In this document: piece by piece, positions 1-64,000 of the stretch
Layout: each line of letters starts with the position of its first letter
How positions within the stretch are numbered: position 1 is the first letter of the stretch
IMG/VR virus record: IMGVR_UViG_3300014205_000180
Coordinates: 1 to 64,000 of that record
Source of the DNA: a virus
Taxonomy: Duplodnaviria; Caudoviricetes
Reading direction: 5' to 3' (one strand)
Length of the DNA stretch: 64,000 nucleotides
Notes under the pieces: model-generated
What the model saw: only the letters and a program-made list of their open reading frames with translations
Told to the model about the DNA's origin: nothing
The model's database searches: none
Position numbers and translations under genes: made by a program

Positions 1-108
1 ATTTGGCCTAAATTAGATGACAATAGATGGATTTTGAGAAGAAAACAAGTTGGAGCTAAAAAATACTTAAACCCGTTATTATTTAATCCGTATGTCGATG
101 ATTTATAA
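1..108 (+). CDS. 3' end of a hypothetical protein running in from outside the window
   Basis: Frame 1 is open from base 1 to TAA at 106-108 (IWPKLDDNRWILRRKQVGAKKYLNPLLFNPYVDDL). Confidence 0.5.
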   Translation: MWPKLDDNRWILRRKQVGAKKYLNPLLFNPYVDDL

Positions 109-126
109 ACCTTATAAGGACACACT

Positions 127-393
127 ATGAAAACAATGATTCTTCCTTTAGTTTTATTAGTTGTTGTAATATCAACAGTAACTACGTCTTTTTCATTAGT
201 AACGCAAGATGTTAAGTTAGATGTTGAGCCTACCCCAATGCCTAGAGTAATGTGCGCTGGTGAATTTAAGATAGCTTCTAATATTCGTGCATGGGTAGCA
301 ACGATTCCTACTGGAGAGCGCATATTGGTAACTGCCAATGATAGTAATGGTAGTTCAACGATATTATTGTTACCACCTTTACCTAAAGAATAA
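127..393 (+). CDS. small secreted or membrane-anchored hypothetical protein
   Basis: 88 aa with a hydrophobic N-terminal signal-like segment; AAGGA SD upstream. Confidence 0.7.
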   Translation: MKTMILPLVLLVVVISTVTTSFSLVTQDVKLDVEPTPMPRVMCAGEFKIASNIRAWVATIPTGERILVTANDSNGSSTILLLPPLPKE

Positions 394-395
394 CA

Positions 396-857
396 ATGAA
401 AGTAGGAGGCGTTGGAGTTGGTCAAGCAATAGGCCCAGCAATAATATCTAGAAAAGCAGTGGAATTGATGGAAATTGATTATGAACAATTGCTTGGAAAA
501 TTAAAAAAACATTTAAAACGCATAGAACACCCAGATATATTAACAATAAGATATTTTGTATTTGATTATTTGTATCCACCAAAAAATAAAAAAGATCAAC
601 ATGGCCGATTTTTCGCAGATATAAATGATTCATCAGTTATAAAAGTTGTTAATGTATTATATGATTTAAGTCCACGTGTTAAATTAATTATTGATAATAA
701 TACAGATAAATTGAATGGAGGATATACAGGATTATTACCACGAACGATCACTATTCCAAAAATTAAAAAGCCATTTCCGAAATTTCCAATTTTCAATGAA
801 ACCTTCGATAATATCGACAGCAAGGTAACTGATCTTTTAAATATTGACAAAAAATGA
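396..857 (+). CDS. YE-scaffold family protein (paralogue 1)
   Basis: IDYEQLL and VVNVLYDLSP motifs shared with about 10 local paralogues. Confidence 0.7.
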   Translation: MKVGGVGVGQAIGPAIISRKAVELMEIDYEQLLGKLKKHLKRIEHPDILTIRYFVFDYLYPPKNKKDQHGRFFADINDSSVIKVVNVLYDLSPRVKLIIDNNTDKLNGGYTGLLPRTITIPKIKKPFPKFPIFNETFDNIDSKVTDLLNIDKK

Positions 858-1171
858 AATATCGAGAGCTTGATTATGGTTGGTTAATGTCAGAAATCAT
901 GAAGAAGTATGCAGAGAATAGACTATCTGATAGCATATTATCAATAATTAGGAGAATATTAACAGAAAATAAAATAATATTGGAAGATGGCGGGATAGGT
1001 GATGTGGTAGCCATTCTCATTCCATTAGATGAAACTGGAGCTATTAAAAAAATAGTTGAACATGAATATACACATCCATATATCCCATTAATGTATACAG
1101 ATTCAGTTAAGATCGCTGATACCACACGTCAAAGTTTAGAATCAAGATATGGAGTCAAGACATCCCGATAA
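854..1171 (+). CDS. YE-scaffold family protein (paralogue 2)
   Basis: LDYGWLM and VVAILIPLDE motifs; ATGA overlap with the previous gene; tail HPYIPL. Confidence 0.7.
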   Translation: MKYRELDYGWLMSEIMKKYAENRLSDSILSIIRRILTENKIILEDGGIGDVVAILIPLDETGAIKKIVEHEYTHPYIPLMYTDSVKIADTTRQSLESRYGVKTSR

Positions 1172-1493
1172 GCAATTTGAATATATCTTTTGCTCTATAT
1201 GGTGTTGAAACTACTGATTTAACTATTTTTTCAAAAAAGAGTGTATTATATATCATGATTTTATAATACAATTCTGGTTTCAATTCCTGCAAGACTTCTA
1301 ACACCTCTTCTGCACGGTCCCATTGATCTAATACTTTAGAACCGCCAATCTTTGGATTTTTACCTTTTTCTAATACTAAGACTATCAATGCTTCTGGCTT
1401 CATCACCCCAACATGCTTAGAATATTGTCCTTCAAGGTCACGGATCAGATCTTCATAATTTACTTCATGAAAATTGATCATGCTAGTCAGCAT
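1155..1493 (-). CDS. YE-scaffold family protein (paralogue 3)
   Basis: VNYEDLI and VLEVLQELKPE motifs. Confidence 0.7.
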   Translation of the reverse strand: MLTSMINFHEVNYEDLIRDLEGQYSKHVGVMKPEALIVLVLEKGKNPKIGGSKVLDQWDRAEEVLEVLQELKPELYYKIMIYNTLFFEKIVKSVVSTPYRAKDIFKLLIGMS

Positions 1494-1632
1494 TTATATA
1501 AGCAATTAGTTCCTCACGTGTCATGCTAGCAACTCTGTTTGGAATATAAACATACCTGTCATATCCTGAATCTGCCATAATTTCTTTGGCTTCCTTCTCA
1601 AGCTGTTTTCGTGACATGCATTCGATGTTCAT
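1483..1632 (-). CDS. 49-aa hypothetical protein (not in ORF track)
   Basis: ATG at 1632, open to TAG at 1483; fills the gap between co-oriented genes. Confidence 0.45.
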   Translation of the reverse strand: MNIECMSRKQLEKEAKEIMADSGYDRYVYIPNRVASMTREELIAYINAD

Positions 1633-1633
1633 A

Positions 1634-2632
1634 TTATGCCTTTGTGCTGTCTCTAACTATCACTTTATATTGACTGCGACCATGTGACCACTCAACCGGA
1701 CCAACCCAGGTTGGGTGAATATGAATGACTGCCCAACGCTTATTCTTGTAGCGTTCAGCCTTTAAAATCTTGGTGTGACCCCTACGCAAATGCGGGGTAG
1801 GGCTGGCATGTTCACCACCCTTGCTTTCAGATGGCGGTCTAATAATGTGAACCTTCATCGGATCAATCATTAAGACTTTTGGCCTGTCATGAAACCGTGG
1901 GGTCTTAACATGCTTATTACATGGCTTGACATGGGCTGGAGTGTCCACTACCAGATAATGTCTAGGCAGATTGATGTAGTGCAGTTGATCAAGTGCGCAA
2001 TCAACTGACGCCATGAAATCGCCTTTGACAGCACGATTGTACAGATCGTCGCCAACTTCCATGCCGCTATTAGGAATAGCTAATCTCTCAGCACTAGTGA
2101 TTGGAATTACGCTCTCAGGGATTGATTGGAATATAGCTTTATCTTCCTGATCCATGATACCAATCCATGCCATTACATCACCATCAACAAAATAACGCCT
2201 AATGTTGCCTTCAGTTGGGCGTGAAATTTGAATCTTACCAATAATCAGGCTGAATGAACCAATATGAACTTCATCCATCGCAGCATTGCTACAAAATGTG
2301 ATGATATTAACATCACGATAAATATTATGACCATCAATTACCTTATCGCCTTCCTCATAATCTGTAGCGTCAAATAATAGCACTACTCCCATAGTATCAA
2401 CTAATAGGCAGCTATCAAAAGGCATAGGCGGTGGCAGTATGCGTTGTTCATGTGTCAGATTTCTAGCAGTTTCTAGTACCACCTTTTCGCGTTCGGCATC
2501 AAATGTGAACATTGGTGAATTATCAATTAAATTGCAAATCCTCTTAGATGCTTTAGATGTGTTAATAGCAGGTCTGATGATCTTATCACAGACACGGCAA
2601 AAACGATTAAAAACATCTGTTGACGTAACCAT
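1634..2632 (-). CDS. conserved phage protein with C-terminal HxSPxxHxRRGH motif
   Basis: HASPTPHLRRGH...IHPTWVG motif typical of a widespread phage family of unknown function. Confidence 0.7.
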   Translation of the reverse strand: MVTSTDVFNRFCRVCDKIIRPAINTSKASKRICNLIDNSPMFTFDAEREKVVLETARNLTHEQRILPPPMPFDSCLLVDTMGVVLLFDATDYEEGDKVIDGHNIYRDVNIITFCSNAAMDEVHIGSFSLIIGKIQISRPTEGNIRRYFVDGDVMAWIGIMDQEDKAIFQSIPESVIPITSAERLAIPNSGMEVGDDLYNRAVKGDFMASVDCALDQLHYINLPRHYLVVDTPAHVKPCNKHVKTPRFHDRPKVLMIDPMKVHIIRPPSESKGGEHASPTPHLRRGHTKILKAERYKNKRWAVIHIHPTWVGPVEWSHGRSQYKVIVRDSTKA

Positions 2633-2649
2633 ATTAGTTTATAACAAGA

Positions 2650-3264
2650 TTAACGTTTTCCTTTAATATGATTCCTGTAATCATTGATACTATTATCAAG
2701 ATGGCCTTCATATTCGGTACTGAAATTTAGACCTTTAAGCTCATAGCAATTATCATAATTTTTGGCTTGGAGGTCTAAAGTATCGACCAATGCAATATTA
2801 ATCTTTGTGTGATCGAATTCAGGAATTGTTTCAATTGTCTTATTTGTCATACCTACACAAATTAATGGCCGATATAAAATGTTATATTCTTTATTTAATT
2901 CTTTATCGAATTTATTACCATACATGATAGCAGCGTTTCTTTTCATTCTTTCAACACTATTCTTGATGTTTGGATGGACACTTATGACATAACCATCATT
3001 AAATTTCTTAAACATGTACATGAACCAATTCTGGTAATCGCCTTCGCACCATTCAAGCAAATGATCGTAGACCGCTTTAGCATTATCGATAATTAAATTG
3101 GCTTGGGTTCTATTATTACTTGTATCTTGTTTCCATAAGACACCAATTGGCATTGGCGATTCAAAATCTTCCCATTCTTTTAAGATCGCAAAGTTATCGT
3201 CTTGTGAATTGTCGATAACTTTAAATGTTCCACGAAACAATGGAGTATAACCAAGAATTATCAT
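2650..3264 (-). CDS. hypothetical protein
   Basis: 204-aa ORF with GGAGG SD and TGTTATAAA motif upstream. Confidence 0.7.
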   Translation of the reverse strand: MIILGYTPLFRGTFKVIDNSQDDNFAILKEWEDFESPMPIGVLWKQDTSNNRTQANLIIDNAKAVYDHLLEWCEGDYQNWFMYMFKKFNDGYVISVHPNIKNSVERMKRNAAIMYGNKFDKELNKEYNILYRPLICVGMTNKTIETIPEFDHTKINIALVDTLDLQAKNYDNCYELKGLNFSTEYEGHLDNSINDYRNHIKGKR

Positions 3265-3300
3265 AATGCCTCCAATTCTTTATAACAACAATCTGTATTA

Positions 3301-3519
3301 CTATAAATGGGCGTGCGCTCTTGCTCTTATATCTTTATTAGTCTTATCCCAAGATTTTTCATCCATCGGCACTATTTCACTAGTACCGTCATTGTTATAA
3401 AACACATGCGCTTTAATCGATGGCTGATTCACCAACTTTGCACATTTACTACACATTAAACTATCGAGCAATTCGATACGCTCTTCTTCTACTTCATTGC
3501 CACAAGCACATTTTCTCAT
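3301..3519 (-). CDS. DksA/TraR-like C4 zinc-finger protein
   Basis: CACG-x-EER-x-LL-x-CSKC spacing; paralogue at 42366-42611. Confidence 0.55.
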   Translation of the reverse strand: MRKCACGNEVEEERIELLDSLMCSKCAKLVNQPSIKAHVFYNNDGTSEIVPMDEKSWDKTNKDIRARAHAHL

Positions 3520-4013
3520 GAATGTAAAGCTAAATGCATTACATCAACGCATTCATTACAGCAATGAACAGTATTGTCCTTGTTAGACATTAAGCGTTTG
3601 AACTTACTGTTATCTCTACCACAATATGAGCATTTGTAGTTAGTACGTATTTTAACATATTCATCAAGACCTATCTCAATAATTTTTATTGCATGCATTA
3701 TTGATGAACCATGCATGGCTCCTGAACAATCATTATGACAAGCAGCCATGACTGCTTTTTCCATTTCGCCATTAGTAAGATCATTAACTTGATCAACTGT
3801 AGAAACTTGCTTTGTGATAACTTTTTCTTTAACAATATCTTTAATTGGATCTAATACTTGTAATGCAGCATACATCATATTAACACATGTTGCTTCATAT
3901 CCACCACCAAATCCGCTAATCTCTCTACAGCTTTTTGGGATTGGATATTTAGCTCTAATAGCTTCCTGACCAGGAAATGGCGGGACTATTCTTGTATCAG
4001 GAGCATCATTCAT
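3516..4013 (-). CDS. hypothetical protein with C-terminal ClpX-type C4 zinc-binding domain
   Basis: CSYCGR...KRLM...VHCCNECVD resembles the ClpX ZBD (CSFCGK...KLI...ICDECVD). Confidence 0.6.
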   Translation of the reverse strand: MNDAPDTRIVPPFPGQEAIRAKYPIPKSCREISGFGGGYEATCVNMMYAALQVLDPIKDIVKEKVITKQVSTVDQVNDLTNGEMEKAVMAACHNDCSGAMHGSSIMHAIKIIEIGLDEYVKIRTNYKCSYCGRDNSKFKRLMSNKDNTVHCCNECVDVMHLALHS

Positions 4014-4014
4014 G

Positions 4015-4416
4015 TTATTTGCCTTTATTTTTTGTTAGTATATTTTCAACTTCTTTTATTTTGTCATCATATAATTTAACAGCTTGTTCACGTGTGGGCT
4101 TTTCACCTTTTGGTTTAAAAATCATGCATGAATAAAAACATCCGTTCGATTCAGTTTGATTTCTAGATAACGGGCAGCACTGTCTTTTAGTCGAATATTT
4201 GATGTCTACTCTATTTGGCTGATCTGGCCATAGATAATCTTGTGGATCTGGCCAACCACTCTTATCACCGCAGCACATACCCCATGAGCAATGTGTATGT
4301 TTATTGCCAATTTCTTCACTATCTTCATGCTTAAGCTCTGCTCCATTAGCAATTAAATCACGCATACGCTTAAGGAACGCTAAATAACGATCATCACTTA
4401 GATTAATGTTTTTCAT
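4015..4416 (-). CDS. Cys-rich hypothetical protein
   Basis: 133-aa ORF with CSWGMC, CCP and GCFYSC motifs. Confidence 0.65.
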   Translation of the reverse strand: MKNINLSDDRYLAFLKRMRDLIANGAELKHEDSEEIGNKHTHCSWGMCCGDKSGWPDPQDYLWPDQPNRVDIKYSTKRQCCPLSRNQTESNGCFYSCMIFKPKGEKPTREQAVKLYDDKIKEVENILTKNKGK

Positions 4417-4557
4417 TTGATCTTTCTAAATCTTCTATGTTTAAACGTTCATTTATTAATTTATATAATTCGTCTGAACGATGCAACATATATTTCCCAA
4501 CTATCAGCCCGCCAAATAAGAAAGCCATCAAATGGCTTAATATTAGAATGACTACGA

Positions 4558-4815
4558 TCATTGTTTGTGCGTTTCGTTTTTTATTTTATCTCTAACTTCT
4601 TTTGGTATCAAATGAGTTGGCCATACATATGTTCTACGACAACGTGATGATGACCATATGATATCACCATTTTTTGATGTTGTAAAACTACCATTATGAT
4701 TAATACATATATAATATTCTGTTTTTAAGCCATCTTTAGCTATATGCGGTCCACTTAATATTCTAAGTTGTCGTGGTATTCCTTTACCACGATATGGATT
4801 ATCGAATACTATCAT
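4558..4815 (-). CDS. hypothetical protein
   Basis: 85-aa ORF in a tightly packed minus-strand run. Confidence 0.55.
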   Translation of the reverse strand: MIVFDNPYRGKGIPRQLRILSGPHIAKDGLKTEYYICINHNGSFTTSKNGDIIWSSSRCRRTYVWPTHLIPKEVRDKIKNETHKQ

Positions 4816-4816
4816 A

Positions 4817-5047
4817 TTACCAATCTGAGTGCTGCTTTTGGCCGGGTGGCTTTATCATTGTCGCAACATAATGATAATATGCACTAGCAGATGATGGTGC
4901 TTGGCATACTTGAACGCTGCCAACTAATCTTTCATTTTTCTCATGAACACGAGTATAAACTTCGCTCATAATATCTTTAACACTAAATCCATCATGTTCT
5001 AGCACTGTATATATGCCATAATCATTAATTCTTACCTTTTCGCTCAT
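4817..5047 (-). CDS. hypothetical protein
   Basis: 76-aa ORF with AGGAGA SD. Confidence 0.6.
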   Translation of the reverse strand: MSEKVRINDYGIYTVLEHDGFSVKDIMSEVYTRVHEKNERLVGSVQVCQAPSSASAYYHYVATMIKPPGQKQHSDW

Positions 5048-5086
5048 GATTATCTCCTATGACTTTATATTATAATTGTACGTTTA

Positions 5087-5416
5087 TTAAATATTAGTAT
5101 TTTCTGTTACTGTAAATTCAACTGATGCTGAAATTATTACTTCAAGTCCACAATGTTCACAAGTGTGAGTCTCTGATGCTCCATCCCATGAACTCATATC
5201 GTCATTACCACCTAATCCAGTAAGGCTAATTTCTTTTTTGCATTTTGGGCATTTCGCATACCCAATATTTTTTGTGTCTTTCACTATATTGAAATACCGT
5301 ATTTTAAAATCATGTATAAAAGAATTCCAATAACCGCTGCAAAAAGAATAGCTAAAGATTACGATAAAAATCAAGTTATAATTATAACTTGGGATAAAAA
5401 ATATGGCAGAACTCAT
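5087..5416 (-). CDS. small zinc-ribbon protein (true start probably internal, near VKDTK)
   Basis: CPKC...CEHCG pairs; the N-terminal part overlaps the plus-strand gene at 5312. Confidence 0.5.
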   Translation of the reverse strand: MSSAIFFIPSYNYNLIFIVIFSYSFCSGYWNSFIHDFKIRYFNIVKDTKNIGYAKCPKCKKEISLTGLGGNDDMSSWDGASETHTCEHCGLEVIISASVEFTVTENTNI

Positions 5417-5539
5417 GTTACTACTTATGGTAAATCAATTGAAGAATGTGAACAAGCAGCAGCTGGCGGCAACTTTATTAAAAAAGCATTGGGATGGCCA
5501 GATAAATTATGTAGAGCTAAACCAAGTCGCGTAAAATGA
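5312..5539 (+). CDS. conserved phage hypothetical protein
   Basis: IPITAAKRIA...THVTTYG motif; GTATTTT motif upstream. Confidence 0.65.
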   Translation: MYKRIPITAAKRIAKDYDKNQVIIITWDKKYGRTHVTTYGKSIEECEQAAAGGNFIKKALGWPDKLCRAKPSRVK

Positions 5540-5793
5540 TTTATGAAAATGGATTCAATAATTTAAAAATTGATCAAAACGTTAAAATGTATTATTGGAT
5601 ATTAGATAATAATAATGGTGATTTATTTAAAAGATATCTTGTAGAAACAACTGCTACCGATTCGATAACTCTTGGAAGTAATGTTACTGTTTTATGGTCT
5701 GGAATTGATGGAGTGGTTGCTTATAGGATGTTATATTTAATCCATGGTGGTCATGATGTTAAACAAGTTATTGAAAGTTTAGGATTAAAATGA
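5536..5793 (+). CDS. hypothetical protein
   Basis: 85-aa ORF overlapping both neighbours. Confidence 0.55.
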   Translation: MIYENGFNNLKIDQNVKMYYWILDNNNGDLFKRYLVETTATDSITLGSNVTVLWSGIDGVVAYRMLYLIHGGHDVKQVIESLGLK

Positions 5794-6419
5794 AACGCAA
5801 CGAGCAGCCGGTTATAACCATATCAACAGACCCTATTGAAGCTATTCGTTATAATTTGCGTTCTGCCGCCGATGCGCTGATGGCTGCTGGAAAAATCTAT
5901 GTGCAAGAGTTGAATGTCGATCCGACGTTCCGCGATCGTTTGCGTAAAGCCATCCCAGAGTTGACTGCCGGATTTCTGGCAGCCCTTGAAAAGGTTGGAC
6001 TAGGAGCCTTAGACCCTCGTGTGCTGTATGACGGCTGTCCATGTCCGACATTGGTTGCACACCTCCCACCTTCCGAGCAACGTAGGTTGATCGAAAAAAC
6101 TGTGGAGCTTGCGGATGAGCACGGAGGGAGTCAGACTGTGTGGTTCCGTGATCTGTCTCCATTCCAGGCGAGGCAAATACTGTCATCGGACGGCATTCGC
6201 AGTGTTTCCGAACAAGTTTCCTACCTGAAGAGTTTGCGGATCGTCAAGAGCAAAAACACCATGGATCAGAGTCGGCAGATTGTTACGAAAGACAATCAGG
6301 TAGCCGCCGTTCAGATCGATACCAAGCGTGGCCGAGTGATGATTTCCAGTGCTCCCGTGACATTCACTGCTGATGACCTTCGTGCTCTGATCCGGGAAAT
6401 AGAAAATGTGCAGCGATAG
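5790..6419 (+). CDS. hypothetical protein in a GC-rich insert
   Basis: 209-aa ORF, visibly more GC-rich than its flanks. Confidence 0.7.
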   Translation: MKRNEQPVITISTDPIEAIRYNLRSAADALMAAGKIYVQELNVDPTFRDRLRKAIPELTAGFLAALEKVGLGALDPRVLYDGCPCPTLVAHLPPSEQRRLIEKTVELADEHGGSQTVWFRDLSPFQARQILSSDGIRSVSEQVSYLKSLRIVKSKNTMDQSRQIVTKDNQVAAVQIDTKRGRVMISSAPVTFTADDLRALIREIENVQR

Positions 6420-6936
6420 GTATAAAGAAATCGCAGCATTTGAGGAACAGGTCTCAAAAGCTTTGTGGAAAGCGCGATCAGGTGATGAGGTAGGAGCAAA
6501 ACTGTATCGTACAAAATATGGCCCAGACCGTGGTGAGCCTCATATCCTAGAAAAGAATTCTTCATTACCAAGGCCAGAATGGATTGTAAAAGGGACCTCG
6601 TGCCATTACGAAATCTCCATCATTGTATGCGAAACAACCGCGCAATGGGCTTTTGAGAATGGATTCACACTAGAAGAAATTGCTCGGTGGTGGAGTATGC
6701 AGATTCGACCACCAGCCACCGTGCGGGACGGATGGCCCTGGTCAGCAAAGGCCCGTTGGGCTGAAGGCAGGGTGCGTGCCAATCGGAATGCGCAGTATGA
6801 AGCGCAGTGGAGAGAACGTAACGGAATAGAGCCGATTGGAAAGACCATGGCTCGCAAGGAAGCCATCAAGAAGAAGAACGCACAACGGCATCGTCAACGG
6901 CGACAGGCGATGGTGGACGCTATTATAGGGACTTAG
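6406..6936 (+). CDS. basic hypothetical protein in a GC-rich insert
   Basis: 176-aa ORF overlapping the previous gene; Arg-rich C-terminus. Confidence 0.6.
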   Translation: MCSDRYKEIAAFEEQVSKALWKARSGDEVGAKLYRTKYGPDRGEPHILEKNSSLPRPEWIVKGTSCHYEISIIVCETTAQWAFENGFTLEEIARWWSMQIRPPATVRDGWPWSAKARWAEGRVRANRNAQYEAQWRERNGIEPIGKTMARKEAIKKKNAQRHRQRRQAMVDAIIGT

Positions 6937-6974
6937 CCAAATTATAGAAAATGTAAATAATAAGGAGATAAATC

Positions 6975-7199
6975 ATGAGTGAATTAAGCTACAAAGTAAC
7001 TGCAGCTATGGCGGCAATAAATAATGCACCATGGGCTAAAAACGCTAATAAATTTTGTTTAACTTGTAACGGAAATACCAGAAATCTAAATGAAGCCGAA
7101 TTAGAAGAACTTTTAAATCGTTATAGAGCAAATGGTCGTGCTGATGTTAAAATTGAAACTAAAGAAAATGGTCAAAAGTTTATATTAAACTTCGTATAA
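6975..7199 (+). CDS. hypothetical protein
   Basis: 74-aa ORF with AAGGAGA SD. Confidence 0.65.
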   Translation: MSELSYKVTAAMAAINNAPWAKNANKFCLTCNGNTRNLNEAELEELLNRYRANGRADVKIETKENGQKFILNFV

Positions 7200-7406
7200 T
7201 AATGAATAGTTAGTTTCTATTTCAGAAATTTCTTTATGTGTGGCCTGATTATCTAAATATTCTGTTATTTTTTCACGAACAGATTGCCTATAATAATTAA
7301 CATCAATTGTTACATAAATATTTCCACTGATATTAACTGTTTGTCTTTCTCTATTCTTAAAATGTGCATGCATCTTTTCATAATCTAAAGTAATACTTAA
7401 GCTCAT
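7185..7406 (-). CDS. YE-scaffold family protein (divergent paralogue 4)
   Basis: LDYEKM motif; second motif poorly conserved. Confidence 0.55.
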   Translation of the reverse strand: MSLSITLDYEKMHAHFKNRERQTVNISGNIYVTIDVNYYRQSVREKITEYLDNQATHKEISEIETNYSLLYEV

Positions 7407-7657
7407 ATGATGGTTATTTCATCCAAATCGAGGTTTGAATGAATTTTTGATAATCTCTTAATTTCTGGATCAAGATCGCATAATATATCCAATACTTTAC
7501 CCATAGCTGTTGTATCAATATCGCCATTTATACTACCCTCATATGCGAGTTCTCCAGTTGTTGCTAAATATGTATACAAATCGTAATATCCAGTCGGATT
7601 CATAGCTTTTATCTCAACAATCAATTTTTCATAATTTATTTTAACTATTTCTACCAT
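7403..7657 (-). CDS. YE-scaffold family protein (paralogue 5)
   Basis: INYEKLI and VLDILCDLDPEI motifs. Confidence 0.7.
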   Translation of the reverse strand: MVEIVKINYEKLIVEIKAMNPTGYYDLYTYLATTGELAYEGSINGDIDTTAMGKVLDILCDLDPEIKRLSKIHSNLDLDEITII

Positions 7658-7705
7658 GACATTTTATATTTATTAACAAAGTATTGTAAACTGTTATAAA
7701 ATGGT

Positions 7706-8053
7706 GTGAGCTATCCATTCTATGTTATTCTCAAAGATGGTTGGTGGATGGTTATTGCCAGCCCGCTTAAGCGTGATATTAGACATACCACGCTATGGGA
7801 ATTAATAGTCGCTAGAATGGTGGCTATTGAGAATTGCTTAAATTATAATGATATTAAGAATCTGCCATATTCGCAGATTAGGGGGAGAGTTGTTGATAAC
7901 GTGATTTACTATGGCGACGAATTTACTGCCGAACAAAAGGAAGTGATCAAGAATACACTTGGCCAATTTGTCTACGTTTATGATGAACATGAAAAAATGA
8001 CTGAATACGATATTGAAGTGTTTAATAGCCTCAAAAATAAGGCATGCGGTTAG
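7706..8053 (+). CDS. hypothetical protein
   Basis: 115 aa, GTG start just after TGTTATAAA; RGRV and DEHE motifs. Confidence 0.65.
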   Translation: MSYPFYVILKDGWWMVIASPLKRDIRHTTLWELIVARMVAIENCLNYNDIKNLPYSQIRGRVVDNVIYYGDEFTAEQKEVIKNTLGQFVYVYDEHEKMTEYDIEVFNSLKNKACG

Positions 8054-8625
8054 AATTTATTAATGAATCGTTGCTTGCCGCCGAAGCAGAAATAACTGAT
8101 ATTAATAAATTACAAAAATCATTAGGTATTAATTTATCCGGTATGCAAGAAATAGGCCATGGTACGATGGCTACTGTTTATAAAATTGGAGATAAAGCTT
8201 TAAAAATCACTAGGGATAATAAAGATGTAATTCATACTGTTAAAGCTCAGAGAATTAAGAGTAATAACGTTGTTAAAATTCACAGACTGTCTAAGGATGG
8301 CTTGAGTAGCGGTACTGCAATGTTGCTTGATTTTGTTGATGGACCACTTGCACCATTTTCTACTGGCGAATGGCATGCCTTAATTCAAGGTTCTGGGATT
8401 GATGAGTTATCAGATGCTGTTAAATTAATATTAACTGATAATAAAGGAATAAGAAATAAAATTTTAACAGATCACGGCTTAAATGATAACAAATCAAGAT
8501 CTAAGATTAGCGAATTATTTAAAACTTTAAGATCACTTCAATCAATTGGCGTCAACATTGACGATCTTGGCGATAATATTATCGACACTGGTGATCGGTA
8601 CGTTTTGATCGACCTCGGGAATTAA
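8044..8625 (+). CDS. protein kinase-like fold protein
   Basis: Gly loop IGHGTMATVYK, ALKIT lysine, catalytic-loop-like DDLGDNI and DFG-like IDLG. Confidence 0.7.
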   Translation: MRLEFINESLLAAEAEITDINKLQKSLGINLSGMQEIGHGTMATVYKIGDKALKITRDNKDVIHTVKAQRIKSNNVVKIHRLSKDGLSSGTAMLLDFVDGPLAPFSTGEWHALIQGSGIDELSDAVKLILTDNKGIRNKILTDHGLNDNKSRSKISELFKTLRSLQSIGVNIDDLGDNIIDTGDRYVLIDLGN

Positions 8626-8839
8626 TCCCTAATACTTTCGGGCTGTGATCTAAAACTAGTTTATCTCCAATTTTATAAAGTGCCGCAAATTCATCAGTTA
8701 TTGTGACTGATAAATCACAGTGCCATATATCATAATAAGTAAATTTTTTACCAATTTTGGTTCTGAATTTAAGTCCAAAAAGAGTTTTTGTTAAAACTCC
8801 TTTTATTCCTTTAGCTTGTCTTAAGTATTTTCTGCTCAT
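8579..8839 (-). CDS. hypothetical protein
   Basis: 86-aa basic ORF ending a minus-strand run. Confidence 0.6.
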   Translation of the reverse strand: MSRKYLRQAKGIKGVLTKTLFGLKFRTKIGKKFTYYDIWHCDLSVTITDEFAALYKIGDKLVLDHSPKVLGINSRGRSKRTDHQCR

Positions 8840-8841
8840 TT

Positions 8842-9177
8842 TTATTCCTGTGCTGTTATTGTAAGTGGCTTATTATCATTCAATGGTGGTAATACCACTA
8901 TCTTTCCAGTAACATCAAATGTGATTGTTATATGATCTACAGGAGGAATGTACCAACTACATTCTATTTCACGTATGTAAGGGTCTAATTCCATTAAAAC
9001 CTCAATGATTTTATCAATGAACTTACGATCATTTGGATAAATATCCTTTATTACACGTGTCAATTCTGCACTATCTCTTGGTTGTTTAGCTTTAATATAT
9101 TCTATAAGCTCTTCATAATTGACATGTAAGTGATTAGGTTTTTCATAATTGATATGTAAATGATTTAATTCGTACAT
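8842..9177 (-). CDS. YE-scaffold family protein (paralogue 6, duplicated N-terminal motif)
   Basis: NHLHINYEK-P-NHLHVNYEELI tandem duplication; IIEVLMELDPYI. Confidence 0.7.
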   Translation of the reverse strand: MYELNHLHINYEKPNHLHVNYEELIEYIKAKQPRDSAELTRVIKDIYPNDRKFIDKIIEVLMELDPYIREIECSWYIPPVDHITITFDVTGKIVVLPPLNDNKPLTITAQE

Positions 9178-9179
9178 GG

Positions 9180-9503
9180 CTACACCTGTGTTACGCCATA
9201 TTCAACATTAGCTGCTTTATCACTATTATTGCTTATTTCTGGATCGATTTCTGGGTATAAATCATATAATATTCTTAAAATTTTATGTAACTCCTTCATG
9301 TTGTATACATCCATTAATGGTATTACCTTTTCAGTATAACGCCTTTCGTTATCGAAGTTTAGCCATTCTTTTATCTTTATAAATCCGTTTGTTTCAAGAT
9401 ATCTGATAATAGTGTTAGACTTTGTTATTTCTCGCCCATATTTATAATCATCAATGACAACCTTAAGCTTTTCATAATTTAAATTGGCATGATTTATGGA
9501 CAT
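9180..9503 (-). CDS. YE-scaffold family protein (paralogue 7)
   Basis: LNYEKLK and ILRILYDLYPEI motifs. Confidence 0.7.
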   Translation of the reverse strand: MSINHANLNYEKLKVVIDDYKYGREITKSNTIIRYLETNGFIKIKEWLNFDNERRYTEKVIPLMDVYNMKELHKILRILYDLYPEIDPEISNNSDKAANVEYGVTQV

Positions 9504-9826
9504 GCAGTTAAAAAACTATTATTGATTTTAATGGGGACATAATAATGTGGTCGAATTACAGATAATTCTCCAGGCCAGCTTGCTCCTTTATATCCAATTA
9601 CTACATAATCATTATCACTATCAATAATTGTATGATCTATATCTAATAATATATCGATTATTTTTAATATTTCGTGCGTATTATTTGCTAAAATTGGCTT
9701 ATTATTTCCAATTAATATGGCTCCGATAGTCAACCCGAGACTCATTCTACTAGTTATTGGCTTTTTTAATTTCCAATTTTTAATATCAGTAAGTAATTGT
9801 TCATAGTTGACATCAAAAGCATTCAT
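9494..9826 (-). CDS. YE-scaffold family protein (paralogue 8) with gp23-like GYKG tail
   Basis: VNYEQLL and IIDILLDID motifs, followed by NDYVVIGYKGAS. Confidence 0.7.
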   Translation of the reverse strand: MNAFDVNYEQLLTDIKNWKLKKPITSRMSLGLTIGAILIGNNKPILANNTHEILKIIDILLDIDHTIIDSDNDYVVIGYKGASWPGELSVIRPHYYVPIKINNSFLTACP

Positions 9827-10287
9827 GCTGGTCTATCAGGATAATACTGAGGAATATATTCTACCACTTTTGACCATTTATTTCCAGCAATTAAGCATAA
9901 ACGACGAATCAAAGTTGCAGATGTTGGATGTGCCTTGAGATGAGCAAGACGTTCTGGATCTAAACCCTTATTCGCTATAATACGATCTGGATCGCCTAAG
10001 AATTGAATTAGATCACCAAATACCAGTCTATGAGCAGTATCGCTCTTTGAAATTGTAGTAGAATTTTTAGTGAGAACTTCGGTATTTGGCGGAAGATGAT
10101 CAGCAGGTACAGTAGTTGTGTCTTTAAAACGTTGTTCAAAAGCTATCATATTATCATCAATTACACACCATCCAAATGATCCATCACCTCGTGCAATTTT
10201 TCTAGTTAAAACTGGAATCTCACTACCATCTGGCATCTTTAATGTCGCAGCGCTGTAAGTTCCACTTAAAGTATCTGATTGATTCAT
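9823..10287 (-). CDS. hypothetical protein
   Basis: 154-aa ORF with AAGGA SD. Confidence 0.7.
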   Translation of the reverse strand: MNQSDTLSGTYSAATLKMPDGSEIPVLTRKIARGDGSFGWCVIDDNMIAFEQRFKDTTTVPADHLPPNTEVLTKNSTTISKSDTAHRLVFGDLIQFLGDPDRIIANKGLDPERLAHLKAHPTSATLIRRLCLIAGNKWSKVVEYIPQYYPDRPA

Positions 10288-10327
10288 TTTATATCCTTGA
10301 TAATTTTTATGACAAAAGTCATTTAAA

Positions 10328-10921
10328 TCAATCCTTCTTTGGAACTAATATTTTACTTCCTGGCTTATAAGGTGCAAAGACAAGCCCAGGACTAGTTTTA
10401 GATTTACCTTTAAATCCCATTTTAATATTACTAAGGCTAAGATCTTCTTTAGCCTCAGCGCTCCATTTGCATTTTAATGAACGTCGTTCAGCTTTTATCT
10501 TTATTATTACCATTCCATTTTTTTCGACTCTATCGCCAGATTCTAAATCACGCCATCTTCTTAATTGTTCTGGAACAGATTGAAGTCTGTATGGTGCACA
10601 TGTCCTGCAAATATGTTCTTGGTACCAATTTCCAGGTATTCTAACATCATGAATGAAACAACATCCATCACCAACATCTAATATTCTAATTGGCCATTCA
10701 ATCTTTTTGTTTTTAAACAATTCACTAATATTTTCAGCGTTAAAATTAAGAACTTTATAAAACGTTAATTTTTTACCTGATTTTACTCCAAGCGAAAAAC
10801 AATTTCCGCGAGGCAGTGGGAAATCTTTAGGAATATAACCAACACAAGTCTGACTACCCATTTCAATAGCATTAAGGAATTTAGTTGGTTTTGAAACTGC
10901 CTTAATGTCTTTTAAATTCAT
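10328..10921 (-). CDS. hypothetical protein with C-terminal T4 gp23-like capsid segments
   Basis: IKAERRSLKCKWSAEAKEDL and MGFKGKSKTSPGLVFAPYKP resemble two conserved gp23 blocks. Confidence 0.65.
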   Translation of the reverse strand: MNLKDIKAVSKPTKFLNAIEMGSQTCVGYIPKDFPLPRGNCFSLGVKSGKKLTFYKVLNFNAENISELFKNKKIEWPIRILDVGDGCCFIHDVRIPGNWYQEHICRTCAPYRLQSVPEQLRRWRDLESGDRVEKNGMVIIKIKAERRSLKCKWSAEAKEDLSLSNIKMGFKGKSKTSPGLVFAPYKPGSKILVPKKD

Positions 10922-10954
10922 ATAAATAAAATACCTAACTCAAAAATATTTAAT

Positions 10955-11875
10955 ATGAAGTTGAATAGTTTAAATAAGGATAAATTAAGAATTGGGGTGA
11001 TAGGGTATTGTTCTCAATATTTTGATAAAAAAGATGCTAAAAATAAATTAGAAAAAACAGTCAAGAATATAGTAAAAAACAACAAACTTCCAGTACATAT
11101 AGTGTCGGGCCTTACAAATATTGGAATGATGGCGATAGCATATAAAGTGGCAAGCGAAAATGGCTACAAAACAGTTGGCTATGCATGTAAAAAAGCTTTA
11201 GATATGGAATTATTTGATGTTGATAAGAAACATATTATTGGAGATAAGTGGGGAGATGAAAGCGAAGAATTTATTAATAATATAGACGTATTAATAAAAG
11301 TTGGAGGTGGTGAACAATCTAAGAAAGAATTAAAAATGGCTAAAGAATTAGGTATTGAAACTCATGAGTGCGATGTAAAAGAGAAAATATCATATTGTTT
11401 AATGGGATATCTTAATAAAGATTCAGCAAAAGAAATTCATGAACAAGCCAAGAATTTAAAAGCCAGAGAAGTTAAAAAACCAGATTACCACATAACTATA
11501 AGATACTGGTTAGCTGATCCTAAAGAAAGTATCTCAAAAGTAACCAAATATTTAGATGATAGATTTAAGCATCCAGTGCTTATTGAAGCAGATTATGAAG
11601 GCGAAACTGAAACTTTTGGTAATGAAAAATCACATGTACTTCTTGTTAATAGCAAATCTTTAAACGAATTCCAAAAGGACATTGATAATAAATTGCAAAG
11701 CTTTGGCGCTCCACCATCAGATTTTCCTGATTATAGGGCGCACATAACTGTCGCAGAAGGCGTAACAAAGAATGTTAAAATTAAGAATTGTAAAGTGCTG
11801 ATAAACAAATGGATTCTTACTACTAACAATGATTCAAACGAAAAACCTAAAGTTATTTGGGAAAAGGAATTCTAG
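10955..11875 (+). CDS. SLOG domain fused to 2H phosphodiesterase (Acb1/gp57B-like)
   Basis: N-terminal IGVIG, IVSGLTNIG, TVG and VGGGEQSKKE SLOG-type motifs; C-terminal HxT pair YHITIRY and GAPPSDFPDYRAHITVA. Confidence 0.75.
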   Translation: MKLNSLNKDKLRIGVIGYCSQYFDKKDAKNKLEKTVKNIVKNNKLPVHIVSGLTNIGMMAIAYKVASENGYKTVGYACKKALDMELFDVDKKHIIGDKWGDESEEFINNIDVLIKVGGGEQSKKELKMAKELGIETHECDVKEKISYCLMGYLNKDSAKEIHEQAKNLKAREVKKPDYHITIRYWLADPKESISKVTKYLDDRFKHPVLIEADYEGETETFGNEKSHVLLVNSKSLNEFQKDIDNKLQSFGAPPSDFPDYRAHITVAEGVTKNVKIKNCKVLINKWILTTNNDSNEKPKVIWEKEF

Positions 11876-12317
11876 AGATATCTTCAGCATAAATTCCAAC
11901 AACTTTACTATCCATTGATAATTGGGTTCTTAATCTAGTTAATTGCGGATGATGCTTTAAACAATTGCTTAATCTTCTACCAGAATCAGTGTTAATAATT
12001 TTAATTTTTGCATTTACTTTACCATCTTTTACTTCAACATCTGTTACCACAGCACCAGCACGCATTAAATCATTACGACCACTTTCTCCATCAATATTGT
12101 CAAATACCAATACAGTCTTTTCTTTTATTCTTTTTTGCAGATCCTCAATTGCTTTTTCTACTACTTCTTTTGGATAAACCATTCCATTAGCGTTTGGCTT
12201 ATTATCATTGCAGACTTCCATAATGTTAACGACTAAATCAGGATTATCTTGTTTAAACTGTTCGCGCATTTTTGCGTCACGGATGGTCTGCTCATTTTCA
12301 TCGTCATGATTACTCAT
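11853..12317 (-). CDS. T4 gp21-like prohead protease homologue, apparently inactive
   Basis: NANGMVYPKEVVEKAI and AKIKIINTDSGR match gp21 blocks; the ELDHP His and GxSSRG Ser motifs are absent. Confidence 0.6.
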   Translation of the reverse strand: MSNHDDENEQTIRDAKMREQFKQDNPDLVVNIMEVCNDNKPNANGMVYPKEVVEKAIEDLQKRIKEKTVLVFDNIDGESGRNDLMRAGAVVTDVEVKDGKVNAKIKIINTDSGRRLSNCLKHHPQLTRLRTQLSMDSKVVGIYAEDISRIPFPK

Positions 12318-12355
12318 ATTATTTTATAATAGAAACCAGATTGCGTAAATAGTAT

Positions 12356-12646
12356 ATGGGTCCGACAGATAGTGATGTTGATACAACATGCAAGCACACT
12401 ATGCTTTTACCTAGACGTGCAACTGATATGTATGATAAATGTGCAATTTGTGGGAAATTTGTCAGGGATTCTCTTGATTATGTTGGCACTACAACTATTG
12501 GAACTATGACCAATGTTAGTATGGGTCGTGTTGCAATTAATCAGCCTGCTATACAGATTATTCATGATAGAAACAAAATAGCTAAAAAGTTAGAATGGAC
12601 GCCTCCACCAAATGCGCCAAAAAAGCGTAATTTGTACAATAAATAA
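12356..12646 (+). CDS. hypothetical protein with zinc-binding motif
   Basis: CKH...CAICG motif. Confidence 0.55.
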   Translation: MGPTDSDVDTTCKHTMLLPRRATDMYDKCAICGKFVRDSLDYVGTTTIGTMTNVSMGRVAINQPAIQIIHDRNKIAKKLEWTPPPNAPKKRNLYNK

Positions 12647-12689
12647 TTTTTTAAACTTGTTAAATTAAACTAAAAATAAAATATATCCT

Positions 12690-13385
12690 GTGAAAACCAT
12701 AAGCGTAATAATCCACTCAATATCAGCGTGCAATCTCAAATGCACTCATTGTGGTCAAGGGACCTGGAGAAAAGATCTTCCCACATATAAGTTAACATTT
12801 GAGCAGGTTAAAAAATTTTTAGATGTTTGTAAAGAAAGTGACTATTCTATTAAAGAAATTTTGATAAGTGGTGGTGAACCTTCATTATGGAAAGATCTTG
12901 AATCATCAGTAAAATTAATGAAGCAATCTGAAGTTGTCAAATCGGTAACATTGTTTAGTAACGGCACTAGATTAATGAGCGATGAAGTTATTAAAAATGT
13001 TAATCAGATAATAGTTTCATATTATAATGGATCTAATAAAGAAGCAGTCGATGAAATGGTCAAAAAGTGTAAAGAATATGGTGTTAGATTTAAATTGAAG
13101 GATAAGCATAAATTCTGGCCATGGCCAACAGAAAAAGTTGAAGGAACTGTTCCAGGGCAGTGTGTATGCACACCAATGTCATTACTTGGTGATGAAATAG
13201 CTGTATGTGGTCAAGTATTTGAACTTGAAAGAAGATTTAATTTAGATTGTTCAACTCATAAAATCAAAGTAGAAAATGGATTCCTTGATCGTTTAAATAT
13301 GAAAATAGGAACGTACGATATTTGTGGATATTGCATTGAAAATAGGTCAGTTCAAAGAAAAATGGATAAAGTGTTAAACGATTAG
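12690..13385 (+). CDS. radical SAM protein
   Basis: CNLKCTHC cluster motif, SGGEP, FSNG and C-terminal Cys cluster. Confidence 0.85.
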   Translation: MKTISVIIHSISACNLKCTHCGQGTWRKDLPTYKLTFEQVKKFLDVCKESDYSIKEILISGGEPSLWKDLESSVKLMKQSEVVKSVTLFSNGTRLMSDEVIKNVNQIIVSYYNGSNKEAVDEMVKKCKEYGVRFKLKDKHKFWPWPTEKVEGTVPGQCVCTPMSLLGDEIAVCGQVFELERRFNLDCSTHKIKVENGFLDRLNMKIGTYDICGYCIENRSVQRKMDKVLND

Positions 13386-13396
13386 TATATAGGTTA

Positions 13397-13663
13397 ATGC
13401 ATCAGGGTTTAGACTATGAAAAAATGATAAAAGACATAAGGGATATTGTATCAGAATGGTCTATCACTAAAAATAATGATGATGACAGTGATTTGTTTTC
13501 AACAATTGAAAGAAGAGTATTCTTTAAACTTGGCATAGATAAAGATGAAATTCAATCAGTTATAAAAATACTATCAGATTTAGATGAATCTATTGGTGCT
13601 ATTTTTGTCAGAATAGATGTTGATATTATGGATAAAGCAATTTATAAAATAAATAAATTTTAA
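13397..13663 (+). CDS. YE-scaffold family protein (paralogue 9)
   Basis: LDYEKMI and VIKILSDLDESI motifs. Confidence 0.7.
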   Translation: MHQGLDYEKMIKDIRDIVSEWSITKNNDDDSDLFSTIERRVFFKLGIDKDEIQSVIKILSDLDESIGAIFVRIDVDIMDKAIYKINKF

Positions 13664-14508
13664 GGATTTTGCCTTTTTAAGCGTATTTCTGATTCTGATG
13701 GCCCTTCGCGCCATTCTCCACTACGATTTTTCTGTACAGTTTGTTTTGGTAACAGCGATGATATTCTATTTTCATTTGCATCATGTGGGTTATCTTCATA
13801 CATTGGTTCAATAGTTCTTCTATTATAAATCTGTCCATCAAGGTTTCCATTCATCCTGCCAATCATGTATTTGGCTTCATGCGTTATAGTCGATAGGAAT
13901 ATAGCATGTTGTACCATGATTACTATCAATCTGATTCTATTGGTTGAAAAAAATGCGCTTTGAGCAACTTTTTCGCTTTGGATTATTAAAGATTCAATTA
14001 ATTCAGTATCCCATTTTTTAAATGCAGCTATCGCTTGTGGTGGTATGCCACGTCTAATCCATTTATCGTTAATTGAATTTTGTAAGTCAGTAAGCATCGT
14101 TGATACACGATTGGAAAATTGTTCTGCGTATTTTGGTCCTCTATCCTCAAATCCCTCTCTTTTAACTTCCGCAGCAATAAATTCATTAAATATATCGTGC
14201 CACGCTGTGAGATAATCAGAAAGCATATCTCTTAACATTTCAGTTCTAGCATGACAACCACATCTTATAGTTGGTAATTTCCTAGCCATTAATTCTTGAA
14301 CAGTGACGAAAAAGAAATGATCTTCAACTAATGGTCTATTATATATATCAGTACCTTTTGTTATTTTATCAGTCTTTTTAAAAAGTTTCTTTTTCAACTT
14401 CAAAAAATATATTGTTAAAATTTCTCTGAATGCCCATATTAGCACCAATAGAAACGCTCCTAGTATACTTGCGGTGCTAGTATCAATGCCTAAATCAATG
14501 TCGCCCAT
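13660..14508 (-). CDS. N-terminally membrane-anchored helical protein (holin-like or lysis candidate)
   Basis: Single N-terminal TM, basic stop-transfer segment and LVEDHFFF motif; similar layout at 31862-32635. Confidence 0.55.
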   Translation of the reverse strand: MGDIDLGIDTSTASILGAFLLVLIWAFREILTIYFLKLKKKLFKKTDKITKGTDIYNRPLVEDHFFFVTVQELMARKLPTIRCGCHARTEMLRDMLSDYLTAWHDIFNEFIAAEVKREGFEDRGPKYAEQFSNRVSTMLTDLQNSINDKWIRRGIPPQAIAAFKKWDTELIESLIIQSEKVAQSAFFSTNRIRLIVIMVQHAIFLSTITHEAKYMIGRMNGNLDGQIYNRRTIEPMYEDNPHDANENRISSLLPKQTVQKNRSGEWREGPSESEIRLKRQNP

Positions 14509-14597
14509 ACTTTAATTTTGCGCATTGTTAATTAAGACATAATCATTAATTTTATTAAAACGTATTTAATGTACAATAAAGGGACAAAAATAATTTC

Positions 14598-14849
14598 ATG
14601 GACAAAATTGAAGCACGCAACATACGTTTACTTAATACTAATAATTTTACAAAAGAAGTTATTCAACAATTAATTGACAGATTAAACTCTGAACATATAG
14701 CTATAACAAATAACACAGCTATAGTGCCTGGAACTGTAAAATTGGTTGATAATTATATTGAGGCTAATGTTAACTCAACAGGCAATAATAAAATGGTCAA
14801 ATATGCTAATATTATAAACGATATATTATTAGCGCCTATTCCTTCTTAA
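14598..14849 (+). CDS. hypothetical protein
   Basis: 83-aa ORF; weak resemblance to the gp21-like ORF at 11853 (NFTKEVIQQLI). Confidence 0.5.
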   Translation: MDKIEARNIRLLNTNNFTKEVIQQLIDRLNSEHIAITNNTAIVPGTVKLVDNYIEANVNSTGNNKMVKYANIINDILLAPIPS

Positions 14850-15090
14850 TTTCTTCTTCCTTTTTACTATCTTCAATTACTTTTTTAATTTCATTTACAA
14901 TTTCATCGATTAATTTACTTATGACAGTTGTTCCATCGGCATACTTTGTGTTTTTTACGCCAACTCTTTTAAAGTCTTTTCCAGTAAAATAGTATACACC
15001 CAAATTACTTTCATTCCATTCTACTACATCACCAACATTAAAGTGATTAGATCCTATTGTTATATCTTTTGTAATTGTAATGCTTTTCAT
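14836..15090 (-). CDS. hypothetical protein
   Basis: 84-aa ORF with AAGGA SD. Confidence 0.6.
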   Translation of the reverse strand: MKSITITKDITIGSNHFNVGDVVEWNESNLGVYYFTGKDFKRVGVKNTKYADGTTVISKLIDEIVNEIKKVIEDSKKEEEIKKE

Positions 15091-15104
15091 GTTTTATCCT
15101 TAAT

Positions 15105-15440
15105 CTAAATACTAATACGGGCTTTTTTGGTTGGGCGATCACGACTAATCCCAATACTTTCCATTCCAATACTTATTCTGAATAGTATCAGGCGTGTTAG
15201 AGACTGACTGGCAGCCATTGGTTGAACACTGACAAGATCACTAATGGCGTCATGACTAAGTGCTTTTTTAACATTTTCATCTAATTCAGCTAAAATTCTA
15301 GCAACATCGTATATACTATGACCTCTTATTTTGCCTCTTAAAATTTTATTTAATTGATTTAATAATTGAAACTGATCCTTAATTAGATGAGGCTTTAACT
15401 TTTTTAAAATTTCTTCGTAATCTAACTTACTATAATGCAC
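15105..15440 (-). CDS. YE-scaffold family protein (paralogue 10) with Gol-like DLVSVQPM tail
   Basis: LDYEEIL and VARILAELDENV motifs, followed by ISDLVSVQPM. Confidence 0.7.
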   Translation of the reverse strand: MHYSKLDYEEILKKLKPHLIKDQFQLLNQLNKILRGKIRGHSIYDVARILAELDENVKKALSHDAISDLVSVQPMAASQSLTRLILFRISIGMESIGISRDRPTKKARISI

Positions 15441-15454
15441 TAAATTAAAATACG

Positions 15455-15670
15455 TTAAATGTCAATCTCATTGGAAATAAGCATTAAATCTCTATCAAGA
15501 TCACACAATATATTAACAATTCTGTTTGATGCATCCCAATTTTCTATTACTCCATCTACTGACCTATCTATATTTAACACATCACATGTAAAATTGAAAA
15601 TATCAAAAAAATTACGCGGTTTATTAGCTTTAACTTCTTTAATTAACCATTCAAAATCAACATTAATCAT
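15455..15670 (-). CDS. YE-scaffold family protein (paralogue 11)
   Basis: VDFEWLI and IVNILCDLDRDL motifs. Confidence 0.65.
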   Translation of the reverse strand: MINVDFEWLIKEVKANKPRNFFDIFNFTCDVLNIDRSVDGVIENWDASNRIVNILCDLDRDLMLISNEIDI

Positions 15671-16068
15671 GTTTCTTTAGATTTTTCATAGATTTTTATC
15701 AGTTCATCACGATAAACTTTTAAAATTTCATCTAATATTGGCCAATAGCATGTTGGCTGCGTAATACATTCAATACCATCAATAAATCCTTTAAAATAAA
15801 CAAGGTTAATAGCATCATTCGTATCAATACCACGCCCCAATGGCTGAGGCCAACTTTCAAACATATCAATATTTTTAACAAACCACCCATCATTTCTTAT
15901 TGCTATGCTTAAATAATAAGCCCAAAGTGGAGACTCTATTTTTTCACCAAAACTCTCCAGTTTGTTTTCTCTATGAATGATTAAATATGAATATATAGGT
16001 TTTGGTAATTTAATTAACAGAGGTTCTACTAATTTACTAATATCATTAATAATCTCAGTAGTTATCAT
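15667..16068 (-). CDS. hypothetical protein
   Basis: 133-aa ORF; GTATTTTA motif upstream. Confidence 0.6.
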   Translation of the reverse strand: MITTEIINDISKLVEPLLIKLPKPIYSYLIIHRENKLESFGEKIESPLWAYYLSIAIRNDGWFVKNIDMFESWPQPLGRGIDTNDAINLVYFKGFIDGIECITQPTCYWPILDEILKVYRDELIKIYEKSKET

Positions 16069-16080
16069 TTAAATAAAATA

Positions 16081-16305
16081 CTATATATTACTTTTCCATA
16101 TTTCTTCTATTATTTTCATTGAGTATTCATCTGGATGAACATTATTAAGATCTGCCTTCCATAGCCCTAAACCATTTCTTATTTTACGTCCAATATTATG
16201 ATGTATCCTAATTAACTCTTCAAATTTCATTTTCTTAATTCCTGATATAGCATCAGGGCCAATTAATTTTTTAGCTAACTCAACATGTTGTTCAAAAGTT
16301 ACCAT
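16081..16305 (-). CDS. DUF6794-like protein
   Basis: HHNIGRKIRNGLGLW and HPDEYS motifs. Confidence 0.55.
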   Translation of the reverse strand: MVTFEQHVELAKKLIGPDAISGIKKMKFEELIRIHHNIGRKIRNGLGLWKADLNNVHPDEYSMKIIEEIWKSNI

Positions 16306-16613
16306 CTTAATTCTTCTGATCGTTCATACCATGTAAAGCCTGCCTCTACAAATTTTTGCATTACTAATTTTTTCTTTTCTTTTGAAACACGTGGAATATC
16401 AATTTTCGAAGCGATTTGCTGATTTTCTTCGCCATTGTCATTTATGCCAATAAACGGATTAGCTAATGATGTCTCACCATTTTTTGCATGTTCAACTATG
16501 CGGCTTTTAATTATATTAAATATCTTATTAACAGTTTCTAAATCAGAGGCTTTATACAATTCAACCAATTTACGTGCTGATTCGACTGTAAACGGAATTG
16601 ATCTGTTAGCCAT
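16299..16613 (-). CDS. hypothetical protein
   Basis: 104-aa ORF after TGTTATAAA motif. Confidence 0.65.
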   Translation of the reverse strand: MANRSIPFTVESARKLVELYKASDLETVNKIFNIIKSRIVEHAKNGETSLANPFIGINDNGEENQQIASKIDIPRVSKEKKKLVMQKFVEAGFTWYERSEELRW

Positions 16614-16646
16614 AATTTTTTATAACAGAAAACTGACTAATATAAA

Positions 16647-16729
16647 TACCCGTGATAGGACTTGAACCTATACGTCATTACTGACGAAGACTTTTGAGGT
16701 CTTTGTGTCTGCCTTTCCACCACACGGGC
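16647..16729 (-). tRNA. trnL: tRNA-Leu (CAA)
   Basis: Cloverleaf: GCCCGTG/CACGGGT acceptor, AAGAC-CTCAAAA-GTCTT anticodon arm, long variable arm, ATAGG-TTCAAGT-CCTAT T arm, A73; CCA not encoded. Confidence 0.92.
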
Positions 16730-16934
16730 TTGGATTATATTTGTAATACCACTCGCATACTTCAGTTGGTAGAGTAGTTACATCAAACCAACGTGCTGAA
16801 TGTTTTTTAGCACATTTGAATTTATTTTCTCCAATAGGCTCACATAGAACACTTAGAACATCATTCTCATCAATTTTATATTCTAGCGCTTTTACAAAAA
16901 TATTTTCAATCTTAAACTGATGTGGGTATTCCAT
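16668..16934 (-). CDS. hypothetical protein whose 3' end runs into tRNA-Leu
   Basis: 88-aa ORF; the last 20 or so codons lie inside the tRNA. Confidence 0.5.
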   Translation of the reverse strand: MEYPHQFKIENIFVKALEYKIDENDVLSVLCEPIGENKFKCAKKHSARWFDVTTLPTEVCEWYYKYNPSPCGGKADTKTSKVFVSNDV

Positions 16935-17114
16935 ATTATTTTATAAAACGAATTTATTAACTATCTATGGTTTTATCCATGGCGATTCGTTGTGCTTTAA
17001 TTGCCAATGCTTGCCAGTTATTTTTAAATGCAATCCACATCTTTTACAAATTGGTGGTGGCCCAGATTTCCATTGATGACCCTTACGAGCGCATTTTGTA
17101 ATTATACTCACTTT

Positions 17115-17306
17115 TCAAATTTTAGTCTTTGACTTATTAACATTTTTCTTAATACTTATTAATTCTTTTAGCATTGTAACTCTGCCTTGCTTTATATAAT
17201 AAGTAGAATCGCTAATAACATCAGCATGCCATTTTTCATTTATTAATTTAAGTTCAATTTCTTCATGACGAAGTTTAGCCGTTAACATTCTAAGAGTTAA
17301 ATCCAT
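17115..17306 (-). CDS. hypothetical protein
   Basis: 63-aa ORF coupled to the upstream gene by TAATG. Confidence 0.55.
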   Translation of the reverse strand: MDLTLRMLTAKLRHEEIELKLINEKWHADVISDSTYYIKQGRVTMLKELISIKKNVNKSKTKI

Positions 17307-17722
17307 TATTTAATTCCTTCTAACAATTTTTTAGAATGATTTTTTGTTTCTTCAATAGCTAATTTTAATTCTGCTTCATACTCAGCAATATTAATATTTT
17401 TACCATTGCTATTAAATCTAAGTTTTAATAAAACACTCCTTTTAAGCATGGAAGATCTGACAGCAGTTAAACGATTATAATCGAATTCATATAACATTTT
17501 TGCAATAGCGCTAGTTGTAGCTTCAACAGTATTTAAGCCACCAGAACGAACAGCTGTTTGAATAGCATGAACTATTTTAGATGCTTGATTATTATAAAAT
17601 GTCATCTTACCACCACCATCAAGATGAATTCCTTTCATCAAATTACCAATTAATTCAGAATTTGACTCCTTGAAAATTTCTTGGACAGACTTAGCTTCAC
17701 CGATTCTTCTTGATTCAGACAT
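17306..17722 (-). CDS. hypothetical protein
   Basis: 138-aa ORF with AAGGAG SD. Confidence 0.7.
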   Translation of the reverse strand: MSESRRIGEAKSVQEIFKESNSELIGNLMKGIHLDGGGKMTFYNNQASKIVHAIQTAVRSGGLNTVEATTSAIAKMLYEFDYNRLTAVRSSMLKRSVLLKLRFNSNGKNINIAEYEAELKLAIEETKNHSKKLLEGIK

Positions 17723-18194
17723 GTTTACTCCTTTGGTTGTTATTATAAAATACTCTATTTAAACTGTTCCTATTTAAATAAGCAGCATATTCTGTATCAC
17801 ATTTACTAGAACAGCAAGTTTTATTATGAAAACAATATTCGCCACAGTTTGGGCATAAACCTGTTGGTTCTATGCTTCCTTCATTCCATGGCTTATACTC
17901 ACCACCACCCTTAGTCGGGAATTGCCCGCACGTTGGGTCGATTATTTCACCACCATTATCGATTAACCACCAATGTTGTCTTTCTCCCCAGATTGCATCA
18001 AAATAATGACCTCTGACACGAATTAATTCTGGAAATACCTTCTGCATTTCCAATGTTGCTTCTGCACATTTGCCATATGGATCATTATCCAGACACCATC
18101 TATTCATCCATTCACGATACTTTGGTTGCATGCTTGCTTTTATTTTTTGACTTACATGATAGACCGTTGTTAAAATTAAAACATTTTTTACCAC
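17715..18194 (-). CDS. conserved phage protein with putative Cys-His-Asp papain/transglutaminase-like triad
   Basis: GKCAEA, QHWWL and IIDPT motifs plus C-terminal CPNCG...C zinc motif. Confidence 0.55.
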   Translation of the reverse strand: MVKNVLILTTVYHVSQKIKASMQPKYREWMNRWCLDNDPYGKCAEATLEMQKVFPELIRVRGHYFDAIWGERQHWWLIDNGGEIIDPTCGQFPTKGGGEYKPWNEGSIEPTGLCPNCGEYCFHNKTCCSSKCDTEYAAYLNRNSLNRVFYNNNQRSKHV

Positions 18195-18211
18195 AATACG
18201 GGCAAATTAAT

Positions 18212-18424
18212 TTAGTTTTCATTGTTACGCCTGTTTTTAAATAACATGAATGCATCATTTGTGTCTTTCCAGCCATATATGTAACGCATCGTTGTCATTT
18301 CTGTTCCTAAACTACCTAATAGGTATTCACATACTTTAAAATTTCTAGCCATGCGAGCTAGTCTAAGACCACGCTTAATAGTTTTCTCTCTAATTTTAAA
18401 GAAATCAAACATTAACTTTATCAC
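18212..18424 (-). CDS. hypothetical protein
   Basis: 70-aa ORF within an operon-like run. Confidence 0.5.
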   Translation of the reverse strand: MIKLMFDFFKIREKTIKRGLRLARMARNFKVCEYLLGSLGTEMTTMRYIYGWKDTNDAFMLFKNRRNNEN

Positions 18425-18614
18425 GCTTCGTTGAAAATGGTATTACATGACCAAAACGTCTGCAGAATTCTGCATGTGCATGAGCGCATCTTGGACAATA
18501 ATCTTTATTATCTGTTCCGTGTTTCCATCCATTTTTTGAACGTTTTGATAAATCAACTTTGTGATGACAAGTATCACAAGTAATAATCGTTATTGTTTTA
18601 GTGGTAGCAGTCAT
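18405..18614 (-). CDS. small zinc-finger protein
   Basis: CDTC...GW...DYCPRC motif. Confidence 0.6.
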   Translation of the reverse strand: MTATTKTITIITCDTCHHKVDLSKRSKNGWKHGTDNKDYCPRCAHAHAEFCRRFGHVIPFSTKRDKVNV

Positions 18615-18916
18615 GATTTAATCAATTCATCGGCTTTTAAACGCCACGCCTTGAACATTTCTGTATTTCGCCATCCCCATTTTTTACTAGCTAAGTGTTC
18701 GGCTTTGTGATTATAACCAGATCCAGGAAGTATACCTGCAGTATGATTATCATAAAATGCAGCTTCAACAATTGGAAGCATATCATTTATTAATTCAATC
18801 GCCAATTTAAGTTTATCATTCTTGACTTCTTCGAGCATTTCGCTCAAAGTATCAAGTGCTGCCTTACGTTTTTCACGAAGCAAGGCAGCTTTAGCGGCTT
18901 CATCAATGGCGTCCAT
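18611..18916 (-). CDS. hypothetical protein
   Basis: 101-aa ORF translationally coupled on both sides. Confidence 0.65.
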   Translation of the reverse strand: MDAIDEAAKAALLREKRKAALDTLSEMLEEVKNDKLKLAIELINDMLPIVEAAFYDNHTAGILPGSGYNHKAEHLASKKWGWRNTEMFKAWRLKADELIKS

Positions 18917-19767
18917 TATTGCAACCTTGACTCAGGATATTCATCCCAAGTGCGCCCATTTAGGATTCTACCAGCAGCCACCTTGCCAACTCTTTCCACT
19001 TCATCAGATACGTTACTAGCAGGACCCCATTCGCCCCACTGTTTAAATAAAAACTTTATTCCAAGAGAAACAGACTGATCACGTAAAGATCGCGCCCATT
19101 TAGGTTCCATGTGGCGAGCTTTAGGTCCGCTCTCTCCGCCAACAATAATCCAATCAAGATTGTATTTTTCGCCTTTATATAACTTAGTGATATCAATATC
19201 ATGCAATAAAGGTTCGCAACTGATAAAGTGAACAGCAGCAGGAACCTTGAGAAGCTCAGGAATCCTTTCCTCGGCGTAGCTCTGATTCTCAACTGATGTA
19301 CCAAGCCATACGTTATGACGCGTTTTTTCAAACCAACTCTTCGGAATCATCTTAGCGATATTCTTAGGACGTTTAGTTAATAACAACCAATCAAGATGAG
19401 GGCAATTCTGTATTAAATTAAATAAATCATCACGCCATTTATCATCGACTTCATCATCAAACACATCTGATAACGAAGCACAAAATACGCGTGGGCGATT
19501 AAACTGGCCTAAATCTTTACCAAGATTTGTTTCATCCTGCCAATCAATATAATCGTACATCGCATTCTTATCCCACTGAAGAGGCTTGTTCCAGTTCGAT
19601 GTTGAAGTACGCTGGCGAGGATTTCCAGCGCCCCAAATTACGCCATTCTTTTTATGACTCATATCACGTTCAGCATAACAATTAGTGCATGCTGGCGATA
19701 CTTTAGTACACCCAACCCACGGGTTAAAGGTGTGAGTGGCCCATTCAATTTTGGTGTTTGCGCCCAT
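18916..19767 (-). CDS. DUF5131 (phage Gp37/Gp68) family protein
   Basis: TKIEW-x-TFNPWVGCTKVSPACTNCYA, LLLTKRP, WIIVGGESG and FKQWG motifs. Confidence 0.9.
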   Translation of the reverse strand: MGANTKIEWATHTFNPWVGCTKVSPACTNCYAERDMSHKKNGVIWGAGNPRQRTSTSNWNKPLQWDKNAMYDYIDWQDETNLGKDLGQFNRPRVFCASLSDVFDDEVDDKWRDDLFNLIQNCPHLDWLLLTKRPKNIAKMIPKSWFEKTRHNVWLGTSVENQSYAEERIPELLKVPAAVHFISCEPLLHDIDITKLYKGEKYNLDWIIVGGESGPKARHMEPKWARSLRDQSVSLGIKFLFKQWGEWGPASNVSDEVERVGKVAAGRILNGRTWDEYPESRLQ

Positions 19768-19771
19768 ATTG

Positions 19772-21103
19772 TTACCTTGTTATAGTGTGAACGATTGGAT
19801 TGTAAATGCCGCCAGTTACTCTACTACGATTATCTAAGCCATATGGTTTATACTCTATTAAATAGCCTTGCTGTTGATCTTGTTTATAGTCCCATTCCCT
19901 CCAGCCACCAAAGCTATTTAACATATTGTGAGAATCCTTTGATCCTACTCTTATACGATTATTTGAGCTAGAATTTTGATTAATTGTTGTTATCGTATAA
20001 TAAAATATCCTACCGTTGGTAGAATAGTGACGAGTACGATATTTAGTATAATTTTCATACGATCCATCTTTTTTCCGCCTTGTGGCAGGTTCTGCTACTT
20101 GTTCGCTATGACTAAAAGTTGTATCATCATATGAAGTAGAAGAAACATATATCAATGTTTGCGATTTAATTTCTTCATTATAACTAGATAATCTATCTAA
20201 AAACAGATTTCCAGCTTCATATCGAGATAAAGCTTTAGCTTGATGTGATAATAAAGAATTGTATGCATCATTATCATATTTCCCATCATCTTTTATAGGA
20301 ACATACCAATGAATATCATCATTAATACTCTTTACAATGCTATATGATTCACGTGCATGATCATACAATTTAAATGCGATGTCTTTAATATCATCTGATT
20401 TTGCAACTTTATTGATTTCATCTAAAATCGATTTTGCAGCTAAATATTTTATGCCCATATGATTATTAAGATTAGGGTCATTAAGAGAATTTAAAGCAGT
20501 TCTATTTCTTTCATTTTCTTGAGGAATAATATTTAACAAATCTTTACAATACTTGTTAATATTATTTAAATCATCTGGTAATTCAATACCGGAAGGAATT
20601 GGTTTTTTAAGAATAGCTTTTAAAGTCATTTCATTTCTAATTGCACGATCCCTAATTTGATTACGACCTTCACAAAAATTAACAATTGTATCGATTTCAT
20701 CTTGACAATTTTTTATTCTTTCCAGTGGAGTTAAATAGCCATTCTTTTTGGCTAAAACATCAAATCCAATTTCGAGTTTTGAACGAACTAAATCAGTTTC
20801 GCCAAGTGAAGAATATGAACTAATATCAGCATCAAGTACCGGAATTTTATTTTTAATATTTAGTATGCTATCATTTATTTTGTTCTTTTCACTTTGAACT
20901 AAAATAAAGCTAATACTTTCAATTTTATTATTTGTTGAATTAATATTACCTTTTAAAAGCAATAAAGCTTTATTAGTTTCTTCAACAGCAGCTTTAGATT
21001 TATATGATTGATATACTTTTACAATTGATATAGTTATTAATACTACAATTAGTAGAATTATTCCAATCCAAATAATGTGGGCTGGCTTTAACCTATCATT
21101 CAT
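19772..21103 (-). CDS. membrane-anchored coiled-coil hypothetical protein
   Basis: 443 aa with N-terminal TM helix. Confidence 0.7.
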   Translation of the reverse strand: MNDRLKPAHIIWIGIILLIVVLITISIVKVYQSYKSKAAVEETNKALLLLKGNINSTNNKIESISFILVQSEKNKINDSILNIKNKIPVLDADISSYSSLGETDLVRSKLEIGFDVLAKKNGYLTPLERIKNCQDEIDTIVNFCEGRNQIRDRAIRNEMTLKAILKKPIPSGIELPDDLNNINKYCKDLLNIIPQENERNRTALNSLNDPNLNNHMGIKYLAAKSILDEINKVAKSDDIKDIAFKLYDHARESYSIVKSINDDIHWYVPIKDDGKYDNDAYNSLLSHQAKALSRYEAGNLFLDRLSSYNEEIKSQTLIYVSSTSYDDTTFSHSEQVAEPATRRKKDGSYENYTKYRTRHYSTNGRIFYYTITTINQNSSSNNRIRVGSKDSHNMLNSFGGWREWDYKQDQQQGYLIEYKPYGLDNRSRVTGGIYNPIVHTITR

Positions 21104-21128
21104 AATAATTTATAACACAAACAATCAT

Positions 21129-21599
21129 TTAATTAATCCTAGGTCTACGCTTTAATTTAGCCCCAGGCGGTTTATATTTCATATTATTCTTTTGATGATA
21201 ATAATCTAACCTATTCCATAATTCTAGACAAACTCCTTGATTAATAATTATCGCAGGGTTGTCATTTTCTCTAGCAGAATGAATAGCATACATCATGTCA
21301 GATATTTTATCTTGTTCAAGTTTTCTAGCTAAATAATCAGTTTGAATTTCAATTTCTTCTTTAGTTAAAAAACCAAAACTTTTTAATGCTTCAAAAATTG
21401 CTGGTGCCCAAGTCCTTACACCACTACAATAAACCTTTCTATTTAATGGTACACAATTAGTATAAAGAGCACCTTTCTTGCCCATTATTACGGTAATACC
21501 ACCACATTTAAATATTTTACCTTCGACTTTTAATTGCTCTGGTATCGGTTTAAAATCAATATTACCAATTTTTCTAACTGGACTAGCCATATAACCCAT
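21129..21599 (-). CDS. hypothetical protein
   Basis: 156-aa ORF with AGGAGA SD. Confidence 0.7.
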   Translation of the reverse strand: MGYMASPVRKIGNIDFKPIPEQLKVEGKIFKCGGITVIMGKKGALYTNCVPLNRKVYCSGVRTWAPAIFEALKSFGFLTKEEIEIQTDYLARKLEQDKISDMMYAIHSARENDNPAIIINQGVCLELWNRLDYYHQKNNMKYKPPGAKLKRRPRIN

Positions 21600-21608
21600 G
21601 ATAATCTC

Positions 21609-21941
21609 CTAAACCTTTAAATACCTTGGCTCTTTCCATAATGGAATATCATCAAATTTATTGCCGTCATTAAACAATGGCTTAAATCCAATGCATACTT
21701 CAATATTGTCAAGTGTGCTTTCGGTAAAAACACGGTGTAGTCCAATATTCCTACAGAGCTTAAATTGCTGAATATTGATAGCTTGATGTAAAATCTTTAC
21801 AAATGAAATCTTTTCCCAAGCTTGAGTAACTGGATCGTCCTTAAAAGTTAAATAAGTGCCTAACGGGGCATGCATTGCCGAAATCATTGCCACAGCAATT
21901 GAAATATCTGGTCTAAGAACTAAATGCATTTTTATGGTCAT
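21609..21941 (-). CDS. Pth2-like peptidyl-tRNA hydrolase (copy 1, uninterrupted)
   Basis: KMHLVLRPDIS...AMHA, W...FVKI, CIGFKP and C-terminal PLW fit the PTH2 fold pattern. Confidence 0.6.
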   Translation of the reverse strand: MTIKMHLVLRPDISIAVAMISAMHAPLGTYLTFKDDPVTQAWEKISFVKILHQAINIQQFKLCRNIGLHRVFTESTLDNIEVCIGFKPLFNDGNKFDDIPLWKEPRYLKV

Positions 21942-22414
21942 TTTGGAATATTAATTTTTGGCTTAACTTTTACAAATCCTGTTCCGCTACATACATGACA
22001 AACATGAGAACCTTCTTTATCTTCAATCGAACCATTGTTACAATTTAAACATCTATATTCTTTTGGTTTACGTTCCTCTTTAGTATATCCGTTACCACCA
22101 CATTCATTACATCTTTCTGGCACATTATTGCTATCAACAACTACTCCTTCATTACAATTTTCACATCTATATTCACTATTTCTAATAACTAGTTGACACT
22201 TGTTTAATAAGACGTGCCTAAAATATATCGCAGCTAAACTTTTAGCCTGCGATTCTGATAAGTCAGTCATCTTTCCAGATGCACCAATCCTGCAAATTGT
22301 CGCAACAAAATCAAGTTCCCAATTGCTTAACGATTTGTTTATTTTAAGATTATTATTTTTAATTTGTGCATCAAGAACCTCTTTAATAAAAAATGCCGCT
22401 CGTTCAATGTTCAT
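21938..22414 (-). CDS. DnaJ-type zinc-finger-containing protein
   Basis: Repeated CxxCxGxG motifs (CNECGGNG, CHVCSGTG). Confidence 0.65.
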   Translation of the reverse strand: MNIERAAFFIKEVLDAQIKNNNLKINKSLSNWELDFVATICRIGASGKMTDLSESQAKSLAAIYFRHVLLNKCQLVIRNSEYRCENCNEGVVVDSNNVPERCNECGGNGYTKEERKPKEYRCLNCNNGSIEDKEGSHVCHVCSGTGFVKVKPKINIPK

Positions 22415-22746
22415 TTTAAATCCTTATTTTCTTTGCTGCTTAACTTAATTAAGTTAGATCTAAATTTAACAACACTTTCTTCTCCAATAGGATTAAATTC
22501 TAAATCTTTTTTACCAGTAATTTCTTCAATTGTAATGAATTTTAAACATTTTGCTATTCCATCATAACTTAAGTCATATATGTAATTAGACCATATCCCA
22601 TTATGAATACATTTTGCCATAATTTTCTTATTATCCATGATTGAATAAAGATTTAAACGATTACTATTATTAATAAGATCAATACGTCCACCAAATTTTA
22701 AAACATTAACAAGTGACTCCATAAATACTTTACGAGATATTTTCAT
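22411..22746 (-). CDS. hypothetical protein
   Basis: 111-aa ORF. Confidence 0.6.
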   Translation of the reverse strand: MKISRKVFMESLVNVLKFGGRIDLINNSNRLNLYSIMDNKKIMAKCIHNGIWSNYIYDLSYDGIAKCLKFITIEEITGKKDLEFNPIGEESVVKFRSNLIKLSSKENKDLK

Positions 22747-22950
22747 GTAACTTTATAAAAAATCAGTGCTTGTTATAAACTAATAGGAATATGGTATGAA
22801 TATTAAAACAACAATTATGATTTTCATCATTGTGGTCTTGTCGTGCGCAGTTTATGGTTTTTATGTAAAGAATAAGAATATTGAAGAAAGTTTAGAAAAA
22901 GAAAAGGCAGCCGCTTATCTGAATGGTTTTACTGATGGTGTAATCAAGTA

Positions 22951-23172
22951 ATGAAAGAAGCATCAGAATCAAGAATTATAGAATTATTAGACGCTGGCTG
23001 GCGTCTATTTGGTACTCCGCATATGCGTGGACCAAAAGGCAATATCGTTCAAGTCCATCGCGGGACTTTCAAAAGAATGTTAAAAAACAATAAAATTAAG
23101 TCTGTTGATTCTCGTACTTCTCATGAATATATTAAAGTTATCTTGCCATCCCAGCCATCTGAGCAGACTTAG
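22951..23172 (+). CDS. hypothetical protein
   Basis: 73-aa ORF. Confidence 0.5.
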   Translation: MKEASESRIIELLDAGWRLFGTPHMRGPKGNIVQVHRGTFKRMLKNNKIKSVDSRTSHEYIKVILPSQPSEQT

Positions 23173-24358
23173 CGCTTCCTTCAAGAACCATTTCTATATA
23201 GTCTTTTACCGTAGCTCCGCCAGTTACTTTGGCCCCTTTGAATACCTGTTCAACCGGGGAGTCTGGTGATATTCCAAGTTTTTCACAGAATCCCATAAAC
23301 TTAGCGATGTATTTATCAGGATCGTTAAGATATTGTTCAGCAAGTCTTGGATCTCTTAAAGCTGATGTGACCTTACCAAGAGTACCCTTAAGCTGTTCTC
23401 CCTGAGTGAACATATCTGCCGGGGCAGCAGCCGCAGCAGAACCAGCATCAGCGGCAGCGGCAGGTGCGGCTGCTGGTGCTTGAGCAGCATCTGCACCACC
23501 CTGTAATTGCACACCATTTTCAACAGCAGCTTTCGCTATTTCTGCTTTTTGTGATACTATCATGTTATAAACATCACCACCTACAGATGCAGCACTGAAT
23601 ATACCAGTTCCAAGTTGCAAAATCCCCAAGGCTATTTGCCACTTACTCTTGTCCTTACCCTTAACAAGCTCATCCTTTAACTTCCTGCTGCCTTTATACA
23701 TATTCCAAATGCCAAATATTGCTTTAATAACCATTCCAATGGCTGGAAATGCAGAGGCTACAGTCATCACAACGCCAAGAGCGGCAAGAATTATAATCAT
23801 CTTCTGGCCTGGATGGGCCTTCATATATTCACTAACTTTACCATAAAATTCTTTTAATTTAGCTATGATTCCCTTCTTCTCTTTTTCATCTAATTTCTCA
23901 CCAGATTTTGCTTTAGACATCGCATTAGCATCACCGCCAAAATCGCCGCCACCCATTCTCTGGTCAGCCTTACCCCTCATATCAACAGTTTTATTTGGAT
24001 CAAATTCAGCTTTTGCGCCCTTAGCCTTCACTTCTTTTTGGGCAGGAGCATCAACCTTTTCCATCGCTTCAGCATCACCACCAAAATCACCACCACCCAT
24101 TCTTTGATTTGGATCAAACTTTTCGAATATATTATATAATTTATCGACAGAATTATTAACGAACAGGTTCTGAATTAACAGGAAATTTTCTGATATTACT
24201 TTATATTCAGTTATGAGACTTTTTGAGGCGCTAGGAAAACATTTCTTTATTTCACTCTCAGTTATGATATCAATTTTTTGTGATTTAATAGATTCAATAA
24301 TGGCAATCTGACCATCTCTAAAATATTTAGAGTCAGCCGATATTGATGATAATTTCAT
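23138..24358 (-). CDS. membrane-associated or virion-internal protein with internal repeat
   Basis: 406 aa; QRMGGGDFGGDA occurs twice; 2-3 hydrophobic helices; Ala-rich linker. Confidence 0.7.
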   Translation of the reverse strand: MKLSSISADSKYFRDGQIAIIESIKSQKIDIITESEIKKCFPSASKSLITEYKVISENFLLIQNLFVNNSVDKLYNIFEKFDPNQRMGGGDFGGDAEAMEKVDAPAQKEVKAKGAKAEFDPNKTVDMRGKADQRMGGGDFGGDANAMSKAKSGEKLDEKEKKGIIAKLKEFYGKVSEYMKAHPGQKMIIILAALGVVMTVASAFPAIGMVIKAIFGIWNMYKGSRKLKDELVKGKDKSKWQIALGILQLGTGIFSAASVGGDVYNMIVSQKAEIAKAAVENGVQLQGGADAAQAPAAAPAAAADAGSAAAAAPADMFTQGEQLKGTLGKVTSALRDPRLAEQYLNDPDKYIAKFMGFCEKLGISPDSPVEQVFKGAKVTGGATVKDYIEMVLEGSAKSAQMAGMAR

Positions 24359-24376
24359 AAATTTATATTTTACAGA

Positions 24377-24697
24377 CTAATGATATCTATCTAACTCCTT
24401 CCAAACTTTATCGGCAGCTTCCCACATTTTATCAGCTTCTTCCCACATCTTTTTCTGATCTACATCATTAATATTAAAATTAGACTTTATTTTATTGGCC
24501 ATATAGGCTACGATCTTAGGAGTCTCCCCTTCAACAGTTATCTTAATTTTTTCACCGCTTTTATGGGTAATATCAATAACAGCAGAACAGTAACTTATAT
24601 GTCGTTTAGTCTTTTTCTTGAATGGCCAAAGTTTACTTAGCATGTTAATCCTAAAATGAATAGCTTTTACTAAGATCTGGCTTATCATCACTATCAT
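24377..24697 (-). CDS. hypothetical protein (start probably at MLSKLW)
   Basis: C-terminal KMWEEADKMWEAADKVW repeat. Confidence 0.55.
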   Translation of the reverse strand: MIVMISQILVKAIHFRINMLSKLWPFKKKTKRHISYCSAVIDITHKSGEKIKITVEGETPKIVAYMANKIKSNFNINDVDQKKMWEEADKMWEAADKVWKELDRYH

Positions 24698-25238
24698 AAT
24701 TAGGAATAACTATATCAGCAAACCATTTTGTAGGTTCAATATATTTTTTATAGCTGACTTCAGTATAGTAAGAATGATTGAGTATAAATTTTAAATCCGG
24801 TGTTCTTTCTTTAGTATCTCTTTTTAGTCTTCTTGATATTCTTACATCAAATGGTGCTTCAACAAAAATTTTAAGATCAGCAAATTGATGAAGTCTTTTA
24901 TCAAGAGCGAACAAACCTTCAAAAATTATCCATCTCCAACTGTGACTTTTACCAATAAATTTAAACTTTTTTACTTTTTGAGTCTTAAAATCATATTTAG
25001 CTATTGTAGTATTAGTGCCATGTAATATTGCATAACATATTTTATGATAGTCATTTATCCATTCATCAAAATCAACTGATTTTGGATTGTCCCAATCTGG
25101 AATTCCACCTTCTAATATCTTGAATGGCCCGCGAAAATAATTATCCATACTAAGTACATAAGCACCCCTAAACATTGCAGCTATAAGAGTTTTACCACTG
25201 CCACTACCACCAGCAATTAAAGCTACTTTTAATCTCAT
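24651..25238 (-). CDS. udk: uridine/cytidine kinase
   Basis: IAGGSGSGKT P-loop, MDNYF, EGLFAL, RRLKRD and IEPTK-x-ADI motifs. Confidence 0.85.
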   Translation of the reverse strand: MRLKVALIAGGSGSGKTLIAAMFRGAYVLSMDNYFRGPFKILEGGIPDWDNPKSVDFDEWINDYHKICYAILHGTNTTIAKYDFKTQKVKKFKFIGKSHSWRWIIFEGLFALDKRLHQFADLKIFVEAPFDVRISRRLKRDTKERTPDLKFILNHSYYTEVSYKKYIEPTKWFADIVIPNYDSDDKPDLSKSYSF

Positions 25239-25750
25239 TTTTTATTTGGAATGGCGTCTATATCAAATACTGGCAAATCACGATCATTAAAATTCCATGG
25301 TCTTGGATATAAAAATCCTTGACCACCAGCTTTTATAAATGATCTTACATTATCTGCTTTATCGTCAATTAAAATAGAATCTGGACTGACATATTTCCAT
25401 TTTTCAGTATCAAAACAAATTGGCGTAATTGGTTCTCGTGGAAGCCATTTATCAATCCATTTGATTTTACCAATTGCTGCATCTGAATTAAAAACAGCAG
25501 TTAGAATTGTAATATCATCCTTAGCTTTTAAAGCTTTATATAATTCAATACCATCTTTATCTGGCTTCATGTTCGACCAATAATTTTCGCCAGCATTGCT
25601 TAATATGATATGAAATTGTTCTTCAGTTTGACCAGTGAGCTTCCATATATCCCACTCTGTAATATCATCAAACTTCAGTTTAGAATTAACTAATTCAAGA
25701 TACGCATCTGTGAAATTAACTAATGGTCCATCCATATCCAATAAAATCAT
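25235..25750 (-). CDS. 5'(3')-deoxyribonucleotidase (HAD, NT5C-like)
   Basis: LDMDG, ILTA, K-x-W, LIDD-x-N and PWN motifs. Confidence 0.85.
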   Translation of the reverse strand: MILLDMDGPLVNFTDAYLELVNSKLKFDDITEWDIWKLTGQTEEQFHIILSNAGENYWSNMKPDKDGIELYKALKAKDDITILTAVFNSDAAIGKIKWIDKWLPREPITPICFDTEKWKYVSPDSILIDDKADNVRSFIKAGGQGFLYPRPWNFNDRDLPVFDIDAIPNKK

Positions 25751-25762
25751 AAACTAAATTTT

Positions 25763-26311
25763 CTAATCACCGTATGATTCATATTCAGGTTTAGTTACTT
25801 TAGACATGTAAGTCATAACTTCATCAAGGTTAAAGGGCCTGTAATCGCCAAGTAGCAACTTGGCGTTATCAACACCAACATCTAAGATCTTGCCATTAGC
25901 CTTATATTGGCCATGTGAATGACCGTGAAGATGGATACTACCATAATGGCAACAATCCCACCTAGCAATAGGATGATGGAATAGAATGATCTTCTCTTTG
26001 TTTACTCTTAACTTATGGTACGATTTAATCCAATTGAATTTGTTTAACTTTCGATATTTATTCTCATACTCATAGTCATGATTACCCATGATCAGATGTT
26101 TCTGACCACTCAAAGAATTAAGGATTGGTTCAATTAGCTTAATATTGAAGCTAAAATCGCCAAGATGGAAAACAATATCAGTAGGTCTTACGATCCTATT
26201 ATATTTCTCCATCAACATATAATTCATCTCATCAACGGTTTTAAACTCCTGCCGGTACTTCAGCAAGTTCTTGTGAAAATAGTGGGTGTCAGAAGTGAAC
26301 CAGTAATCCAT
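25763..26311 (-). CDS. calcineurin-like metallophosphoesterase
   Basis: SDTH, LGDF, GNHD, HGHSH and DVGVD motifs. Confidence 0.9.
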   Translation of the reverse strand: MDYWFTSDTHYFHKNLLKYRQEFKTVDEMNYMLMEKYNRIVRPTDIVFHLGDFSFNIKLIEPILNSLSGQKHLIMGNHDYEYENKYRKLNKFNWIKSYHKLRVNKEKIILFHHPIARWDCCHYGSIHLHGHSHGQYKANGKILDVGVDNAKLLLGDYRPFNLDEVMTYMSKVTKPEYESYGD

Positions 26312-26349
26312 AATAATTTATAACAAAATAACATTTGCTATAAATATGA

Positions 26350-27006
26350 ATGATATTGGTTACTAGCCATCCGCCTGATTTTGACATAACTAAAGAAAAA
26401 TCAGACTTATCAAAATCACCACAGTTTAAAAAACCGTTTGATTCGATGTTCGAAAATGCTTATAAATGGCTGTTCAATAAAATTGGTAAAAGTGAATTAA
26501 TTTGGTGTTATAAAGATTCTGGAGTTAATCCGTCTCATGGTCATGAGAGAATAACTTGGACTCTTAATGTTCCAGATGATCGTTGCATTGTCATTAATGC
26601 CCATGCCTGGGACTGTGTTATAAATAAATGGCCATTTTACAAAGATGAATTAATAAAAGATATTTCTGATGAAGATTATGATAAATTAATGGAGTCTCTT
26701 AAAGGAACAGAAGAAAAATCATGGCATGACAATATTTTTAATGCAGACGGTGAAAGAGTAGAAGTATTGATAGATTCGCCAGTAGCAAAAGAATTTGTCA
26801 TTAAAACAGAATGGGTTTGTGATTATGATTTTGAAATGTTCAAAGAAAAAGATGGGATAATTAGACAATCATACTATGATGAAAAAGAACTTAATAAATA
26901 TGTTGAAATATATGAGAGCGCATTAAAAGGCAGAAAAATGGACTACAAATTAAGTATCAAAAAATCAATACAGGATAATAGCTTTTTATTAAATATAGAC
27001 TGGTAA
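26350..27006 (+). CDS. DUF3841-like hypothetical protein
   Basis: AYKWL...IWCY...WDCVIN...SW...IF pattern. Confidence 0.5.
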   Translation: MILVTSHPPDFDITKEKSDLSKSPQFKKPFDSMFENAYKWLFNKIGKSELIWCYKDSGVNPSHGHERITWTLNVPDDRCIVINAHAWDCVINKWPFYKDELIKDISDEDYDKLMESLKGTEEKSWHDNIFNADGERVEVLIDSPVAKEFVIKTEWVCDYDFEMFKEKDGIIRQSYYDEKELNKYVEIYESALKGRKMDYKLSIKKSIQDNSFLLNIDW

Positions 27007-27176
27007 TCAAGTCTTTGGCCGCTTTGATTCTTTAATTTTCTTCAAGATCTTTTTCATAGTACGAATGCGTGGAATTTTTGACTTATTACGCATCTCTTTA
27101 GCTTTTTGAATATTGTCCATCTTTATATCAATTGGGTGCATGCCTAATCTTGGATCTGGAGGATTCATGTTTTACC

Positions 27177-27527
27177 TCAATAAAATGATGGTGGAAGGAC
27201 ACAATGCTTACTGTCGTCTGGTACTCTTTCATCCCAAAATATAGCTTGCATTATTGGATCATTCATTAATTTAAATGTTTCCATCGTTGATTCACTAAGA
27301 TGATCCCTCAATTGTGTTGAGCAGATCCAATACTGACTACCAGCTTCAGGATGCTTATCTAAAATTCTAAGATTTTGAGCTAATTTTTTTAAGGTTTTTT
27401 CGTCGGCTAAACCAATTTGATATTTCGTTTCAAGTAATTTTAAGCATTCATATTTTGCTGCAGCATAATCCTCACGCATCTGCAGCACATTTTTGGTATA
27501 GGTTTTAGAAAGATTAGGCAGCTTCAT
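27177..27527 (-). CDS. hypothetical protein
   Basis: 116-aa ORF. Confidence 0.65.
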   Translation of the reverse strand: MKLPNLSKTYTKNVLQMREDYAAAKYECLKLLETKYQIGLADEKTLKKLAQNLRILDKHPEAGSQYWICSTQLRDHLSESTMETFKLMNDPIMQAIFWDERVPDDSKHCVLPPSFY

Positions 27528-27534
27528 ATTTTAT

Positions 27535-28092
27535 TTACGCAGCACTCTTATTGATAGTTTCAGCTAATTCATTTATCTTTCTGGAAATTTTAGAAATTAA
27601 CTCATTCATGTCCTTGACAAATTCATCATTCTCAGAATCAAAATTGCGTAGACACTGGTTATAATAATGAACAAAAGCGCCAGAAATGGAAGATGGGAAA
27701 CAAACAACTTTCTGCCTGTCAGTATTAGGAGTCATCTTGTTTTCTGTATTTCCAGGTGCACCATTTAGTACAGGATGCACATACAATACATATGAATCGC
27801 CAGAAAATTCGACGAAATAAAATTCATCAAAATAAAACTTGATATTGTGCTTACCCTTTAATTTTTCAACATTAACAATATCGTTGATTTTATTGTTTTC
27901 ACTAATCAATTTCTTTAATTCATCAGTCATCAATTCAGGGTAATACTTATTAAGATAGATGTCGATATTGTTTAAGGAAGAGAAGAAAGCAACACTAGAA
28001 CTAGTGTTCTTAGTGATCTTAGTTAACTTAATTGTTAACTTAGTAATATCACCACTATCAAGTTCAAAATTATCATTGATCTTGAACTTCAT
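27535..28092 (-). CDS. hypothetical protein
   Basis: 185-aa ORF with GAGGTGGA SD. Confidence 0.7.
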   Translation of the reverse strand: MKFKINDNFELDSGDITKLTIKLTKITKNTSSSVAFFSSLNNIDIYLNKYYPELMTDELKKLISENNKINDIVNVEKLKGKHNIKFYFDEFYFVEFSGDSYVLYVHPVLNGAPGNTENKMTPNTDRQKVVCFPSSISGAFVHYYNQCLRNFDSENDEFVKDMNELISKISRKINELAETINKSAA

Positions 28093-28417
28093 CTTCCACC
28101 TCTTGTATTGGTTTATCGATTTCTTCTTCTATTTCTTTTTTAACAGACTTAGCAATAAATTTAATTCCATTATTGTTCAAATGAATACATTTAGTCTTTT
28201 TAGTTGATTCCGTTATGCCATATTTCTTACGAGTAAAAGCGAATTTCTTAGCATATCTAGGAACATTTTTTGGAATGATAAATTCCTTTTCTTCTGTCAC
28301 TTTAATTGAAATAAGCCCTTTATTTCTTAATTCACTTACATTTATACCCAGACTACTGGCCTCATCCATATTGATCGGTTTTTTCTTTATTAACAATAAT
28401 TGTTTTAATATTTTCAT
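28073..28417 (-). CDS. basic, possibly winged-helix DNA-binding protein
   Basis: ELRNKGLI...LNNNG pattern. Confidence 0.5.
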   Translation of the reverse strand: MKILKQLLLIKKKPINMDEASSLGINVSELRNKGLISIKVTEEKEFIIPKNVPRYAKKFAFTRKKYGITESTKKTKCIHLNNNGIKFIAKSVKKEIEEEIDKPIQEVEDEVQDQ

Positions 28418-29430
28418 AACTTAAATGTCTTAGCTAGGAAGTCTATCGAGAAAACATGATGAGCTATCATTCCGCAATTACTGTGAACCACATGTAATTC
28501 ACAATCTTCGCTGCTTTCTCCGCCCCAAGCATAATTAGGATAACTACAACCGTTTCTGGTTCCTTTTATATCTGACCTCAATGAAATAGAGCTATTTGAT
28601 TTAACGTGATGTAACCTAATATCAGACCTAGTTCTATCTGGATTAAAGACAACATACTCATGAAGATCATTAAATCCACACACGTAAACTAACGAGTTAT
28701 TTTCATTTGGTATTTTAGTTTGTTCAATCTTGGACCATTTTTCTCCATCATAAAAACTGGCCCATGCATGTTGATATGATCTAGACACATTTCTCATTAA
28801 AGAACATAATTTACCATTTTTATGGAAAAATGTTGGTTGAATAGCTACACCCTGTCCGAGATGAGATTGTTCAAGTGATTCACCAAATCTGTTTTTAAAT
28901 ATTAAATGATTATCTGATGATAAAGACCATAATTCGCAAATAGGATCTTTTTCTCTATACATTGGTATCAAGCAGTCATGTTGATTGCTAATTGGTTGAC
29001 ACCTTGCTAATAATCCAAACATATCATTGATCACAACCGATTCTTCTTCTATAGTATTAGGTGCATATTGCAATTTTCTAATAAAATCTTTTATACTTAA
29101 ATTAATATGATGATTTGAGCAAAATTTCCAACGATCTACTGGAGTAAACGGTACAGATCCATCACTGGCAACATCTTCAAATCTTGAATATAAAATATTA
29201 ACTCTTGATTCATGAACCCAAATTATCGGATTTCCAGTTCTCGGCTTGAATTCAGTATACTTACCATTGAAATAAATAAACGCTCTTTGTTCATCGGTGC
29301 ATTCTGCACCGCAATACCCAACTATTATTGATTTATCTTTACAAAAATCTATCTGTGGCAATACAATAATTGAGGCACAATGATTGAAACTATAATCTGG
29401 ATGACCAATTAAATCGATATTGTGATGCAT
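28414..29430 (-). CDS. BNR/sialidase-like beta-propeller protein
   Basis: NHCASI, GNPII, AIQPT, IPNENNS and SYPN motifs of BNR_2-type propellers. Confidence 0.6.
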   Translation of the reverse strand: MHHNIDLIGHPDYSFNHCASIIVLPQIDFCKDKSIIVGYCGAECTDEQRAFIYFNGKYTEFKPRTGNPIIWVHESRVNILYSRFEDVASDGSVPFTPVDRWKFCSNHHINLSIKDFIRKLQYAPNTIEEESVVINDMFGLLARCQPISNQHDCLIPMYREKDPICELWSLSSDNHLIFKNRFGESLEQSHLGQGVAIQPTFFHKNGKLCSLMRNVSRSYQHAWASFYDGEKWSKIEQTKIPNENNSLVYVCGFNDLHEYVVFNPDRTRSDIRLHHVKSNSSISLRSDIKGTRNGCSYPNYAWGGESSEDCELHVVHSNCGMIAHHVFSIDFLAKTFKL

Positions 29431-29449
29431 TTACATAAAATACATCAAA

Positions 29450-30100
29450 CTATACTGATAATTTATTACCTAAATCGACAGTATCATGTTGAGATATATC
29501 TTCAGTATCTTTAGTTTTATTCTTGGGCTTTTTCTCTGGTTCATTGCCACCAATTTTATCATCATACTTACCAGAATCTTTAATTGCTTGTTTCATCTTA
29601 GTAAGATGACTTATAAACAATTTAGATTTATCTTTATTATGTGTATCTTCTGGAACTTCCCCAGAATATTCATCCCATCTCTTCATTTTTTGAATTTCAA
29701 CTAAATCATCTATATCATAATCATGTGCTCTAGTAATAGTTGAATCATATCCTTGACGTTCAAAATATGCTTGCATTCCTACCAATAAATCATGATCACC
29801 AGTTACAATAGTTGAATATGAATCGTCAGTACCATCATATTTAGGTTTATGTTCAACTTTTAATTTACTATATATCTCTTTACGTTTATTATCATCTAAT
29901 TTTAAATTATCGATGAAACTATGGATATGGTGATTAATAGATGTTGCTATTTTACTGCTTAATAATCCAGGATTCTTGATTATATCACCAATTGATTTAG
30001 CAATGGCTTTTAGACCTTCATCGATAACAATGGTAGAGCCAGCCTCAATTATTTTAATATCAGATCCTTCAACTATTATATCCTGCAAAGTCCTAATCAT
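29450..30100 (-). CDS. hypothetical protein (possible head-internal protein)
   Basis: 216 aa with I-x-E motifs near the N-terminus. Confidence 0.65.
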   Translation of the reverse strand: MIRTLQDIIVEGSDIKIIEAGSTIVIDEGLKAIAKSIGDIIKNPGLLSSKIATSINHHIHSFIDNLKLDDNKRKEIYSKLKVEHKPKYDGTDDSYSTIVTGDHDLLVGMQAYFERQGYDSTITRAHDYDIDDLVEIQKMKRWDEYSGEVPEDTHNKDKSKLFISHLTKMKQAIKDSGKYDDKIGGNEPEKKPKNKTKDTEDISQHDTVDLGNKLSV

Positions 30101-30113
30101 GTTTTATATTTTA

Positions 30114-30332
30114 CTACGATCGATTTTTTATTGCTTCTAAAATAGCGTTACCGATTAATTCACTAATATCTTTTGATTCAATGCCTGAGTTCGCAATGTC
30201 AGTCAATTGCTCAAGTGAAATAGAAAATTCAACTTTTAAAATAGGTTCAAAACTATTATTAATTAATATTTTAGAAAAATTGATATTTTTAACAAGGTTT
30301 TTGGTGATATTCTTTTTCATAGCCTGCTCCAT
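30114..30332 (-). CDS. hypothetical protein
   Basis: 72-aa ORF. Confidence 0.55.
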   Translation of the reverse strand: MEQAMKKNITKNLVKNINFSKILINNSFEPILKVEFSISLEQLTDIANSGIESKDISELIGNAILEAIKNRS

Positions 30333-30367
30333 ATTTATAATATATACTCTACTTGTTATAAAAACAT

Positions 30368-31183
30368 ATGGCCAAACATAAAGTTCAAATCACTGAAGAA
30401 CAACGTATAGAAGAACATCTGCTTGGTAGTCTTGCCGATCTTCGCAATACTCGCATTAATGAACCAGTTTTATCTTTCAAAATTGGTGATAGAGTTGGAT
30501 ATGGATCATTAGACAAGACTATTGTTGATGAAATCCTTGATGGTGGAAAGATATATAAAATTAAAGTCTGGTATAAAAATAAGCCAGATCAACAAAATTC
30601 TGGTGTTGAAATGTATAACGGTGCGGCCAGATATGTAGCATGGCATGAATTAACTCCATATCGTACAAAGGAAGAAAATAGCGAAATTGAAATAATGAGG
30701 TTCGAAGATGATATTCAGTTAAATTTCATGCAGTCAGGAATAGACTCATTATTTGATTATTATTATCGAAATAATCTTAATATGGAACCTGATTATCAAC
30801 GTGGTCATATTTGGACTCTTGAAGACAAAGTTGCTTTAATCGATTCGATCTTTCATAATATTGAAATTGGTAAGTTCGTCTTTATCTTTACTGGCTATGA
30901 AGGAAATAGTCATTACGAAGTATTGGATGGAAAACAGCGAATGACTGCGCTTATTGAATTTTTTGAAGGTCGGTTTAAATATCGTGGAAAGACTTTTTAC
31001 GAAATGAATTGGCGTGATCAATCACATTTTGAACGTTACAAGATTAGTTATGCTCGTACTGAAAAGACAATGACCGATAAACAGAAATATGAATATTTTT
31101 TGAAAATGAACACTTATGGTAAGGCGCAAGATCCTGCTCATATTGAATATGTCAAGAACCTTTTAAGGAAAAAAGATGTTTAA
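30368..31183 (+). CDS. DUF262 (GmrS/ParB-like) domain protein with N-terminal SH3-like region
   Basis: PDYQRGHIW, LIDSI, EVLDGKQR and FLKMN motifs. Confidence 0.8.
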   Translation: MAKHKVQITEEQRIEEHLLGSLADLRNTRINEPVLSFKIGDRVGYGSLDKTIVDEILDGGKIYKIKVWYKNKPDQQNSGVEMYNGAARYVAWHELTPYRTKEENSEIEIMRFEDDIQLNFMQSGIDSLFDYYYRNNLNMEPDYQRGHIWTLEDKVALIDSIFHNIEIGKFVFIFTGYEGNSHYEVLDGKQRMTALIEFFEGRFKYRGKTFYEMNWRDQSHFERYKISYARTEKTMTDKQKYEYFLKMNTYGKAQDPAHIEYVKNLLRKKDV

Positions 31184-31451
31184 TTCAGAAAATTTTAATG
31201 ATATGCCGCCAGGATACTACTGGTTCTTCAATTCTTATATTGATGCTGACGAGAATGAAAAAATTATTAATAGAATCATTCAAATCGTAGAATTTAAAGA
31301 GCCTGGACCATATAAGTATGACAGATGGATTTCTGCTGGAAAGTATGTTTTAATGTTTGGTGATGAATCACTTAACAAGATTGATTATTTGATATCGTTC
31401 GGAAATAAAAAGCATATTAAATTCATTCCAATTAACGATCCAGAGGTATAG
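31176..31451 (+). CDS. hypothetical protein
   Basis: 91-aa ORF with PGYYW motif. Confidence 0.6.
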   Translation: MFNSENFNDMPPGYYWFFNSYIDADENEKIINRIIQIVEFKEPGPYKYDRWISAGKYVLMFGDESLNKIDYLISFGNKKHIKFIPINDPEV

Positions 31452-31452
31452 C

Positions 31453-31848
31453 ATGGACAAATGTGCTAATTGTCACAAGCCACGTGACCAACATCATGCT
31501 AAAAATAATACTTGCCCAATCGGCAAGAAACATAGGATTTATGGATATACTAATTTTTATGGTTTAGATGGTTCACTCAGTGATGAATACAGAGTGTATA
31601 AACGCAGTTTTGAACATCCAGTAATTGGACAATGCTATCTTCATAAAGGAAAGCCGGTCTACATTGTTGATGGTATATTGATATCAAATGGAAAAGTTAA
31701 AGACTGGTGGGGCTACAGATTAATAAACAAGGATGGAACTCTTGGAAAATCAGGTAATTGTCATGGTAGTGAATTTACAGAAAAAATTGCGTGTAAAATT
31801 ATTACTAAAGTGATAATTGATGAGAAATATTTTGTTGTTGAATTTTAG
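31453..31848 (+). CDS. hypothetical protein
   Basis: 131 aa with CANC...H...C motif and GAGG SD. Confidence 0.65.
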   Translation: MDKCANCHKPRDQHHAKNNTCPIGKKHRIYGYTNFYGLDGSLSDEYRVYKRSFEHPVIGQCYLHKGKPVYIVDGILISNGKVKDWWGYRLINKDGTLGKSGNCHGSEFTEKIACKIITKVIIDEKYFVVEF

Positions 31849-31861
31849 ACACCCTTTGCAG

Positions 31862-32635
31862 TTATTTTTTACGTCGATTTTTTGACATTGAATCATGATA
31901 AGTATTGTGTTCAGCCTCTGTTGGTGGCTTATATGCTTCAATTTGCTCTTGCGGAATAGTACCTACAAAATCTTCTACAGATTTACGGAGCATTAATACT
32001 CTAGCATACTGCGAATCTAACGCACATTGCAATCTATCGTATGGCGTTTGTCTTTCAGTTGCAATATCTAGCATATTTGTCATTAATTCGTCAGATAATT
32101 CTCTCGATTTTAGCCATTTTGAATAAACAGCAGCCGGAAATTCAAAATCAACAACTAATCTATATTTAGTATCAGATGATGATTCTACTAATGCTGAATC
32201 TATGCTAGACCTAAATTTAGTCGCATCGCCAATTACTGCATCAAATCCTTCTTTACTTTCATAGGCATTACCAAGAATAGTTGCAAAGACATCTCTATAT
32301 CCTCTAATAGTCCATGCAATAAGATCACGCTCAAGATTTGATGAACTACTATTTTCTGCTGCCCGTATCTGTCTATTAGCTTCATTAAAAAATTTATGAT
32401 TGCGTAAATCAGGCAATGACGAATGATCTTGCCTAAGTATTGATGGATTATTTTCTTTTAACCATTCTAATATTTCTGACTTTTTTACATATTCACCACT
32501 TATTTTCTTATTCCAATATCTTATCACTAAAAATATCGCAGATCCAGCAGCTATAACAAATAATGATCCAATGACTATTAATATACCATAGTCAGCAATT
32601 AATCCAGCTGTCTTTTGTATTGGTTCTGTATCCAT
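31862..32635 (-). CDS. N-terminally membrane-anchored helical protein (holin-like or lysis candidate)
   Basis: ADYGILIVI TM and LRNHKFF motif; layout like 13660-14508; directly downstream of an amidase-like gene. Confidence 0.55.
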   Translation of the reverse strand: MDTEPIQKTAGLIADYGILIVIGSLFVIAAGSAIFLVIRYWNKKISGEYVKKSEILEWLKENNPSILRQDHSSLPDLRNHKFFNEANRQIRAAENSSSSNLERDLIAWTIRGYRDVFATILGNAYESKEGFDAVIGDATKFRSSIDSALVESSSDTKYRLVVDFEFPAAVYSKWLKSRELSDELMTNMLDIATERQTPYDRLQCALDSQYARVLMLRKSVEDFVGTIPQEQIEAYKPPTEAEHNTYHDSMSKNRRKK

Positions 32636-33367
32636 TTAGATTATTTTTGGTTTTATAAGTGAATAAAGTTTTCCTGGCGATACTTTATGTGGCTTAATAC
32701 CACTGAGCATCCCGATTTCTTGCAATGCTGCTGTGCATATTTCACTGCAGAACCATTTAGTTTTACTTTGTGCACCAAAATGCAAAATCTGTGATAAAAA
32801 TATTCCTGACCAATCATACTTACAATCTTTTTCTTTTTCACAAAAAGCTTTAATTTTAATTTCATCAGCTTCAGAAGTTGGCAGTTCTATAAAATCCCAG
32901 TATTTTGGATCTGGAATTCTTGATTTAAAGCCAGTTTTCATTTTCCCATCTAACGCATTACCAAACCAAACACCGTCAGAAAATACTAATTCGCAATGAC
33001 TATAATCACTCTTGGTATAAAACTTGATAAGCTTATCAATAAACCCAGTTCCTTTTAAAAATGCTACTTTCATTTTTATATCTCCTGCCCTATATTTTAC
33101 CACTTCTTTCAATTTTTCTATGCCGTAATCAATGCATTCATAATCAGTTTCAATAAACTCCAATTTTAAAGGTATTCTTTCCTTACAAATCGTAAACAAT
33201 ACTTCATTGTCATATATTTCAACATCAAAGTAATATTTAGTTGTATTCCAAACGATGCCGACCCCACCGTTAAAATTAACAATAACGGTGGGGTCAACAC
33301 CAACTTCCTTAATTATCCTATGTGCAAGCTTGTTCATGCTGTCTTGCTTGGTCAAGATAATCGTCAA
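32636..33367 (-). CDS. permuted papain-like (NlpC/P60, YiiX/YebB-type) amidase; catalytic domain probably starts at ATG 33073
   Basis: YSHCELVF, KYDW and WFCSEIC motifs; strong internal AGGAGA SD before MKVAFLKG. Confidence 0.75.
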   Translation of the reverse strand: MTIILTKQDSMNKLAHRIIKEVGVDPTVIVNFNGGVGIVWNTTKYYFDVEIYDNEVLFTICKERIPLKLEFIETDYECIDYGIEKLKEVVKYRAGDIKMKVAFLKGTGFIDKLIKFYTKSDYSHCELVFSDGVWFGNALDGKMKTGFKSRIPDPKYWDFIELPTSEADEIKIKAFCEKEKDCKYDWSGIFLSQILHFGAQSKTKWFCSEICTAALQEIGMLSGIKPHKVSPGKLYSLIKPKII

Positions 33368-33569
33368 TTCTTTCTTGCAGTCTTCTAGCTAATTGACGAT
33401 ACAATTCAGCTGCATTGGCATGTGTTTTTATTGGTTTGTTGTCCCTGGTAGTTTCAAAACACTGGTATACGGTCCCTGCCCCACAGTCAGGACAGGGACC
33501 GTCACTATTGAAATGGAAGGCACCACATCTATGACATTGGACAAAACCTATGTCTTCTGGATTATCCAT
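33318..33569 (-). CDS. zinc-ribbon protein
   Basis: CHRCG...CPDCG motifs. Confidence 0.6.
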   Translation of the reverse strand: MDNPEDIGFVQCHRCGAFHFNSDGPCPDCGAGTVYQCFETTRDNKPIKTHANAAELYRQLARRLQERIDDYLDQARQHEQACT

Positions 33570-33600
33570 TTAACACCTTCAATTCTTCAGCAGTGAATGA

Positions 33601-33918
33601 TCAAAGCTTTTTAACTAAATTATCATAATAATACTTGCATGACCAATCATTCATCTTCTGAGATGGCTTTTTACCACGAATTTCAGAATAGAGAACAAGA
33701 GCAGAAGTGATTTCATTTTTGTTTCCTTGTCTGGTTGACATTAATGAACTGAGAGTGTCAATCTTTCTGGCTCTTGCAGCCTCTTTGATAGACTGACGAA
33801 GCAGGATTTGATCCCTGGACTTCAGTCTGATCAAATCACGAAGTTCTTTAATGATGCCTTTCCTGAGTTTTCGCAACTCAATCTCGGCATCAGTTAAAGT
33901 GGTAGTTGTGGTATTCAT
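33601..33918 (-). CDS. basic helical protein coupled to the Pth2 gene (start probably MNTTTT at 33918)
   Basis: ATGA overlap with the Pth2 stop and AGGAG SD upstream; ORF track gives 33601-33975. Confidence 0.65.
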   Translation of the reverse strand: MNTTTTTLTDAEIELRKLRKGIIKELRDLIRLKSRDQILLRQSIKEAARARKIDTLSSLMSTRQGNKNEITSALVLYSEIRGKKPSQKMNDWSCKYYYDNLVKKL

Positions 33919-34268
33919 CTTACTACTCCTGGGATACGATGATCCCATAATTTCCATTTCTTGAAGAGCCGACACGGCTCACCAATCAATGGAATGGTGC
34001 AAAGTGAGGTTGCTTGGTTCCCAATATCCGGTTCTCTGAACAGGACACTAGGAATATTGAACAGTTCTAAACGTTGAAATTCTCGTAATAAAGACGATTC
34101 ATCAGCAACTTGGCATAAAACCAAGTTGCTGACACTAGACGGAGCAGCACCAAGTTTTTGCGTTAATAAACCAGATTCTTGCGCGGCATGTGCCGCTTGA
34201 ACCATCTGCTGCGCTAACGGCAGATCGGTTCTAACCAGAAGATAGGTATAAAATTCGTGCTAAAGCAT
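33915..34268 (-). CDS. Pth2-type peptidyl-tRNA hydrolase with in-frame amber (TAG) at codon 3
   Basis: ATG CTT TAG CAC GAA TTT TAT ACC TAT CTT CTG GTT AGA ACC GAT CTG is in frame with ORF 33915-34205, giving YLLVRTDLPLAQQMVQAAHA...FREPDIGNQATSLC...LW, a complete PTH2 pattern. Confidence 0.8.
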
Positions 34269-34303
34269 GGTATTATTTTATAAAGTCGGGGCGGCTTTGT
34301 AAA

Positions 34304-34441
34304 TTATAGGATTTTGGCGAGGAAAATCCCGCCAATTACCCCAACAACAAGACCGCCACCAAAGCCAATATAGGTATTTGCATTGGTAATCAGTTTAACA
34401 AAAAATCCTTGAACCTGTTCAGTATTCTTGCCATCTGACAT
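34304..34441 (-). CDS. 45-aa single-pass membrane microprotein (not in ORF track)
   Basis: AGGAGATATACC-ATG start; MSDGKNTEQVQGFFVKLITNANTYIGFGGGLVVGVIGGIFLAKIL with GxxxG motifs; TAA at 34304. Confidence 0.7.
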   Translation of the reverse strand: MSDGKNTEQVQGFFVKLITNANTYIGFGGGLVVGVIGGIFLAKIL

Positions 34442-34477
34442 GGTATATCTCCTGACCCTATATTTTCTTAGCAATAG

Positions 34478-34550
34478 CGCCTCTATGGTGAATCGAACAC
34501 CAATTGACGAGATTTTAGAAATCTCCGCATTACCATTATGCTATAGAGGC
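34478..34550 (-). tRNA. amber suppressor tRNA (anticodon CTA)
   Basis: GCCTCTA/TAGAGGC acceptor, GCAT-AATGGTA-ATGC D arm, GAGAT-TTCTAAA-ATCTC anticodon arm (CTA at 34518-34516), TGGTG-TTCGATT-CACCA T arm, G73. Confidence 0.88.
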
Positions 34551-34570
34551 ATGTTGTTTTATAACAAACT
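34551..34570 (-). promoter_or_regulatory. TTGTTATAAA extended -10-like promoter of the suppressor tRNA
   Basis: Same motif recurs 5-10 nt upstream of many starts (2632, 7706, 16613, 21103, 26311, 30368, 35877, 47749). Confidence 0.55.
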
Positions 34571-34600
34571 TTGTTCAGTAGTTAAATACAAATATAAAAT

Positions 34601-34972
34601 ATGCCTAACGTAACAGTTTCTACTACTATTGATAATTTTATGCAGGCTGCCGATGCACCAGCAGCTAAAATGTCCATAGAAGACGTTAGCGCTGTTATTA
34701 CTACAAGTGCTACAAGTATATCTACTAAAACATTATCATTATGTAATTCTACTAATGATTCTGGATGGAATATCATATTACCAACAGCAGCCAGCGTTTC
34801 TGGAAAGCGATATACAATTAAAAAAGTCGATGCTAGCATCAATCCTGTCAGAGTATTAACAACAAGTAGCCAAACTATTGATGGATATACATTCTATGAT
34901 ATCATCAATCAATATGACTTTATAGAAGTTGAATCAGACGGGTCTAATTGGCATATAGTTAATAAAAACTAA
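34601..34972 (+). CDS. tail-fibre or virion decoration-type domain protein
   Basis: LPTAASVSGKRYTIKK...QTIDG...SDGSNW motif common in phage fibre proteins. Confidence 0.7.
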   Translation: MPNVTVSTTIDNFMQAADAPAAKMSIEDVSAVITTSATSISTKTLSLCNSTNDSGWNIILPTAASVSGKRYTIKKVDASINPVRVLTTSSQTIDGYTFYDIINQYDFIEVESDGSNWHIVNKN

Positions 34973-35877
34973 ATCTGTTTCAATTTAAACATATCAATCT
35001 CAAACTTTAATTTATTAATTTTATTTTGAGCTTCGCTAGCCATATCTTCAGCAGCTAATCTATCTCTGTAAGCAGATTCAAGTTGAGCCATTAGTTTATT
35101 AAGAACTGATTTAGTTGATTCAGTTGGTTGTTCAGAAACCGGTGCAGGTTCAGAAACAGGCTCAGAAACCGGTGTAGGCTCAGAAACCGGTGCAGGTTCG
35201 GAGGTCCAATTGCTGATTAGTTCATGGATACAATCAAATCTTACCAATTCAGCCTTTGGGGTATGTTTTAACACTTTTGTACATGCTGACCTTCCATATT
35301 GATCATTATATTTTACAATATTAATTAATTCCTTGATCCATTTACGTCTTCCACCCCAGAACATTCTGGTTTCATTATTAACAATAACAAATTCTTCAAT
35401 CTTAGAATCATGTTCAATTTTCTTTTGATCTTCATCGTAAAATGCTAATGCATTTATACCATTATAAACAGTTTGTTTTCCTCCATTCCAGGAAATTAAT
35501 GAAACCGATTTTTCATGACATTTAAATAGCTTGGCCTTAATAACTTCTTGACCATTTTTGAAACGAAGTATTGGATAGTAATTCTTACCGCACCACCCGA
35601 TGACTTTTTCTAAATTGACAGTATGATCGTAAAAATCATCTTTAACTTCAACAGTTTTATCTTTAACAATCACTTCAGTCCCCGCATCATTTCTGCTTTT
35701 CCAATATGAAATCTTACTAAGTGGACATCTTTCTGATTTTTTATGCCCAACTGGCTTAATAATGCAAGTATCTTTATTGATAATTGAAATAAGCATAGCT
35801 GGGACGCCATGCTGGAAATCTTTGCTAAAAGATTTAACCATTTTACCTATGCTATCTAGAGCATCTTTATAATCCAT
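34969..35877 (-). CDS. hypothetical protein with PVSE repeat linker and C-terminal coiled coil
   Basis: 302-aa ORF after TTGTTATAAA motif. Confidence 0.7.
   Translation of the reverse strand: MDYKDALDSIGKMVKSFSKDFQHGVPAMLISIINKDTCIIKPVGHKKSERCPLSKISYWKSRNDAGTEVIVKDKTVEVKDDFYDHTVNLEKVIGWCGKNYYPILRFKNGQEVIKAKLFKCHEKSVSLISWNGGKQTVYNGINALAFYDEDQKKIEHDSKIEEFVIVNNETRMFWGGRRKWIKELINIVKYNDQYGRSACTKVLKHTPKAELVRFDCIHELISNWTSEPAPVSEPTPVSEPVSEPAPVSEQPTESTKSVLNKLMAQLESAYRDRLAAEDMASEAQNKINKLKFEIDMFKLKQI
35128..35203 (-). repeat. 12/18-nt coding tandem repeat (SEPAPV/SEPTPV/SEPV)
   Basis: tcagaaaccggtg units repeated about 4 times. Confidence 0.75.
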
Positions 35878-35925
35878 ACTATTTTATAACAAATTCGTAA
35901 AATTATTAAATGTATTTAATTATGT

Positions 35926-36573
35926 ATGAATACTCAAGAAAAATCAACGGCTAAAATATACTCATTAATATCAACTTCATATTCTGTAGCTTTAGGTAAA
36001 TTAGGTGCTAAAATTAATGACAAATTCAAAAATGACTATATATCAATATTTAAAAATGTTATAGATAGATATTCTGAACCACATAGATCGTTTCACAATA
36101 TCAAACACATAGAGCATGTTTTAAAGAATTTAAAGACAGACAGACCAGAAGTAATATTAGCTGTAATATATCATGATATCATTTACGTTCCTGGCTCAGA
36201 ACATAATGAATATTGTTCATCACAATTGGCAGCAAAACACTTAGTTGAGCTTGGTGTGAAATTCAATACTATTATGGTGATTTCTCAACATATTTTATCA
36301 ACTAAACAACACATTCCAAATGATCTGATCGGTAGTGAAGAATTAATCGATGCTGATCTTAGCATATTGGCAACAAGTAAACCTGTATTCAATAAATATT
36401 GTTATGATATAAGACTTGAATACCCGCACTTATCAGAGCAGGAATTCAATTCAGAAAGATGCCGTTGGGCGCTTGGACAGCTTGGACGTTTAAAGATCTT
36501 CCACAGTAAGAAAAATCGTAATCTTGAAGCAATTGCTAGAAAAAACTTGAGGACTTTAACTAATAATGAGTAA
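35926..36573 (+). CDS. HD-superfamily phosphohydrolase (COG4339-like)
   Basis: YSEPHRSFHNIKH, YHDIIY, DADLSIL and IRLEY motifs. Confidence 0.85.
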   Translation: MNTQEKSTAKIYSLISTSYSVALGKLGAKINDKFKNDYISIFKNVIDRYSEPHRSFHNIKHIEHVLKNLKTDRPEVILAVIYHDIIYVPGSEHNEYCSSQLAAKHLVELGVKFNTIMVISQHILSTKQHIPNDLIGSEELIDADLSILATSKPVFNKYCYDIRLEYPHLSEQEFNSERCRWALGQLGRLKIFHSKKNRNLEAIARKNLRTLTNNE

Positions 36574-36934
36574 ATGGGACAGCCCAGCTACATCAACTAT
36601 AAATCCATTCAGAACGCATCGTAGCACAAAAAGCTGTGACAGTGCAACAAAACGATCATTAAAGTATCAAGTAATTCGAACTGTTATACAATGCAATCAT
36701 AGATTTGTTAATGATTGGCCAACTGAAGGCCCAAATCCATGGATGTGGTATGTTTATCAACATAGACGCCCAATGCCACAGGTTCGCAATATGACATATG
36801 AGGAACCGATAAGATTTTATTATGGAAAAACCATGATGTTTGGGCCATTAGGCATGGGTCGCAACATCATGCAAGCTATGAAAGATTTTAAACGTAAACT
36901 AGCATGGGCAGAACGTGGGAAACAAACTCTTTAA
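36566..36934 (+). CDS. hypothetical protein
   Basis: 122-aa ORF overlapping the HD gene. Confidence 0.6.
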   Translation: MSKWDSPATSTINPFRTHRSTKSCDSATKRSLKYQVIRTVIQCNHRFVNDWPTEGPNPWMWYVYQHRRPMPQVRNMTYEEPIRFYYGKTMMFGPLGMGRNIMQAMKDFKRKLAWAERGKQTL

Positions 36935-37464
36935 AATGGTGGTTCGTCACTAGGTATAAAAGGTGGAGGAAATTTTGGAGGAAAACTGATTGTTTCTTGA
37001 ATATATGATTTTTTGATTTTAACCTTGACTATCCACATAATTTTCCCATTTACTTCAGTTGTTGTAATTTCAACATATTGCCCATCTTTAATATTATCTT
37101 TAGTTATTTGTTTTACACGTTCCCAATCATCGACCATAGTTCCATTTTCGTTTATTTTTATTGCCTTAACAGTTCTTCTACCAAGCTGAATTGGGCCAAA
37201 TGGCGATTTTTTATTATCATTCTCCTTAGGATCGCGAATACAATTGTGTATTTCGCCATTTATATTGTGTAGCCTCCATCCATACTTAGTATTTTGCCAA
37301 TGCAAATTATTAGTTCCGCATCTGGTGCATGTTTTAATTGTTTTCTTAAAATGGTAACTTTCACTACATTCATCTGAACCATCAATTGAACCATCGTAGT
37401 AAAGATCTGCGTCGAGCTTTTGTTGAATTCCCAAATCAATAAAATAATCAGCCATATCACCCAT
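36931..37464 (-). CDS. hypothetical protein with zinc motif
   Basis: MGDMAD start, CTRCG...HNC motif and AAGGAGA SD. Confidence 0.7.
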   Translation of the reverse strand: MGDMADYFIDLGIQQKLDADLYYDGSIDGSDECSESYHFKKTIKTCTRCGTNNLHWQNTKYGWRLHNINGEIHNCIRDPKENDNKKSPFGPIQLGRRTVKAIKINENGTMVDDWERVKQITKDNIKDGQYVEITTTEVNGKIMWIVKVKIKKSYIQETISFPPKFPPPFIPSDEPPF

Positions 37465-37537
37465 ATAAATCTCCTTAATTTTTTAGCAAATTCCTTTACA
37501 CGATAAATAGTTATTATATAAAGGACCAGAGGATTAT

Positions 37538-38251
37538 ATGAACAGATATTGGATGATTAAAAATGATATGAAAGCTAGAATTGATTTACCCAATGCTGAT
37601 TCAGATGAATATAAATTTCTTACTAATAATGGATGGAAAGTAAGACTAGAAGAATTAATATGTACCGAAAATGAAATATACGAATTTCTTGATAAAAATG
37701 GTCCATCAGATTTTGAAACGATTAAAGCCGCATTTCCAAAGCATTCATCTTCAGAATTAACTCATACTATTGGAGTATTGGTCTATTCTGCAAAGACAGT
37801 TGATACAATGAATGGAATAAATGGCATGTCTGGCGTGTTTGTAACCGCTAGACATCAAAAGAATTGGGCTAATAAAATTCAGAAAAAAAGAAATGATAAT
37901 AAGCCAGTATCAATGTGCGACTTGCCGTGTCCTGATGTTGATCCAATATCAACAAATAACAAGACAAAAATTTCTGATATAGTTAATTCAACAATATCAA
38001 GTGATAAGTCAGAAACACCAGAAGCGGAACCTGAATCAACGCCAGATATTAAAGCATCTATTAATCTTCCAAAAATTGTCCAAAAGACATTACGTAAAAG
38101 TATCATAGAGAACGCAACTAGCCTCATAAACTTCAATTCATATATTTCAAATCTTAGTCCGGAACATCAGTGCTACTGGAACGAATATTTAGATGATTTT
38201 AAGAGAAAATTAATATTAACAGAAATCAAAAAGAAACTTACTCCAAAATAA
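37538..38251 (+). CDS. hypothetical protein with possible winged-helix domain
   Basis: IYEFLDKNGP...L pattern; GAGGA SD. Confidence 0.65.
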   Translation: MNRYWMIKNDMKARIDLPNADSDEYKFLTNNGWKVRLEELICTENEIYEFLDKNGPSDFETIKAAFPKHSSSELTHTIGVLVYSAKTVDTMNGINGMSGVFVTARHQKNWANKIQKKRNDNKPVSMCDLPCPDVDPISTNNKTKISDIVNSTISSDKSETPEAEPESTPDIKASINLPKIVQKTLRKSIIENATSLINFNSYISNLSPEHQCYWNEYLDDFKRKLILTEIKKKLTPK

Positions 38252-38284
38252 GAAAAAGAGTATTTAAGTAAACTAGAGGCATAC

Positions 38285-38773
38285 ATGTTAAGATATATTA
38301 AAGGTGATCTCTTTAAAAATATAGAAAAAACAGGTAAATCAGATAATAAATATATCTTTCACGTATCTAATAACATTGGCAAATGGGGAGCCGGTTTCAC
38401 TAGTTCACTTTCAAAGTTCAATAGGGAACCAGAAATTAGATATAGAGAATTCTGTTCAAAATATGCTACTTGGCCAGATAGCAAAAAATTCCTGCTCGGT
38501 AAGATCAATGTCGTTCCGCTCAGTGAAAATCTGACTGTTATTAATGCTATAGCTCAAAATGGTGTTAGAACACCAACTAATAAAATTCCTATTAGATATA
38601 CTGCCTTAGTTGATGCGATGAGGGCAGCTAGATCAATTGTAAAAACAGATCATGAATTTCATTGTCCAAAATTTGGTTCTGATTTAGCTGGTGGAGATTG
38701 GGATTTCATTGAGTCATTAATTAAAGAAATCTGGCTTACTAATATTAATAACGTATACATCTACACCATCTAA
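38285..38773 (+). CDS. macrodomain (ADP-ribose processing, Appr-1-p/Poa1/TARG-like)
   Basis: YIKGDLF, HVSNNIGKWGAGF, NAIAQ and CPKFGSDLAGGDW motifs. Confidence 0.85.
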   Translation: MLRYIKGDLFKNIEKTGKSDNKYIFHVSNNIGKWGAGFTSSLSKFNREPEIRYREFCSKYATWPDSKKFLLGKINVVPLSENLTVINAIAQNGVRTPTNKIPIRYTALVDAMRAARSIVKTDHEFHCPKFGSDLAGGDWDFIESLIKEIWLTNINNVYIYTI

Positions 38774-38781
38774 GGAACACC

Positions 38782-39012
38782 ATGCCTCAATACGTAGTAA
38801 AAGATTTTAAAGCCAACTTAAATGCTGAAGAACTTGAGAAAGTAATCAATGAATATTGTTCATCTGAAGGTGTTAAAATTATAAGCTGTGAATATATTAA
38901 ACATGAATTCAGAGATATTAATAAGATGCCTGAATTCAAGACTTTTATTAGATTGATAGGAGAAAAGAATATGGGAAAATCGCAAAAGCAACCTACGGTA
39001 TTAAAAGGTTGA
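38782..39012 (+). CDS. hypothetical protein
   Basis: 76-aa ORF with AAGGA SD. Confidence 0.6.
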   Translation: MPQYVVKDFKANLNAEELEKVINEYCSSEGVKIISCEYIKHEFRDINKMPEFKTFIRLIGEKNMGKSQKQPTVLKG

Positions 39013-39018
39013 TAATTC

Positions 39019-39663
39019 GTGGACTTAAAAGAATATTCATTAAACGATGGAAAAAATGAAATAAAGTTAACTAAAGTAATTTTAGACAAAAATGAATGGG
39101 ATTTGTTTTTATATAAGATGAAAAATGGTAAAGCATGGGTCAAAACAGGTAAAAATGCTTCAGAAATAAGTCAAATTCATTTGAATCAAATGAATAAAAA
39201 GAAGTGTGTTCCATTAATTGAAAATAATAAATTATTTAATAACTGCAATAGATTTATATCAGTAGTACATGGTGATCTAGGAAATCTTTATTTTAGACTA
39301 TATTGGGCGTTAAATGCATGTTCACAAACTTCAGAATATAAAAATGAATTGAAAAAATCGCCAGAAGATTTTTTTAAAGAATTCATAAAATGGTGGAAGA
39401 GTATAAAAAACACTAAACTAGCTGGATATATAGCATTATCAAAAACTACTGACTCAAGATTTAAAATAAACGATATGTCTGGTTTTATAGCTCAATCAAT
39501 AAATTATGACGAAAAAACAGAAATCAAAGATGAAAACGATTATGATAAATTGCATATAAAATATATAACTCCATGGGTTTTAGCTTCTGAAATATGTTTA
39601 TATCTAAGTTCTAATAGTATAATAAACCTACCAGATGATAAAGGATTCATGACAATCAAATAG
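39019..39663 (+). CDS. hypothetical protein
   Basis: 214-aa ORF. Confidence 0.65.
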   Translation: MDLKEYSLNDGKNEIKLTKVILDKNEWDLFLYKMKNGKAWVKTGKNASEISQIHLNQMNKKKCVPLIENNKLFNNCNRFISVVHGDLGNLYFRLYWALNACSQTSEYKNELKKSPEDFFKEFIKWWKSIKNTKLAGYIALSKTTDSRFKINDMSGFIAQSINYDEKTEIKDENDYDKLHIKYITPWVLASEICLYLSSNSIINLPDDKGFMTIK

Positions 39664-39675
39664 CAAATATATTTT

Positions 39676-39885
39676 ATGAACTTAAGACCGATGACTGTTG
39701 AATCTTATCTGAAAGATTCCAGCGAAACAAAAGAAATTAGTGCAACTACTCTTAAGGTAAAATTACATAGCTATTACACTAAAACATTCCAGCCAGTAAA
39801 TTATGAAAAAATATCATCAGTAATAAATGAGCTAGTTGAACAAGGGGTAATGTGTAAAAAAGGTGATAAATATATCTTATCTTAA
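39676..39885 (+). CDS. small winged-helix-like protein
   Basis: INELVEQGVMCKKGDKY wing motif. Confidence 0.55.
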   Translation: MNLRPMTVESYLKDSSETKEISATTLKVKLHSYYTKTFQPVNYEKISSVINELVEQGVMCKKGDKYILS

Positions 39886-39951
39886 ATTTTTTAAATTATA
39901 ATATTAATTAAGGACCTTTACTTGTTAAAAAAGGTCAGGAGATGATAAGTC

Positions 39952-40644
39952 ATGAACTTCACCGTTAATAATACTTCTATCAATATTAGTGCAAACGATA
40001 TTGATAGTGCGTCTAAGATCTTAAATGATGTTCGATGCAACAACAACTTCACCGTCCAGAAGGCGACCCAGACTAAGGGTTGCTGGTATATTTGGAATGT
40101 CATCCACAATGATGTACCGATCGCTTCGGTCAATGGCCGTAATGATTCGGAGGCTTCCCGAAACGCCAAAAAGTTATTCCAGTATGGCGATCTGGTTGAG
40201 ACGAATAAGGAATTCAAGGACCTTTCTGATAATAAGACTGATAGCCCAAAGCCTGATTTCGTTAAGCCATCTGAAATCAAGTATGTCTTCACCATTGGCG
40301 ATAGTGCCAAGACTCATGGTTTCTATGTCTTTGAAGCAACCTGCGCTGCAGAAGCATGGGATATTGGAACAGCTAAGTTTAATGATAATTTCCCGCAGGA
40401 TGCCGGAACACGCTTAGGTCTTTGGCAGCGTGTCCTTATCCCGGTTCATGCCAATCCAAATTGGATTGCGGCTGATTTCGCCAAGAATGTCAAGACACCA
40501 TCGCATTTTGCGGTTGACGTTCCTATCGGCCTCGGTCTGTCCAATGAAAAGTGGACTGGTCCTAGGGATGTTGTTAACACGAATGGTGGAGTGTTAGAAA
40601 ACGCCATCAAGAAGCCGGTCGATCATATTGCTAAGCAGGGGTGA
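39952..40644 (+). CDS. hypothetical protein (GC-richer)
   Basis: 230-aa ORF with AGGAGA SD. Confidence 0.7.
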   Translation: MNFTVNNTSINISANDIDSASKILNDVRCNNNFTVQKATQTKGCWYIWNVIHNDVPIASVNGRNDSEASRNAKKLFQYGDLVETNKEFKDLSDNKTDSPKPDFVKPSEIKYVFTIGDSAKTHGFYVFEATCAAEAWDIGTAKFNDNFPQDAGTRLGLWQRVLIPVHANPNWIAADFAKNVKTPSHFAVDVPIGLGLSNEKWTGPRDVVNTNGGVLENAIKKPVDHIAKQG

Positions 40645-40650
40645 TTCCAC

Positions 40651-40869
40651 ATGAAATGGATCGTGCAAGATCTAGATGGTGATAACGCTGATGACTACGA
40701 AGTCAGCGTTATCCATTCATCTTTCAAACAAGGTCTTGATTCACACGGTTGGGATGGGCCTAATAAAATATGTATGCCAACTGATGGATATAGCCGTAAA
40801 GAATGTATTAAACGTGCTAAAATTATTGCAAAAGCATTAAATAACTCCAATATTCCATATATATCATGA
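40651..40869 (+). CDS. hypothetical protein
   Basis: 72-aa ORF. Confidence 0.6.
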   Translation: MKWIVQDLDGDNADDYEVSVIHSSFKQGLDSHGWDGPNKICMPTDGYSRKECIKRAKIIAKALNNSNIPYIS

Positions 40870-41867
40870 CTACTACAGTAATGCATTTTTCTATCGCCGG
40901 AGACTGGCTCACTGATACTGTGCGGTCTTTATGGGCTGATGGAAAAATGAACAGGGCTATGGCTATTTTGGGTGATATTCGTGGTCTTGATGAAGCCACC
41001 AAAATGGAAATCATTTTGGGTAAAAAGAAATTTATCGGAGAAAGTGGTGATGATAACGGTCTTGAATTAGTAGATGATGATGCTACAGAAATAAATGGCG
41101 TACCATTGTTAACAGCCGAACAGATTTTCAAAAAGAAAGAGGATGAACTTAACGATCGGGAGAAAATAATCGAAGCTAAAGAAGATTGGGTTAATGGTCA
41201 AACCGAAAAAATCTCTAGCCAATGGGGTTTAATTAAGGTACCAAGATCACTTCTAACTAAAGGATACAGAAAAGGTAGCGGCTCACCATATTTTTATCTC
41301 GAAGATGAAAATAAAAAAATATATGAAAGTCTATTTTCTGAAGAAATAGAAGAAGCAAAAAGTAGGCTTCAAGTTTTGATTAATGAGCGAATGATGCGTG
41401 ATCGAATGTTCATAGCTGGATTAAACCCTGCTGCTATTGATAAAATTCATGCTTCTGGAAATACTATTCTAGACACTGTTTTAAAAGGTGGTTTTGAACA
41501 GGAATTTAGAGAGCCGTTCAAAGAACATGCTCCGCTTCATGAACCAGAACCTGAGAAAGTAAAACCGGATAAAAAGTTAAATGGGTTAAATGGTTGGATT
41601 TCACCAAATGGAGAATTTTATTCCTGCGGATTTATGGGTCATATTAAACTGGCATCTGACCTTAATGCTACTGAAGGTGAATTAGAAAAATTATGGGTTA
41701 AGGTCCAAAATGTTAATGAGCCATTAGCATTAATACCAAGAGAAGGCAAAAGCGACTTTACTAGTATTCCATATGATGGAGTAACTCAGGCTCAGTATGA
41801 TACAATGTGCAAATGGAGTATAAAGCACAAGCGTCCATCGCCAGATGATATTAAAATAAAAGATTGA
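40866..41867 (+). CDS. conserved phage protein with GWISPxGxFYxC...H motif
   Basis: 333 aa; GWISPNGEFYSCGFMGH and TQAQ motifs. Confidence 0.7.
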   Translation: MTTTVMHFSIAGDWLTDTVRSLWADGKMNRAMAILGDIRGLDEATKMEIILGKKKFIGESGDDNGLELVDDDATEINGVPLLTAEQIFKKKEDELNDREKIIEAKEDWVNGQTEKISSQWGLIKVPRSLLTKGYRKGSGSPYFYLEDENKKIYESLFSEEIEEAKSRLQVLINERMMRDRMFIAGLNPAAIDKIHASGNTILDTVLKGGFEQEFREPFKEHAPLHEPEPEKVKPDKKLNGLNGWISPNGEFYSCGFMGHIKLASDLNATEGELEKLWVKVQNVNEPLALIPREGKSDFTSIPYDGVTQAQYDTMCKWSIKHKRPSPDDIKIKD

Positions 41868-41884
41868 TCTGACAAATTTAATAC

Positions 41885-42382
41885 ATGGATAATTTGCGTA
41901 GGAAGATATTTAGCGCAATCGTTGACGGTAATGATCCATATAAATTATTTATATCAGAGTCTAAATTATTAACTGAAGCGCATCAGTGCTTGATGGAAGA
42001 AATAGTAAGTTGGATGTGGATTCAAATTCAACTAATAAAAGACCTACTTAATTTTAATGAAATTGATATTTGGGGACATGGTTTCGATTCTGATGTAGGT
42101 GATTGGTCTAATTATGACTTAAAAAGAAAACAGTTAATGGTAATGACATATTTAGATAAAATTGGTATACTGAAACAGCTTAGGGATCATATAAATAATA
42201 GTAAAGATACTGTCAGAGTTGGTACTAATGATTACGACATAAAAGAAATTGTTAGTAATTTCAAACCGCCATTAGTATCACCAGAATTCCTAAAAGAATT
42301 TAGAGAATCCAAAATTTATAAAGATTTATTAAATATCGCTCTAACTGGAATAAAGACTGGTCAAACTACTCTTCAGCCTTAG
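41885..42382 (+). CDS. hypothetical protein
   Basis: 165 aa with LLTEA motif. Confidence 0.65.
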   Translation: MDNLRRKIFSAIVDGNDPYKLFISESKLLTEAHQCLMEEIVSWMWIQIQLIKDLLNFNEIDIWGHGFDSDVGDWSNYDLKRKQLMVMTYLDKIGILKQLRDHINNSKDTVRVGTNDYDIKEIVSNFKPPLVSPEFLKEFRESKIYKDLLNIALTGIKTGQTTLQP

Positions 42383-42611
42383 TCTTTGTATAAGCATAAA
42401 AAGTTTTAGAATCTATAAAATCCATTTCTACAACTCCATCTTTATCACAATTTTGTATAGCCATAACGTCAGATTGGCTATCTGAACATTCAAAGCAGAT
42501 AGCTTTACCCAATAGCGAGAATCTTTCTTCTGTAACCTTATTTATTTTACATGATTCACATGTATAAGATTTAGACTTTTTAACCGGCTTTTTAGCTGGC
42601 TTTTTAGGCAT
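42366..42611 (-). CDS. DksA/TraR-like C4 zinc-finger protein
   Basis: CESC...EERFSLL...CFEC; paralogue of 3301-3519. Confidence 0.55.
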   Translation of the reverse strand: MPKKPAKKPVKKSKSYTCESCKINKVTEERFSLLGKAICFECSDSQSDVMAIQNCDKDGVVEMDFIDSKTFYAYTKTKAEE

Positions 42612-42629
42612 TTTATCTCCGAATTACGT

Positions 42630-43298
42630 TTAGTTTTGATCAATGATAGATTTAACATCTTTAACTATGCTATCAATATCACGATCAACCATAACTTCAT
42701 GAATATTACTTGGACTAATAAATTTATTTAACATAAACCTGATTTCAACATCTGTCTTAAATTCACTATAATAATTATAGACTCTCTTTAAATATTCATC
42801 GCCAGCAGATTCAAAACGATCTTTTCTATTACCTTGAATCTTATCTTGTTCAACAAGATTAGGTTTTTTAATTCTTGATTGGATCACATCAAAAGGTGCA
42901 TTGAATACTATTAGTTTATCAATTCTCCTTCTCCATCCGCAAGCGATAAGAAGATTGAACATCGCATCAATTTCTGCTAATGTTACGCCTTTAGCTCTTT
43001 GATAAACAGTGCTTGTGATATTAAGCCTATCACAAATAAGAAGTTGGTCTTGATTATGGTCGAAATTTTTGATATACTGATCATAAAAGCCAATAGCATC
43101 AGTAGCGAACAACGCAAGCTCTTGTGATCCACTAAGATTAAAATTACCAAATTTTAAAAGCTTTCTAAGCTCTTTACCAATTTCAGTTGATCCAGGATGG
43201 CTAGTCACAACTACATTTGGATATGATCCAAATAGAGATTTAATAATTGTACTCTTACCAACGCCATTGATTCCTTCTAAAACTACGATCTTTTGCAT
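42630..43298 (-). CDS. tmk: thymidylate kinase
   Basis: LEGINGVGKST, HPG, ICDR, YQ and DRFE motifs. Confidence 0.85.
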   Translation of the reverse strand: MQKIVVLEGINGVGKSTIIKSLFGSYPNVVVTSHPGSTEIGKELRKLLKFGNFNLSGSQELALFATDAIGFYDQYIKNFDHNQDQLLICDRLNITSTVYQRAKGVTLAEIDAMFNLLIACGWRRRIDKLIVFNAPFDVIQSRIKKPNLVEQDKIQGNRKDRFESAGDEYLKRVYNYYSEFKTDVEIRFMLNKFISPSNIHEVMVDRDIDSIVKDVKSIIDQN

Positions 43299-43306
43299 GT
43301 TATTCC

Positions 43307-44605
43307 TTAGTTTCCGAACTCAACTAATCTGGTGACACGGCACTGACTTGCACGATATACGATCATTTCATTATTATGAACAACCTCGCCAGCCCTTGCA
43401 AAGGTCGAGTCACAGCCATCCGGCGCTTTTTTCCAAGATCCGGAACTCTTAGGAATATATGGCTTACCCATCGCAACATCGTTAAGGAGCATATAGCACG
43501 TATTATCTTTTCTACCACCGCCCCAATATCCATAAGCGTAGTTTAAGCTCTTTGTCGATTGGTCTGAGAAGTATATTCCGTCACCGAACATGCGCCCAGC
43601 ATCGGCCCATGGCGGAATGATCAGACCACGTGACAGAATAGAAAGCAAATTACCAACACGGGTACCATGCCATAATTCTTTAACATTTCCAACCTTGGCC
43701 CCATCTTTATCAAAATTCTCATTCATATGAGATATTGTTAAAGTCCAGGCACGTTTTGGCTTTAATCCAGCCTGAGCCGCAGCGTGCATACTCTGGAAAG
43801 TAGAACGGAAATACTTATCAATACGCTTTAATTCATCACTATCAGTCGGCTTTAAACTAACATTCCAGGTGCGCTTCACTTCAACTTTAGGTTCATCCTT
43901 AGCTTGTGGCTGCGGCTTAGACAGCATATCAAGCGAACCAAGTAGAGCATCAAGAATCTGTTCCTGTTTATCAACTGAAGGTTTATCTGGAAAGACATTT
44001 TCAAAAGTTGGGCGATTACGACCAATATTGGTAGGAATTCTCATTAAATATTCACAAGCTAACTGATCTGCAGCATTTTCGGCTGATTTACTTCTTATAG
44101 TCGGGCCATTAAGAGTTACTTTAATCTTGCCCAATAAATCACGAGCATCATCAACTACCTGACGAGTAACAATGACTCCGCCATCAGTTTGGAACAAACC
44201 AGTAGAAGTGTTAACCTTGAGAGTAGTAGTGCTGGTAATGTCGCGTGTGTTACGATCAACAAGCATCGCAACTAAATCCTTTAATCCATTATCACCACCA
44301 GCAATTTCATCAATCGCCTTCTGTCGCACATCCTGTTTAGTAATAGCTGGTCCGTTTACTGTTCCGCTACCAGCATCGGCTGCTACTTCAATTTGTTTAT
44401 ATCCCTTACGCAACGATTCCTTTAATTTCTTCTGCATCTTGGCTTCTGGGTCAAGCTGGGAACTTCCAGCATCACCAACACGCCCCCATGAGTGAAGCCA
44501 CTGTCCGTCAGATTGTTTAATCCACTTATGAAATTTATTGCTATTACTTTCAGAAGTGGTGGTTGGGCCAGTCGACGAACATACGATATAAATGACGTCA
44601 CTCAT
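43307..44605 (-). CDS. WGR-domain PARP-like ADP-ribosyltransferase
   Basis: SNKF...WGRVG WGR domain; catalytic LWHGT, GRMFGDGIYFS, KSLNY and NEMIVY (H-Y-E triad). Confidence 0.88.
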   Translation of the reverse strand: MSDVIYIVCSSTGPTTTSESNSNKFHKWIKQSDGQWLHSWGRVGDAGSSQLDPEAKMQKKLKESLRKGYKQIEVAADAGSGTVNGPAITKQDVRQKAIDEIAGGDNGLKDLVAMLVDRNTRDITSTTTLKVNTSTGLFQTDGGVIVTRQVVDDARDLLGKIKVTLNGPTIRSKSAENAADQLACEYLMRIPTNIGRNRPTFENVFPDKPSVDKQEQILDALLGSLDMLSKPQPQAKDEPKVEVKRTWNVSLKPTDSDELKRIDKYFRSTFQSMHAAAQAGLKPKRAWTLTISHMNENFDKDGAKVGNVKELWHGTRVGNLLSILSRGLIIPPWADAGRMFGDGIYFSDQSTKSLNYAYGYWGGGRKDNTCYMLLNDVAMGKPYIPKSSGSWKKAPDGCDSTFARAGEVVHNNEMIVYRASQCRVTRLVEFGN

Positions 44606-44627
44606 GGGATACCTCGTCAGGTTGTTA

Positions 44628-45035
44628 TTATCGGGTGTGAATAAACTTAGATTCCTCTACATAAATATGGAACACAGCAGTACGAGTAGGATCACTACGC
44701 CTAGGGCGCACTACTGTCCCAACGAATTTCATTCCGTTTGATGCGAATTCGCCGGTTGGAACAACTTCGAATTTAATATTAACAGTAGGCCAGCAATCTT
44801 CATCAAATCCAGCATTGGAAAGAATATCTTTCATGCCTGATACTTCTGGTGTTTCAAACCAAACAACCGGCGTGCTTCTTTGAATGCCAACAGATAAAAT
44901 TGTAGCACATAGTGGCAAATTAAGAATAGTAACCTTATCAGGAATTTCAAGCTTTAGTGTACGAGTTGGCATGACTATCTCCTGGTTAGAATGGTGGTTC
45001 GTCTTGTTTTTTATTCTTTTCATCAATTTCTTCAA
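44628..45035 (-). CDS. conserved phage small beta protein (start probably MPTRT)
   Basis: LPxxAxILSVxxQ...W...TG...VGTV...VFH pattern. Confidence 0.6.
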   Translation of the reverse strand: MKKLMKRIKNKTNHHSNQEIVMPTRTLKLEIPDKVTILNLPLCATILSVGIQRSTPVVWFETPEVSGMKDILSNAGFDEDCWPTVNIKFEVVPTGEFASNGMKFVGTVVRPRRSDPTRTAVFHIYVEESKFIHTR

Positions 45036-45149
45036 TTAGTTCTTTTGATAATTTATCTAATTCATCAATTGTTAATGTTTTGAATGATCTATCGAGTCCA
45101 ATAGATCTGAATTTTTGCAATAAAATATCAGACATTGAAATTTTATCGA

Positions 45150-45425
45150 TCATTTGATTTCCGTAAATCTTTTCATTGGTCCTCTATCAATTGTTGCAAT
45201 AGTTGAAAACCACATTTCTAATGGTCTTGCGTAAACATTTCTTTTTTCATCTGATCTATAAATAACAAGTTCTTTTCCAGTTTCAGAACATATAGCTATA
45301 CATATTATAGTGTATTGTCCACCTTTATAATGTTCCCAATGACTTCCAGGTTTTGGTAAGTCATAGATTATCTGATTTGTTGGAAAATCAGGCATGTTTT
45401 TTAAAATCCCAATATTCAACACCAC
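45150..45425 (-). CDS. DUF1653 family protein
   Basis: HYKGGQY, SET, LVIY and ARPLEMW motifs. Confidence 0.8.
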   Translation of the reverse strand: MVLNIGILKNMPDFPTNQIIYDLPKPGSHWEHYKGGQYTIICIAICSETGKELVIYRSDEKRNVYARPLEMWFSTIATIDRGPMKRFTEIK

Positions 45426-45852
45426 TAATATCGTTCAAATAATCCTTAATTATTTTAAAATCAGGAATCCAGTCATTTTTTACGTTAAATGTTTGCAATT
45501 TAACATGAGATCCACCATCTGGAAAAATAGCTGGACCATAAAATAATGTATCGTTAATATTAAATATAAAATATTTTGAATCATGATTCTCATTAATAAA
45601 ACATCCAACTCCGACTAAATTATTAGGATCAGCCAAGTCTGATTCTGATGCAGCAGACTTAAATTCATTTTTATTTGCTATTACCCAAAACTTATGATAC
45701 TTAGGATAAACAATTGAAAACGAATCACGAGAAAGATTTTTTGATGCTCCAATTGGTCTAATAGTAGATTCATTATCCTCCATAACCATGAATCTACTAT
45801 TATTATATTCTGGCACTTCAACAACAGAGTCAGCTATTATCGGGCAAATCAT
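45388..45852 (-). CDS. hypothetical protein
   Basis: 154-aa ORF. Confidence 0.6.
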   Translation of the reverse strand: MICPIIADSVVEVPEYNNSRFMVMEDNESTIRPIGASKNLSRDSFSIVYPKYHKFWVIANKNEFKSAASESDLADPNNLVGVGCFINENHDSKYFIFNINDTLFYGPAIFPDGGSHVKLQTFNVKNDWIPDFKIIKDYLNDISGVEYWDFKKHA

Positions 45853-45859
45853 TTAATAC

Positions 45860-47749
45860 CTACACCAGCATGTCTTGAAATTCACTATAACCAATGATCT
45901 TTGTTCCATAGCTTAGTGCTTTTTCAGTTTTTGTTGAAGTGCTGTCTTTGCTCTTTTGGACTAAATAAGTCAAGCCCTTAGACACACTGGATTTCTCAAC
46001 TGCCCCTAATTGTTCCATTACATCACGCTCTTTATCACTTGGACGCACTCCGGTAAAGCAGAATGATAATCCACTAAGCTTACCATCAGATACGACCTTT
46101 TTTGGTGCATTTAATTTTACGCATGACCTAAGATCATTTATTGTATCTTTAAATACATCTATTGACATTTTCATATCGCGAGCCTTGTTAGGACCCATGT
46201 TATCCTTGGTCGCTAAATCATTAACATCAGCATTAATATAATCATCAGGCGATTGATAGCCAATATGCTTAGCCATTGATCGGCCAAGGAATTTGATTCC
46301 CAAGGACCCCATGAACAAATCAATATCCATAATCCTGGTCTTATCAATTTCCATTACGATCTTAGTTGCGTTCGACTTGCCAAGTACACCATTTCCAATC
46401 TTAATATCCTTAATCATATCAGCATTAAGCTTGTAAAGATCAGAAATTTTCTTAATTATTGGATTGCTACCAGATGTAATCGCCGTAAGCACTTCGTCGC
46501 CAATATTCTTAATATTAGTCTTTTTAATCCAATTTCTGATCAACTCAACACTACGTCCAGGGCATGATTCATTAACACAAAGAGTATATCTTCCATCAAT
46601 CTTTAAAGGCTCTCCGCATACATAGCAGTGAGTTGGGCGAAGATATGGGCCACTAGAATTTTTCTTTAACACTTTAGTGATGTGCGGAATAACGTCACCG
46701 GCACGTTCAATTTCAACTTCATCATCAATATTAATATTAAGGTCATTGATATAATCGAAATTGTTAAGCAGAACATTGCTAATCGTAATTCCACCAACGA
46801 ACACCGGTTCAAGAATAGCAGTCGGAACGATTGCGCCAGTGCTGCCCATCGTAATAGTCATACCCTTAACAATAGTGTTACCCTTGGCAGTCTCAAACTT
46901 CCAAGCAACCTGACCATTTGGGCGGGTTCCATTATCTGAGTAGCCAAGCTGTTCCTGTACGGCAAGGTTATCATAAGCCACAACCATTCCATCAATTTCA
47001 TAATCAAGATTAGGACGACCATCAATATATTGTTTTCTGATATCCTTAATTTCATCAATAGTTTCACAACGATGATACCTAACAACATCAAAACCAAGTG
47101 ACTGTAACCTGACCAGCTTTTCAGTTTGGACACTAATTTCAATGTCTGGATGAACGATATCGAACGCAGCAATAACGATATGCCGATTGTCCTTTTCATT
47201 ATCAGTCTTGCGCAAAACAATACCATTTGCGATATTGCGAGGATTATCAGTACCAGGAAAATGTTCTTTCCAAACGCTGATCTTCATATAAGCTTCTGCA
47301 CGCACGATTAATTGACCATTAACTTTTACTGTCTTAGGAAGATTGCTCCAAAGCAGAGCGTTCTGAGTAATATCTAGTCCCTTTTCTCCATCACCACGAG
47401 TCGCAACACGTGTTAACTTGCCATTGAGATATAAAATTTCCATCGAAGAACCATCTTGCTTGTCAGAAATAAGTACAGCACCATTTTTACTATCATACCA
47501 CTTAAAAAATTCTTCATCATTTGATGCTTTATTCTGGCTACCCATATGCATCAGAAGCTTGACTTCCGAACGGTGTGCATCTATCTTAGCACCAACTTTA
47601 GATAGACGAGGATGACCAGGAGATAACTTAGAGAGCTTATCCTTAAGTTTATCATAATCAGCATCTGACATTAATGCCTTGCCAGAATTATAGTAGGCAT
47701 TATCTGCTTTATCAAGAGCATTGATGATCTGATTAATGATTTCGCTCAT
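45860..47749 (-). CDS. ligA: NAD-dependent DNA ligase
   Basis: YY...D-x-YD, KQDG adenylation motif, TRGDG, EIDG, RAGDVIP, zinc finger, HhH region and BRCT. Confidence 0.95.
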   Translation of the reverse strand: MSEIINQIINALDKADNAYYNSGKALMSDADYDKLKDKLSKLSPGHPRLSKVGAKIDAHRSEVKLLMHMGSQNKASNDEEFFKWYDSKNGAVLISDKQDGSSMEILYLNGKLTRVATRGDGEKGLDITQNALLWSNLPKTVKVNGQLIVRAEAYMKISVWKEHFPGTDNPRNIANGIVLRKTDNEKDNRHIVIAAFDIVHPDIEISVQTEKLVRLQSLGFDVVRYHRCETIDEIKDIRKQYIDGRPNLDYEIDGMVVAYDNLAVQEQLGYSDNGTRPNGQVAWKFETAKGNTIVKGMTITMGSTGAIVPTAILEPVFVGGITISNVLLNNFDYINDLNINIDDEVEIERAGDVIPHITKVLKKNSSGPYLRPTHCYVCGEPLKIDGRYTLCVNESCPGRSVELIRNWIKKTNIKNIGDEVLTAITSGSNPIIKKISDLYKLNADMIKDIKIGNGVLGKSNATKIVMEIDKTRIMDIDLFMGSLGIKFLGRSMAKHIGYQSPDDYINADVNDLATKDNMGPNKARDMKMSIDVFKDTINDLRSCVKLNAPKKVVSDGKLSGLSFCFTGVRPSDKERDVMEQLGAVEKSSVSKGLTYLVQKSKDSTSTKTEKALSYGTKIIGYSEFQDMLV

Positions 47750-47800
47750 ATTATTTTATAACAAAAGACTATAAGTAGTTAATAATTCAAAACTAATTTA

Positions 47801-48058
47801 ATGGATATAAAAGTTAATTCTGTTGTTCAAAAGAGTAAATCTTTGCTAGATATTGTTGGAACAGGTCTAAATAAGCGATATATATCTATATTAATAGATG
47901 GTATAGTTTCAAAAATTACTTACAGAAGTTATAGAAAAATTTCAGTATCAATTCCGCAAACTGTTAATTTATCAGAAATGACAGTAAATGTCCATTTATT
48001 TGTAAATGAACGTAATAATAGACATTATATAGATGTGGGTCCGATAAATGGCTATTAA
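47801..48058 (+). CDS. Ig/IPT-like domain protein, duplicate of the next gene's N-terminus
   Basis: KSLLDIVG-x-GLN...ILIDGI...VNVHLFVNERNNRHYID shared with ORF 48048. Confidence 0.65.
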   Translation: MDIKVNSVVQKSKSLLDIVGTGLNKRYISILIDGIVSKITYRSYRKISVSIPQTVNLSEMTVNVHLFVNERNNRHYIDVGPINGY

Positions 48059-49589
48059 AGTATATTCTGTAACTCAAAATATATCCGATAAATCTTTATT
48101 GGATATAGTTGGAATAGGTCTTAACGAACAATATATAATAATATTAATAGATGGAATAATATCAAAAGTTGTTTTTAGAAATTACAGAAAAATATCAGCA
48201 TCAATACCACAAAATATCAGTAAATTAAAAGTCAATGTCCATCTATTTGTAAATGAACGAAATAATAGACACTATATAGACGCAGGTCCAATAAATTTAA
48301 CAATTGGCTACAAAGATGGTAAGCCATATAACATATATCATGCAGAAAAACAAGAACCGTTAAATCCAACTGAAGATCAGTCATCATTTAGCACTGAAGT
48401 ATTAAGCAGTAAATCCTCAGAATCTTCAGAAATATCATTGTCTGAATCATCAGAATCTTCTTCTTCTAAATCATTATCATCTATATCGTCAAGATCATTA
48501 TCTAGTCTTTCTATATCGTCTATAAGCAGTGAATCATTTTCGCTATCAACTATCTCTTCTGGATCAACAATATCTTCGCAGTCTACTGAATCATTATCAA
48601 CTGTTTCATCACCATCAACTGAATCATCATTATCTTCTGAATCGCTATCAACTATCTCTTCATTGTCTACTGAATCATTATCGACTGCCTCTTCTGGATC
48701 AACTGAATCGTCACTATCTTCTGAATCATTATCAACTGTATCCTCATTGTCTTCTGAATCATTATCAACTGTATCCTCATTGTCTTCTGAATCATTATCA
48801 ACTATATCTTCATTATCAACTGAATCGCTGTCAACTGAATCGTCATTATCAACTGCCTCTTCATTGTCTACTGAATCATCATCAACTGCCTCTTCACTGT
48901 CTACCGAATCATTATCGACTATTTCTTCTGGATCAACTGAATCATCACTATCTGAAACACTATCAACTATATCTTCTGAATCAACTATTTCATCATTATC
49001 TTCTGAATCACTGTCTACTGAATCTTCACTGTCTACTGAATCTTCACTGTCTAGCGAATCATTATCATCACAATCATCTGAATCAACTATTTCTTCAAGC
49101 TCATTATCAACTGAATTATTAAGCTCACATTCATCATCTTACTCTAGTGAATCATTATCTACTGATTCTAGCGAATCATTATCAACTGAGGTATTGAGTA
49201 CCGGATCATCTGATTCAACTTCATCATTATCAACTGAAGTATTAAGCACTGAATCAACATTATCAGAATCTTCTAATTCTTCTGATTCTTCTGATTCATC
49301 AAGATCTTTATCTACTGAAGTATTATCATCTTTATCATCACTAAGTTTATCATCGTCAAGTTCATCATCTTTAAGTTCATCATCGTCATCTGATTCAACT
49401 GAATCAATATCACCAAGCACAGATTCTTCATTATCTACAGAAATAAATTCATCTAATTCTTCTTCATCAGTATCACCATCATCAGTATCACCATCATCAC
49501 AATCAATAACATACTTCTTATATAATAGACCAGATGCAGTTAGTGTTTATAATCAGCCAAATGGTATTGATTTATATTTAAGACCATAA
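48048..49589 (+). CDS. Ser/Thr-rich virion-surface-type protein
   Basis: N-terminal Ig-like domain, about 380 aa of SSESLST repeats and a short C-terminal module. Confidence 0.75.
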   Translation: MAIKVYSVTQNISDKSLLDIVGIGLNEQYIIILIDGIISKVVFRNYRKISASIPQNISKLKVNVHLFVNERNNRHYIDAGPINLTIGYKDGKPYNIYHAEKQEPLNPTEDQSSFSTEVLSSKSSESSEISLSESSESSSSKSLSSISSRSLSSLSISSISSESFSLSTISSGSTISSQSTESLSTVSSPSTESSLSSESLSTISSLSTESLSTASSGSTESSLSSESLSTVSSLSSESLSTVSSLSSESLSTISSLSTESLSTESSLSTASSLSTESSSTASSLSTESLSTISSGSTESSLSETLSTISSESTISSLSSESLSTESSLSTESSLSSESLSSQSSESTISSSSLSTELLSSHSSSYSSESLSTDSSESLSTEVLSTGSSDSTSSLSTEVLSTESTLSESSNSSDSSDSSRSLSTEVLSSLSSLSLSSSSSSSLSSSSSSDSTESISPSTDSSLSTEINSSNSSSSVSPSSVSPSSQSITYFLYNRPDAVSVYNQPNGIDLYLRP

Positions 49590-49615
49590 ACTGACCATTC
49601 AAAGATACATAAGAT

Positions 49616-50041
49616 ATGAGTAAATTAAATTCCAAACTAGATATATTGCTCGAAGACGTTAAAATGTCTCATGAGCACAACGATTCAATCTCTGCAACAT
49701 GTGCAAAGATTAAAGATCTTGAATCTCAAGCAAAAACCGCAAAAGCTGAATTATCGCAATGTATAGATGCCCTTTGTGCCGACTTGGCAAAAGAAATCAG
49801 AAGAATTCAACCAAGTCTAAATGTTACTATGAATAGTATTGGTTGTAATGTCAGTTATAGAGCCAAAGCAATAACCTGCGAGGTAATACCATTTAATGGA
49901 AAATGGAATTTTAATAGTTCAGACTTTGGTAGAATGTTTGTTAGAAGATTTCCAGATTGCTGCGATTTAAGCTGCCCAGCTACACATTTAGCAAAATGCT
50001 TAGCAGAGTTCTTCGTTAATCAATATAGGTCATTAAAATGA
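49616..50041 (+). CDS. hypothetical protein
   Basis: 141-aa ORF, first of a plus-strand structural-type run. Confidence 0.7.
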   Translation: MSKLNSKLDILLEDVKMSHEHNDSISATCAKIKDLESQAKTAKAELSQCIDALCADLAKEIRRIQPSLNVTMNSIGCNVSYRAKAITCEVIPFNGKWNFNSSDFGRMFVRRFPDCCDLSCPATHLAKCLAEFFVNQYRSLK

Positions 50042-50280
50042 CACTTACAACTACTGGCGTTCCAATGGTAGGTATGTATTCTATTAATACTGATGCAGAT
50101 TATATTGATCCAAAATCTGGTATTAAGCGCAAAAAGATTGATAAGACTACTAGATCACCATTCATGAATAAAAAAGATGCAAAAACTCAGCATATTACTG
50201 GAGTAATGGATAATTCTGGTAAGAAAAAGTCAAAAATTGAAGAGAAGATAGATAGAAGAATAAAGGGACTAAATGACTGA
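50038..50280 (+). CDS. basic hypothetical protein
   Basis: 80-aa ORF coupled to neighbours. Confidence 0.6.
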   Translation: MTLTTTGVPMVGMYSINTDADYIDPKSGIKRKKIDKTTRSPFMNKKDAKTQHITGVMDNSGKKKSKIEEKIDRRIKGLND

Positions 50281-50914
50281 TAAAGATAATAGAATAAGAT
50301 TAGATGAACCAATAGTTGATTTTGATAAGTCTGGCACGACTGGCCAGCTTCATGATGAATATCCAACTCCAAAGACGCAGGCTAGATATGATAGGATGCG
50401 TACTTTTCTAATTGGGTTATTATCAAACCAATCAAGTGATGAAGAAGTAGATGGCGCTCCATTTGAAAAGCGTACAGGAACACTATGGTTTAAGAAAAAG
50501 TCTAAATTTTTAGATTTATATAATGGCGAAGAATTTAAAGAATTATCAGAATTTATAGCTGTTACAGTAAATGACGAAAAGAAATCAATAAAGACAGTAT
50601 TAACAGATATTTTATTAAACTTAAAATATTCAGCACCAAGAGTTATTTGGTGCGGTAGATTTATAGATGGTAATGAAATCAATAACATAATAATACCAGT
50701 AGAATATCAAGGATATGCTGCAATTGATAATATGCATCCATTAGTTTATATCAATGGATTATTAATAGATCCGAGAGATACAATTATTCAAGCTGGCGAT
50801 CCTGCATATATTAAAATGAGCGACAATGTTAATCCTAGGCCGAACCAAAAATATACTGTAATAATGGAACACGTAACCGACATAACTCAAGAAGACATTA
50901 TAGGTCAGGGATAA
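50273..50914 (+). CDS. putative virion structural protein
   Basis: GTLWF and VYINGLL motifs typical of baseplate or fibre-associated proteins. Confidence 0.6.
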   Translation: MTDKDNRIRLDEPIVDFDKSGTTGQLHDEYPTPKTQARYDRMRTFLIGLLSNQSSDEEVDGAPFEKRTGTLWFKKKSKFLDLYNGEEFKELSEFIAVTVNDEKKSIKTVLTDILLNLKYSAPRVIWCGRFIDGNEINNIIIPVEYQGYAAIDNMHPLVYINGLLIDPRDTIIQAGDPAYIKMSDNVNPRPNQKYTVIMEHVTDITQEDIIGQG

Positions 50915-50917
50915 ACA

Positions 50918-52000
50918 ATGAATACAACAAAATTCGAAGAATTTTATAATGGATTAAAAAATGATCCGCATGGATCTTTGGGTATCATTGAATTTATTAT
51001 AAAGGATAAAAATGGTAATGTCATCGATCATAAAATAGAAAAGAACATTATTAAAATTTTTGCAAAAGAAATGTTATCGCACAGATTACCAAGTTCAAAA
51101 GTTTGGAATCCAGATGCCAACGGTGGTCTTGGAGCATGGATTGAAACAAATATCGATGTTAACGAAGAATATTCAGCAAGATATGTATTATTTGGAGCAT
51201 CGTTTGATGAGAATGGTGTTCAACTTGGACAAAATGATCCGCGTTATTATACTATAGATACAGTTACTGGTCAGTACATTCCAGTAAAATTAAATCCAAG
51301 TGCTGATTATGATGGTGGATTAATAAATGCCATTCCGATAGCTGAACCATCAAGACCATTAAAGAGAATTGAAAATATAAGCTTCAAGCCTACATATCAG
51401 CCATCTGGATCACCATTAGTTGATGAAAACGTCAGAGCAATCAATAATATAGTAAGTTTAGAAACAACCTTAAGACTTCCAGAATATAATGGATTTGAAT
51501 CAACTGGTGGTGATTATTTCACCATAACCGAAGTAGCGTTGGCTGGTGGAAGACTACTAAATGAAGTTGTAAATTGTGATTGTGATCCAGTCAATTTGTT
51601 CCTTCAGGGTCTTGAGGTATCATCTGGTGGAGCAGAGGTAGCAGTTAATGCTGTCGCAAATGGAACTAACGTCATAACAATTGATACAGGTGAACCAACA
51701 GCTGCAGTTGAATTATTCAAAAACGGTAATCAAATAAAAATAGTTAATCAAGGCGGAACTCAAACAGACCACACTACCTTAAATCAAATAAACCCAAATT
51801 ATCTGATAACAAGCTTCAATAATGGTAGAGACATCCAGCTAGATAGAGTTCCAGTTGATTCAAATGGTGTACCATTGGTTGGTAATATCGGAGTGTTCAA
51901 AAACACTCTCAAGATTTTCAGCCACAGAATTTTATCATACCCAATTCGTAAGAGCGACATTTTTGAAATATTGGTCAGATGGAACATCATATTCAATTAA
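50918..52000 (+). CDS. putative baseplate or tail-collar structural protein
   Basis: KNII...ITEVAL...PIRKS...VRWNI pattern of phage baseplate-type proteins. Confidence 0.6.
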   Translation: MNTTKFEEFYNGLKNDPHGSLGIIEFIIKDKNGNVIDHKIEKNIIKIFAKEMLSHRLPSSKVWNPDANGGLGAWIETNIDVNEEYSARYVLFGASFDENGVQLGQNDPRYYTIDTVTGQYIPVKLNPSADYDGGLINAIPIAEPSRPLKRIENISFKPTYQPSGSPLVDENVRAINNIVSLETTLRLPEYNGFESTGGDYFTITEVALAGGRLLNEVVNCDCDPVNLFLQGLEVSSGGAEVAVNAVANGTNVITIDTGEPTAAVELFKNGNQIKIVNQGGTQTDHTTLNQINPNYLITSFNNGRDIQLDRVPVDSNGVPLVGNIGVFKNTLKIFSHRILSYPIRKSDIFEILVRWNIIFN

Positions 52001-52003
52001 CAC

Positions 52004-53851
52004 ATGAATTCAAATGTTTTATTCAAGAATTTTAGCGACGAATATAGACGGTTAGTACCGGCTAACCCTAACGATTATGCCCCGACAACACCGTTTACAT
52101 TCATGTGCTGGTTTAGGGGTAAAAACAGCAACCTTCATCATCATATTTGTGGACATAAGAATTTAGGGTTTTCTTTCTTTCAAAAACCAATTAAAAAAGA
52201 TTCTCACTTAACTGTAAAAATTGGTATTGATGAAATAGTAAGCCAAGAACCGATACAAAACAACATATGGTATAATTTAACCCTAACATGGGATGGCTCA
52301 TATTTTTCATTTTACACAAATGCTTCGCTAATTGGTAAAATCGAATCATCAAAAATTACATATGGAACAGACTTAGATAAAAATATTTGGGTTTATAAAA
52401 ATTTTGTTGGTTCATCACCATTTCAAATGACTGTTGCTAGTATTGGATTATGGAATAAAGAACTTAGCTTAAATGAAATAATTGATATAATAATGTGTGG
52501 CGGAGTAGAAGATCAGTCATTACTATTATTTGATTTTGTCGATAATGAAAATATTTATGGTGATAATCCACCTAAATCTGTTTTTCAGTTAATAAGAACA
52601 ATTAAAGATGATGGCCCATGCCAATCAGTTAAGCCACCGATTTTAAGTAGTGATTCAGAATTATCTGATGACAGTGTTTCTTCAGAATCATTAAGCAGTG
52701 TTTCTTCAGAACAATCAAGTTCATCATCAACATCATCTGAATCAACAGAAGAATCGTCATCGTCGACGATATCATCGTTATCTAGATCTTGGTCGGTATC
52801 ATCAGAATCTAATTCTAGCGAATCTATTAGCTCCAATTCAACAAGTTCATCATCAAGTGATTCAAGTAATTCCATATCAAGTGTTTCAAATGATTCATCA
52901 TCAAGCAGTTCTGATACTACACTTAGTACATCAACAAGTAGTAAATCTCTTTCATCAGAATCAGGCGTAATTGGTGATCGTGGAATATTTGCTGGCGGAA
53001 ATTCCCTGAATGTGATACAGTATGTTTCAATTGTTTCTACTGGTAATGCTTCTGATTTTGGTGATTTAACACAAGGTGCAGACGAATTGGGATCTTGCGC
53101 TAGCTCCACAAGAGGTATAGTCACAGGTTCACAAAATTACAATTTTTCTGATTATATAACAATATCATCTCTAGGAAATGCATCTAGTTATGGTAATTTA
53201 ACAGTTCATAGATCATCATCAGGTGGTGTATCAAATGAAACTAGAGGAATATTTGCTGGTGGATTTGACTATAGTTTATTAGTTGCTAGTAACGTGATTG
53301 ATTATTTTACAATAGCATCATTAGCAAATGCCACTGATTTTGGCGATGTCACTGTTGCAAAATCGTATATTAGTGGATTAGGTAGTCCGACTAGAGGATT
53401 GTTTTGTGGTGGGTACGACACTTATAGTAATATTGGATTAAACATAATAGACTATGTTACGATAGCGACATTAGGAGACGCCGCAGATTTTGGTGATTTA
53501 ACTATTGGAAGGGCCGGGGCAGGATGTTCAAATGCTACAAGAGGAATAATATTTTCAGGAGCCACTGCAACTGGCCCAGTTAATACTAATGTAATAGATT
53601 ATGTCACGATAGCAACATTAGGAAATGCAACTGATTTTGGTGATTTAAGTTCTACTCCAAGATATGGTGGTGCAGCATTAGCTAATTCAACTAGAGGAAT
53701 ATTTGGCGGCGGTCTTGATAGCGGTAGCACTACTTACAATACTATTGATTATGTTACAATAAGCACGTTAAGTAATTCATCAGATTTTGGAGACTTAATT
53801 AATTACATATTTTTATTAGGCGGATTTTCTAATGCGCACGGAGGTTTGTAG
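52004..53851 (+). CDS. LamG-like domain, Ser-rich linker and repeat beta-propeller virion protein
   Basis: FTFMCW, WYNLTLTWDG and LWNKELS (LamG-like); about 6 repeats of RGIFAGG...IDYVTIATLGNATDFGDL. Confidence 0.75.
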   Translation: MNSNVLFKNFSDEYRRLVPANPNDYAPTTPFTFMCWFRGKNSNLHHHICGHKNLGFSFFQKPIKKDSHLTVKIGIDEIVSQEPIQNNIWYNLTLTWDGSYFSFYTNASLIGKIESSKITYGTDLDKNIWVYKNFVGSSPFQMTVASIGLWNKELSLNEIIDIIMCGGVEDQSLLLFDFVDNENIYGDNPPKSVFQLIRTIKDDGPCQSVKPPILSSDSELSDDSVSSESLSSVSSEQSSSSSTSSESTEESSSSTISSLSRSWSVSSESNSSESISSNSTSSSSSDSSNSISSVSNDSSSSSSDTTLSTSTSSKSLSSESGVIGDRGIFAGGNSLNVIQYVSIVSTGNASDFGDLTQGADELGSCASSTRGIVTGSQNYNFSDYITISSLGNASSYGNLTVHRSSSGGVSNETRGIFAGGFDYSLLVASNVIDYFTIASLANATDFGDVTVAKSYISGLGSPTRGLFCGGYDTYSNIGLNIIDYVTIATLGDAADFGDLTIGRAGAGCSNATRGIIFSGATATGPVNTNVIDYVTIATLGNATDFGDLSSTPRYGGAALANSTRGIFGGGLDSGSTTYNTIDYVTISTLSNSSDFGDLINYIFLLGGFSNAHGGL

Positions 53852-53863
53852 TATTTTATTTTA

Positions 53864-54103
53864 ATGAACGTTAAACTGATATCTATCGGCTTTAAAAATG
53901 ATTCATCAGGCACATATTCAAGACATACCGATAAATATATCTTTTTAAATGTCGATTCTGTTGAATATAAATTCAACTATTATTCTGGTAAACAAGTAGG
54001 ATATTTCAATACTAAAAACAAAGGCTATTGGGTAATATTTACAAGTGATTTATTAAATTTAAAAGAGCATATCAAAACAATAAGCGATATTAATAAGGAG
54101 TAA
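53864..54103 (+). CDS. hypothetical protein
   Basis: 79-aa ORF after GTATTTTA motif. Confidence 0.55.
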   Translation: MNVKLISIGFKNDSSGTYSRHTDKYIFLNVDSVEYKFNYYSGKQVGYFNTKNKGYWVIFTSDLLNLKEHIKTISDINKE

Positions 54104-54107
54104 TAAC

Positions 54108-54374
54108 TTGTTAAAAAATAGTAGGAAGACCGCCATGGAAGAAGACCTTGCAGTAAATGATGTCAGGTTCATTCAGAACCGCCTTCCGTGTGGTATCACC
54201 GAAGTAACTGCATGGTCCCTGATTCCGATCAAGGAATCAAAAGCACATGATATCAATAAACGCCTTGGCACAGAATCCCTTCCTTTAAATTTCAAGATTA
54301 CTCAGAAGAAAGATGGAGCTTGGGTTAGCACTTGGACTTATAATGATTATGAGAGGATAGAAGAAGATGGCTAA
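54108..54374 (+). CDS. hypothetical protein
   Basis: 88-aa ORF (start may be MEED). Confidence 0.6.
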   Translation: MLKNSRKTAMEEDLAVNDVRFIQNRLPCGITEVTAWSLIPIKESKAHDINKRLGTESLPLNFKITQKKDGAWVSTWTYNDYERIEEDG

Positions 54375-54723
54375 ATATTTTTATGGTTTTGATATTCTCC
54401 AAGAATTAATGATTGCAATACCAGTTGAAGGATCAGTAGTATATCCAGATCTAGTTAAAGCTAATAAGACAATTCCTGATACTGTCAAGGATCAGCGTAA
54501 ACAAGTAAACATGGTAATGCATTGGTTGCAGAACAATAATGCTCCAGTAGACATGCTTAATTTTATTGGATCATTACTTGGAAGTAAAATTGATAAAATT
54601 TGGGACCATACCAATGCTGAAATAATGGTAAATAACAACGGAGTTCTTTACACATTAAAAAATGTAAAGATAATTGACGGAATTGAAGAAGTCCTAAAAA
54701 TTAAGAGTCTAAGCACGCCCTGA
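54367..54723 (+). CDS. hypothetical protein
   Basis: 118 aa; the TGA stop lies inside the tRNA-Arg acceptor stem. Confidence 0.65.
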   Translation: MAKYFYGFDILQELMIAIPVEGSVVYPDLVKANKTIPDTVKDQRKQVNMVMHWLQNNNAPVDMLNFIGSLLGSKIDKIWDHTNAEIMVNNNGVLYTLKNVKIIDGIEEVLKIKSLSTP

Positions 54724-54789
54724 TAGCGTAGCGGATAGCGCGAAAGGTTTCTAACCTTTAGGTCCCAGGTTCGAATCCTGGTCGGGGCG
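54717..54789 (+). tRNA. trnR: tRNA-Arg (TCT)
   Basis: GCCCTGA/TCGGGGC acceptor, GGATA D loop (A20), AAAGG-TTTCTAA-CCTTT anticodon arm and CCAGG-TTCGAAT-CCTGG T arm. Confidence 0.92.
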
Positions 54790-54793
54790 CTAA

Positions 54794-54835
54794 AAATGAT
54801 TAAGCCCGCTCAAATTTGAGCGGGCTTAATCATTT
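54794..54835. terminator. perfect 42-bp palindrome, probable bidirectional terminator
   Basis: AAATGATTAAGCCCGCTCAAA-TTTGAGCGGGCTTAATCATTT between the convergent tRNA-Arg and HNH genes. Confidence 0.7.
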
Positions 54836-55346
54836 CTGGCCATAATTTGCTATTGAAATGTTCCTTACGGTGACATACTGAACACATTAAAACACACTTA
54901 TCAATTTCTTTTACAATAGTTTCCCATTTTTTATTTCTTAAATTACTAAAATCTGTATCCTTATCATTATTTGGATGATGAAAATCATAAACAGTTGGAT
55001 GATCTATTAGTCCACATTTAACACATTTACCACCTTTGTATTTAACAGCCATTATTTTCTTTTTATTCCATCTTTTCATTTGATATAAATATAAACATTT
55101 CTTGCAATATGAATGCAAACCACCAGATTTTGATTTCGAATTAAAATCAGTTCGAAGTTTTACCATGCCACAGCAAGAACATTTCCTAGCGCCGTTTGGG
55201 TCAGAAATATCTTTAGTTAGATTAGCTTTTTGCCACAATCTTGAGCATTCTATAGAACAAAATGGATTTTTAGCACTATGCATGCCTCGTTGTCTATATG
55301 TCATTTCTTTAACAACACCACATTGAGTACAGATCATTTGGACCAT
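54810..55346 (-). CDS. HNH endonuclease with N-terminal zinc fingers
   Basis: GGKCVKCG...YDFHH...EIDKCVLMCSVCHRKEH. Confidence 0.85.
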   Translation of the reverse strand: MVQMICTQCGVVKEMTYRQRGMHSAKNPFCSIECSRLWQKANLTKDISDPNGARKCSCCGMVKLRTDFNSKSKSGGLHSYCKKCLYLYQMKRWNKKKIMAVKYKGGKCVKCGLIDHPTVYDFHHPNNDKDTDFSNLRNKKWETIVKEIDKCVLMCSVCHRKEHFNSKLWPEMIKPAQI

Positions 55347-55400
55347 ATTATATATTTGATTAGAATTAAAATTTCTAATCTATAGTACATACAGTATTTT

Positions 55401-55772
55401 ATGATTGTGCCGGATTATTCGCGTTTAAGAAATGCGTTCAACGAAATGTTAAATGAATTGGATCAGTATTACTTAGAAGTATGCCTGACACCAAGCAAGT
55501 ACAGAGAATATGCGATACGTGGTGCTAAAATAAGGACAGTTTTAAATTGTAATCCTAATTGGTATAAAAAATTCTGTGATAAATATCAATCATCGAGAAT
55601 TAGAAAAAGTTCAAAATCAGATACTAGGATTAAAAGAAGAGATGTTATTAGAATATTAGAAAGATTAGCTGGTGGAATTGGTTCTTCTAGTTTTTATGTT
55701 GATGATTTAGTAAAGATAGCTAAATCAGTAAAGATAAAAAGATCAAAGATTTTAGAGGACCCACCATTTTGA
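55401..55772 (+). CDS. basic hypothetical protein
   Basis: 123-aa ORF. Confidence 0.65.
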   Translation: MIVPDYSRLRNAFNEMLNELDQYYLEVCLTPSKYREYAIRGAKIRTVLNCNPNWYKKFCDKYQSSRIRKSSKSDTRIKRRDVIRILERLAGGIGSSSFYVDDLVKIAKSVKIKRSKILEDPPF

Positions 55773-55975
55773 AACTATTAAGAGCATTTTTAGTTATAAT
55801 TATTGGGTTATTAATAATCCCAATATTATTTGCTATATCAATTATTTTAATGATTACTTTATTACTAGAAAAGATTTTTACAGGTACAGACTATTCAATT
55901 AGAATAGCTAGATATGTTGGCGATGATAGCACAGAATTGTTAAAAACAATTAGTGGTTCAGATCAGAACAGTTAA
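55769..55975 (+). CDS. small membrane protein
   Basis: Long hydrophobic N-terminal segment. Confidence 0.55.
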   Translation: MKLLRAFLVIIIGLLIIPILFAISIILMITLLLEKIFTGTDYSIRIARYVGDDSTELLKTISGSDQNS

Positions 55976-56254
55976 ACAATCTTTTAACTTATGTTTAATA
56001 GTCGTCAAGAAATTTTCTAGTTCTTTTGGATCAGTCGGTAATTCATCAACAGTCTCATTTAGAATTTGAAATTTATTTTCTTTAGATGGCACAACTAAGA
56101 CATGAAATTTGTTAAAGAATTTAGTTTTATTTGAATATTCAGACAACTGCTTCATTTTAGCAGTCATCTGAAAATCTTTTAATCCAGTACAGTCAACAAA
56201 CCATACTAATAATATTTTGCCGCTCATGTTGTTGCCCATTTTATTTTTAACCAA
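55958..56254 (-). CDS. hypothetical protein (start probably MSGK)
   Basis: ORF directly downstream of the dehydrogenase gene. Confidence 0.6.
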   Translation of the reverse strand: MVKNKMGNNMSGKILLVWFVDCTGLKDFQMTAKMKQLSEYSNKTKFFNKFHVLVVPSKENKFQILNETVDELPTDPKELENFLTTIKHKLKDCLTVLI

Positions 56255-57072
56255 TCTTTGTTTTTTCTGAAGTGTTCATTGTCTGACCATGCTCCTTCAA
56301 GGACATCTCTTTGAATACCAAGTTGTCTCATTGCATATAATAAAGCGTTAAGATCTTTCGGGAAACACTTGCCTCCCCATCCCCTATCGCCATCTGGGCC
56401 TGGACATTGAAGGTGTGTTGGGCCAACTCGCTCATCAGTAGCAAAAGCCTTAATAACATTATCCCAATCCATGCCTGTTCTTTCAACTAAATCATAAAAT
56501 TCATTAATTAATGAAACTTTAACAGCAAACCAAGTATTACACATATATTTAACCATCATTGCTTCATCAGCTGCAATTAAACTAAACTTAGCATTTGGCC
56601 ACAATCTAATAAAGAAATTATATAATTCTTTTGAATTTTCATCGGCAATTCCTCTGCCATCACCAATATTACCGCCAATTATAACCCACTTTGAATTTAT
56701 AAAATCATTAAGTGCGGTTCTTTCAGTTAAAAATTCTGGATTGGTTACTATCCTCAAATCTTTGAAATCAACGATTAGTCTTCTAACTACAGATGGAATA
56801 GTAGTAGATTTTATTACGCATAAACCTTTATATTTAATACTTGATAATTCACCAAATACACTTCTTAAACAGACATCATCCATTTTCCCATCACCGTTCA
56901 TTGGTGTTGGAACACAAATAAATGCCATATCACAATCTTTTAAAGCATCAATTTTTGTATCTTTAAAAAGATATGGATCATACTTAACAAATTCATGACC
57001 AGGATCAAGTTTTGTAATTCCATCTACAACAGCATTACCAACAAATCCGCAGCCAGCAACACCTATTTTCAT
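56224..57072 (-). CDS. ugd: UDP-glucose/GDP-mannose 6-dehydrogenase family protein
   Basis: GCGFVG, FICVPTP, IKST, NPEFL, KYMCN and GGKCFPKD motifs. Confidence 0.9.
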   Translation of the reverse strand: MKIGVAGCGFVGNAVVDGITKLDPGHEFVKYDPYLFKDTKIDALKDCDMAFICVPTPMNGDGKMDDVCLRSVFGELSSIKYKGLCVIKSTTIPSVVRRLIVDFKDLRIVTNPEFLTERTALNDFINSKWVIIGGNIGDGRGIADENSKELYNFFIRLWPNAKFSLIAADEAMMVKYMCNTWFAVKVSLINEFYDLVERTGMDWDNVIKAFATDERVGPTHLQCPGPDGDRGWGGKCFPKDLNALLYAMRQLGIQRDVLEGAWSDNEHFRKNKDWLKIKWATT

Positions 57073-57093
57073 GATAGTTCCTTGAAAATTTAA

Positions 57094-57333
57094 TTACTCA
57101 TTTAAGATAAAATAATAATCACTATTATCAAGTTTATTAATTGCTATCCACCTGCCATTTGGTGCATCAACTACAATAAATTCTTTTTTTAATTTAAATA
57201 ATCTTTCAATAGCATCTTTTGGAGAGTCAGCAGATATTGATTTTGCATCCTTGAACGATTGGCATTCTCCATGCCATATTTTATACTTTAATTGAAATGT
57301 ACTTGGCATATCATCAGAAAGTATCAAACTCAT
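57094..57333 (-). CDS. hypothetical protein
   Basis: 79-aa ORF. Confidence 0.55.
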   Translation of the reverse strand: MSLILSDDMPSTFQLKYKIWHGECQSFKDAKSISADSPKDAIERLFKLKKEFIVVDAPNGRWIAINKLDNSDYYFILNE

Positions 57334-57343
57334 AAATAAATAT

Positions 57344-57577
57344 TTACTTTCTTGGTGGTTTATACTTTAATTTGCTAATATCATTATTTTTGTGAAATGG
57401 ACGAAAATCACGACATGCTTTATTTAATGATAATAAAAGTTCATAATGAGCAATTCCTCCATTGGTATCAGACCTTAATTTTCTATAATCTGCTAATATT
57501 CTATAAGCTTCTTCTATAATCAAACGTCTTCTGCTTTTAAACAGATCCTTAAGATTCCTACCTAAATATTCTGTCAT
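57344..57577 (-). CDS. hypothetical protein
   Basis: 77-aa ORF. Confidence 0.55.
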   Translation of the reverse strand: MTEYLGRNLKDLFKSRRRLIIEEAYRILADYRKLRSDTNGGIAHYELLLSLNKACRDFRPFHKNNDISKLKYKPPRK

Positions 57578-58064
57578 ATTTTTCTACTTTACATCTATCA
57601 GAAAGCTTAATTTCAGCTAATTTTTTATAATCAGACTTAATTTTTTCAACATTAATTTTAGTTTTTAGTCCTGGGCTAACAGCAAGAAGGTCATCTACTA
57701 CCGTTGTAATCAACCACCTATCAATATGGTCAAAAAACATTTCGTAAATTTCACCGCCACCACATATATAAATATCTTCATCTTTATATGAATATGATTC
57801 AATTGCTTTCATACAAAAACGATTTCCTATATCAATAAATTCTAAATTATCTTTATTTTCTCCACCTTTCCTACTAATAACAACATTTTTTCTATTTGGT
57901 AACGGCTTTCCAATACTGCGATAAGTTCTACCGCCCATAATAACTATATTTCCAGTTGTCATAAATTTAAAAAACGCAAAATCTTCTTTATAATGCCATG
58001 GAATTTTATCATTTATTCCAATGATGCCATCTGAAGTACATGCTGCGATTCCAATTAATGACAT
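57558..58064 (-). CDS. folA: dihydrofolate reductase
   Basis: IG...IPWH...DFAFFK, MGGRTY, KPLPNRKN and ICGGGEIY motifs. Confidence 0.93.
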   Translation of the reverse strand: MSLIGIAACTSDGIIGINDKIPWHYKEDFAFFKFMTTGNIVIMGGRTYRSIGKPLPNRKNVVISRKGGENKDNLEFIDIGNRFCMKAIESYSYKDEDIYICGGGEIYEMFFDHIDRWLITTVVDDLLAVSPGLKTKINVEKIKSDYKKLAEIKLSDRCKVEKYDRIFR

Positions 58065-58237
58065 AATTTATCCTCAAAATTTTTTATTTTATCTTCAAGA
58101 CTTTTAATGTATTCATTGACTTTTTCAGCACATAATTCTGAGCATATAAAACTCATATTAATACGCTTCAATGTTATCATACCACTGCTTAATTCTTTTT
58201 CTTTTTCTTTATACAATTGACAATATTGGCATGACAT
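58055..58237 (-). CDS. small zinc-finger protein
   Basis: CQYC...CSELC motif, between thyA and folA. Confidence 0.55.
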   Translation of the reverse strand: MSCQYCQLYKEKEKELSSGMITLKRINMSFICSELCAEKVNEYIKSLEDKIKNFEDKLCH

Positions 58238-58239
58238 AT

Positions 58240-59166
58240 CTAAATAGCCATTTCAGCTTTAATAGCTGAATGAGATACATATCCAATTAATTCAATATCT
58301 TCAAATGTTAAAGCTTCAATATCTTTTAGTGACTTTATATCTTTTTTAATGTTCAATTCAGGAAATGGGAATGGTTTTCTAGACAATTGTTCTTTTGCTT
58401 GTTCCAAATGATTAAGATATAAATGAGTATCACCAGCAAAATATGTTAATGTTCCAGGTTTTAAATTCGTTATTTTAGCAATCAGGCAAGTTAATAAAGC
58501 ATAACTGCTAATATTAAATGGGCTTCCCAAAAAGAAATCATTACTACGCTGATACCATAAGCAATTTAAATATCCATCAGTTACATCAAACTGAAACATC
58601 AAATGGCATGGTGGCAGAGCCATTTTATCAATATCTTCAACATTCCATGCTGATACGATCATGCGACGATCATTCGGATTCTTTTTAATAGTCTCAACAA
58701 CATTTGATAATTGATCTATCCCTTGGTTATACTGACACTTTTTTAATCCGTTGTAATCAGCACCCCAATGACGCCACTGAAATCCATACCCTGGTCCAAT
58801 TTCACCTTCTGGATATAACAATTTCTTTTTATCTAAGAATTCTTTAGACGTGTTACCTTTCCAAATATTAACATTTTTAGCTTCCAAAAGCTTTGAATCA
58901 GTTTCACCACGAATAAACCACAAAAGCTCTTCTACTACACCTTTCCAGTACACTTTTTTAGTCGTTAAAATAGGAAACGACTTTCTAAGATCGAATTTTA
59001 AACTGGTCCCATATATAGAAATAGTACCAGTACCAGTACGATCACCTTTCTTAGTGCCTTCAGTCAATATTTTGTTTAATAAATTTAGATAACCATATTC
59101 TTCATGTTCAGCCTCTAAACGGCTGTTCTCTATTAATTTGATTTCTTTTTCGGTTAAGGTAAGCAT
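58240..59166 (-). CDS. thyA: thymidylate synthase
   Basis: DRTGTGT, EELLWF, YGFQWR, MALPPCH, QRSND and HLY motifs; ends MAI-TAG. Confidence 0.96.
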   Translation of the reverse strand: MLTLTEKEIKLIENSRLEAEHEEYGYLNLLNKILTEGTKKGDRTGTGTISIYGTSLKFDLRKSFPILTTKKVYWKGVVEELLWFIRGETDSKLLEAKNVNIWKGNTSKEFLDKKKLLYPEGEIGPGYGFQWRHWGADYNGLKKCQYNQGIDQLSNVVETIKKNPNDRRMIVSAWNVEDIDKMALPPCHLMFQFDVTDGYLNCLWYQRSNDFFLGSPFNISSYALLTCLIAKITNLKPGTLTYFAGDTHLYLNHLEQAKEQLSRKPFPFPELNIKKDIKSLKDIEALTFEDIELIGYVSHSAIKAEMAI

Positions 59167-59184
59167 TACCTTTAAATACGATCA

Positions 59185-61347
59185 TTATCTCTCGCAAGTC
59201 CCCCCTGCGCAAGCAACTACTTCTTTGTGGCTAGTATAATCTTCATTTTCTTCGAATAACTCCCAATCGACCGGGACATACTCTCCGACCAACTCGTTCC
59301 ATTTTTTAATATCTTCAGGAGATTCGACTACTTCAAATGGTGCTTGTCTATATATCTTATCACCAGATTTAGGAAGTAAGCTTATTCCAGAGAAGCAATT
59401 GCGATTTTCATAGATATATTTAGTAACTTCATCCCATTCATTCGTATCAACTAATACAGTATTAGATACATTATGTGTCAGACCAGGACTTGAATCTGGT
59501 CTAGCCGTGCCAGGAAGGACCCAATTTTCATAGGTCTTTTTGACATTATCAAGGAATTGAATAGCTGTTAAATCGCTCTTGAGAATTGCATTCTCAGGAA
59601 CATCTATGCAGAATGTTATAACTTTATCATCAGTACCCCAAACTGATTTCTCAACCATTTTAGGATTGTGCAATTCAAAATACTTAAGCGGCTGTTCGAC
59701 TGGATTTGCAACTATTCTACGGAAATAACGTCTAGAGTGGTGTGGGTGGATTCCAGAACCAGTTCCAAGGACCAATGATGTTGAGCCACTTGGTTTAGTA
59801 CACGTTACTCTTGCAGCAGGTTTAATCCCAATCTTTTCAGCATATTCCTTATTAACTGATATGGCATATTCAGCCATCTCTTTCTGATTATCTGCATTTA
59901 ATAAAATTTCTGGATTGTCCATCCATCCAGTTATCGAAACACCAAGCAAAGCTTCTCTCCTAACAATGTTTCTAGTCGTATCAGTTAAATAATTCAAATA
60001 AGTAAATCCAGCTTGTATGGTACCAATTATTGTAGCTGCTTTAACAGCAATTTTAAAATCATCTATGTTCTTGATTTTACCACCATTTATTTCGCAAAGA
60101 TTGCAGAATGCCCATCCAGTATTATCAGTTTTTGGATCTACAGGATTTAAACCTATTTCAACGCACGGATTATACCCGTGATCCAAATTATTAAGAAATA
60201 CAAATCCTGGCTCACCATAAGCCTTTGCACTATTAACTATCTTTTGGAAGTCTTCAAATTTGCATGAATCTCTTAGCAATGCGACAGAATTATTAGAACG
60301 CGCACGCCATGGATAAAGATTGAACCATCCTATATTGACATTTTCACCAGCTTTAGGATCTTCACCATTATCATTTTTTAGATTTATAGCCTCACCAAGA
60401 TCTGTAAGCCATGTACCATCTTTAGAATTATAAGACAATACATTGCCACGTTTCATCATAGTTTTAGCATGCATCATTTCTTCATCATCGATTGAAAATA
60501 AGCAAATTGTAGCTGATCTACGGATTCCGCCAGCAAGAACACAATCGGCTGCAATCATCGCTATATCATAAACATTTATTGGATTAAGCTGTTCTTGTTC
60601 TGCTTCAACAACATCATGTAAAAGTTTCTTAATATGTTTAATAGCTTTCATCAATGGCTTTGGCCCTGGTGCGCGGCCACCACTGGTCTTAAGCCATGAA
60701 CCTTTACGACGAATTCTTGAATAATCAAAGAATACTTCTTTACCAGAAAGTGGATTACCAGCAAAGTACGAATTCATTAAAACTTCAATTGCATCAGCCC
60801 AACCTTCAATAGTATCACCAACGACATAAGTTGTAATTTCTTTTTCAGAAGCATCAGCGTGTTTGACTAATTTAGGCAGTTTAGCAACATGCTGTTTTTG
60901 AACACTAAATCCAGTACCAACACCACTTAATAAAAGCCATAATGTTTCACTGAAAAAACGCTGACGATCAGCAAGAGTAAATGAACAGTTATAAATTCTA
61001 GCGTCATTAGCAATAATAGCATCACCACCAAATTGCAGAGATCTCATGCTTGGCAGAACACGTTTTTCTAGAACTTGTTCAAATGCCCAATCTATTTCTT
61101 TTTCTATTCCTTTTGTACCATATCTGAATTTGTGCATGTCGCGCACACGATAGATCATTTCCTTCCAAGTTTCTCTTCTCTTTTTCTTTGTATCAAATCT
61201 TGCATATCTAGTAGTTATCGTATAGTCTGATATCGCATCATTATGAGTTGAAGGAAGGGCAGTTTCTTCAGACATATTCACTATGTCCTGTGTTGCAACT
61301 GACATTATTTTATCTTTCTTGGCTGGCTTGATTTTTGATTTTATCAT
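59185..61347 (-). CDS. nrdJ: class II (adenosylcobalamin) ribonucleotide reductase
   Basis: PSMRSLQFGG, YNCSF, RRSA, NPCVEI, KPSGS and C-terminal CAGGTC; no tyrosine-pair motif or beta subunit seen. Confidence 0.88.
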   Translation of the reverse strand: MIKSKIKPAKKDKIMSVATQDIVNMSEETALPSTHNDAISDYTITTRYARFDTKKKRRETWKEMIYRVRDMHKFRYGTKGIEKEIDWAFEQVLEKRVLPSMRSLQFGGDAIIANDARIYNCSFTLADRQRFFSETLWLLLSGVGTGFSVQKQHVAKLPKLVKHADASEKEITTYVVGDTIEGWADAIEVLMNSYFAGNPLSGKEVFFDYSRIRRKGSWLKTSGGRAPGPKPLMKAIKHIKKLLHDVVEAEQEQLNPINVYDIAMIAADCVLAGGIRRSATICLFSIDDEEMMHAKTMMKRGNVLSYNSKDGTWLTDLGEAINLKNDNGEDPKAGENVNIGWFNLYPWRARSNNSVALLRDSCKFEDFQKIVNSAKAYGEPGFVFLNNLDHGYNPCVEIGLNPVDPKTDNTGWAFCNLCEINGGKIKNIDDFKIAVKAATIIGTIQAGFTYLNYLTDTTRNIVRREALLGVSITGWMDNPEILLNADNQKEMAEYAISVNKEYAEKIGIKPAARVTCTKPSGSTSLVLGTGSGIHPHHSRRYFRRIVANPVEQPLKYFELHNPKMVEKSVWGTDDKVITFCIDVPENAILKSDLTAIQFLDNVKKTYENWVLPGTARPDSSPGLTHNVSNTVLVDTNEWDEVTKYIYENRNCFSGISLLPKSGDKIYRQAPFEVVESPEDIKKWNELVGEYVPVDWELFEENEDYTSHKEVVACAGGTCER

Positions 61348-61520
61348 GATTAAAATCCGAGGTTCGATTTATCAAATACCCCGTAGATTTTATCATGATT
61401 CTTGACATTTTTTAAGTCTCGTCTGTCATTATTTTTTCCAAACTCACGATCTTTTGTGATTATTTCGCAATGCAAAATTGGAAAATTATTAAAAGTAAAT
61501 AACTTTATAAAATATAAAAT

Positions 61521-62489
61521 ATGACAAAAATAATTGATATAATCAACGAAAAGCTTGATTCAGAATTAATTGATATAATCAGCGAACAGCTTGATTCAGA
61601 ATTATTTTCTAAATCTTATAATAAGCCTCATATAGCTGGTTGGATAAAAAGAAATCATGAACTTGGCCATTATTCAAAAAACGATTATATTAAAATTGTC
61701 AAATGGGTGGAAGACAAAAATCCAAATTTGGAAAATTACGATTTTAGATCTGCATTAGCATTAGCTGATGCTTATGTAAAATCATTAAAGAAAAACAATT
61801 TTAGTGATTCTGCTGATATAAAATTCAACAATTTAATATTCAAATTCGACAATGGCAAAGAATGGCATTCATTTGGAAGTAAAGATTGTAATGGTATAAT
61901 TCATAAGTTAGCATATGATTGTTCAAGTGAATTGAGACAAGTATACAGTGGATCAAATGAAGCATATGTATTAATAGATGATCAAGAAAATGTTTTATGC
62001 ATAGCAATAAATGATGGGAAAGGATTATCAATAATCGGAAAATTAGGTAATGATCCGATAAATTGTCATAACGAAATACATTATTTATGCGTTAGAAAAG
62101 GAATGCCGTTAAATATAAATTCATTTAGTTATGATGAGTTAGTTGATGCAATTAAATCAAAAGTTATTAACGTTGATGACAACGTTAAAGATATAATGAA
62201 GAGATTAAAACCACAAGACGTAGTTGATTGTAAATTGCTTAGATATTGTCATTTCTGCAATTTGTCAAACATGTTATCTATATATTTAAAATGTGGACAA
62301 GACTGCATTGTAAAGTACATTATGGCATCATTAGTATATTATGGTCTAACTAAAAGTGCATTGTATGGAACAGTCAAACAAATAATAAATGATCGCAATT
62401 TAGGTAAAGATTTTGCTATTGACTCAAGTGATTCAAGACCATACCTAGATTTAATCGATAAATATCAAAGTGAAATTATAAAATTGTAA
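61521..62489 (+). CDS. hypothetical protein with N-terminal 12-aa duplication
   Basis: 322 aa; IDIINEKLDSEL/IDIISEQLDSEL (36-nt duplication). Confidence 0.7.
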   Translation: MTKIIDIINEKLDSELIDIISEQLDSELFSKSYNKPHIAGWIKRNHELGHYSKNDYIKIVKWVEDKNPNLENYDFRSALALADAYVKSLKKNNFSDSADIKFNNLIFKFDNGKEWHSFGSKDCNGIIHKLAYDCSSELRQVYSGSNEAYVLIDDQENVLCIAINDGKGLSIIGKLGNDPINCHNEIHYLCVRKGMPLNINSFSYDELVDAIKSKVINVDDNVKDIMKRLKPQDVVDCKLLRYCHFCNLSNMLSIYLKCGQDCIVKYIMASLVYYGLTKSALYGTVKQIINDRNLGKDFAIDSSDSRPYLDLIDKYQSEIIKL

Positions 62490-64000
62490 TTATCCAACAG
62501 TAAATGGCGGATCTCCTTGTATAACCATTAAACCAATTCCGCCAAATGATGAAGATGATGTGCTTAGTGAAATGCTAACTGTTGATTCAGAATAAGATGA
62601 TAATGATATACTAGGAGATGAACTTGAATTTGATTCAGATGATCCAGATGACCTAGATGACCTAGATGATCTAGAGTCAGATGATCTTGATGACCTTGAA
62701 GATCTAGATGTTGAAGATGAAGAGGTTGATGATAACGATGCTGATACAGATGATTGAGATTGAATAGATAATGATGATAATGATGATGGTGATGTAGACG
62801 AAGTAGAATTTGTTGATCTTGATGAATTAGATGTAGATGATGTAGATAATGATATGCTAACAGATGACAAATCAGATACTGATGTCGATGATTCTGATGA
62901 TTGAGATGACAATGAAATACTTATTGTTGAATCAGTTGAAACTGATGATTCAGAAATTGATGATTGCGAAGACAAAGAAGATAAAGAAGATAAAGATGAA
63001 TTAGACGATCTAAGTTCAGTAGATGACGAACTTGATGAACTTAAAGATCTACTTGAGAATGAACTGAATGATGATCCAGCTTCTGTTGAATCTGATGATT
63101 CTGATGATTCTGATGATCTAAGTTCTGTTGATTCTGAAGATAAAGTCGATAATGATTGAGACGATAATGTTGATTGAGACGATGATGATGATTCAGTCGA
63201 TGATGATGATTCAGTTGATTGTGATGATTCAGTTGATAATGATTTTGATGATGATGAAGAAGATGATGACGATTCAGTAGATTGCGATGATAATGTTGAT
63301 AATGATCTGGAAGAAGATGAAGATGATTGATCAGACGACAGCGATGATAATGATTCAGTAGATTGTGACGACTGCGTTGATAACGACCTTGAAGAAGATG
63401 ATGATTCAGAAGATAATGTTGATAATGATTGTGTTGATGGTGATGAATTAGTTGATTCAGAAGAAAGTGTTGATAATGACTGTGTTGATTCAGAGGATTG
63501 AGTTGACAACGACTGCGTAGATGGCGAAGAAACAGTTGATTCAGATGAAAATGTTGATAGTGATTGTGTTGACTCAGAAGAAGCGGTAGATTCAGAAGAC
63601 AATGTTGATAGTGATTGTGTAGATTGCGATGAATTAGTTGAATTAGTCGATTCAGAAGATAATGTTGATAATGACTGTGTGGACGGTGATGAAACAGTAG
63701 ACTCAGAGGATAGCGTTGATAATGACTGTGTTGATGGTGATGAATTAGTTGATTCAGAAGAAAGCGTTGATAATGACTGTGTTGATGGTGATGAATTAGT
63801 TGATTCAGAAGAAAGCGTTGATAATGACTGTGTTGATGGTGATGAATTAGTTGATTCAGAAGAAAGTGTTGATAATGACTGTGTGGACAGTGATGAATTA
63901 GTTGATTCAGAAGATAATGATTTTGTAGATTCAGAAGAGATAGTTGATTCAGAAGATAATGTTGATAATGATTCAGTAGATGGTGATGAATTAGTTGATT
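62490..64000 (-). CDS. very Ser-rich repeat protein, 5' end beyond the window
   Basis: The frame appears to stay open past the ORF-track start (63602) to the window edge; ends GGIGLMVIQGDPPFTVG. Confidence 0.75.
   Translation of the reverse strand, partial: STNSSPSTESLSTLSSESTISSESTKSLSSESTNSSLSTQSLSTLSSESTNSSPSTQSLSTLSSESTNSSPSTQSLSTLSSESTNSSPSTQSLSTLSSESTVSSPSTQSLSTLSSESTNSTNSSQSTQSLSTLSSESTASSESTQSLSTFSSESTVSSPSTQSLSTQSSESTQSLSTLSSESTNSSPSTQSLSTLSSESSSSSRSLSTQSSQSTESLSSLSSDQSSSSSSRSLSTLSSQSTESSSSSSSSSKSLSTESSQSTESSSSTESSSSSQSTLSSQSLSTLSSESTELRSSESSESSDSTEAGSSFSSFSSRSLSSSSSSSTELRSSNSSLSSLSSLSSQSSISESSVSTDSTISISLSSQSSESSTSVSDLSSVSISLSTSSTSNSSRSTNSTSSTSPSSLSSLSIQSQSSVSASLSSTSSSSTSRSSRSSRSSDSRSSRSSRSSGSSESNSSSSPSISLSSYSESTVSISLSTSSSSFGGIGLMVIQGDPPFTVG
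63718..63915 (-). repeat. 51-nt coding tandem repeat (TLSSESTNSSPSTQSLS)
   Basis: gataatgactgtgttgatggtgatgaattagttgattcagaagaaagcgtt repeated 3-4 times near-perfectly. Confidence 0.85.

Follow-up and report, generated by a model that had tools for sequence, protein, structure and literature searches.

In a 64,000-nucleotide stretch of DNA from an uncultured phage of the T4-like type (hereafter the window), we identified a family of 11 paralogous mini-proteins that share one helical scaffold. In 3 of these, and in about 12 of the 48 members considered overall, relatives in other phages included, the C-terminal tail is capsid-derived, its source being the major capsid protein (MCP) of the T4 gp23 type. 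Judged by their sequences, the tail-bearing members look like mimicry modules, i.e. short linear copies of conserved gp23-type capsid segments. As to function, we tentatively favour competitive mimicry directed against host factors that read such segments.

The mini-protein family and its handle

The initial annotation had proposed that the small ORFs of this region share a scaffold, and profile search and structure prediction agree with it. Across the 150,988-bp contig the scaffold profile picks out 11 ORFs and no more, every one of them within positions 396-15670 (E 1e-19 to 6e-7), and the best non-member ORF reaches 0.025. The paralogues measure about 70-153 aa (Table 1). Among 1.84 billion proteins searched, the family is rare, with 43 representatives, all of 69-143 aa; no capsid protein occurs among these matches, and no similarity between the scaffold profile and the capsid N-terminus was detected. 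AlphaFold2, run for ORF 9494 on a 44-sequence alignment, folds residues 1-68 into a three-helix bundle (pLDDT ~90) and models the tail at low confidence (pLDDT ~51). According to this model, the family architecture is a conserved three-helix "handle" of ~65 aa followed by a flexible, variable C-terminal tail. Tails turn over even inside close clades of the scaffold tree (P0008, P0038, P0042), as might be expected in an arms race.

Table 1. Mini-protein genes, capsid-like blocks and neighbouring genes in the window
Feature	Position	Strand	Evidence or remark
ORF 396, family member	468..857	+	scaffold HMM E 3.8e-7
ORF 854, family member	854..1171	+	scaffold HMM E 2.8e-15; tail 1073-1159 like MCP P-loop segment
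ORF 1155, family member	1155..1493	-	scaffold HMM E 3.1e-10; tail not capsid-like
ORF 7185, family member, divergent	7185..7406	-	scaffold HMM E 6.1e-7
ORF 7403, family member	7403..7657	-	scaffold HMM E 3.1e-19; scaffold and short tail only
ORF 8842, family member	8842..9177	-	scaffold HMM E 5.9e-19; N-terminal motif duplicated
ORF 9180, family member	9180..9503	-	scaffold HMM E 8.2e-10; tail not capsid-like
ORF 9494, family member	9494..9826	-	tail 9509-9613, MCP P-domain hairpin (GYKG .. YVP)
ORF 10328, not a family member	10328..10921	-	conserved Cys-rich N-domain, then two adjacent MCP blocks
ORF 10328 block, P-domain hairpin	10361-10432	-	MCP profile
ORF 10328 block, P-domain strand and short acidic helix	10439-10504	-	MCP profile
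SLOG and Acb1-like/LigT 2H phosphoesterase fusion	10955..11875	+	Pfam LigT_PEase E 4e-6, Acb1 E 1.3e-5
ORF 11853, truncated second prohead protease (T4 gp21 type)	11853..12317	-	Pfam Peptidase_S77 E 3.9e-5
ORF 13397, family member	13397..13663	+	scaffold HMM E 9.1e-15
ORF 15105, family member	15105..15440	-	tail 15198-15245, gp23 Gol-core block (..LVSVQPM..)
ORF 15455, family member	15455..15670	-	scaffold HMM E 1.2e-19; scaffold only

The window members are not Gp23 capsid proteins themselves. None of the 10 scanned (all but ORF 15455) matches Pfam Gp23 at E up to 10, so that the gathering score is not reached, and their size rules out the full HK97-type architecture of N-arm, P domain and A domain (~450-520 aa). 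Only blocks of 12-35 capsid residues align to the tails. A capsid block is detectable in only about a quarter of the family members, which means that the handle has to serve some purpose by itself.

Capsid segments in the tails

The phage's own MCP, encoded outside the window (contig 136334-137815), is of the gp23 type (Pfam Gp23 E 8e-79), and several tails beat shuffled controls when compared with capsid profiles. In both respects the capsid resemblance put forward in the initial annotation survives the refutation named there, and every T4 gp23 motif quoted in it is exact in T4.

The likeness of the ORF 15105 tail to the Gol core of gp23 is borne out. Against MCP profiles this tail scores 3.6-8.4 bits, values reached by 1/500 and 0/400 shuffles (0/400 for 8.4 bits). 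ORF 15105 keeps the Gol block only as far as VQPM and has diverged afterwards. Its relatives P0002 and P0003 match Pfam Gp23 (E 2.3e-5 and 5e-5), the best match of both among 24,736 families; the P0002 score of 24.5 bits lies just at the cut-off and covers only profile positions 12-49 of 376. Taken as a subgroup, ORF 15105 and seven relatives match the MCP profile with an hhalign E of 6e-9 (probability 96%), in a collinear stretch that covers MCP-profile positions 67-113 and passes from helix 3 to the tail, and align to residues 86-109 of the phage's own MCP, which equal T4 107-130, the Gol core. A VQPM-type motif is present in 8/48 members, as against about one true non-capsid match in 1.46 million background residues. 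The phage's own MCP departs from four nearly invariant positions of this core, and for the tails of P0002 and P0003 generic T4-like capsid proteins are the better match, with the MCP of this lineage ranking 107/108.

Two further tails resemble the P (peripheral) domain of the HK97-type capsid fold. That of ORF 9494 aligns to MCP-profile positions 425-457 with 3.0 bits (0/500 and 1/400 shuffles). Both its motifs recur in the homologue P0027, and the pair gives an hhalign E of 1.8e-4, so the GYKG..YVP resemblance is confirmed at moderate strength. The GYKG motif is found in 3/48 members and nowhere in 1.46 million background residues. For ORF 854, whose tail reads PYIPL .. RYG.K, a Smith-Waterman comparison with residues 446-476 of the own MCP gives z 3.05 and the MCP profile 3.0 bits, and 6/300, 0/500 and 1/400 shuffles do as well as the tail; a search for orthologues of ORF 854 found none. 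Its PYIPL resemblance holds at weak-to-moderate strength, as judged from the shuffles and from where the ORF ranks genome-wide. Because a spurious ORF antisense to thyA (58850-59092) equals the weak MCP scores of ORFs 854 and 9494, both cases rest on family context: 3 of the 11 members fall within the five best of 634 non-MCP ORFs against the MCP profile (hypergeometric P ~4e-5).

Capsid blocks also occur on a different handle. ORF 10328, with its Cys-rich N-domain, comes second among 635 ORFs scored with the MCP profile (12.4 and 9.3 bits for its two blocks) and gives an hhalign E of 6.9e-6, its Pfam Gp23 score of 14.2 bits being below the cut-off of 24.4. Both blocks are kept in five orthologues at 70-80% identity, and 0/400 shuffles reach the score in all five. 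For the hairpin block the own MCP ranks 21/108, and for that of the orthologue P0047 it ranks 1/108. Among the diverged Gol-type members, in turn, the 8-residue block is mostly 50-88% identical (3/8 in one pair) while the scaffolds share 18-45%. Since the Gol block is better conserved than the scaffold and both ORF 10328 blocks are retained in orthologues, selection acts on the tail.

In T4 gp23 the copied blocks correspond to residues 96-130, 258-281 and 431-478, namely the N-terminal region in contact with the scaffolding core, a short acidic helix of the P domain, and the hairpin of that domain together with the P loop. These regions make inter-capsomer contacts and carry gp31-bypass and head-length mutations (PMC9546572).

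The remaining members give little or no capsid signal. The longest ORF at the ORF 396 locus begins at 396, the family motif at Met 468; its tail (753-800), claimed to match the gp23 N-arm, is without MCP-profile signal in the window copy. In the orthologue P0029 the match appears where it had been predicted (MCP-profile positions 68-90; 1/400 shuffles), and hhalign gives E 0.11. The ORF 8842 tail is unconvincing (15/500 shuffles; subgroup hhalign E 0.12), the tails of ORFs 1155 and 9180 do not beat shuffles against the MCP profile, and ORF 7403 gives no signal against it. The suggested resemblances of YLDNQ in ORF 7185 (84/500 and 121/1000 shuffles) and RIDVDIM in ORF 13397 (84/500 and 161/1000) fail, as does that of the edge ORF, which does not beat shuffles; the nearest relative of ORF 13397 elsewhere, P0038, ends in a GYKG motif. 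Of the modular design described in the initial annotation, the conserved scaffold with a variable tail thus stands and the capsid copies are confined to a minority. An array with a different capsid epitope on most copies is not what we see, 8 of the 11 window copies having no significant capsid similarity.

Neighbouring genes

ORF 11853 (154 aa) matches the PHROG head maturation protease (E 7.8e-9). In the alignment, T4 His85 is replaced by Asp and the Ser140 region is absent, and from its sequence the product appears to be a catalytically dead half of a prohead protease; the real gp21 of this phage is encoded at contig 141299-141958. The dead copy adjoins the Acb1-like gene, whose product also matches the Pfam SLOG cluster4 family (E 1.3e-3). 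SLOG is a nucleotide-binding domain, and the fusion is a candidate anti-CBASS protein. Prohead protease activity and capsid proteins are both reported defence triggers (PMC12991175; PMC13728456).

Possible roles of the capsid-like segments

In competitive mimicry of the kind we favour, a tail would compete with the real capsid protein for a partner recognising the copied segment, and the handle would block or redirect the bound partner. We infer binding itself, the identity of the partner and the direction of the effect. The likeliest class of partner would be a host factor reading conserved capsid segments, with Lit/Gol-, CapRel-, CBASS- or TIR-type defence sensors, or EF-Tu, as candidates; if the partner is of this class, the mini-proteins would be counter-defence antagonists. 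The copied segments seem to be those that partners read, as with the Gol core and EF-Tu/Lit. Gol, the most conserved part of gp23, binds domains II/III of EF-Tu and activates Lit for cleavage, and the linear peptide alone is sufficient for this (PMC3014915). The same fact speaks against a sensor decoy, since one would expect a sensor to be set off, not blocked, by a copy of its activating ligand. The Acb1-like neighbour, the dead protease copy and the interface origin of the segments lend circumstantial support to a decoy or an assembly-inhibitor role alike.

The main rival to host-factor mimicry, which we consider rather unlikely, is interference with head assembly. The tails would then be dominant-negative copies of assembly interfaces and have the capsid protein itself as their binding partner, with P loops pairing at quasi-threefold axes or the N-arm contacting the scaffolding core, whereby either the heads of co-infecting rival T4-like phages would be poisoned or premature assembly of the phage's own capsid held back. 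The copied blocks are indeed core-contact and inter-capsomer elements (PMC9546572), and protein fragments are inhibitory chiefly where they cover an oligomer interface or a folding contact (PMC9245647). Since the P0002 and P0003 tails are far closer to generic capsid proteins than to that of this lineage, a rival phage fits at least as well as the target, and the deviation of the own MCP at four Gol-core positions is what one would look for if the phage spared its own capsid. The hairpin block of ORF 10328, however, is nearer to the own MCP, and a bias towards foreign capsids is thus not consistent; moreover, fragments titrate very abundant proteins poorly (PMC9245647), and no late protein is more abundant than the capsid protein.

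We regard it as improbable that the family corresponds to the T4 internal proteins and is directed to the scaffolding core by an N-terminal motif or an N-arm-like tail, so as to be packaged in the head and injected along with the DNA. T4 internal-protein loci encode small, multi-copy, hypervariable proteins, which our set resembles, and the family motif (N/D-Y-E-x-L-I) is similar in wording to the T4 capsid targeting sequence (checked in T4), an N-terminal stretch of ~10 aa that ends in a gp21 cleavage site (hydrophobic-x-Glu); a Y-E-x-L-I core resembling it occurs in the family. As the N-terminal region of T4 gp23 faces the core (PMC9546572), its copy could dock there. The motif, however, starts at residues 5-20, hence not at the very N-terminus, and forms part of helix 1 of the bundle, the part shared here is a folded unit of 65 aa, and the gp21 cleavage-site Glu follows the motif in only 14/44 members, about a third. 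There is also a slim chance that the region is a relic, with no mimic function, of a head module (gp21-like followed by gp23-like) that had been duplicated or acquired, its recruited small genes keeping capsid motifs only as these suit their own fold or stability. Protease-like ORF 11853 followed by capsid-like ORFs 10328 and 9494 on the minus strand repeats the T4 order of 21 and 23, and the collinearity of the 15105 subgroup with the MCP would be natural for a relic. The lack of similarity between the scaffold profile and the capsid N-terminus, and of capsid proteins among its matches, argues against this, as do the better conservation of capsid blocks than of scaffolds, the different, non-adjacent blocks found on one handle and the same type of block on an unrelated Cys-rich one.

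In its broadest form, our proposal is that large T4-like phages maintain interface peptides as a natural library on three-helix and Cys-rich handles, together with a dead protease. The peptides, short and selected copies of the best-conserved contact segments in the capsid protein, would blind host capsid-assembly sensors or sabotage the heads of rivals; we hold this to be not far short of an even bet. If true, such a library would constitute a general strategy of counter-defence or competition by self-mimicry, undescribed for phages; we found no published description of capsid-piece mini-proteins in them. Related designs exist elsewhere. CpmB of SaPI1, a satellite protein that remodels capsid size, copies the tail of the helper's scaffolding protein. 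Like our proteins it has, at one end, a short stretch copied from a head-assembly protein, which CpmB uses for docking on the capsid protein; here it is a phage that copies, the capsid protein is the source, and the copies are not known to affect the capsid. From the Gol-Lit-EF-Tu system, whose Gol segment (~107-130 in T4) has its core present in the tail of ORF 15105 and seven relatives, the family differs in that the segment ends a separate accessory protein of 90-110 aa instead of lying inside the capsid protein.

With dominant-negative fragments and microProteins, inhibition peaks at interfaces between the subunits of oligomers and at folding contacts (Savinov et al. 2022, PMC9245647). Such short pieces mimic a single contact of the native protein and compete with it, and the copied capsid blocks map to sites of this kind; those fragments are laboratory-made, whereas ours are natural, conserved genes with a dedicated handle. 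In Bodo saltans virus, ankyrin-repeat proteins carry fragments of essential viral genes, and the authors took that family to be decoys that engage host defences (Deeg et al. 2018, PMC5871332). There, too, an expanded accessory family fuses a common module to parts of essential proteins encoded by the same virus, as the 11 paralogues do here with their common bundle, and the decoy role is putative in both. In that giant virus of eukaryotes the module is ankyrin and the fragments, taken from catalytic domains, stand at the N-terminus, whereas this phage joins structural-protein segments of 15-35 aa to the C-terminus of a three-helix handle.

Scaffold family and its distribution

Eleven family ORFs lie within 396-15670, on both strands. 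All have the motif hydrophobic-N/D-Y-E-x-L in their N-terminal part and, further on, a helix that terminates in L-x-D/E-L-D. When the entire contig was searched with a profile of this scaffold, these eleven and no others were recovered (E 1e-19 to 6e-7; the next ORF scored 0.025); searches of Pfam and PHROGs with the family members gave no significant match. When 1.84 billion representative proteins were searched exhaustively with the scaffold profile, just 43 were found at E <=0.001, all of them 69-143 aa long. No family match was detected in cultured phages. Scanning of IMG/VR and metagenome contigs with the database homologues P0002, P0003, P0015 and P0027, the N-terminus of ORF 15105 and the alignment of ORF 10328 (a neighbouring gene, see Table) returned only full-length capsid genes or nothing.

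An AlphaFold2 model of ORF 9494, built from a 44-sequence alignment, folds residues 1-68 into a three-helix bundle (pLDDT ~90), followed by a low-confidence tail (pLDDT ~51). Foldseek comparison of the bundle with PDB and BFVD revealed no match at E <=0.001, the ESM Atlas contained no usable one, and the best VIA-align hits (Z 5.8 at most) were generic helical and winged-helix domains, none of them specific. The initial annotation described a shared scaffold with differing tails. This description is correct, because profile membership and the confidently modelled bundle with its low-confidence tail both bear it out. Tails vary even inside one well-supported scaffold clade (P0008, identical to ORF 13397, P0038 and P0042). 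The eleven ORFs and their relatives define a new small-protein family, with a distinct N-terminal three-helix handle and a well-supported subgroup with Gol-type tails, described below.

The idea that the scaffold is a gp23 propeptide was rejected: hhalign gave no signal (E 0.039 and 0.11; permutation control), and none of the 43 profile matches is a capsid protein. No similarity between the scaffold and the capsid N-terminus was found. In one member, ORF 8842, the N-terminal motif is tandemly duplicated, with two N-Y-E copies 12 residues apart; its orthologues P0011, P0013 and P0014 possess a single copy and varied leaders.

Coordinates of the features discussed (window positions unless marked contig)
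Feature	Position	Strand	Description
ORF 854	854-1171		family member
ORF 3516	3516-4013	-	165-aa phage protein; C-terminal ClpX-type C4 zinc finger (Pfam E 5e-7)
ORF 8842	8842-9177	-	family member
ORF 9494	9494-9826		family member
ORF 10328	10328-10921		not a family member; two adjacent terminal capsid blocks (12.4 + 9.3 bits against MCP profile)
Acb1-like gene	10955-11875	+	SLOG domain fused to Acb1-like / LigT 2H phosphoesterase; candidate anti-CBASS; between ORFs 10328 and 11853, opposite strand
ORF 11853	11853-12317	-	truncated second copy of T4-type prohead protease, 154 aa; overlaps 3' end of Acb1-like gene
Radical-SAM gene	12690-13385	+	small protein among family genes; Pfam E 2e-15
ORF 15105	15105-15440		family member
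DUF6794 gene	16081-16305	-	among family genes; E 5e-7
ORF 17306	17306-17722	-	138 aa; weak match to insertion-domain part of capsid profile
thyA	58240-59166		thymidylate synthase
ORF 58850	58850-59092	+	80 aa; antisense inside thyA
Major capsid protein (MCP)	contig 136334-137815 (L001:1441-2922:-)		gp23-type, 493 aa, beyond the window
748-aa ORF	contig 141996-144242	-	beyond the window; lies immediately upstream of the true prohead protease gene

Capsid-like tails

To each family member we applied MCP profiles made from 21, later 110, capsid proteins, and its score was set against 300-1000 self-shuffles. The T4 gp23 motifs that the initial annotation quoted are all exact in T4, and the clearest of the resemblances it proposed, that of the ORF 15105 tail to the VQPM (Gol) block, was confirmed (8.4 bits, 0/400 shuffles). 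The VQPM segment is copied in textbook form at the end of two relatives of ORF 15105, P0002 (83% identity) and P0003 (62% identity). Of 24,736 Pfam families, it is Gp23 that both match best (E 2.3e-5 and 5e-5, at profile positions 12-49). The block recurs in five remoter family members. Taken jointly, the eight Gol-type members match the MCP profile with E 6e-9 (probability 96%); the match reaches back into helix 3 in the 15105 subgroup only. ORF 15105 itself keeps the block up to VQPM only. A frameshift was rejected as the explanation, the consensus past VQPM being restored in no alternative frame.

The ORF 9494 tail likewise resembles a gp23 block, as first proposed. Together with its homologue P0027 it matches MCP residues 426-458 (E 1.8e-4), and the two have GYKG/GFKG and YVP(I/L) in common at near-capsid spacing. 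For ORF 854 the proposal stands in part: the tail matches MCP residues 446-476 (z 3.05; 0/500 and 1/400 shuffles), but it is without an orthologue. The best alignment of ORF 396 falls at the predicted place, but with E 0.11, and it is the orthologue P0029 alone that stands out (1/400 shuffles). The likenesses suggested for ORFs 7185 and 13397 and the edge ORF disappeared against shuffles.

When all 635 contig ORFs were ranked by the MCP profile, the MCP was followed by ORF 10328, ORF 17306 and then ORFs 15105, 9494 and 854; the calculated chance of finding three of the 11 within the best five of 634 is ~4e-5. VQPM-type motifs occur in 8/48 family members, against ~1 genuine non-capsid occurrence in a phage six-frame background of 1.46 million residues, and GYKG-type motifs in 3/48 against none in that background. 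ORF 58850 equals ORFs 854 and 9494 in its hairpin-block score. It was rejected as a capsid-like piece since it is spurious, lying antisense within thyA, and this chance match serves as a calibrator: scores of 2-6 bits are therefore untrustworthy by themselves. ORFs 854 and 9494 thus rest on family context, ORF 9494 additionally on P0027. The match of ORF 17306 (4.8-5.0 bits, 1-6/1000 shuffles) may be due to chance.

Among diverged Gol-type members, the eight-residue block is mostly 50-88% identical (3/8 in one pair), whereas the scaffolds are 18-45% identical. The handle-plus-mimic architecture is shown to be under selection. The scaffold tree has too few columns to tell a single from a repeated origin of the Gol-type tail.

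On T4 gp23, the copied blocks align with residues 96-130, 258-281 and 431-478. Residues ~93-122 form the Gol region, the most conserved part of gp23, which binds EF-Tu and licenses Lit (PMC3014915). In the T4 head structures (PMC9546572), residues 66-105 are turned towards the scaffolding core of the prohead and become the N-arm afterwards; capsomers touch one another at the quasi-threefold axes through the P loops (around residues 457-461) and the short acidic helix of the P domain; and gp31-bypass mutations (A455V, G292S and others) as well as head-length mutations sit in these same elements. Judged by these positions in the gp23 structure, the tails copy the most constrained contact surfaces of the capsid protein and not random pieces of it.

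Own capsid protein and neighbouring genes

The contig is viral, 150,988 bp long and rated ~60% complete; the window is its first 64 kb. Its own MCP is gp23-like, as the capsid reading of the initial annotation requires (Pfam Gp23 E 8e-79). In the phage collection, an uncultured phage of 595 kb stands closest (37.5% identity); XacN1-like phages and cyanophages come next. The first 16 kb have no nucleotide match in this collection. The MCP deviates at four nearly invariant Gol-core positions directly after VQPM; in T4, escape from Lit maps to this region. The P0002 and P0003 tails fit generic T4-like capsid proteins far better than the MCP of this lineage (rank 107 of 108), and the hairpin block of ORF 10328 is nearer to the own MCP; the copied blocks follow no consistent rule as to own or foreign capsid. 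The 748-aa ORF, which has extended low-complexity stretches of acidic or Gly-rich composition, is probably a scaffolding or prohead core protein.

The two capsid blocks of ORF 10328, side by side there, are ~150 residues apart in the MCP. Five orthologues (70-80% identity) retain both (hhalign E 6.9e-6). Its N-terminal 135 aa form a conserved Cys-rich domain, modelled by AlphaFold2 at a pLDDT of only 32, and a PDB sequence search retrieved nothing. ORF 11853 has Asp in place of the catalytic His (T4 His85) and lacks the Ser140 region, and is hence catalytically dead. In a 2026 preprint, CBASS was reported to be triggered by prohead protease activity (PMC12991175), so ORF 11853 may serve as a shield or decoy. 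By within-genome BLAST, the first 17 kb contain no further copies of structural proteins. No RNA run was among the sequencing runs listed for the locus. A second metagenome contained only relatives of the Acb1-like/protease-like stretch (roughly 80-90% identity for the Acb1-like gene) and one identical 236-base piece, and is uninformative on the tails. As to expression timing, the T4 late-promoter consensus was not enriched (33 sites, 42 expected), and sigma-70-like sites did not exceed their frequency in shuffles. The zinc finger in the product of ORF 3516 is a further case of a partner-binding module standing by itself, in this case copied from a host protein. A radical-SAM gene and a DUF6794 gene also lie among the family genes.

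Possible roles of the tails

Bacterial immune systems (Lit/Gol, CapRel, CBASS and TIR systems) have capsid proteins and head proteases among their major triggers. For a phage, a family that places copies of precisely the constrained segments on a small handle would add a new kind of answer, beyond mutation of the constrained proteins themselves. The tails would then be natural, evolution-tuned peptides marking capsid surfaces important to host sensors or assembly. In the literature we found no phage protein family displaying capsid fragments. The nearest published idea is the decoy role proposed for ankyrin fusions of Bodo saltans virus (PMC5871332).

We rank first, tentatively, competitive mimicry, in which the tails would compete with the capsid protein for putative host factors reading capsid segments. 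It takes this place because of the Gol block, the adjoining Acb1-like gene and dead protease, and published capsid (PMC13728456) and protease triggers of defence; against it, a copied trigger would itself be expected to trigger. Interference with assembly, either of rivals or in timing the phage's own, comes second and is rather unlikely. It is favoured by the mapping of the copied blocks to interfaces and by the principles of dominant-negative fragments (PMC9245647); the great abundance of capsid protein speaks against it. Improbable is a packaging role like that of T4 internal proteins, which the motif resemblance would favour but which has to accommodate that this resemblance is complete in just a third of members. 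We give equally little credence to the tails being relics: gene order fits such an origin, but conservation does not. Whatever their function, short capsid-derived motifs are shown to be kept by selection outside the capsid gene.

Follow-up and report, generated by a model that had tools for sequence, protein, structure and literature searches.

A lineage-restricted family of small phage proteins with a constant helical domain and variable tails, some resembling the major capsid protein

Introduction

Within the first 16 kb of a 64,000-nt stretch of phage DNA (hereafter the window) lie eleven small open reading frames (ORFs) that begin with variants of one short motif, which raises the question of what such a set of proteins might do for the phage. 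The source is an uncultured T4-like phage, probably jumbo-sized, from a landfill metagenome. A preliminary description regarded the ORFs as an old, diversifying paralogue family of the kind expected from an arms race. We find that these 70-150-aa proteins are a lineage-restricted multigene family, previously undescribed, in which a constant N-terminal helical domain is followed by a variable C-terminal tail. Some of the tails reproduce parts of the gp23-type major capsid protein (MCP) that the phage itself encodes, a feature that the first reading had overlooked and that alters the likely purpose of the family.

Results

All eleven ORFs are present, and each carries motif 1 at its N-terminus. 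They are listed here with motif 1, motif 2 and the E value from leave-one-out HMMs:

396..857, plus strand: ORF 396, 153 aa; IDYEQL from residue 26 ... VVNVLYDLSPRV; E 2.9e-8
854..1171, plus strand: ORF 854, 105 aa; LDYGWL ... VVAILIPLDE; E 6e-6
1155..1493, minus strand: ORF 1155, 108-112 aa; VNYEDL ... VLEVLQELKPEL; E 2.2e-4
7185..7406, minus strand: ORF 7185, 73 aa, divergent member; LDYEKM; E 0.036
7403..7657, minus strand: ORF 7403, 84 aa, short tail; INYEKL ... VLDILCDLDPEI; E 3.7e-11
8842..9177, minus strand: ORF 8842, 111 aa; VNYEEL ... IIEVLMELDPYI; E 4.1e-8
9106..9165, minus strand: tandem 30-nt units in ORF 8842, doubling motif 1 (NHLHINYEKP / NHLHVNYEEL)
9180..9503, minus strand: ORF 9180, 107 aa; LNYEKL ... 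ILRILYDLYPEI; E 6e-7
9494..9826, minus strand: ORF 9494, 110 aa; VNYEQL ... IIDILLDIDHTI; E 1.2e-8
13397..13663, plus strand: ORF 13397, 88 aa; LDYEKM ... VIKILSDLDESI; E 4.7e-9
15105..15440, minus strand: ORF 15105, 111 aa, GTG start; LDYEEI ... VARILAELDENV; E 5.3e-9
15455..15670, minus strand: ORF 15455, 71 aa, with a tail of 9 residues; VDFEWL ... IVNILCDLDRDL; E 2.5e-8

The domain is defined by phi-[DN]-Y-E-x-L-phi followed by phi-x-x-I-L-x-D-L-D-x-x-I. Members range from 71 to 153 aa, nine of the eleven are acidic (pI 4.2-6.3), and many of the ORFs lack a clear ribosome-binding site. Leave-one-out HMMs placed ten members at rank 1 among the 529 ORFs of the window (E 2e-4 to 4e-11); the tailless ORF 7185, whose last element is the motif-2 helix, was marginal at rank 2. 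Its membership comes from a profile-profile test, in which ORF 7185 and its L004 orthologue (56% identity) matched a family profile built without ORF 7185 at a probability of 73% (E 3e-5, z 9.4), a score equalled in none of 60 shuffles. The proposal of a single paralogue family therefore stands, as does its placement in four clusters on both strands of the first 16 kb. Little DNA identity had been claimed among the paralogues, and shared patches indeed reach at most 41 nt.

The 151-kb genome contains 15 matches to the regular expression [LIVM][DN][YF]E.[LIVM] for motif 1, where shuffles predict 2.7 +/- 1.6. Near an N-terminus the motif always marks a family member, all within the first 16 kb, and it is always accompanied there by the full helical domain of ~65 residues; no non-family ORF in the 151 kb starts with it. 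We considered motif 1 as a portable tag of the T4 capsid-targeting type and rejected this, as it occurs at the N-termini of family members only and never apart from the full domain. The remaining 135 kb of the contig contain no further clear member.

The 30-nt tandem duplication noted earlier in ORF 8842 can be read directly, the first 24 nt of the units being identical at 22 positions. Tandem Repeats Finder made no call, two imperfect copies being too little for it, and motif 1 is single-copy in the relatives P0010, P0012 and P0014. The N-terminal extension of ORF 396 is conserved in P0154, P0156, P0157 and P0159, and position 396 is therefore probably its real start.

AlphaFold2 models of the family are helical. 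That of ORF 7403 (pLDDT 76) has helices at residues 9-18, 24-33, 49-62 and 64-72, and in ORF 9494, the only long-tailed member modelled, domain residues 1-70 reach a pLDDT of about 90. Tail residues 75-110 of the latter, with pLDDT 47-66 and no secondary structure, are predicted to be disordered. The helical domain matched no family in Pfam or PHROGs, in keeping with the initial impression that it belongs to no named Pfam family. A Foldseek search against PDB and BFVD gave no match at E <= 0.001, which is not proof of a new fold, and an Atlas search gave no usable feature match. The best VIA-align match (Z 4.3, rmsd 2.9, 63 residues) is within noise, as are the other weak likenesses (Z 3.3-4.3), mostly to small winged-helix-type domains.

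No relatives were found among 50,697 deposited phage genomes, and tblastn with residues 1-60 of ORF 15105 had no match in them at E <= 10. A few related metagenomic contigs likewise carry the family in several copies, and a search of 1.8 billion representative proteins gave 31 family clusters, all of similar size. It is missing from all ten long contigs whose MCP is 74-83% identical, three of them complete. The family is therefore accessory and not needed for assembly, an expansion within a narrow sub-lineage of T4-like phage.

Intact orthologues of family ORFs occur in L004 and in L005/L006. For seven window genes, each compared with its L004 orthologue, dN/dS was 0.10-0.20 in five (ORF 9180, 0.10; ORF 13397, 0.12; ORF 15105, 0.10; ORF 15455, 0.10; ORF 7185, 0.20) and 0.41 in ORF 9494. 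The only near-neutral gene was ORF 8842 (0.70 overall, 0.96 in the tail). The helical domain is the most strongly constrained part (0.08-0.17 in four genes). Most pairs are thus under purifying selection; the diversification that had been proposed is not supported in that form, and an arms race is not shown by these sequence comparisons. The other part of the proposal, a single small helical domain that expanded long ago, is supported by the helical models and by the lack of DNA identity between paralogues. These data also bear on the idea that the ORFs are functionless, either fragments of decaying genes or artefacts of annotation where the genome is hyperplastic. Their small size, their presence on both strands, the frequent lack of a clear ribosome-binding site and the almost neutral evolution of ORF 8842 fit this idea. 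It is nevertheless very improbable, given the intact orthologues, the low dN/dS of five of the seven pairs, the confidently predicted domain structure and the 31 clusters of similar size.

We compared the variable tails with the genuine MCP of the phage, which is encoded at 136.3-137.9 kb of G000 and scores 261 bits against Pfam Gp23 over positions 1-347. In three of the eleven members (ORFs 15105, 9494 and 854) the tail resembles highly conserved segments of this protein:

1073..1159, plus strand: MCP-like tail of ORF 854, HPYIPLMYTDSVKIADTTRQSLESRYGVK, resembling MCP 438-479 APYIPLLSTPTVLDPNSYTPSKGVMTRYGKK
9524..9607, minus strand: MCP-like tail of ORF 9494, YVVIGYKGASWPGELSVIRPHYYVPIKI, resembling MCP 429-451 ILMGFKGNSALDSGYFYAPYIPL
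15165..15251, minus strand: MCP-like tail of ORF 15105, DAISDLVSVQPMAASQSLTRLILFRISIG, resembling MCP 86-112 IADNLVGVQPMSQPASLIFYVRYRYG

The ORF 15105 tail group, named VQPM after its sequence, matched the MCP at E 5e-10 (hhalign, z 21), above every column-shuffle. The gp23 block L-x-G-V-Q-P-M-x-x-P-x-x-x-F is present in the ORF 15105 tail and in P0006, P0007, P0013, P0025 and P0158, which are diverged relatives, and is not found in the other ten window members. The VQPM tail is kept in relatives down to 27-48% overall identity. P0006 and P0007 match Pfam Gp23 at positions 12-49 (E 2e-5). The ORF 854 tail (hhalign E 4.5e-4, z 7.2, 0/50 shuffles; Smith-Waterman z 4.3) and the tail group of ORF 9494, its L004 orthologue and P0022 (hhalign E 0.0027, z 5.3, 0/50 shuffles) depend on a clade-specific MCP profile, their capsid likeness not being picked up by Pfam or PHROGs. 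A fourth tail, the long TITIPKIKKPFPKFPIF of ORF 396, shows a marginal likeness to MCP 70-86 (z 2.1, matched by 2/60 shuffles). The ORF 1155 tail has no similarity to the MCP (z -1.1), and the start of the ORF 8842 tail, REIECSW, resembles MCP RKLKTSW without significance (tail group z 0.2). Five of the eleven window members have a short tail or none.

Across 35 members, significant local matches recurred for just two known families, Pfam Gp23 (PF07068) and phrog_138 'major head protein', and the two resources agree in pointing to capsid likeness of the VQPM group. Each match spans 30-45 residues, against the 376 positions of the domain, and represents a fragment, not a capsid protein. A gp23-type MCP should score above the gathering score across the 376 profile positions in a protein of ~450-520 aa; we rejected the family members as such MCPs, only P0006 reaching 24.5 bits, over profile positions 12-49. 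Pfam Gp23 had no match among the window ORFs at E <= 1.

The stretches copied by the three tails and by the neighbouring ORF 10328 described below are MCP 86-112, 277-291, 429-451 and 447-476. The copied segments fall largely on invariant columns of the MCP alignment. There is no DNA identity between the MCP gene and the family region, and their GC contents differ widely (58.9% and 32%), so the likeness is kept at the protein level and does not reflect a recent copy. We also rejected the N-terminal propeptide (delta region) of the MCP as the source of the helical domain, since no similarity to residues 1-85 of gp23-type capsid proteins was detected: the 31 members without VQPM gave an hhalign probability of 0.1% against the MCP N-terminal profile. 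The sole remaining link is that domain then VQPM is collinear with propeptide then VQPM in the MCP.

Two non-family genes of the same island also resemble head genes:

10337..10588, minus strand: MCP-like C-terminal 85 residues of ORF 10328-10921
11853..12317, minus strand: truncated paralogue of the gp21 prohead protease; Peptidase_S77 E 3.9e-5, below cut-off

ORF 10328 matched the MCP by hhalign (E 3.5e-5, z 8.8, 0/40 shuffles) and, in two segments, by phmmer (E 1e-3), and had weak matches to Pfam Gp23 and phrog_138. Its piece RSLKCKWSAEAKEDL resembles MCP 277-291 and IKMGFKGKSKTSPGLVFAPYKP resembles MCP 429-450; an alternative hhalign alignment is collinear with MCP 380-461. Capsid pieces are thus found on four separate proteins within 16 kb. 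The product of 11853..12317 aligns with the genuine gp21 (G000 141.3-142.0 kb) by BLASTP over 30 residues (E 2e-7) and by phmmer (E 5e-6). In an ungapped extension of the alignment Ile replaces the His of the LDHP motif, and the product is a putative dead prohead protease. The island further encodes a fusion of SLOG with an Acb1-like 2H phosphoesterase.

These neighbours could be taken to mean that the family modulates capsid assembly, its tails pairing with MCP strands or lattice contacts to chaperone, cap or poison the capsid of the phage itself, of a co-infecting relative or of a satellite. Such a role would suit the choice of highly conserved MCP strands, the company of the protease look-alike and ORF 10328, and the position of a helical domain before VQPM, like the propeptide in the MCP. 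We consider it unlikely, however: relatives whose genomes are complete and whose MCP differs little do without the family, the helical domain shows neither profile similarity to the MCP N-terminus nor a tblastn match, and 120 kb separate the family genes from the head module.

Discussion

The explanation we prefer, tentatively and at somewhat less than an even chance, is that the family combines a constant handle with variable tails, some of which are capsid-peptide mimics competing for factors that bind nascent MCP. The helical domain would be the common handle, contributing to folding or stability or attaching to a single partner that all members share, and the tails would be the working ends. 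By presenting those conserved segments, capsid-like tails would rival nascent capsid protein in binding to its partners. The likeliest partners would be host factors, or sensors of abortive infection, that detect newly made capsid protein; Lit does so by way of the Gol peptide and EF-Tu. The locus, the Acb1-like gene and the truncated, putatively dead protease would then belong to one accessory counter-defence island. The sequence likeness suggests a molecular-mimicry role for the capsid-like tails. With only three of eleven members capsid-tailed, one more marginal and five with a short tail or none, mimicry cannot serve the whole family; the remaining members may have different payloads or need only the handle to act.

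That most members lack a capsid-like tail is also what one would expect of generic early or accessory small proteins (e.g., for host takeover or regulation) that function wholly through the helical domain, their tails being leftovers of old fusions. The concentration of constraint on the domain and the winged-helix-type likenesses point the same way. The fold matches are within noise, however, the VQPM tail is kept in strongly diverged relatives, and capsid pieces occur on four proteins within 16 kb although the base composition of the MCP gene is very different. We therefore regard this alternative as rather doubtful, though worth keeping in mind.

Among known systems, the T4 internal proteins IPI, IPII and IPIII invite comparison. 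Like the family, they are accessory, polymorphic small proteins of a T4-type phage with nothing in common beyond an N-terminal module, and both are regarded as counter-defence payloads. The family might accordingly consist of ejection proteins that dock in the prohead core by their N-terminal module and are trimmed by the prohead protease, the variable C-termini being cargo that is injected along with the DNA. The spacing of aromatic and hydrophobic residues in motif 1, Y-x-x-[LF]-[IL]-x-[ED], resembles that of the T4 capsid-targeting sequence, and a gp21-like gene adjoins the family. The architecture is also the same, a conserved N-terminus with a variable rest in an accessory, multi-copy T4-like set (PMC3012670, PMC9026906). 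In T4, residues 4 and 7 of the targeting sequence direct targeting and residues 8 and 10 processing (PMC9026906). A prohead-protease site of the T4 kind would have Glu at P1 after L/I-x. After motif 1, [LIM]-x-E follows directly in four of the eleven members, [LI]-x-D in three and neither in four, although the phage's own protease may differ in specificity. The T4 sequence is a portable propeptide of 10-19 residues, whereas the shared part of the family is a folded helical domain, and motif 1 is absent from unrelated proteins. No conserved gp21-type cleavage site is evident after the domain, the members are mostly acidic whereas T-even internal proteins are described as basic (PMC9026906), and no sequence relation between the two groups was detected. 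A cargo role would also leave the capsid-strand tails unexplained, and we judge it improbable.

The mimicry that we favour finds its closest parallels in Lit and DSR2. Within the first quarter of gp23, 29 residues that have been called its most conserved part bind EF-Tu and set off the Lit protease (PMC3014915). MCP 86-112 aligns with T4 gp23 107-133, which lies within the first quarter of gp23 and among its most conserved stretches and, judging from this position and conservation, probably overlaps the Gol region; the ORF 15105 tail and its relatives have an L-x-G/S-V-Q-P-M...F block in common with it. The Gol carrier is a capsid protein, whereas here the block sits on a 100-residue helical protein, a candidate for binding EF-Tu or a sensor. 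Because the Gol peptide by itself activates Lit (PMC3014915), a displayed trigger peptide might, by analogy, activate the sensor rather than block it. DSAD1, which has no homology to the family, is a phage inhibitor that competes with a structural-protein trigger for the defence sensor DSR2 (PMC11087589). The role proposed here would be similar: a sensor that responds to a virion protein is blocked by a small protein of the phage. DSAD1 has not been described as copying its trigger, whereas the candidate competitor here carries a sequence copy of a trigger-type segment.

A family of paralogous helical-domain proteins

The first 16 kb of the window encode a real and previously undescribed protein family. 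The preliminary description had listed eleven paralogous ORFs (396, 854, 1155, 7185, 7403, 8842, 9180, 9494, 13397, 15105 and 15455, named by their window starts) with an N-terminal motif 1, (L/V/I)(D/N)YExL or a close variant, and in most of them a motif 2, [IV]xxILx[DE]LD; all were found in the window with these motifs, and they aligned coherently. In leave-one-out HMM searches of the 529 stop-to-stop window ORFs, the omitted member ranked first for 10 of the 11 (E 2e-4 to 4e-11), and the best unrelated ORFs gave E values of 0.026 or higher. ORF 7185 was marginal in these searches. Combined in one profile with its orthologue from L004, a related metagenomic contig, it matched the family profile built without ORF 7185 (probability 73%, E 3e-5, z 9.4) in an alignment that was collinear from motif 1 through the motif-2 helix. 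ORF 7185 is therefore a divergent family member that ends at motif 2. The paralogues lack extended DNA identity, as had been described, and ORF 8842 does contain the reported 30-nt duplication.

The genome has 15 occurrences of motif 1, searched as [LIVM][DN][YF]E.[LIVM], where 2.7 would be expected. Those at N-termini all lie in family members, on which grounds we rejected it as a portable tag resembling the capsid targeting sequence of T4 internal proteins. No convincing further member was found when the rest of the contig was searched. Two candidates were not accepted: a 55-aa frame at 44,990, and an ORF of 164 aa at contig positions 95,141-95,632 (minus strand), which has a motif-2-like string (ITDLLIDLDEFL) without motif 1 and a family HMM E value of 0.003-0.012, and which could be remotely related to the family or match it by chance. 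Because the family begins 396 nt from the contig end, further copies are possible past that end. We found no shared upstream box, and the family genes are not set apart by TATAAATA-type or GTATTTA-type motifs.

Domain architecture and selection

AlphaFold2 with the family alignment modeled ORF 7403 as a small helical bundle (pLDDT 76, pTM 0.62). For ORF 9494, AlphaFold2 predicted a confident domain at residues 1-70 (pLDDT about 90), with helices at 8-21, 27-39 and 50-63; the tail behind it is of low confidence and lacks secondary structure. Neither the PDB, BFVD and the Atlas nor a wide VIA-align search returned a clear fold match. The family is modular: a constant helical handle of about 65 residues is joined to a variable flexible tail, and some of the tails copy conserved strands of the capsid protein.

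The family itself stands as first described, but an arms race is not shown: pervasive diversifying selection was not seen in comparisons with the L004 orthologues. In these, dN/dS was 0.10-0.20 in five genes, 0.41 in ORF 9494 and 0.70 in ORF 8842, the tail of which reached 0.96. As far as such sequence comparisons indicate, the family genes are functional.

The phage and its capsid protein

The window covers the initial 64 kb of one viral contig of 150,988 bp (33.6% GC; completeness about 60% as estimated by CheckV) from a landfill metagenome. Outside the window, at contig positions 136,334-137,860, lies the gene for a T4 gp23-type major capsid protein (MCP) of 493 aa, followed by one for a scaffold-like protein and, at about 141.3-142.0 kb, by a gp21-type prohead protease gene. 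The nearest MCPs among deposited phage genomes, from uncultured huge phages and jumbo phages, are only 30-37% identical; metagenomic relatives with MCPs 72-92% identical include complete genomes of 320-395 kb. The MCP gene has 58.9% GC, a striking local shift in composition accompanied by long spurious ORFs in other frames, which perhaps reflects codon adaptation to a GC-rich host or a foreign origin.

Capsid-like tails

Each group of tails was compared with a 117-sequence MCP profile using column-shuffle nulls. One narrow MCP HMM on its own lacked the sensitivity to detect such short segments. ORF 15105 and its relatives carry an L-x-G/S-V-Q-P-M block in the tail. Two external proteins of this group (P0006 and P0007) match Pfam Gp23 at positions 12-49, directly after the helical domain, and three others (P0013, P0025 and P0158) also carry the block in the form L-V-G/S-V-Q-P-M. 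In profile-profile comparison the group matched the MCP (E 5e-10, z 21) within residues 80-122 only; the other 31 members showed no similarity to the MCP N-terminus. Different parts of the MCP are matched by the tail of ORF 854 (residues 438-479, PYIPL...RYG-K; E 4.5e-4, z 7.2) and by that of the ORF 9494 group (residues 414-470, [IV]G[YF]KG...YY[VI]P[IL]; E 0.0027, z 5.3). The ORF 396 group was marginal in its tail and showed no MCP likeness in its N-terminal extension. No significant likeness to the MCP was found for the tails of the ORF 8842 group (z 0.2), ORFs 9180, 13397 and 1155 or the majority of external singletons (z below 2.2). In library searches with 35 members, no families other than Gp23 and two 'major head protein' PHROGs were matched repeatedly.

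Capsid-like strings were also noted in the tails of some relatives, each marginal alone (z about 2-3.6 for P0021, P0028, P0030, P0031 and a copy in L005, another related contig): KLVKGDGLEYG in P0021 (MCP KLIEDGGLFYG), AIPIVKR in P0028 (MCP ALPLLRK), QPMS and VPYIPL in P0030, and MIGYAKHNKGFYYH in P0031.

In the MCP alignment, most columns of the copied stretches are invariant; the stretches correspond to T4 gp23 residues 107-133 and 434-480. Given the GC content of the MCP gene and its lack of DNA identity to the family region, the likeness was kept or arose at the protein level, and it is not a recent recombination scar. That the helical domain itself might be a diverged gp23 propeptide was rejected on present evidence (hhalign probability 0.1%; no tblastn match for ORF 15105 residues 1-60 in 50,697 phage genomes at E <= 10). 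An IMG/VR scan intended to widen the MCP profile returned only MCPs of the same clade (72-92% identity) and so contributed nothing further.

Neighboring genes

Non-family genes in the first 16 kb, with window coordinates and strand
3516-4013, minus strand: ORF 3516, ClpX-type zinc finger protein of 165 aa with a C-terminal C4 finger (E 5e-7)
5790-6936, plus strand: two overlapping ORFs of 209 and 176 aa, locally 40% GC versus about 32%, with long shadow ORFs on the opposite strand; no Pfam match
8044-8625, plus strand: ORF of 193 aa with a start resembling a kinase glycine loop and then A-L-K (GHGTMATVYKIGDKALK); no Pfam match
10328-10921, minus strand: ORF 10328, 197 aa; N-terminal part with Cys/His, capsid-like C-terminus with RSLKCKWSAEAKEDL and IKMGFKG...FAPYKP
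10955-11875, plus strand: SLOG-type and 2H phosphoesterase fusion of 306 aa (LDcluster4 E 1e-3; LigT_PEase E 4e-6)
11853-12317, minus strand: ORF 11853, a further gp21 prohead protease paralogue, truncated (Peptidase_S77 E 3.9e-5)
12690-13385, plus strand: radical SAM protein of 231 aa (E 2e-15), syntenic in L004 beside family members

The SLOG and 2H phosphoesterase fusion, the radical SAM protein, ORF 11853 and ORF 3516 are accessory genes of the island that holds the family. When the first 17 kb were compared with the rest of the genome, the only credible matches were those of ORF 10328 to the MCP and ORF 11853 to gp21. ORF 10328 lacks the helical domain of the family; its C-terminus matched MCP residues 380-461 (E 3.5e-5, z 8.8), although phmmer pairs part of this C-terminus with MCP residues 277-291 instead. 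No shuffle reached its score against the MCP, nor those of ORF 854 and the ORF 9494 group. ORF 11853, which is conserved in L004, aligns with the genuine gp21 across 30 residues at 53% identity and is probably an inactive protease, because Ile replaces the His of the gp21 LDHP motif just past the aligned stretch. The 10955-11875 protein falls just short of the cut-off for the anti-CBASS Acb1 family (E 1.3e-5) and may degrade or sequester cyclic-nucleotide signals. ORF 3516 might be linked to host ClpX adaptors or substrates.

Distribution of the family

When 1.84 billion representative proteins were searched with a family profile, 31 clusters were found at E <= 1e-3, all of 69-143 aa; word-indexed searches added a few further ones. 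L004 carries at least seven copies within 20 kb, syntenic with the window, and L005/L006 at least ten. In one L005 copy (4533-4931, plus strand) the domain is preceded by a 60-residue N-terminal extension. No relative was found in 50,697 deposited phage genomes, and the first 16 kb had no megablast match to phages. The family is also absent from 10 long contigs, three of them complete, with MCPs 74-83% identical; applied to the genome studied here, that search detects 10 copies. Being multi-copy in related contigs and absent from these, the family is an accessory expansion of a narrow sub-lineage. A role in capsid assembly is weakened by this distribution, since complete relatives with much the same capsid protein lack the family.

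Possible functions and comparison with known systems

Many bacterial defenses are triggered when they sense conserved regions of phage structural proteins, foremost among them the capsid protein. Escape by point mutation is the main way in which phages with capsids so conserved are known to cope. Small, selectable proteins displaying copied conserved capsid segments would be a concrete candidate for counter-defense by decoy or competition, and a phage using such decoys would also point to the capsid epitopes that are important to hosts. With its capsid-mimicking tails the locus gains interest over an ordinary family of unknown function and offers a specific hypothesis. On the boldest reading, which we consider rather unlikely, the locus would be an array of capsid-epitope decoys, in which a multiply duplicated helical handle carries different conserved MCP strands, next to a defunct look-alike of the prohead protease and another protein with capsid pieces. 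The combined effect would be to occupy, blind or pre-empt the abortive-infection sensors and chaperone-based systems by which hosts detect new head proteins. If true, this would be counter-defense by self-mimicry of virion proteins, of which we found no description in the literature. Even if the decoy reading fails, the family itself remains new, with about 30 sequence clusters, well-marked boundaries and a confidently predicted domain, and the locus shows that head-gene fragments can persist under selection outside the head module.

The closest functional analogue is offered by the internal proteins of T4 (PMC3012670, PMC9026906), but this model fits poorly on three counts: motif 1 is no portable tag, a cleavage motif of the T4 type ([LIM]-x-E) is present in 4 of the 11 members (3 have D in place of E and 4 have neither), and the family proteins are mostly acidic (9 of 11). 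The reading that we favor, though we give it somewhat less than an even chance, is that the capsid-like tails compete for factors that bind nascent capsid protein. Most family members lack such tails, and a displayed trigger could switch a sensor on rather than block it. We favor competition by the tails by analogy with two known systems. In T4, the Lit protease is activated by a 29-residue region in the first quarter of gp23 that binds EF-Tu and has been called the protein's most conserved part (PMC3014915). There are also phage inhibitors that act by competing for a sensor with its structural trigger (PMC11087589).

Follow-up and report, generated by a model that had tools for sequence, protein, structure and literature searches.

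The minus-strand ORF at positions 10,328 to 10,921 raises the question of whether a small phage gene can carry pieces of the capsid protein gp23 behind a domain of different origin, and what such a protein would do. The window analysed here covers the first 64 kb of an IMG/VR virus record of 150,988 bp, the genome of which contains 635 ORFs. The genome is that of a T4-like phage with about 34% GC, and its capsid gene shares only 29-37% identity with that of any GenBank phage.

A non-capsid domain followed by two gp23 segments

The ORF encodes 197 aa and its C-terminus reads as quoted in the initial annotation, which had described a chimera of a Cys/His-containing domain and two distant gp23 segments. 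The gene and its parts are as follows.

10328..10921, minus strand: whole gene, 197 aa, C-terminus ...IKAERRSLKCKWSAEAKEDLSLSNIKMGFKGKSKTSPGLVFAPYKPGSKILVPKKD
10502..10921, minus strand: N-terminal domain (aa 1-140), made up of an OB-like beta-barrel, then a Cys-bearing region and a helix
10439..10498, minus strand: tail segment 1 (aa 142-161, IKAERRSLKCKWSAEAKEDL), equivalent to residues 272-291 of the phage's own gp23 and 259-278 of T4 gp23
10427..10438, minus strand: junction (aa 162-165, SLSN), in place of ~134 aa of gp23
10361..10426, minus strand: tail segment 2 (aa 166-187, IKMGFKGKSKTSPGLVFAPYKP), equivalent to residues 429-450 of the phage's own gp23 and ~434-455 of T4 gp23
10328..10360, minus strand: C-terminal end (aa 188-197, GSKILVPKKD) and stop, kept in close homologues

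The gp23 parts replaced by the junction SLSN are the whole A domain and most of the spine helix. Alignment to PDB 6uzc_a placed the two T4 strings cited in the initial annotation, IEAKSRQLKAAYSIELAQDL and VGYKGPNEMDAGIYYAPY, at gp23 259-278 and 436-453, about 157 aa apart and in agreement with the spacing of roughly 150 aa given for them. The joining of two gp23 segments by a short linker also held, but the linker is not 6 aa long as had been proposed; by alignment it measures ~3-4 aa, because I-K aligns with gp23 K-I-L ahead of MGFKG. The YE scaffold was correctly described as missing, as the ORF has no (L/V/I)(D/N)YExL motif. A prohead-protease cleavage site at the junction was considered and rejected, as inspection found no (L/I)xE motif there.

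The phage's own gp23 (G000:C1:136334-137815, 493 aa) was matched by the tail as two collinear HSPs, one pairing ORF residues 142-161 with gp23 272-291 (50% identity) and the other pairing ORF residues 166-187 with gp23 429-450 (55% identity). The top non-self match of gp23 among the 635 ORFs was this same ORF (BLASTP E 0.01; gp23-HMM E 0.0027). Pfam Gp23 aligned to aa 141-162 at profile positions 142-163 (E 0.03) and phrog_138 to aa 168-189 at profile positions 361-382 (E 0.057), both below threshold; the Pfam match scored 14.2 bits and missed the PF07068 gathering cut-off of 24.4 bits. These independent curated models meet the same two blocks and their profile positions agree. Two short blocks alone align and the HK97 fold, with its N-arm, its P domain and spine helix and its A domain, is not complete, and the local homology of the tail to gp23 P-domain blocks is a matter of descent, not of membership of PF07068. 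A profile of five close homologues found no gp23 or gp24 among PDB sequences, its best matches being noise such as cytochrome c subunits. The window ORF by itself is marginal, and it is because of its family that the tail-gp23 match is significant.

The ORF opens a minus-strand run of small ORFs (10328-10921, 9823-10287, 9494-9826, 9180-9503 and 8842-9177), and its divergent neighbour is a SLOG/Acb1-like gene at 10955-11875. The T4 late-promoter motif TATAAATA was found at 10921-10928 (+), 27 nt ahead of the SLOG/Acb1-like gene, and this is one of only two occurrences within the 151-kb genome that have the start of an ORF no more than 70 nt downstream. Genome-wide the motif was not enriched (33 observed vs 42 expected), and it was absent upstream of gp23.

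The N-terminal domain family and the origin of its tails

AlphaFold2 modelling of the window protein with a 91-sequence alignment gave an OB-like fold for aa 11-145 (pLDDT >90). The tail (aa 150-197) was predicted at pLDDT 42-59 and without sheet, and thus as unfolded and not as a capsid-like domain. The model of P0133, a family member with a fuller tail, contained only a helix, in a spine-helix-like stretch, and no compact mini P-domain. Fold searches with the N-domain (Foldseek on PDB and BFVD; VIA-align) returned only weak OB/S1-like barrels (Z<=4.7), which identify the fold class only. Nine residues of the domain, N40, C41, N59, E63, P77, D92, R94, C105 and C108, were invariant or at least 90% conserved in the family profile A3, and the window protein has all nine. 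This pattern suggests a zinc site formed by C41, C105 and C108, perhaps with H91.

A BFVD fold match led to the Pectobacterium jumbo phage CBB (vB_PcaM_CBB), from which profile searches gave cultured homologues in Rak2-like phages, ~253-kb T4-like vibriophages and Cronobacter S13. The A3 profile matched CBB_477 at E 1.9e-9 and CBB_477 matched phrog_23380 at E 6.4e-89; phrog_23380 was also matched by 55 of 91 family members. The window protein gave no direct match to phrog_23380, so that its own link to that family is transitive. CBB_477 and CBB_476 are tandem paralogues in a tRNA-rich region of small ORFs (KU574722.1:313917-314901; L023:4918-5902), and CBB_476 carries a PrlF-antitoxin domain in its authors' annotation (PMC5259590). 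CBB_390-546 is the presumed early host-takeover region, and the tail-less CBB_477 is missing from the list of CBB virion proteins (PMC5259590). In the cultured homologues a CxxC...CxxC region forms the C-terminal end, and a gp23-like tail is lacking. Proteins with the N-domain but no tail, after which the initial annotation had asked, are common; in a quarter of family members fewer than 15 aa follow the domain.

Other searches for the family were negative. It was absent from T4, S-RIM8 and the 595-kb phage LR756511, and neither near-DNA nor tblastn queries with the ORF, P0132 and P0148 found a homologue in cultured phages. The ESM Atlas returned no usable match, and NCBIfam and PADLOC nothing meaningful. 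IMG/VR scans found no relatives with A1 and none with P0282, and A3 was too diverged for patterns.

A profile search of 1.84 billion representatives found the N-domain in at least 467 protein clusters. From the family 154 proteins were taken, with each 50%-identity cluster represented once apart from the five close homologues, and run against a gp23 HMM built on 32 capsid proteins of the window phage's clade. At E<=0.01 the HMM matched 14 of the 154 members and none of the reversed or shuffled sets, and 35 of the 36 domain matches fell inside the two segments, together 25% of the HMM. P0132, in which the two segments abut directly, reached E 1.2e-13. Isolated tails matched at iE<=1 in 39 of 125 cases (1-3 for shuffles), with the matches of all 39 confined to HMM 270-330 or 430-500, and each of the nine tails with multiple matches was collinear with gp23. 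The independent models Pfam Gp23 and phrog_138 were matched by five (best 5.4e-9) and three (best 1.7e-7) of 91 members, respectively. Family members thus match gp23-family profiles significantly, the result on which the initial annotation had let its case depend.

The tails are collinear mosaics of conserved gp23 blocks, namely RKLKxxWxxExxxD, the (V)H-x-I-D-A-E helix start and GYxYAPYIP, and the C-terminal gp23 block MTRYGKK...FYGxVxV is also present in some members. The tail of P0279, which lies on an IMG/VR contig that also bears gp23, matched residues 541-591 of that gp23 at E 2e-7. A test for co-variation between a tail and the gp23 of the same phage did not demonstrate any: the P0279 tail scored only slightly better against its own gp23, and the window tail scored alike against two gp23s that are 36% identical over their aligning C-terminal ~290 aa. 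The gp23-like tails were scattered on a poorly resolved N-domain tree (29 changes for 39 rows). A search for longer fused forms returned none, which counts for little. The architecture recurs in independent assemblies from NCBI, JGI, ENA and Logan.

Four close homologues (70-81% identity) from independent assemblies all keep the tail, and in three of the four the ILMGFKG match is even better than in the window protein. P0002 has lost the MGF of segment 2. P0003, P0004 and P0005 (L006:665-1438) have a conserved basic and proline-rich extension beyond the gp23-like tail (...EGKQKRGGVN..PTKPKP.L.PPPQ.KRK) that the window protein lacks. Pairwise dN/dS was 0.15-0.38 for the tail vs 0.15-0.18 for the N-domain. 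At the DNA level the tail no longer resembles gene 23; its third codon positions match in 8 of 20 and 3 of 22 codons, i.e. at random, and the GC content is 34% in the tail and 59% in gene 23. The low dN/dS and the loss of DNA similarity mark this as an old fusion maintained at the protein level. The chimera claim therefore stands, with a Cys-bearing non-capsid domain joined to two distant gp23 segments, and so does the earlier statement that this is not a decayed capsid gene, given a conserved family, the tail dN/dS and the absent similarity to gene 23. The observation of a two-segment gp23 tail behind another domain is confirmed, and the gene product is an accessory protein of two parts that is under selection and has a reduced gp23 P domain as its tail.

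The gp23 gene (minus strand at L001:1441-2922) itself forms a sharp GC island of 59-64% GC. The scaffold-like gene upstream of it has 48-53% GC, and the flanks 25-31% in a genome of ~34%.

Pieces of structural proteins, or hints of them, were also seen in other small ORFs; of the other gp23-like mini-ORFs in the window only ORF 15105-15440 could be confirmed. ORF 15105-15440 (-), 111 aa, has an N-terminal LDYEEIL motif, and its residues 19-91 matched gp23 HMM 48-119, including a Gol-like DLVSVQPM (E 0.011 among 635 ORFs); the syntenic ORF 5695-5988 of the relative L004 gave a weak Pfam Gp23 match. ORF 854-1171 (+) ends in HPYIPL...SRYGVK with a weak likeness to gp23 HMM 457-488 (E 2), and ORF 9494-9826 (-) reads VVIGYKGAS...YYVPIK with no significant gp23 HMM match. 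ORF 11853-12317 (-), 154 aa, matched only a part of the prohead protease (positions 49-133 of 519 in phrog_207, E 7.8e-9), and its Pfam S77 match (E 3.9e-5) missed the cut-off. L004, a close relative, has no gene at the syntenic place. Near P0133, on a 122-kb contig, L009:13016-13492 (158 aa) matched Phage_sheath_1C, the tail sheath C-terminal domain, and may be another small gene derived from a piece of a structural protein. The Vibrio phages 6E35.1a (MW824377.1:61903-62769) and D479 (OZ195776.1:99718-100563) carry, besides gp23, open frames of 300-323 aa in which the Pfam Gp23 match is limited to about positions 3-46 and 125-374. A small frame in D479 (OZ195776.1:222621-222746) matched Pfam Gp23 positions 7-48 and has one internal TAA.

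Retained capsid elements and what the tail may do

About 46 of the ~500 gp23 residues remain in the tail, and nothing of gp23 was recognisable ahead of segment 1 or beyond the hairpin of segment 2. Segment 1 comprises a positively charged P-domain beta-strand and a short negatively charged helix, and segment 2 a P-domain beta-sheet hairpin directly ahead of the P loop. In T4, neighbouring capsomers meet near the quasi-threefold axes through P-loop contacts and through electrostatic contacts that pair the short negatively charged P-domain helix with a positively charged P-domain beta-strand region (PMC9546572). A275 of T4 sits in this helix, which touches the adjacent capsomer (PMC9958956; PMC9546572), and this identifies the helix as T4 271-278 (SIELAQDL), the second half of segment 1. 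The T4 head-length mutations A268V, A275T, D285V and D287V/N lie within or beside segment 1, and T457A, R460C and G461S lie right after segment 2; head-length and gp31-bypass mutations cluster at these inter-capsomer contact elements (PMC9546572; PMC9958956).

Mapping the segments on the capsid fold had been proposed as a check on whether they are spatial neighbours. They are, as both are parts of one domain, the P domain, at the quasi-threefold contacts between capsomers. Of the label 'capsid-surface mimic', the gp23 origin of the pieces is borne out but 'surface' is not, as they are inter-capsomer contact elements at the capsomer periphery and not on the outer surface. The residues kept most often across tails are R, L, K, W, E and D in segment 1 and G..YAPYIP in segment 2. 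These are also the most invariant residues of gp23, and HMM detection favours them, so that the capsid cannot be named as the partner on the strength of their retention. The tail probably works through mimicry of the capsomer contact surface; mimicry as a function, and any decoy role, we infer only.

The explanation that we prefer, tentatively and with somewhat less than even confidence, is that the tail docks on gp23 capsomer edges, where the N-domain would be its cargo or the growth of the lattice would be affected. The contact elements of gp23 would form a homotypic capsomer-to-capsomer contact at the quasi-threefold axes, and since the interface is homotypic a detached copy should bind its complement on gp23 capsomer edges. 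Such a free copy would act like dominant-negative interface fragments. The tail would dock the N-domain onto an unassembled or growing gp23 lattice, either that of its own phage or that of a co-infecting T4-like phage, and the N-domain would there deliver its activity or modulate lattice growth. Docking is favoured by the mapping of the retained residues to the T4 electrostatic inter-capsomer contact elements, by the prediction of the tails of two members as unfolded, as expected for a motif string that becomes ordered upon binding, and by the match of a second member's tail (P0279) to its own phage's gp23. However, the gene lies among small accessory and anti-defence-like genes outside the head module, and the cultured N-domain homologues are in a presumed early region and unlisted in the CBB virion proteome. 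The tails are also often missing or differ in block content, which would be unusual for a core assembly factor, and a generic capsomer-edge binder could damage the phage's own assembly.

The main rival explanation, which we consider rather unlikely, is that the tail is a counter-defence bait that mimics gp23 motifs read by a host immune sensor or by another reader of nascent gp23. In this proposal the protein would be made early, the tail would occupy or misdirect the reader and the N-domain might act on it. Major capsid proteins are sensed by several systems, some via short motifs, as for Lit and CapRel (bioRxiv 10.64898/2026.01.04.697583). The genomic setting of the family fits a bait, as the immediate neighbour is a SLOG/Acb1-like 2H phosphoesterase, a relative's locus has Acb2/Tad1-hairpin, NUDIX and SET genes, and the cultured homologues fall in the presumed early host-takeover region of CBB and not in its virion proteome list. 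The tails are patchy, variable and often lost, like arms-race genes, and other small ORFs of the window bear other head-protein pieces. However, the Gol/Lit motif occupies another region of gp23 (T4 93-122), a faithful mimic might equally trigger the sensor, and PADLOC and NCBIfam gave no match. We know of no sensor that reads these P-domain blocks.

T4-like phages might carry a modular 'bait-and-effector' class of proteins in which an evolvable string of capsid contact motifs directs a conserved effector domain, a proposal that we regard as unlikely and advance as speculation. With the same reserve, such a string might engage and neutralise readers of nascent gp23, whether an MCP-sensing receptor or a rival phage's growing capsid.

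It is improbable that the tail is a relic of the old fusion that now serves as a mere linker or stability element of an N-domain protein, with no mimicry. Many members do without the tail, it is predicted to be disordered and P0002 has lost the MGF of segment 2, all of which would suit a relic. Against this, the residues that persist across clusters of less than 50% identity coincide exactly with those invariant in gp23, dN/dS is clearly below 1, and a neutral linker would not have retained RKLKxxWxxE and GYxYAPYIP for so long, nor would collinearity in nine of nine tails be expected of it. Chance or compositional likeness to gp23, or an assembly chimera, is scarcely credible: the window ORF's Pfam and PHROG matches are sub-threshold and the close-homologue profile misses T4 gp23 in the PDB, but the 14 real vs 0 control matches at E<=0.01, their collinear restriction to two regions and the E 1.2e-13 of P0132 exclude chance resemblance, and the same architecture in the four sources of independent assemblies argues against a chimera.

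A full-text literature search found no description of a phage protein that joins a non-capsid domain to reduced gp23 P-domain motifs, and the architecture is widespread, with no fewer than 39 carriers among the 154 diverse family proteins examined. It offers a first functional clue for a large phage family, the relatives of phrog_23380. If the tail binds capsomer edges, this would be a phage protein that reaches or regulates the lattice through a copy of the capsid's inter-capsomer contact, and would offer a handle on capsid size control and on the targeting of cargo to capsids. If a host sensor is engaged instead, the protein would become the first capsid-motif decoy known from nature and would imply an unknown P-domain sensor. 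A true bait-and-effector class would amount to natural interface-fragment mimicry in phage-host or phage-phage conflict.

Comparison with known systems

The closest comparison is to gp23 and gp24, the T4-type major capsid and vertex proteins with the HK97 fold (PF07068; PDB 6UZC, 7VS5, 5VF3 and 1YUE). The tail is homologous to two P-domain blocks and has them in the same order as gp23, but it lacks the N-arm, the insertion domain and the A domain, has lost most of the spine helix and is predicted to be unfolded. Because the tail is joined to an unrelated domain, the window protein cannot be a shell subunit. With the phrog_23380 family (CBB_477 and CBB_476) the window protein shares the N-domain motifs GN(C/Y), N(F/L)xxE(N/D)L and (I/V)xDxR(I/F)P and the setting of small accessory genes in non-structural regions, whereas the cultured homologues have the CxxC...CxxC end in place of a gp23-like tail.

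The Gol peptide of T4 gp23, known from the Lit exclusion system, is a precedent for a short and highly conserved gp23 stretch that is a recognisable motif outside the assembled capsid. The Gol peptide, however, lies within gp23 itself, at T4 93-122, and the tail segments map to 259-278 and 436-453. Dominant-negative fragments and microProteins are similar in that a detached excerpt of a self-association interface is expected to bind its parent protein; they are mostly experimental or eukaryotic and regulatory, whereas this fragment occurs naturally in a phage product, joined to another conserved domain. T4 Soc binds between gp23 capsomers near the quasi-threefold axes, but it has an unrelated fold and no homology to gp23 and is a proven virion component.

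The phage-satellite redirectors P4 Sid, SaPI CpmB and PLE TcaP, all of them small, attach to the capsomer lattice and alter the joining of capsomers (PMC10945586). They are satellite-encoded, are not derived from a capsid protein and have demonstrated effects, whereas the window gene is phage-borne and known by its sequence alone. The likeness to them lies in the T4 head-length mutations, which map to the very elements that are copied in the tail of the window protein.

Follow-up and report, generated by a model that had tools for sequence, protein, structure and literature searches.

A SLOG domain joined to an Acb1-like 2H phosphodiesterase in a T4-like phage: a candidate counter-defence enzyme

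Nucleases of the Acb1 type are an established route by which phages get past CBASS. Many large phages encode SLOG domains, but no function of these viral domains has, to our knowledge, been tested; nor do we know of any characterised Acb1 that carries an N-terminal SLOG domain, as the protein described here does. Acb1 is the product of T4 gene 57B and is represented in the PDB by the protein of Erwinia phage FBB1 (7T26/7T27) and in Pfam by PF23474 (Hobbs et al. 2022, PMC9117128), and the roles of its catalytic, ligand-contact and lid residues, on which we rely below, come from the same work. For viral SLOGs, binding or processing of immune signals derived from nucleotides has been predicted (PMC9503650, Iyer, Burroughs, Anantharaman and Aravind 2022). 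The fusion partners recorded in that survey are Macro, NADAR, HTH, HNH, exonuclease, helicase and guanylate kinase domains, and a text search of it finds no SLOG-2H or SLOG-HD combination, unlike the situation reported here. Phage 2H domains have also been described in polyvalent and in MuF- or portal-fused proteins (Iyer et al. 2017, PMC5512222). The protein studied here is like these in having relatives in a 2358-aa polyvalent protein and in a jumbo-phage head module, whereas in our window the gene is short, stands alone and lies away from the head module. A fusion of SLOG with 2H or with Acb1 is not mentioned in either of these two papers, in a 2021 jumbo-phage paper, in a 2025 survey of viral 2H proteins or in the results of a full-text literature search.

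The window that we analysed is a 64-kb stretch (64,000 nucleotides) at the start of an IMG/VR viral contig of 150,988 bp, which is estimated to be ~60% complete. We lean towards the view that its SLOG-2H protein acts in counter-defence by breaking down cyclic oligonucleotide signals, with the SLOG domain binding or further processing the nucleotide. Below we describe the protein and its relatives, and weigh this favoured reading against three others as the relevant evidence appears.

The gene, its surroundings and its two domains

A reading made earlier from the sequence only had placed an open reading frame at 10955-11875 and assigned it a SLOG and a 2H domain. The coordinates match exactly: the frame opens with ATG and is intact over 306 codons, with zero internal stops. 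The gene, its domains and its overlapping neighbour are as follows.

10955..11875, plus strand: whole ORF of the SLOG-2H fusion protein (P0001), 306 aa, from the ORF scan and the AlphaFold2 model
10982..11377, plus strand: SLOG domain (LOG/DprA-type Rossmannoid), residues ~10-141, with LDcluster4 as nearest Pfam family and with fold matches
11387..11872, plus strand: 2H phosphodiesterase domain, residues ~145-306, of an Acb1-like lineage, with an extra helix at residues ~194-203
11853..12317, minus strand: partial head-maturation-protease-like protein, 154 aa, the convergent neighbour

The SLOG-2H gene is a lone plus-strand gene with minus-strand genes on either side. A gap of 33 nt separates its start from that of the divergent ORF 10328-10921, and at its 3' end it shares 23 nt with the convergent ORF 11853-12317. 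These neighbours had been read as a capsid-fragment chimera and a dead prohead protease. The protease-like gene is real but weak in its matches (S77 at 22-24 bits and phrog_207 at E 7.9e-9, from Pfam and PHROG profiles), and its pairing with the SLOG-2H gene is retained in related phages, one of which (L003) has a protease-like protein of 75% identity. The capsid call is not borne out as stated, its Gp23 match being sub-threshold (E 0.03) and accompanied by no PHROG. The phage is T4-like, and its genuine gp23 major capsid gene (136394-137617 of the full record, 261 bits) and gp21-type prohead protease (141407-141868, 72.6 bits) both lie far from the SLOG-2H gene, which sits in an accessory or early region outside the head module. 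A promoter and terminator scan around the gene returned no more than chance, and megablast with the surrounding 3 kb found no match among isolate phages.

An AlphaFold2 model built with 87 sequences has two domains (pLDDT 93.4, pTM 0.86), and the pTM suggests that the SLOG domain packs against the 2H domain in a defined manner; a homodimer prediction with two copies of the protein scored 0.00, which speaks neither for nor against a dimer. Structural matches were obtained by VIA-align against this model, with 50 matches listed. The N-terminal half shows the SLOG fold (Z 12.3-15.9) and the C-terminal half the 2H fold (Z 12.5-15.7), and both of the earlier domain calls prove right. The motifs that had prompted the 2H call are where they were said to be, YHITIRY at residues 178-184 (H179/T181) and GAPPSDFPDYRAHITVA at residues 251-267 (H263/T265). 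The same pair of domains recurs in 19 homologues at 41-91% identity, and together the motifs, the Pfam and PHROG profiles, the model and the conserved architecture place the fusion far beyond chance.

A fold search of BFVD returned no protein of evidently the same architecture; two matches of ~330 aa could be aligned along their full length only at rmsd >16 Å. When the protein was compared by tblastn with 50,697 phage records, only its N-domain was matched, in Bacillus phage G and Sinorhizobium phage Phosso. The same search with P0020, a relative described in the next section, gave 1495 Acb1-only matches and 0 that spanned both domains. The full-length SLOG-2H fusion was thus not found among the 50,697 phage records. 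The intact and conserved two-domain protein is real; the architectural variant is new, and the type of counter-defence enzyme is known.

The SLOG domain and its fusion partners

The Pfam family nearest to the N-terminal domain is LDcluster4 (PF18306), taken here as its Pfam model defines it. Residues 10-132 score 18.8 bits against a cut-off of 26.3, so the gathering threshold is not reached. LDcluster4 is matched at E<0.01 by 37 of the 87 family members sampled, and a few members match LSDAT_prok, YAcAr or DprA instead. Relatives that exceed the cut-off include P0163 (40.7 bits), P0150 (36.6), P0023 (27.7) and P0047 (27.0). Since some members pass and the query does not, its SLOG domain belongs to a divergent branch of LDcluster4 or lies beside it. 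It resembles the viral SLOG/LDcluster4 proteins in superfamily and in phage distribution, with enrichment in jumbo and other large phages. An exhaustive profile-free search yielded 407 representatives of the family, most of them stand-alone proteins of ~135-150 aa; the family is largely viral, its Atlas clusters are labelled SLOG cluster4, and it includes gp345 of Bacillus phage G (46% identical).

The fold Z scores and the 87-sequence alignment agree on a Rossmannoid three-layer fold with glycine-rich loops, in which G14, G17, G52, G57 and G117-119 are near-invariant. Two conserved loops are of particular relevance to ligand binding.

11252..11263, plus strand: GDES loop, residues 100-103, with G100, E102 and S103 near-invariant across 87 sequences
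11303..11329, plus strand: GGGxQSxxE motif, residues 117-125, with G117-G119, Q121 and E125 near-invariant

The conserved GDES loop is likely to form the ligand pocket. The GGGxQSxxE motif, which we take to be the positional counterpart of the PGGxGTxxE nucleotide-binding and catalytic loop of LOG, places the near-invariant E125 at the position of the LOG catalytic Glu. The kinship is also seen in the structural matches, as residues 7-144 match Moco-binding or carrier proteins at Z 15.9 (6y01) and 14.1, LOG at 13.9-13.1 (5its at 13.9), DprA at 12.7 (3uqz) and the ADPR-binding SLOG domain of TRPM2 at 12.3 (8src). The LOG and Moco-carrier structures 5ITS, 5ZBL, 2IZ5 and 6Y01 are the best matches of the N-domain (Z 13.6-15.9) at 16-23% identity. 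The domain nevertheless differs from LOG in having the conserved GDES loop but no counterpart of the catalytic arginine that is evident from sequence, and in giving no match to the LOG Pfam family. The arginine without an obvious counterpart is an observation that counts against the favoured reading.

The same observation speaks against nucleotide salvage, in which the 2H domain would turn 2',3'-cyclic NMPs from host RNA into NMPs, and a LOG-like SLOG N-ribohydrolase would free bases and ribose phosphate. LOG is among the closest folds (Z 13-14), and the window is rich in genes of nucleotide metabolism, encoding a ribonucleotide reductase, an NAD-dependent DNA ligase and a polymerase. On the other side, relatives occur in a jumbo-phage head module and in a polyvalent protein, as would be expected of an effector delivered early, and the HD partner of the family, described below, resembles cyclic-dinucleotide phosphodiesterases. 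We consider salvage very improbable, and the least likely of the readings.

Members of the SLOG family carry 2H domains of at least four highly dissimilar kinds, with the SLOG domain first in some proteins and last in others. In P0020 a same-family SLOG is followed by a canonical Acb1 (124.7 bits), and P0138 is a truncated relative of this protein. P0054 has Acb1 at the N-terminus and SLOG at the C-terminus, and P0071 is the 2358-aa polyvalent protein, with 2H, Sod_Fe_C, SLOG, topoisomerase IB and M91-like peptidase domains. Among the 2H-fused types, pairwise identity of the SLOG domains is 37-57%, no higher than with stand-alone members, whereas the 2H domains of these types score only ~20-28 bits against each other. 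The nearest relative of the P0020 2H domain is T4 Acb1, while that of the query 2H domain is the stand-alone protein P0151. Similar SLOG domains, mutually distant 2H domains, two domain orders and the tree of SLOG domains thus indicate at least three or four separate SLOG-2H fusion events.

A further partner of the SLOG family is DUF5662, which is fused to it in P0022 and P0023 and is encoded by the adjoining gene in L012. An alignment of DUF5662 reveals invariant H..HD..H..HH..D residues. In an exhaustive VIA search with its confident model (pLDDT 89.6), the best six structural matches were all cyclic-dinucleotide HD phosphodiesterases, namely PgpH with c-di-AMP (Z 8.4) and HD-GYP proteins (Z 7.3-6.4), with V-cGAP3 and other HD hydrolases lower. 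Z scores of 8.4-6.4 are modest, and weak by themselves for a helical fold, and a Foldseek search of the model against the PDB returned no significant match. Taken together, the motif and the structural matches make it likely that DUF5662 is an HD-type phosphohydrolase resembling the cyclic-dinucleotide enzymes. One SLOG family is therefore tied to phosphodiesterases of two unrelated folds. The family is also joined to an AlkB-like dioxygenase, ParB_N, a resolvase fragment and DUF5661; the AlkB-like, ParB_N and resolvase partners point to work on nucleic acids and not on small signals, against the favoured reading.

The earlier proposal of an anti-signalling protein gains from the fact that this SLOG family has independently acquired 2H partners of several lineages as well as an HD-type phosphodiesterase. 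The recurrent pairing is explained by a shared pathway no less well than by a second, separate target, and the simplest account is that SLOG and phosphodiesterase work on one class of nucleotide.

The other possibility is that the two heads have two targets, the 2H domain degrading CBASS signals and the SLOG domain sponging or hydrolysing ADP-ribose signals made by TIR proteins (1''-2'/1''-3' gcADPR and other Thoeris signals). The SLOG domain of ThsA senses cADPR isomers, and viral SLOGs have been predicted to sense or degrade cADPr-type signals (PMC9503650). In the same direction, the TRPM2 match noted above (Z 12.3) is to an ADPR-binding SLOG, and a family consisting mostly of stand-alone phage proteins of ~140 aa has a function of its own. 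However, nothing ties the query SLOG family to ADPr. The Macro, NADAR and Nudix fusions of other viral SLOGs are not seen in it, LOG and Moco-carrier proteins head its structural matches, and its repeated association with two folds of phosphodiesterase is better explained by a shared pathway. The ThsA SLOG is absent among the 50 structural matches listed, which is uninformative about the ligand, just as a general likeness to SLOG folds carries no information on binding of 1''-3' gcADPR. Two separate targets are in our judgement unlikely, and coverage of Thoeris by the SLOG head, which the sequence-only reading had suggested, is similarly doubtful.

Placement of the 2H domain

Both HxT motifs of the 2H superfamily are conserved in the homologues, and the 2H fold (Z 12.5-15.7) extends over residues 143-306. 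The principal residues of the domain are as follows.

11489..11497, plus strand: first HxT catalytic motif, H179-I-T181, aligning with Acb1 H44/T46
11741..11749, plus strand: second HxT catalytic motif, H263-I-T265, aligning with Acb1 H113/T115
11858..11860, plus strand: W302 in the family-invariant C-terminal IWE, aligning with the Acb1 lid residue W147

Across the 19 homologues, H179, T181 and T265 are invariant and H263 is nearly so. The domain is very probably an active phosphodiesterase.

Which kind of 2H enzyme it is depends on the comparison used. By structure, residues 143-306 match drCPDase (Z 15.7), LigT (15.2), the Arabidopsis Appr>p CPDase (14.2), rotavirus VP3 (13.9) and Acb1 (7t26, Z 12.5, rmsd 2.6 Å over 131/137 residues). 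The domain is thus like LigT/ThpR and CPDase (5LDM, 5H7E, 1FSI) in its 2H fold, in its highest raw Z scores (15.2-15.7) and in its length of ~165 aa. By Pfam, LigT_PEase, a half-domain model of the same clan, scores 27.4 bits against a cut-off of 23.3, whereas Acb1 (PF23474) scores 25.4 against a cut-off of 27, with residues 154-271 aligned to positions 10-113 of the 144-position profile. In a six-frame search of the record Acb1 reaches 26.1 bits, still under the 27-bit cut-off, and the long-form relative P0009 reaches 26.6. The protein also scores 18.2 bits with 2_5_RNA_ligase2, and PHROG 755, a 2H family labelled 'RNA ligase', matches it at E 3.8e-8. That LigT_PEase passes its Pfam cut-off and Acb1 fails, with LigT and CPDase fold scores as high or higher, counts against the favoured reading.

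Because the fold fails to separate Acb1 from LigT here, sequence profiles were used for the placement. With a query-lineage profile of 20 sequences, hhalign gives E 1.3e-4 (probability 54%) against T4-type Acb1, and E 0.13 (probability 0.5%) against E. coli ThpR/LigT. The only sequence hit in the PDB is Acb1 7t26, at E 8e-8 with a broad profile, a value helped by the more Acb1-like members of that profile, and at a marginal 0.011 with the query-lineage profile. A phmmer search of PDB sequences with the 2H half alone found nothing, and a homologue search limited to residues 146-306 added no further relatives.

Conservation around the catalytic tetrad leads in the same direction. The domain shares with Acb1 a compact 2H fold, the paired HxT motifs and a GA..D[FY].DY.[AP]HIT block, of which DFPDY precedes the second HxT. 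Acb1 stacking residues W74 and F107 align with F220 and F257, F257 lying within this block at the position of the base-stacking F107, and they, like W302, are conserved in the lineage. In addition, both proteins are encoded by T4-like phages, and besides the SLOG-2H gene no other gene resembling Acb1 occurs in the 151 kb of the record, which is ~60% complete. The differences from Acb1 are an identity of only ~20%, a score 1.6 bits under the Pfam cut-off, the extra helix at residues ~194-203, and the fate of two ligand contacts: Y12 aligns with C148, and E141 aligns with E296, which is not conserved across the lineage. The loss of these two contacts is a further observation against the favoured reading.

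We conclude from the profile comparisons that the 2H half belongs to a divergent lineage whose nearest characterised relative is Acb1, and that it is not a certified member of PF23474. The earlier description as 'Acb1-like' therefore stands as far as kinship is concerned, the domain being closer to Acb1 than to LigT by profile; membership in the Acb1 family is borderline, given the Pfam score, the lineage-profile E value and the equally similar LigT and CPDase folds.

These comparisons bear directly on the possibility of RNA repair, or clean-up of ADPr>p. A LigT- or CPDase-type 2H domain would here open the 2',3'-cyclic phosphate ends of RNA, or ADP-ribose 1'',2''-cyclic phosphate, after attack by a host anticodon nuclease, and the SLOG domain would handle the nucleotide or ADPr by-product. 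The LigT_PEase score, the label '2'-5' RNA ligase' given by JGI and PHROG, and the LigT, drCPDase and Appr>p CPDase fold scores are all in keeping with such a role, as is the AlkB-like SLOG partner, which suggests RNA or DNA base repair; an RNA-ligase-like match (PF09414) also lies 70 kb away, at 24.3 bits and below its cut-off. Against it, the profile of E. coli ThpR is far more distant than that of Acb1, the PDB sequence searches return no LigT, and the surroundings of the motifs are of the Acb1 type. The genomic context is also unlike that of LigT/ThpR: no RNA ligase stands beside the SLOG-2H gene in 8 of the 8 loci inspected, the ligase-like ORF has no PHROG support, and phage polyvalent-type 2H domains are not associated with RNA ligases (PMC5512222). 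The 151-kb record holds no Rnl1, KptA, clear RNA ligase or second Acb1-like gene, which favours cyclic oligonucleotides as substrates; the absence of repair genes from a record only ~60% complete is weak evidence. The profile comparison and the missing ligase, kinase and KptA context in this incomplete genome weaken the case for RNA repair, a role that we hold to be unlikely.

Proposed role and the jumbo-phage long form

In the mechanism that we favour, one rigid polypeptide would present two nucleotide-handling heads. The C-terminal 2H domain, as a metal-independent phosphodiesterase of an Acb1-like lineage, would most likely open alarm signals like those of CBASS or type III CRISPR, cyclic di- or tri-nucleotides with 3'-5' linkages, by way of a 2',3'-cyclic phosphate intermediate. 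The SLOG domain would bind a nucleotide-derived ligand through its GDES and GGGxQSxxE loops and would serve the same pathway, either by capturing the signal or by further processing the substrate or product of the 2H domain, for example through a LOG-like attack on a ribosyl linkage. Some viral 2H groups were inactive on the 18 signalling nucleotides of a published panel (bioRxiv 2025.08.21.671373), which counts against this mechanism. On balance, a counter-signalling role for the protein seems somewhat the better bet.

A more tentative proposal concerns the SLOG family of phages as a whole, which may have an anti-defence activity exerted in tandem with a phosphodiesterase, as a two-step signal eraser or a capture-and-cleave device. 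The SLOG domain would keep the immune nucleotide in place for the nuclease, or else break its ribosyl linkage once the ring has been opened. If so, the repeated recruitment of SLOG to 2H and HD phosphodiesterases would reflect a general principle of phage counter-signalling and, in a wider version, the stand-alone ~140-aa SLOGs of large phages would be signal sponges or hydrolases. The SLOG-2H protein and its relatives offer a concrete handle on the function of phage SLOGs, as pairing with phosphodiesterases of two unrelated folds predicts that SLOG acts on the same nucleotides. They raise the question of whether immune signals are erased by binding plus cleavage or by two successive cleavages, and whether the gain lies in wider evasion (CBASS, type III CRISPR, Thoeris) or in avoiding systems that sense decoys, such as Panoptes.

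The homologues fall into two groups. Close homologues are 68-91% identical and 306-310 aa long, and a second group, at 41-55% identity and 466-495 aa, is found on contigs of up to 418 kb. The second group has an extra C-terminal domain of ~160 aa that is helical and belongs to no known family. Gene order is conserved in five loci of this long form.

Order 1: giant protein with a head-maturation-protease domain (phrog_18299)
Order 2: two small genes
Order 3: Sod_Fe_C-like gene (74.6 bits), abutting the SLOG-2H gene
Order 4: gene for SLOG, 2H and the C-terminal domain
Order 5: gene of ~200 aa
Order 6: major head protein (phrog_2522, 248 bits)

The long form thus occupies the usual site of scaffold and internal head proteins in the jumbo-phage head module, and is therefore probably packaged. 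Packaged 2H effectors, injected to degrade or counter oligonucleotide signals, have been proposed previously (PMC5512222, PMC9503650), and the placement of the long form fits this proposal, adding a candidate to the packaged and injected counter-defence enzymes.

The Sod_Fe_C partner of the jumbo relatives was not found in the available 151 kb of the window phage. Synteny between the window phage and the jumbo-phage loci was considered as an argument and dropped, as the SLOG-2H gene is the only one that they have in common. That only this gene is common to both types of phage suggests that it moves as a module. In a tree of the SLOG domains, the short forms make up one clade (support 99) inside the clade of the query type (support 89).

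Immediate neighbours of the SLOG-2H gene

The SLOG-2H gene is flanked by two genes on the opposite strand, with a third of note on its own strand (window positions):

10328-10921, minus strand: 197-aa ORF upstream of the SLOG-2H gene
11853-12317, minus strand: 154-aa ORF, head maturation protease-like
12690-13385, plus strand: small radical SAM protein

The downstream ORF runs into the SLOG-2H gene, sharing its final 23 nt. It scores below the cut-off against Pfam S77 (22-24 bits) and matches phrog_207 with an E value of 7.9e-9, the protease match being confined to approximately positions 28-131 of the 198 in the profile. The genuine head maturation protease of this genome is encoded at 141407-141868 of the full record, and the ORF is a second T4 gp21-type copy, partial and divergent. 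The protease-like ORF and the SLOG-2H gene are kept paired in related phages, with 75% identity in loci L003 and L004.

The sequence-only reading had labelled the upstream ORF a capsid-fragment chimera, a description that profile searches do not bear out: the sole match is a sub-threshold one to Gp23 (E 0.03, 14 bits, over 22 residues), and PHROG returned none. Just 33 nt (10922-10954) separate this divergent gene from the SLOG-2H ATG, and they contain no Shine-Dalgarno-like sequence. Together with a GC content of ~32%, this hints that the host may do without Shine-Dalgarno sequences, as in, for example, Bacteroidota.

The radical SAM gene lies two genes downstream of the SLOG-2H gene (Pfam, 57.7 bits; weak match to a QueE-like PHROG).

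Partner domains in relatives

Genes for proteins with an Fe/Mn superoxide dismutase C-terminal domain (Sod_Fe_C) lie upstream of the long SLOG-2H genes of jumbo phages:

L002, 5324-6001
L007, 4310-4999
L009, 2899-3579
L010, 3843-4505

The domain assignment is solid (74.6 bits, in proteins of 220-229 aa). The two genes are a few bases apart in four of the five jumbo-phage loci, the exception being L010, where one small gene intervenes. The association is three-way: 2H, Sod_Fe_C, and SLOG also occur together on one chain, in the polyvalent protein P0071.

The long forms also share a conserved helical C-terminal extension:

P0009, residues ~315-469 (gene at L002 6001-7410): extension of ~160 aa, also in other long forms

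It has no matches in Pfam or the PDB. Because the long form sits in the head module, the extension may serve to target the protein to the capsid or to bind the scaffold.

The phage SLOG family of the SLOG-2H protein has a further partner, DUF5662, either joined to it or beside it:

P0022 and P0023: fused
L012, 780-1349: adjacent gene

Its invariant residues are H..HD..H..HH..D, and in structural comparison it comes closest to the cyclic-dinucleotide phosphodiesterases PgpH and HD-GYP (Z 8.4-6.4). Pfam DUF5662 thus looks like an HD-superfamily phosphohydrolase.

A weak ligase match elsewhere in the genome

One further match lies in L011, a part of the same record:

81187-81657 (genome), minus strand: weak match to RNA_ligase PF09414

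The match, in a 222-aa ORF without PHROG support, reaches 24.3 bits against a cut-off of 27. The adjacent ORF is phage sigma factor-like.
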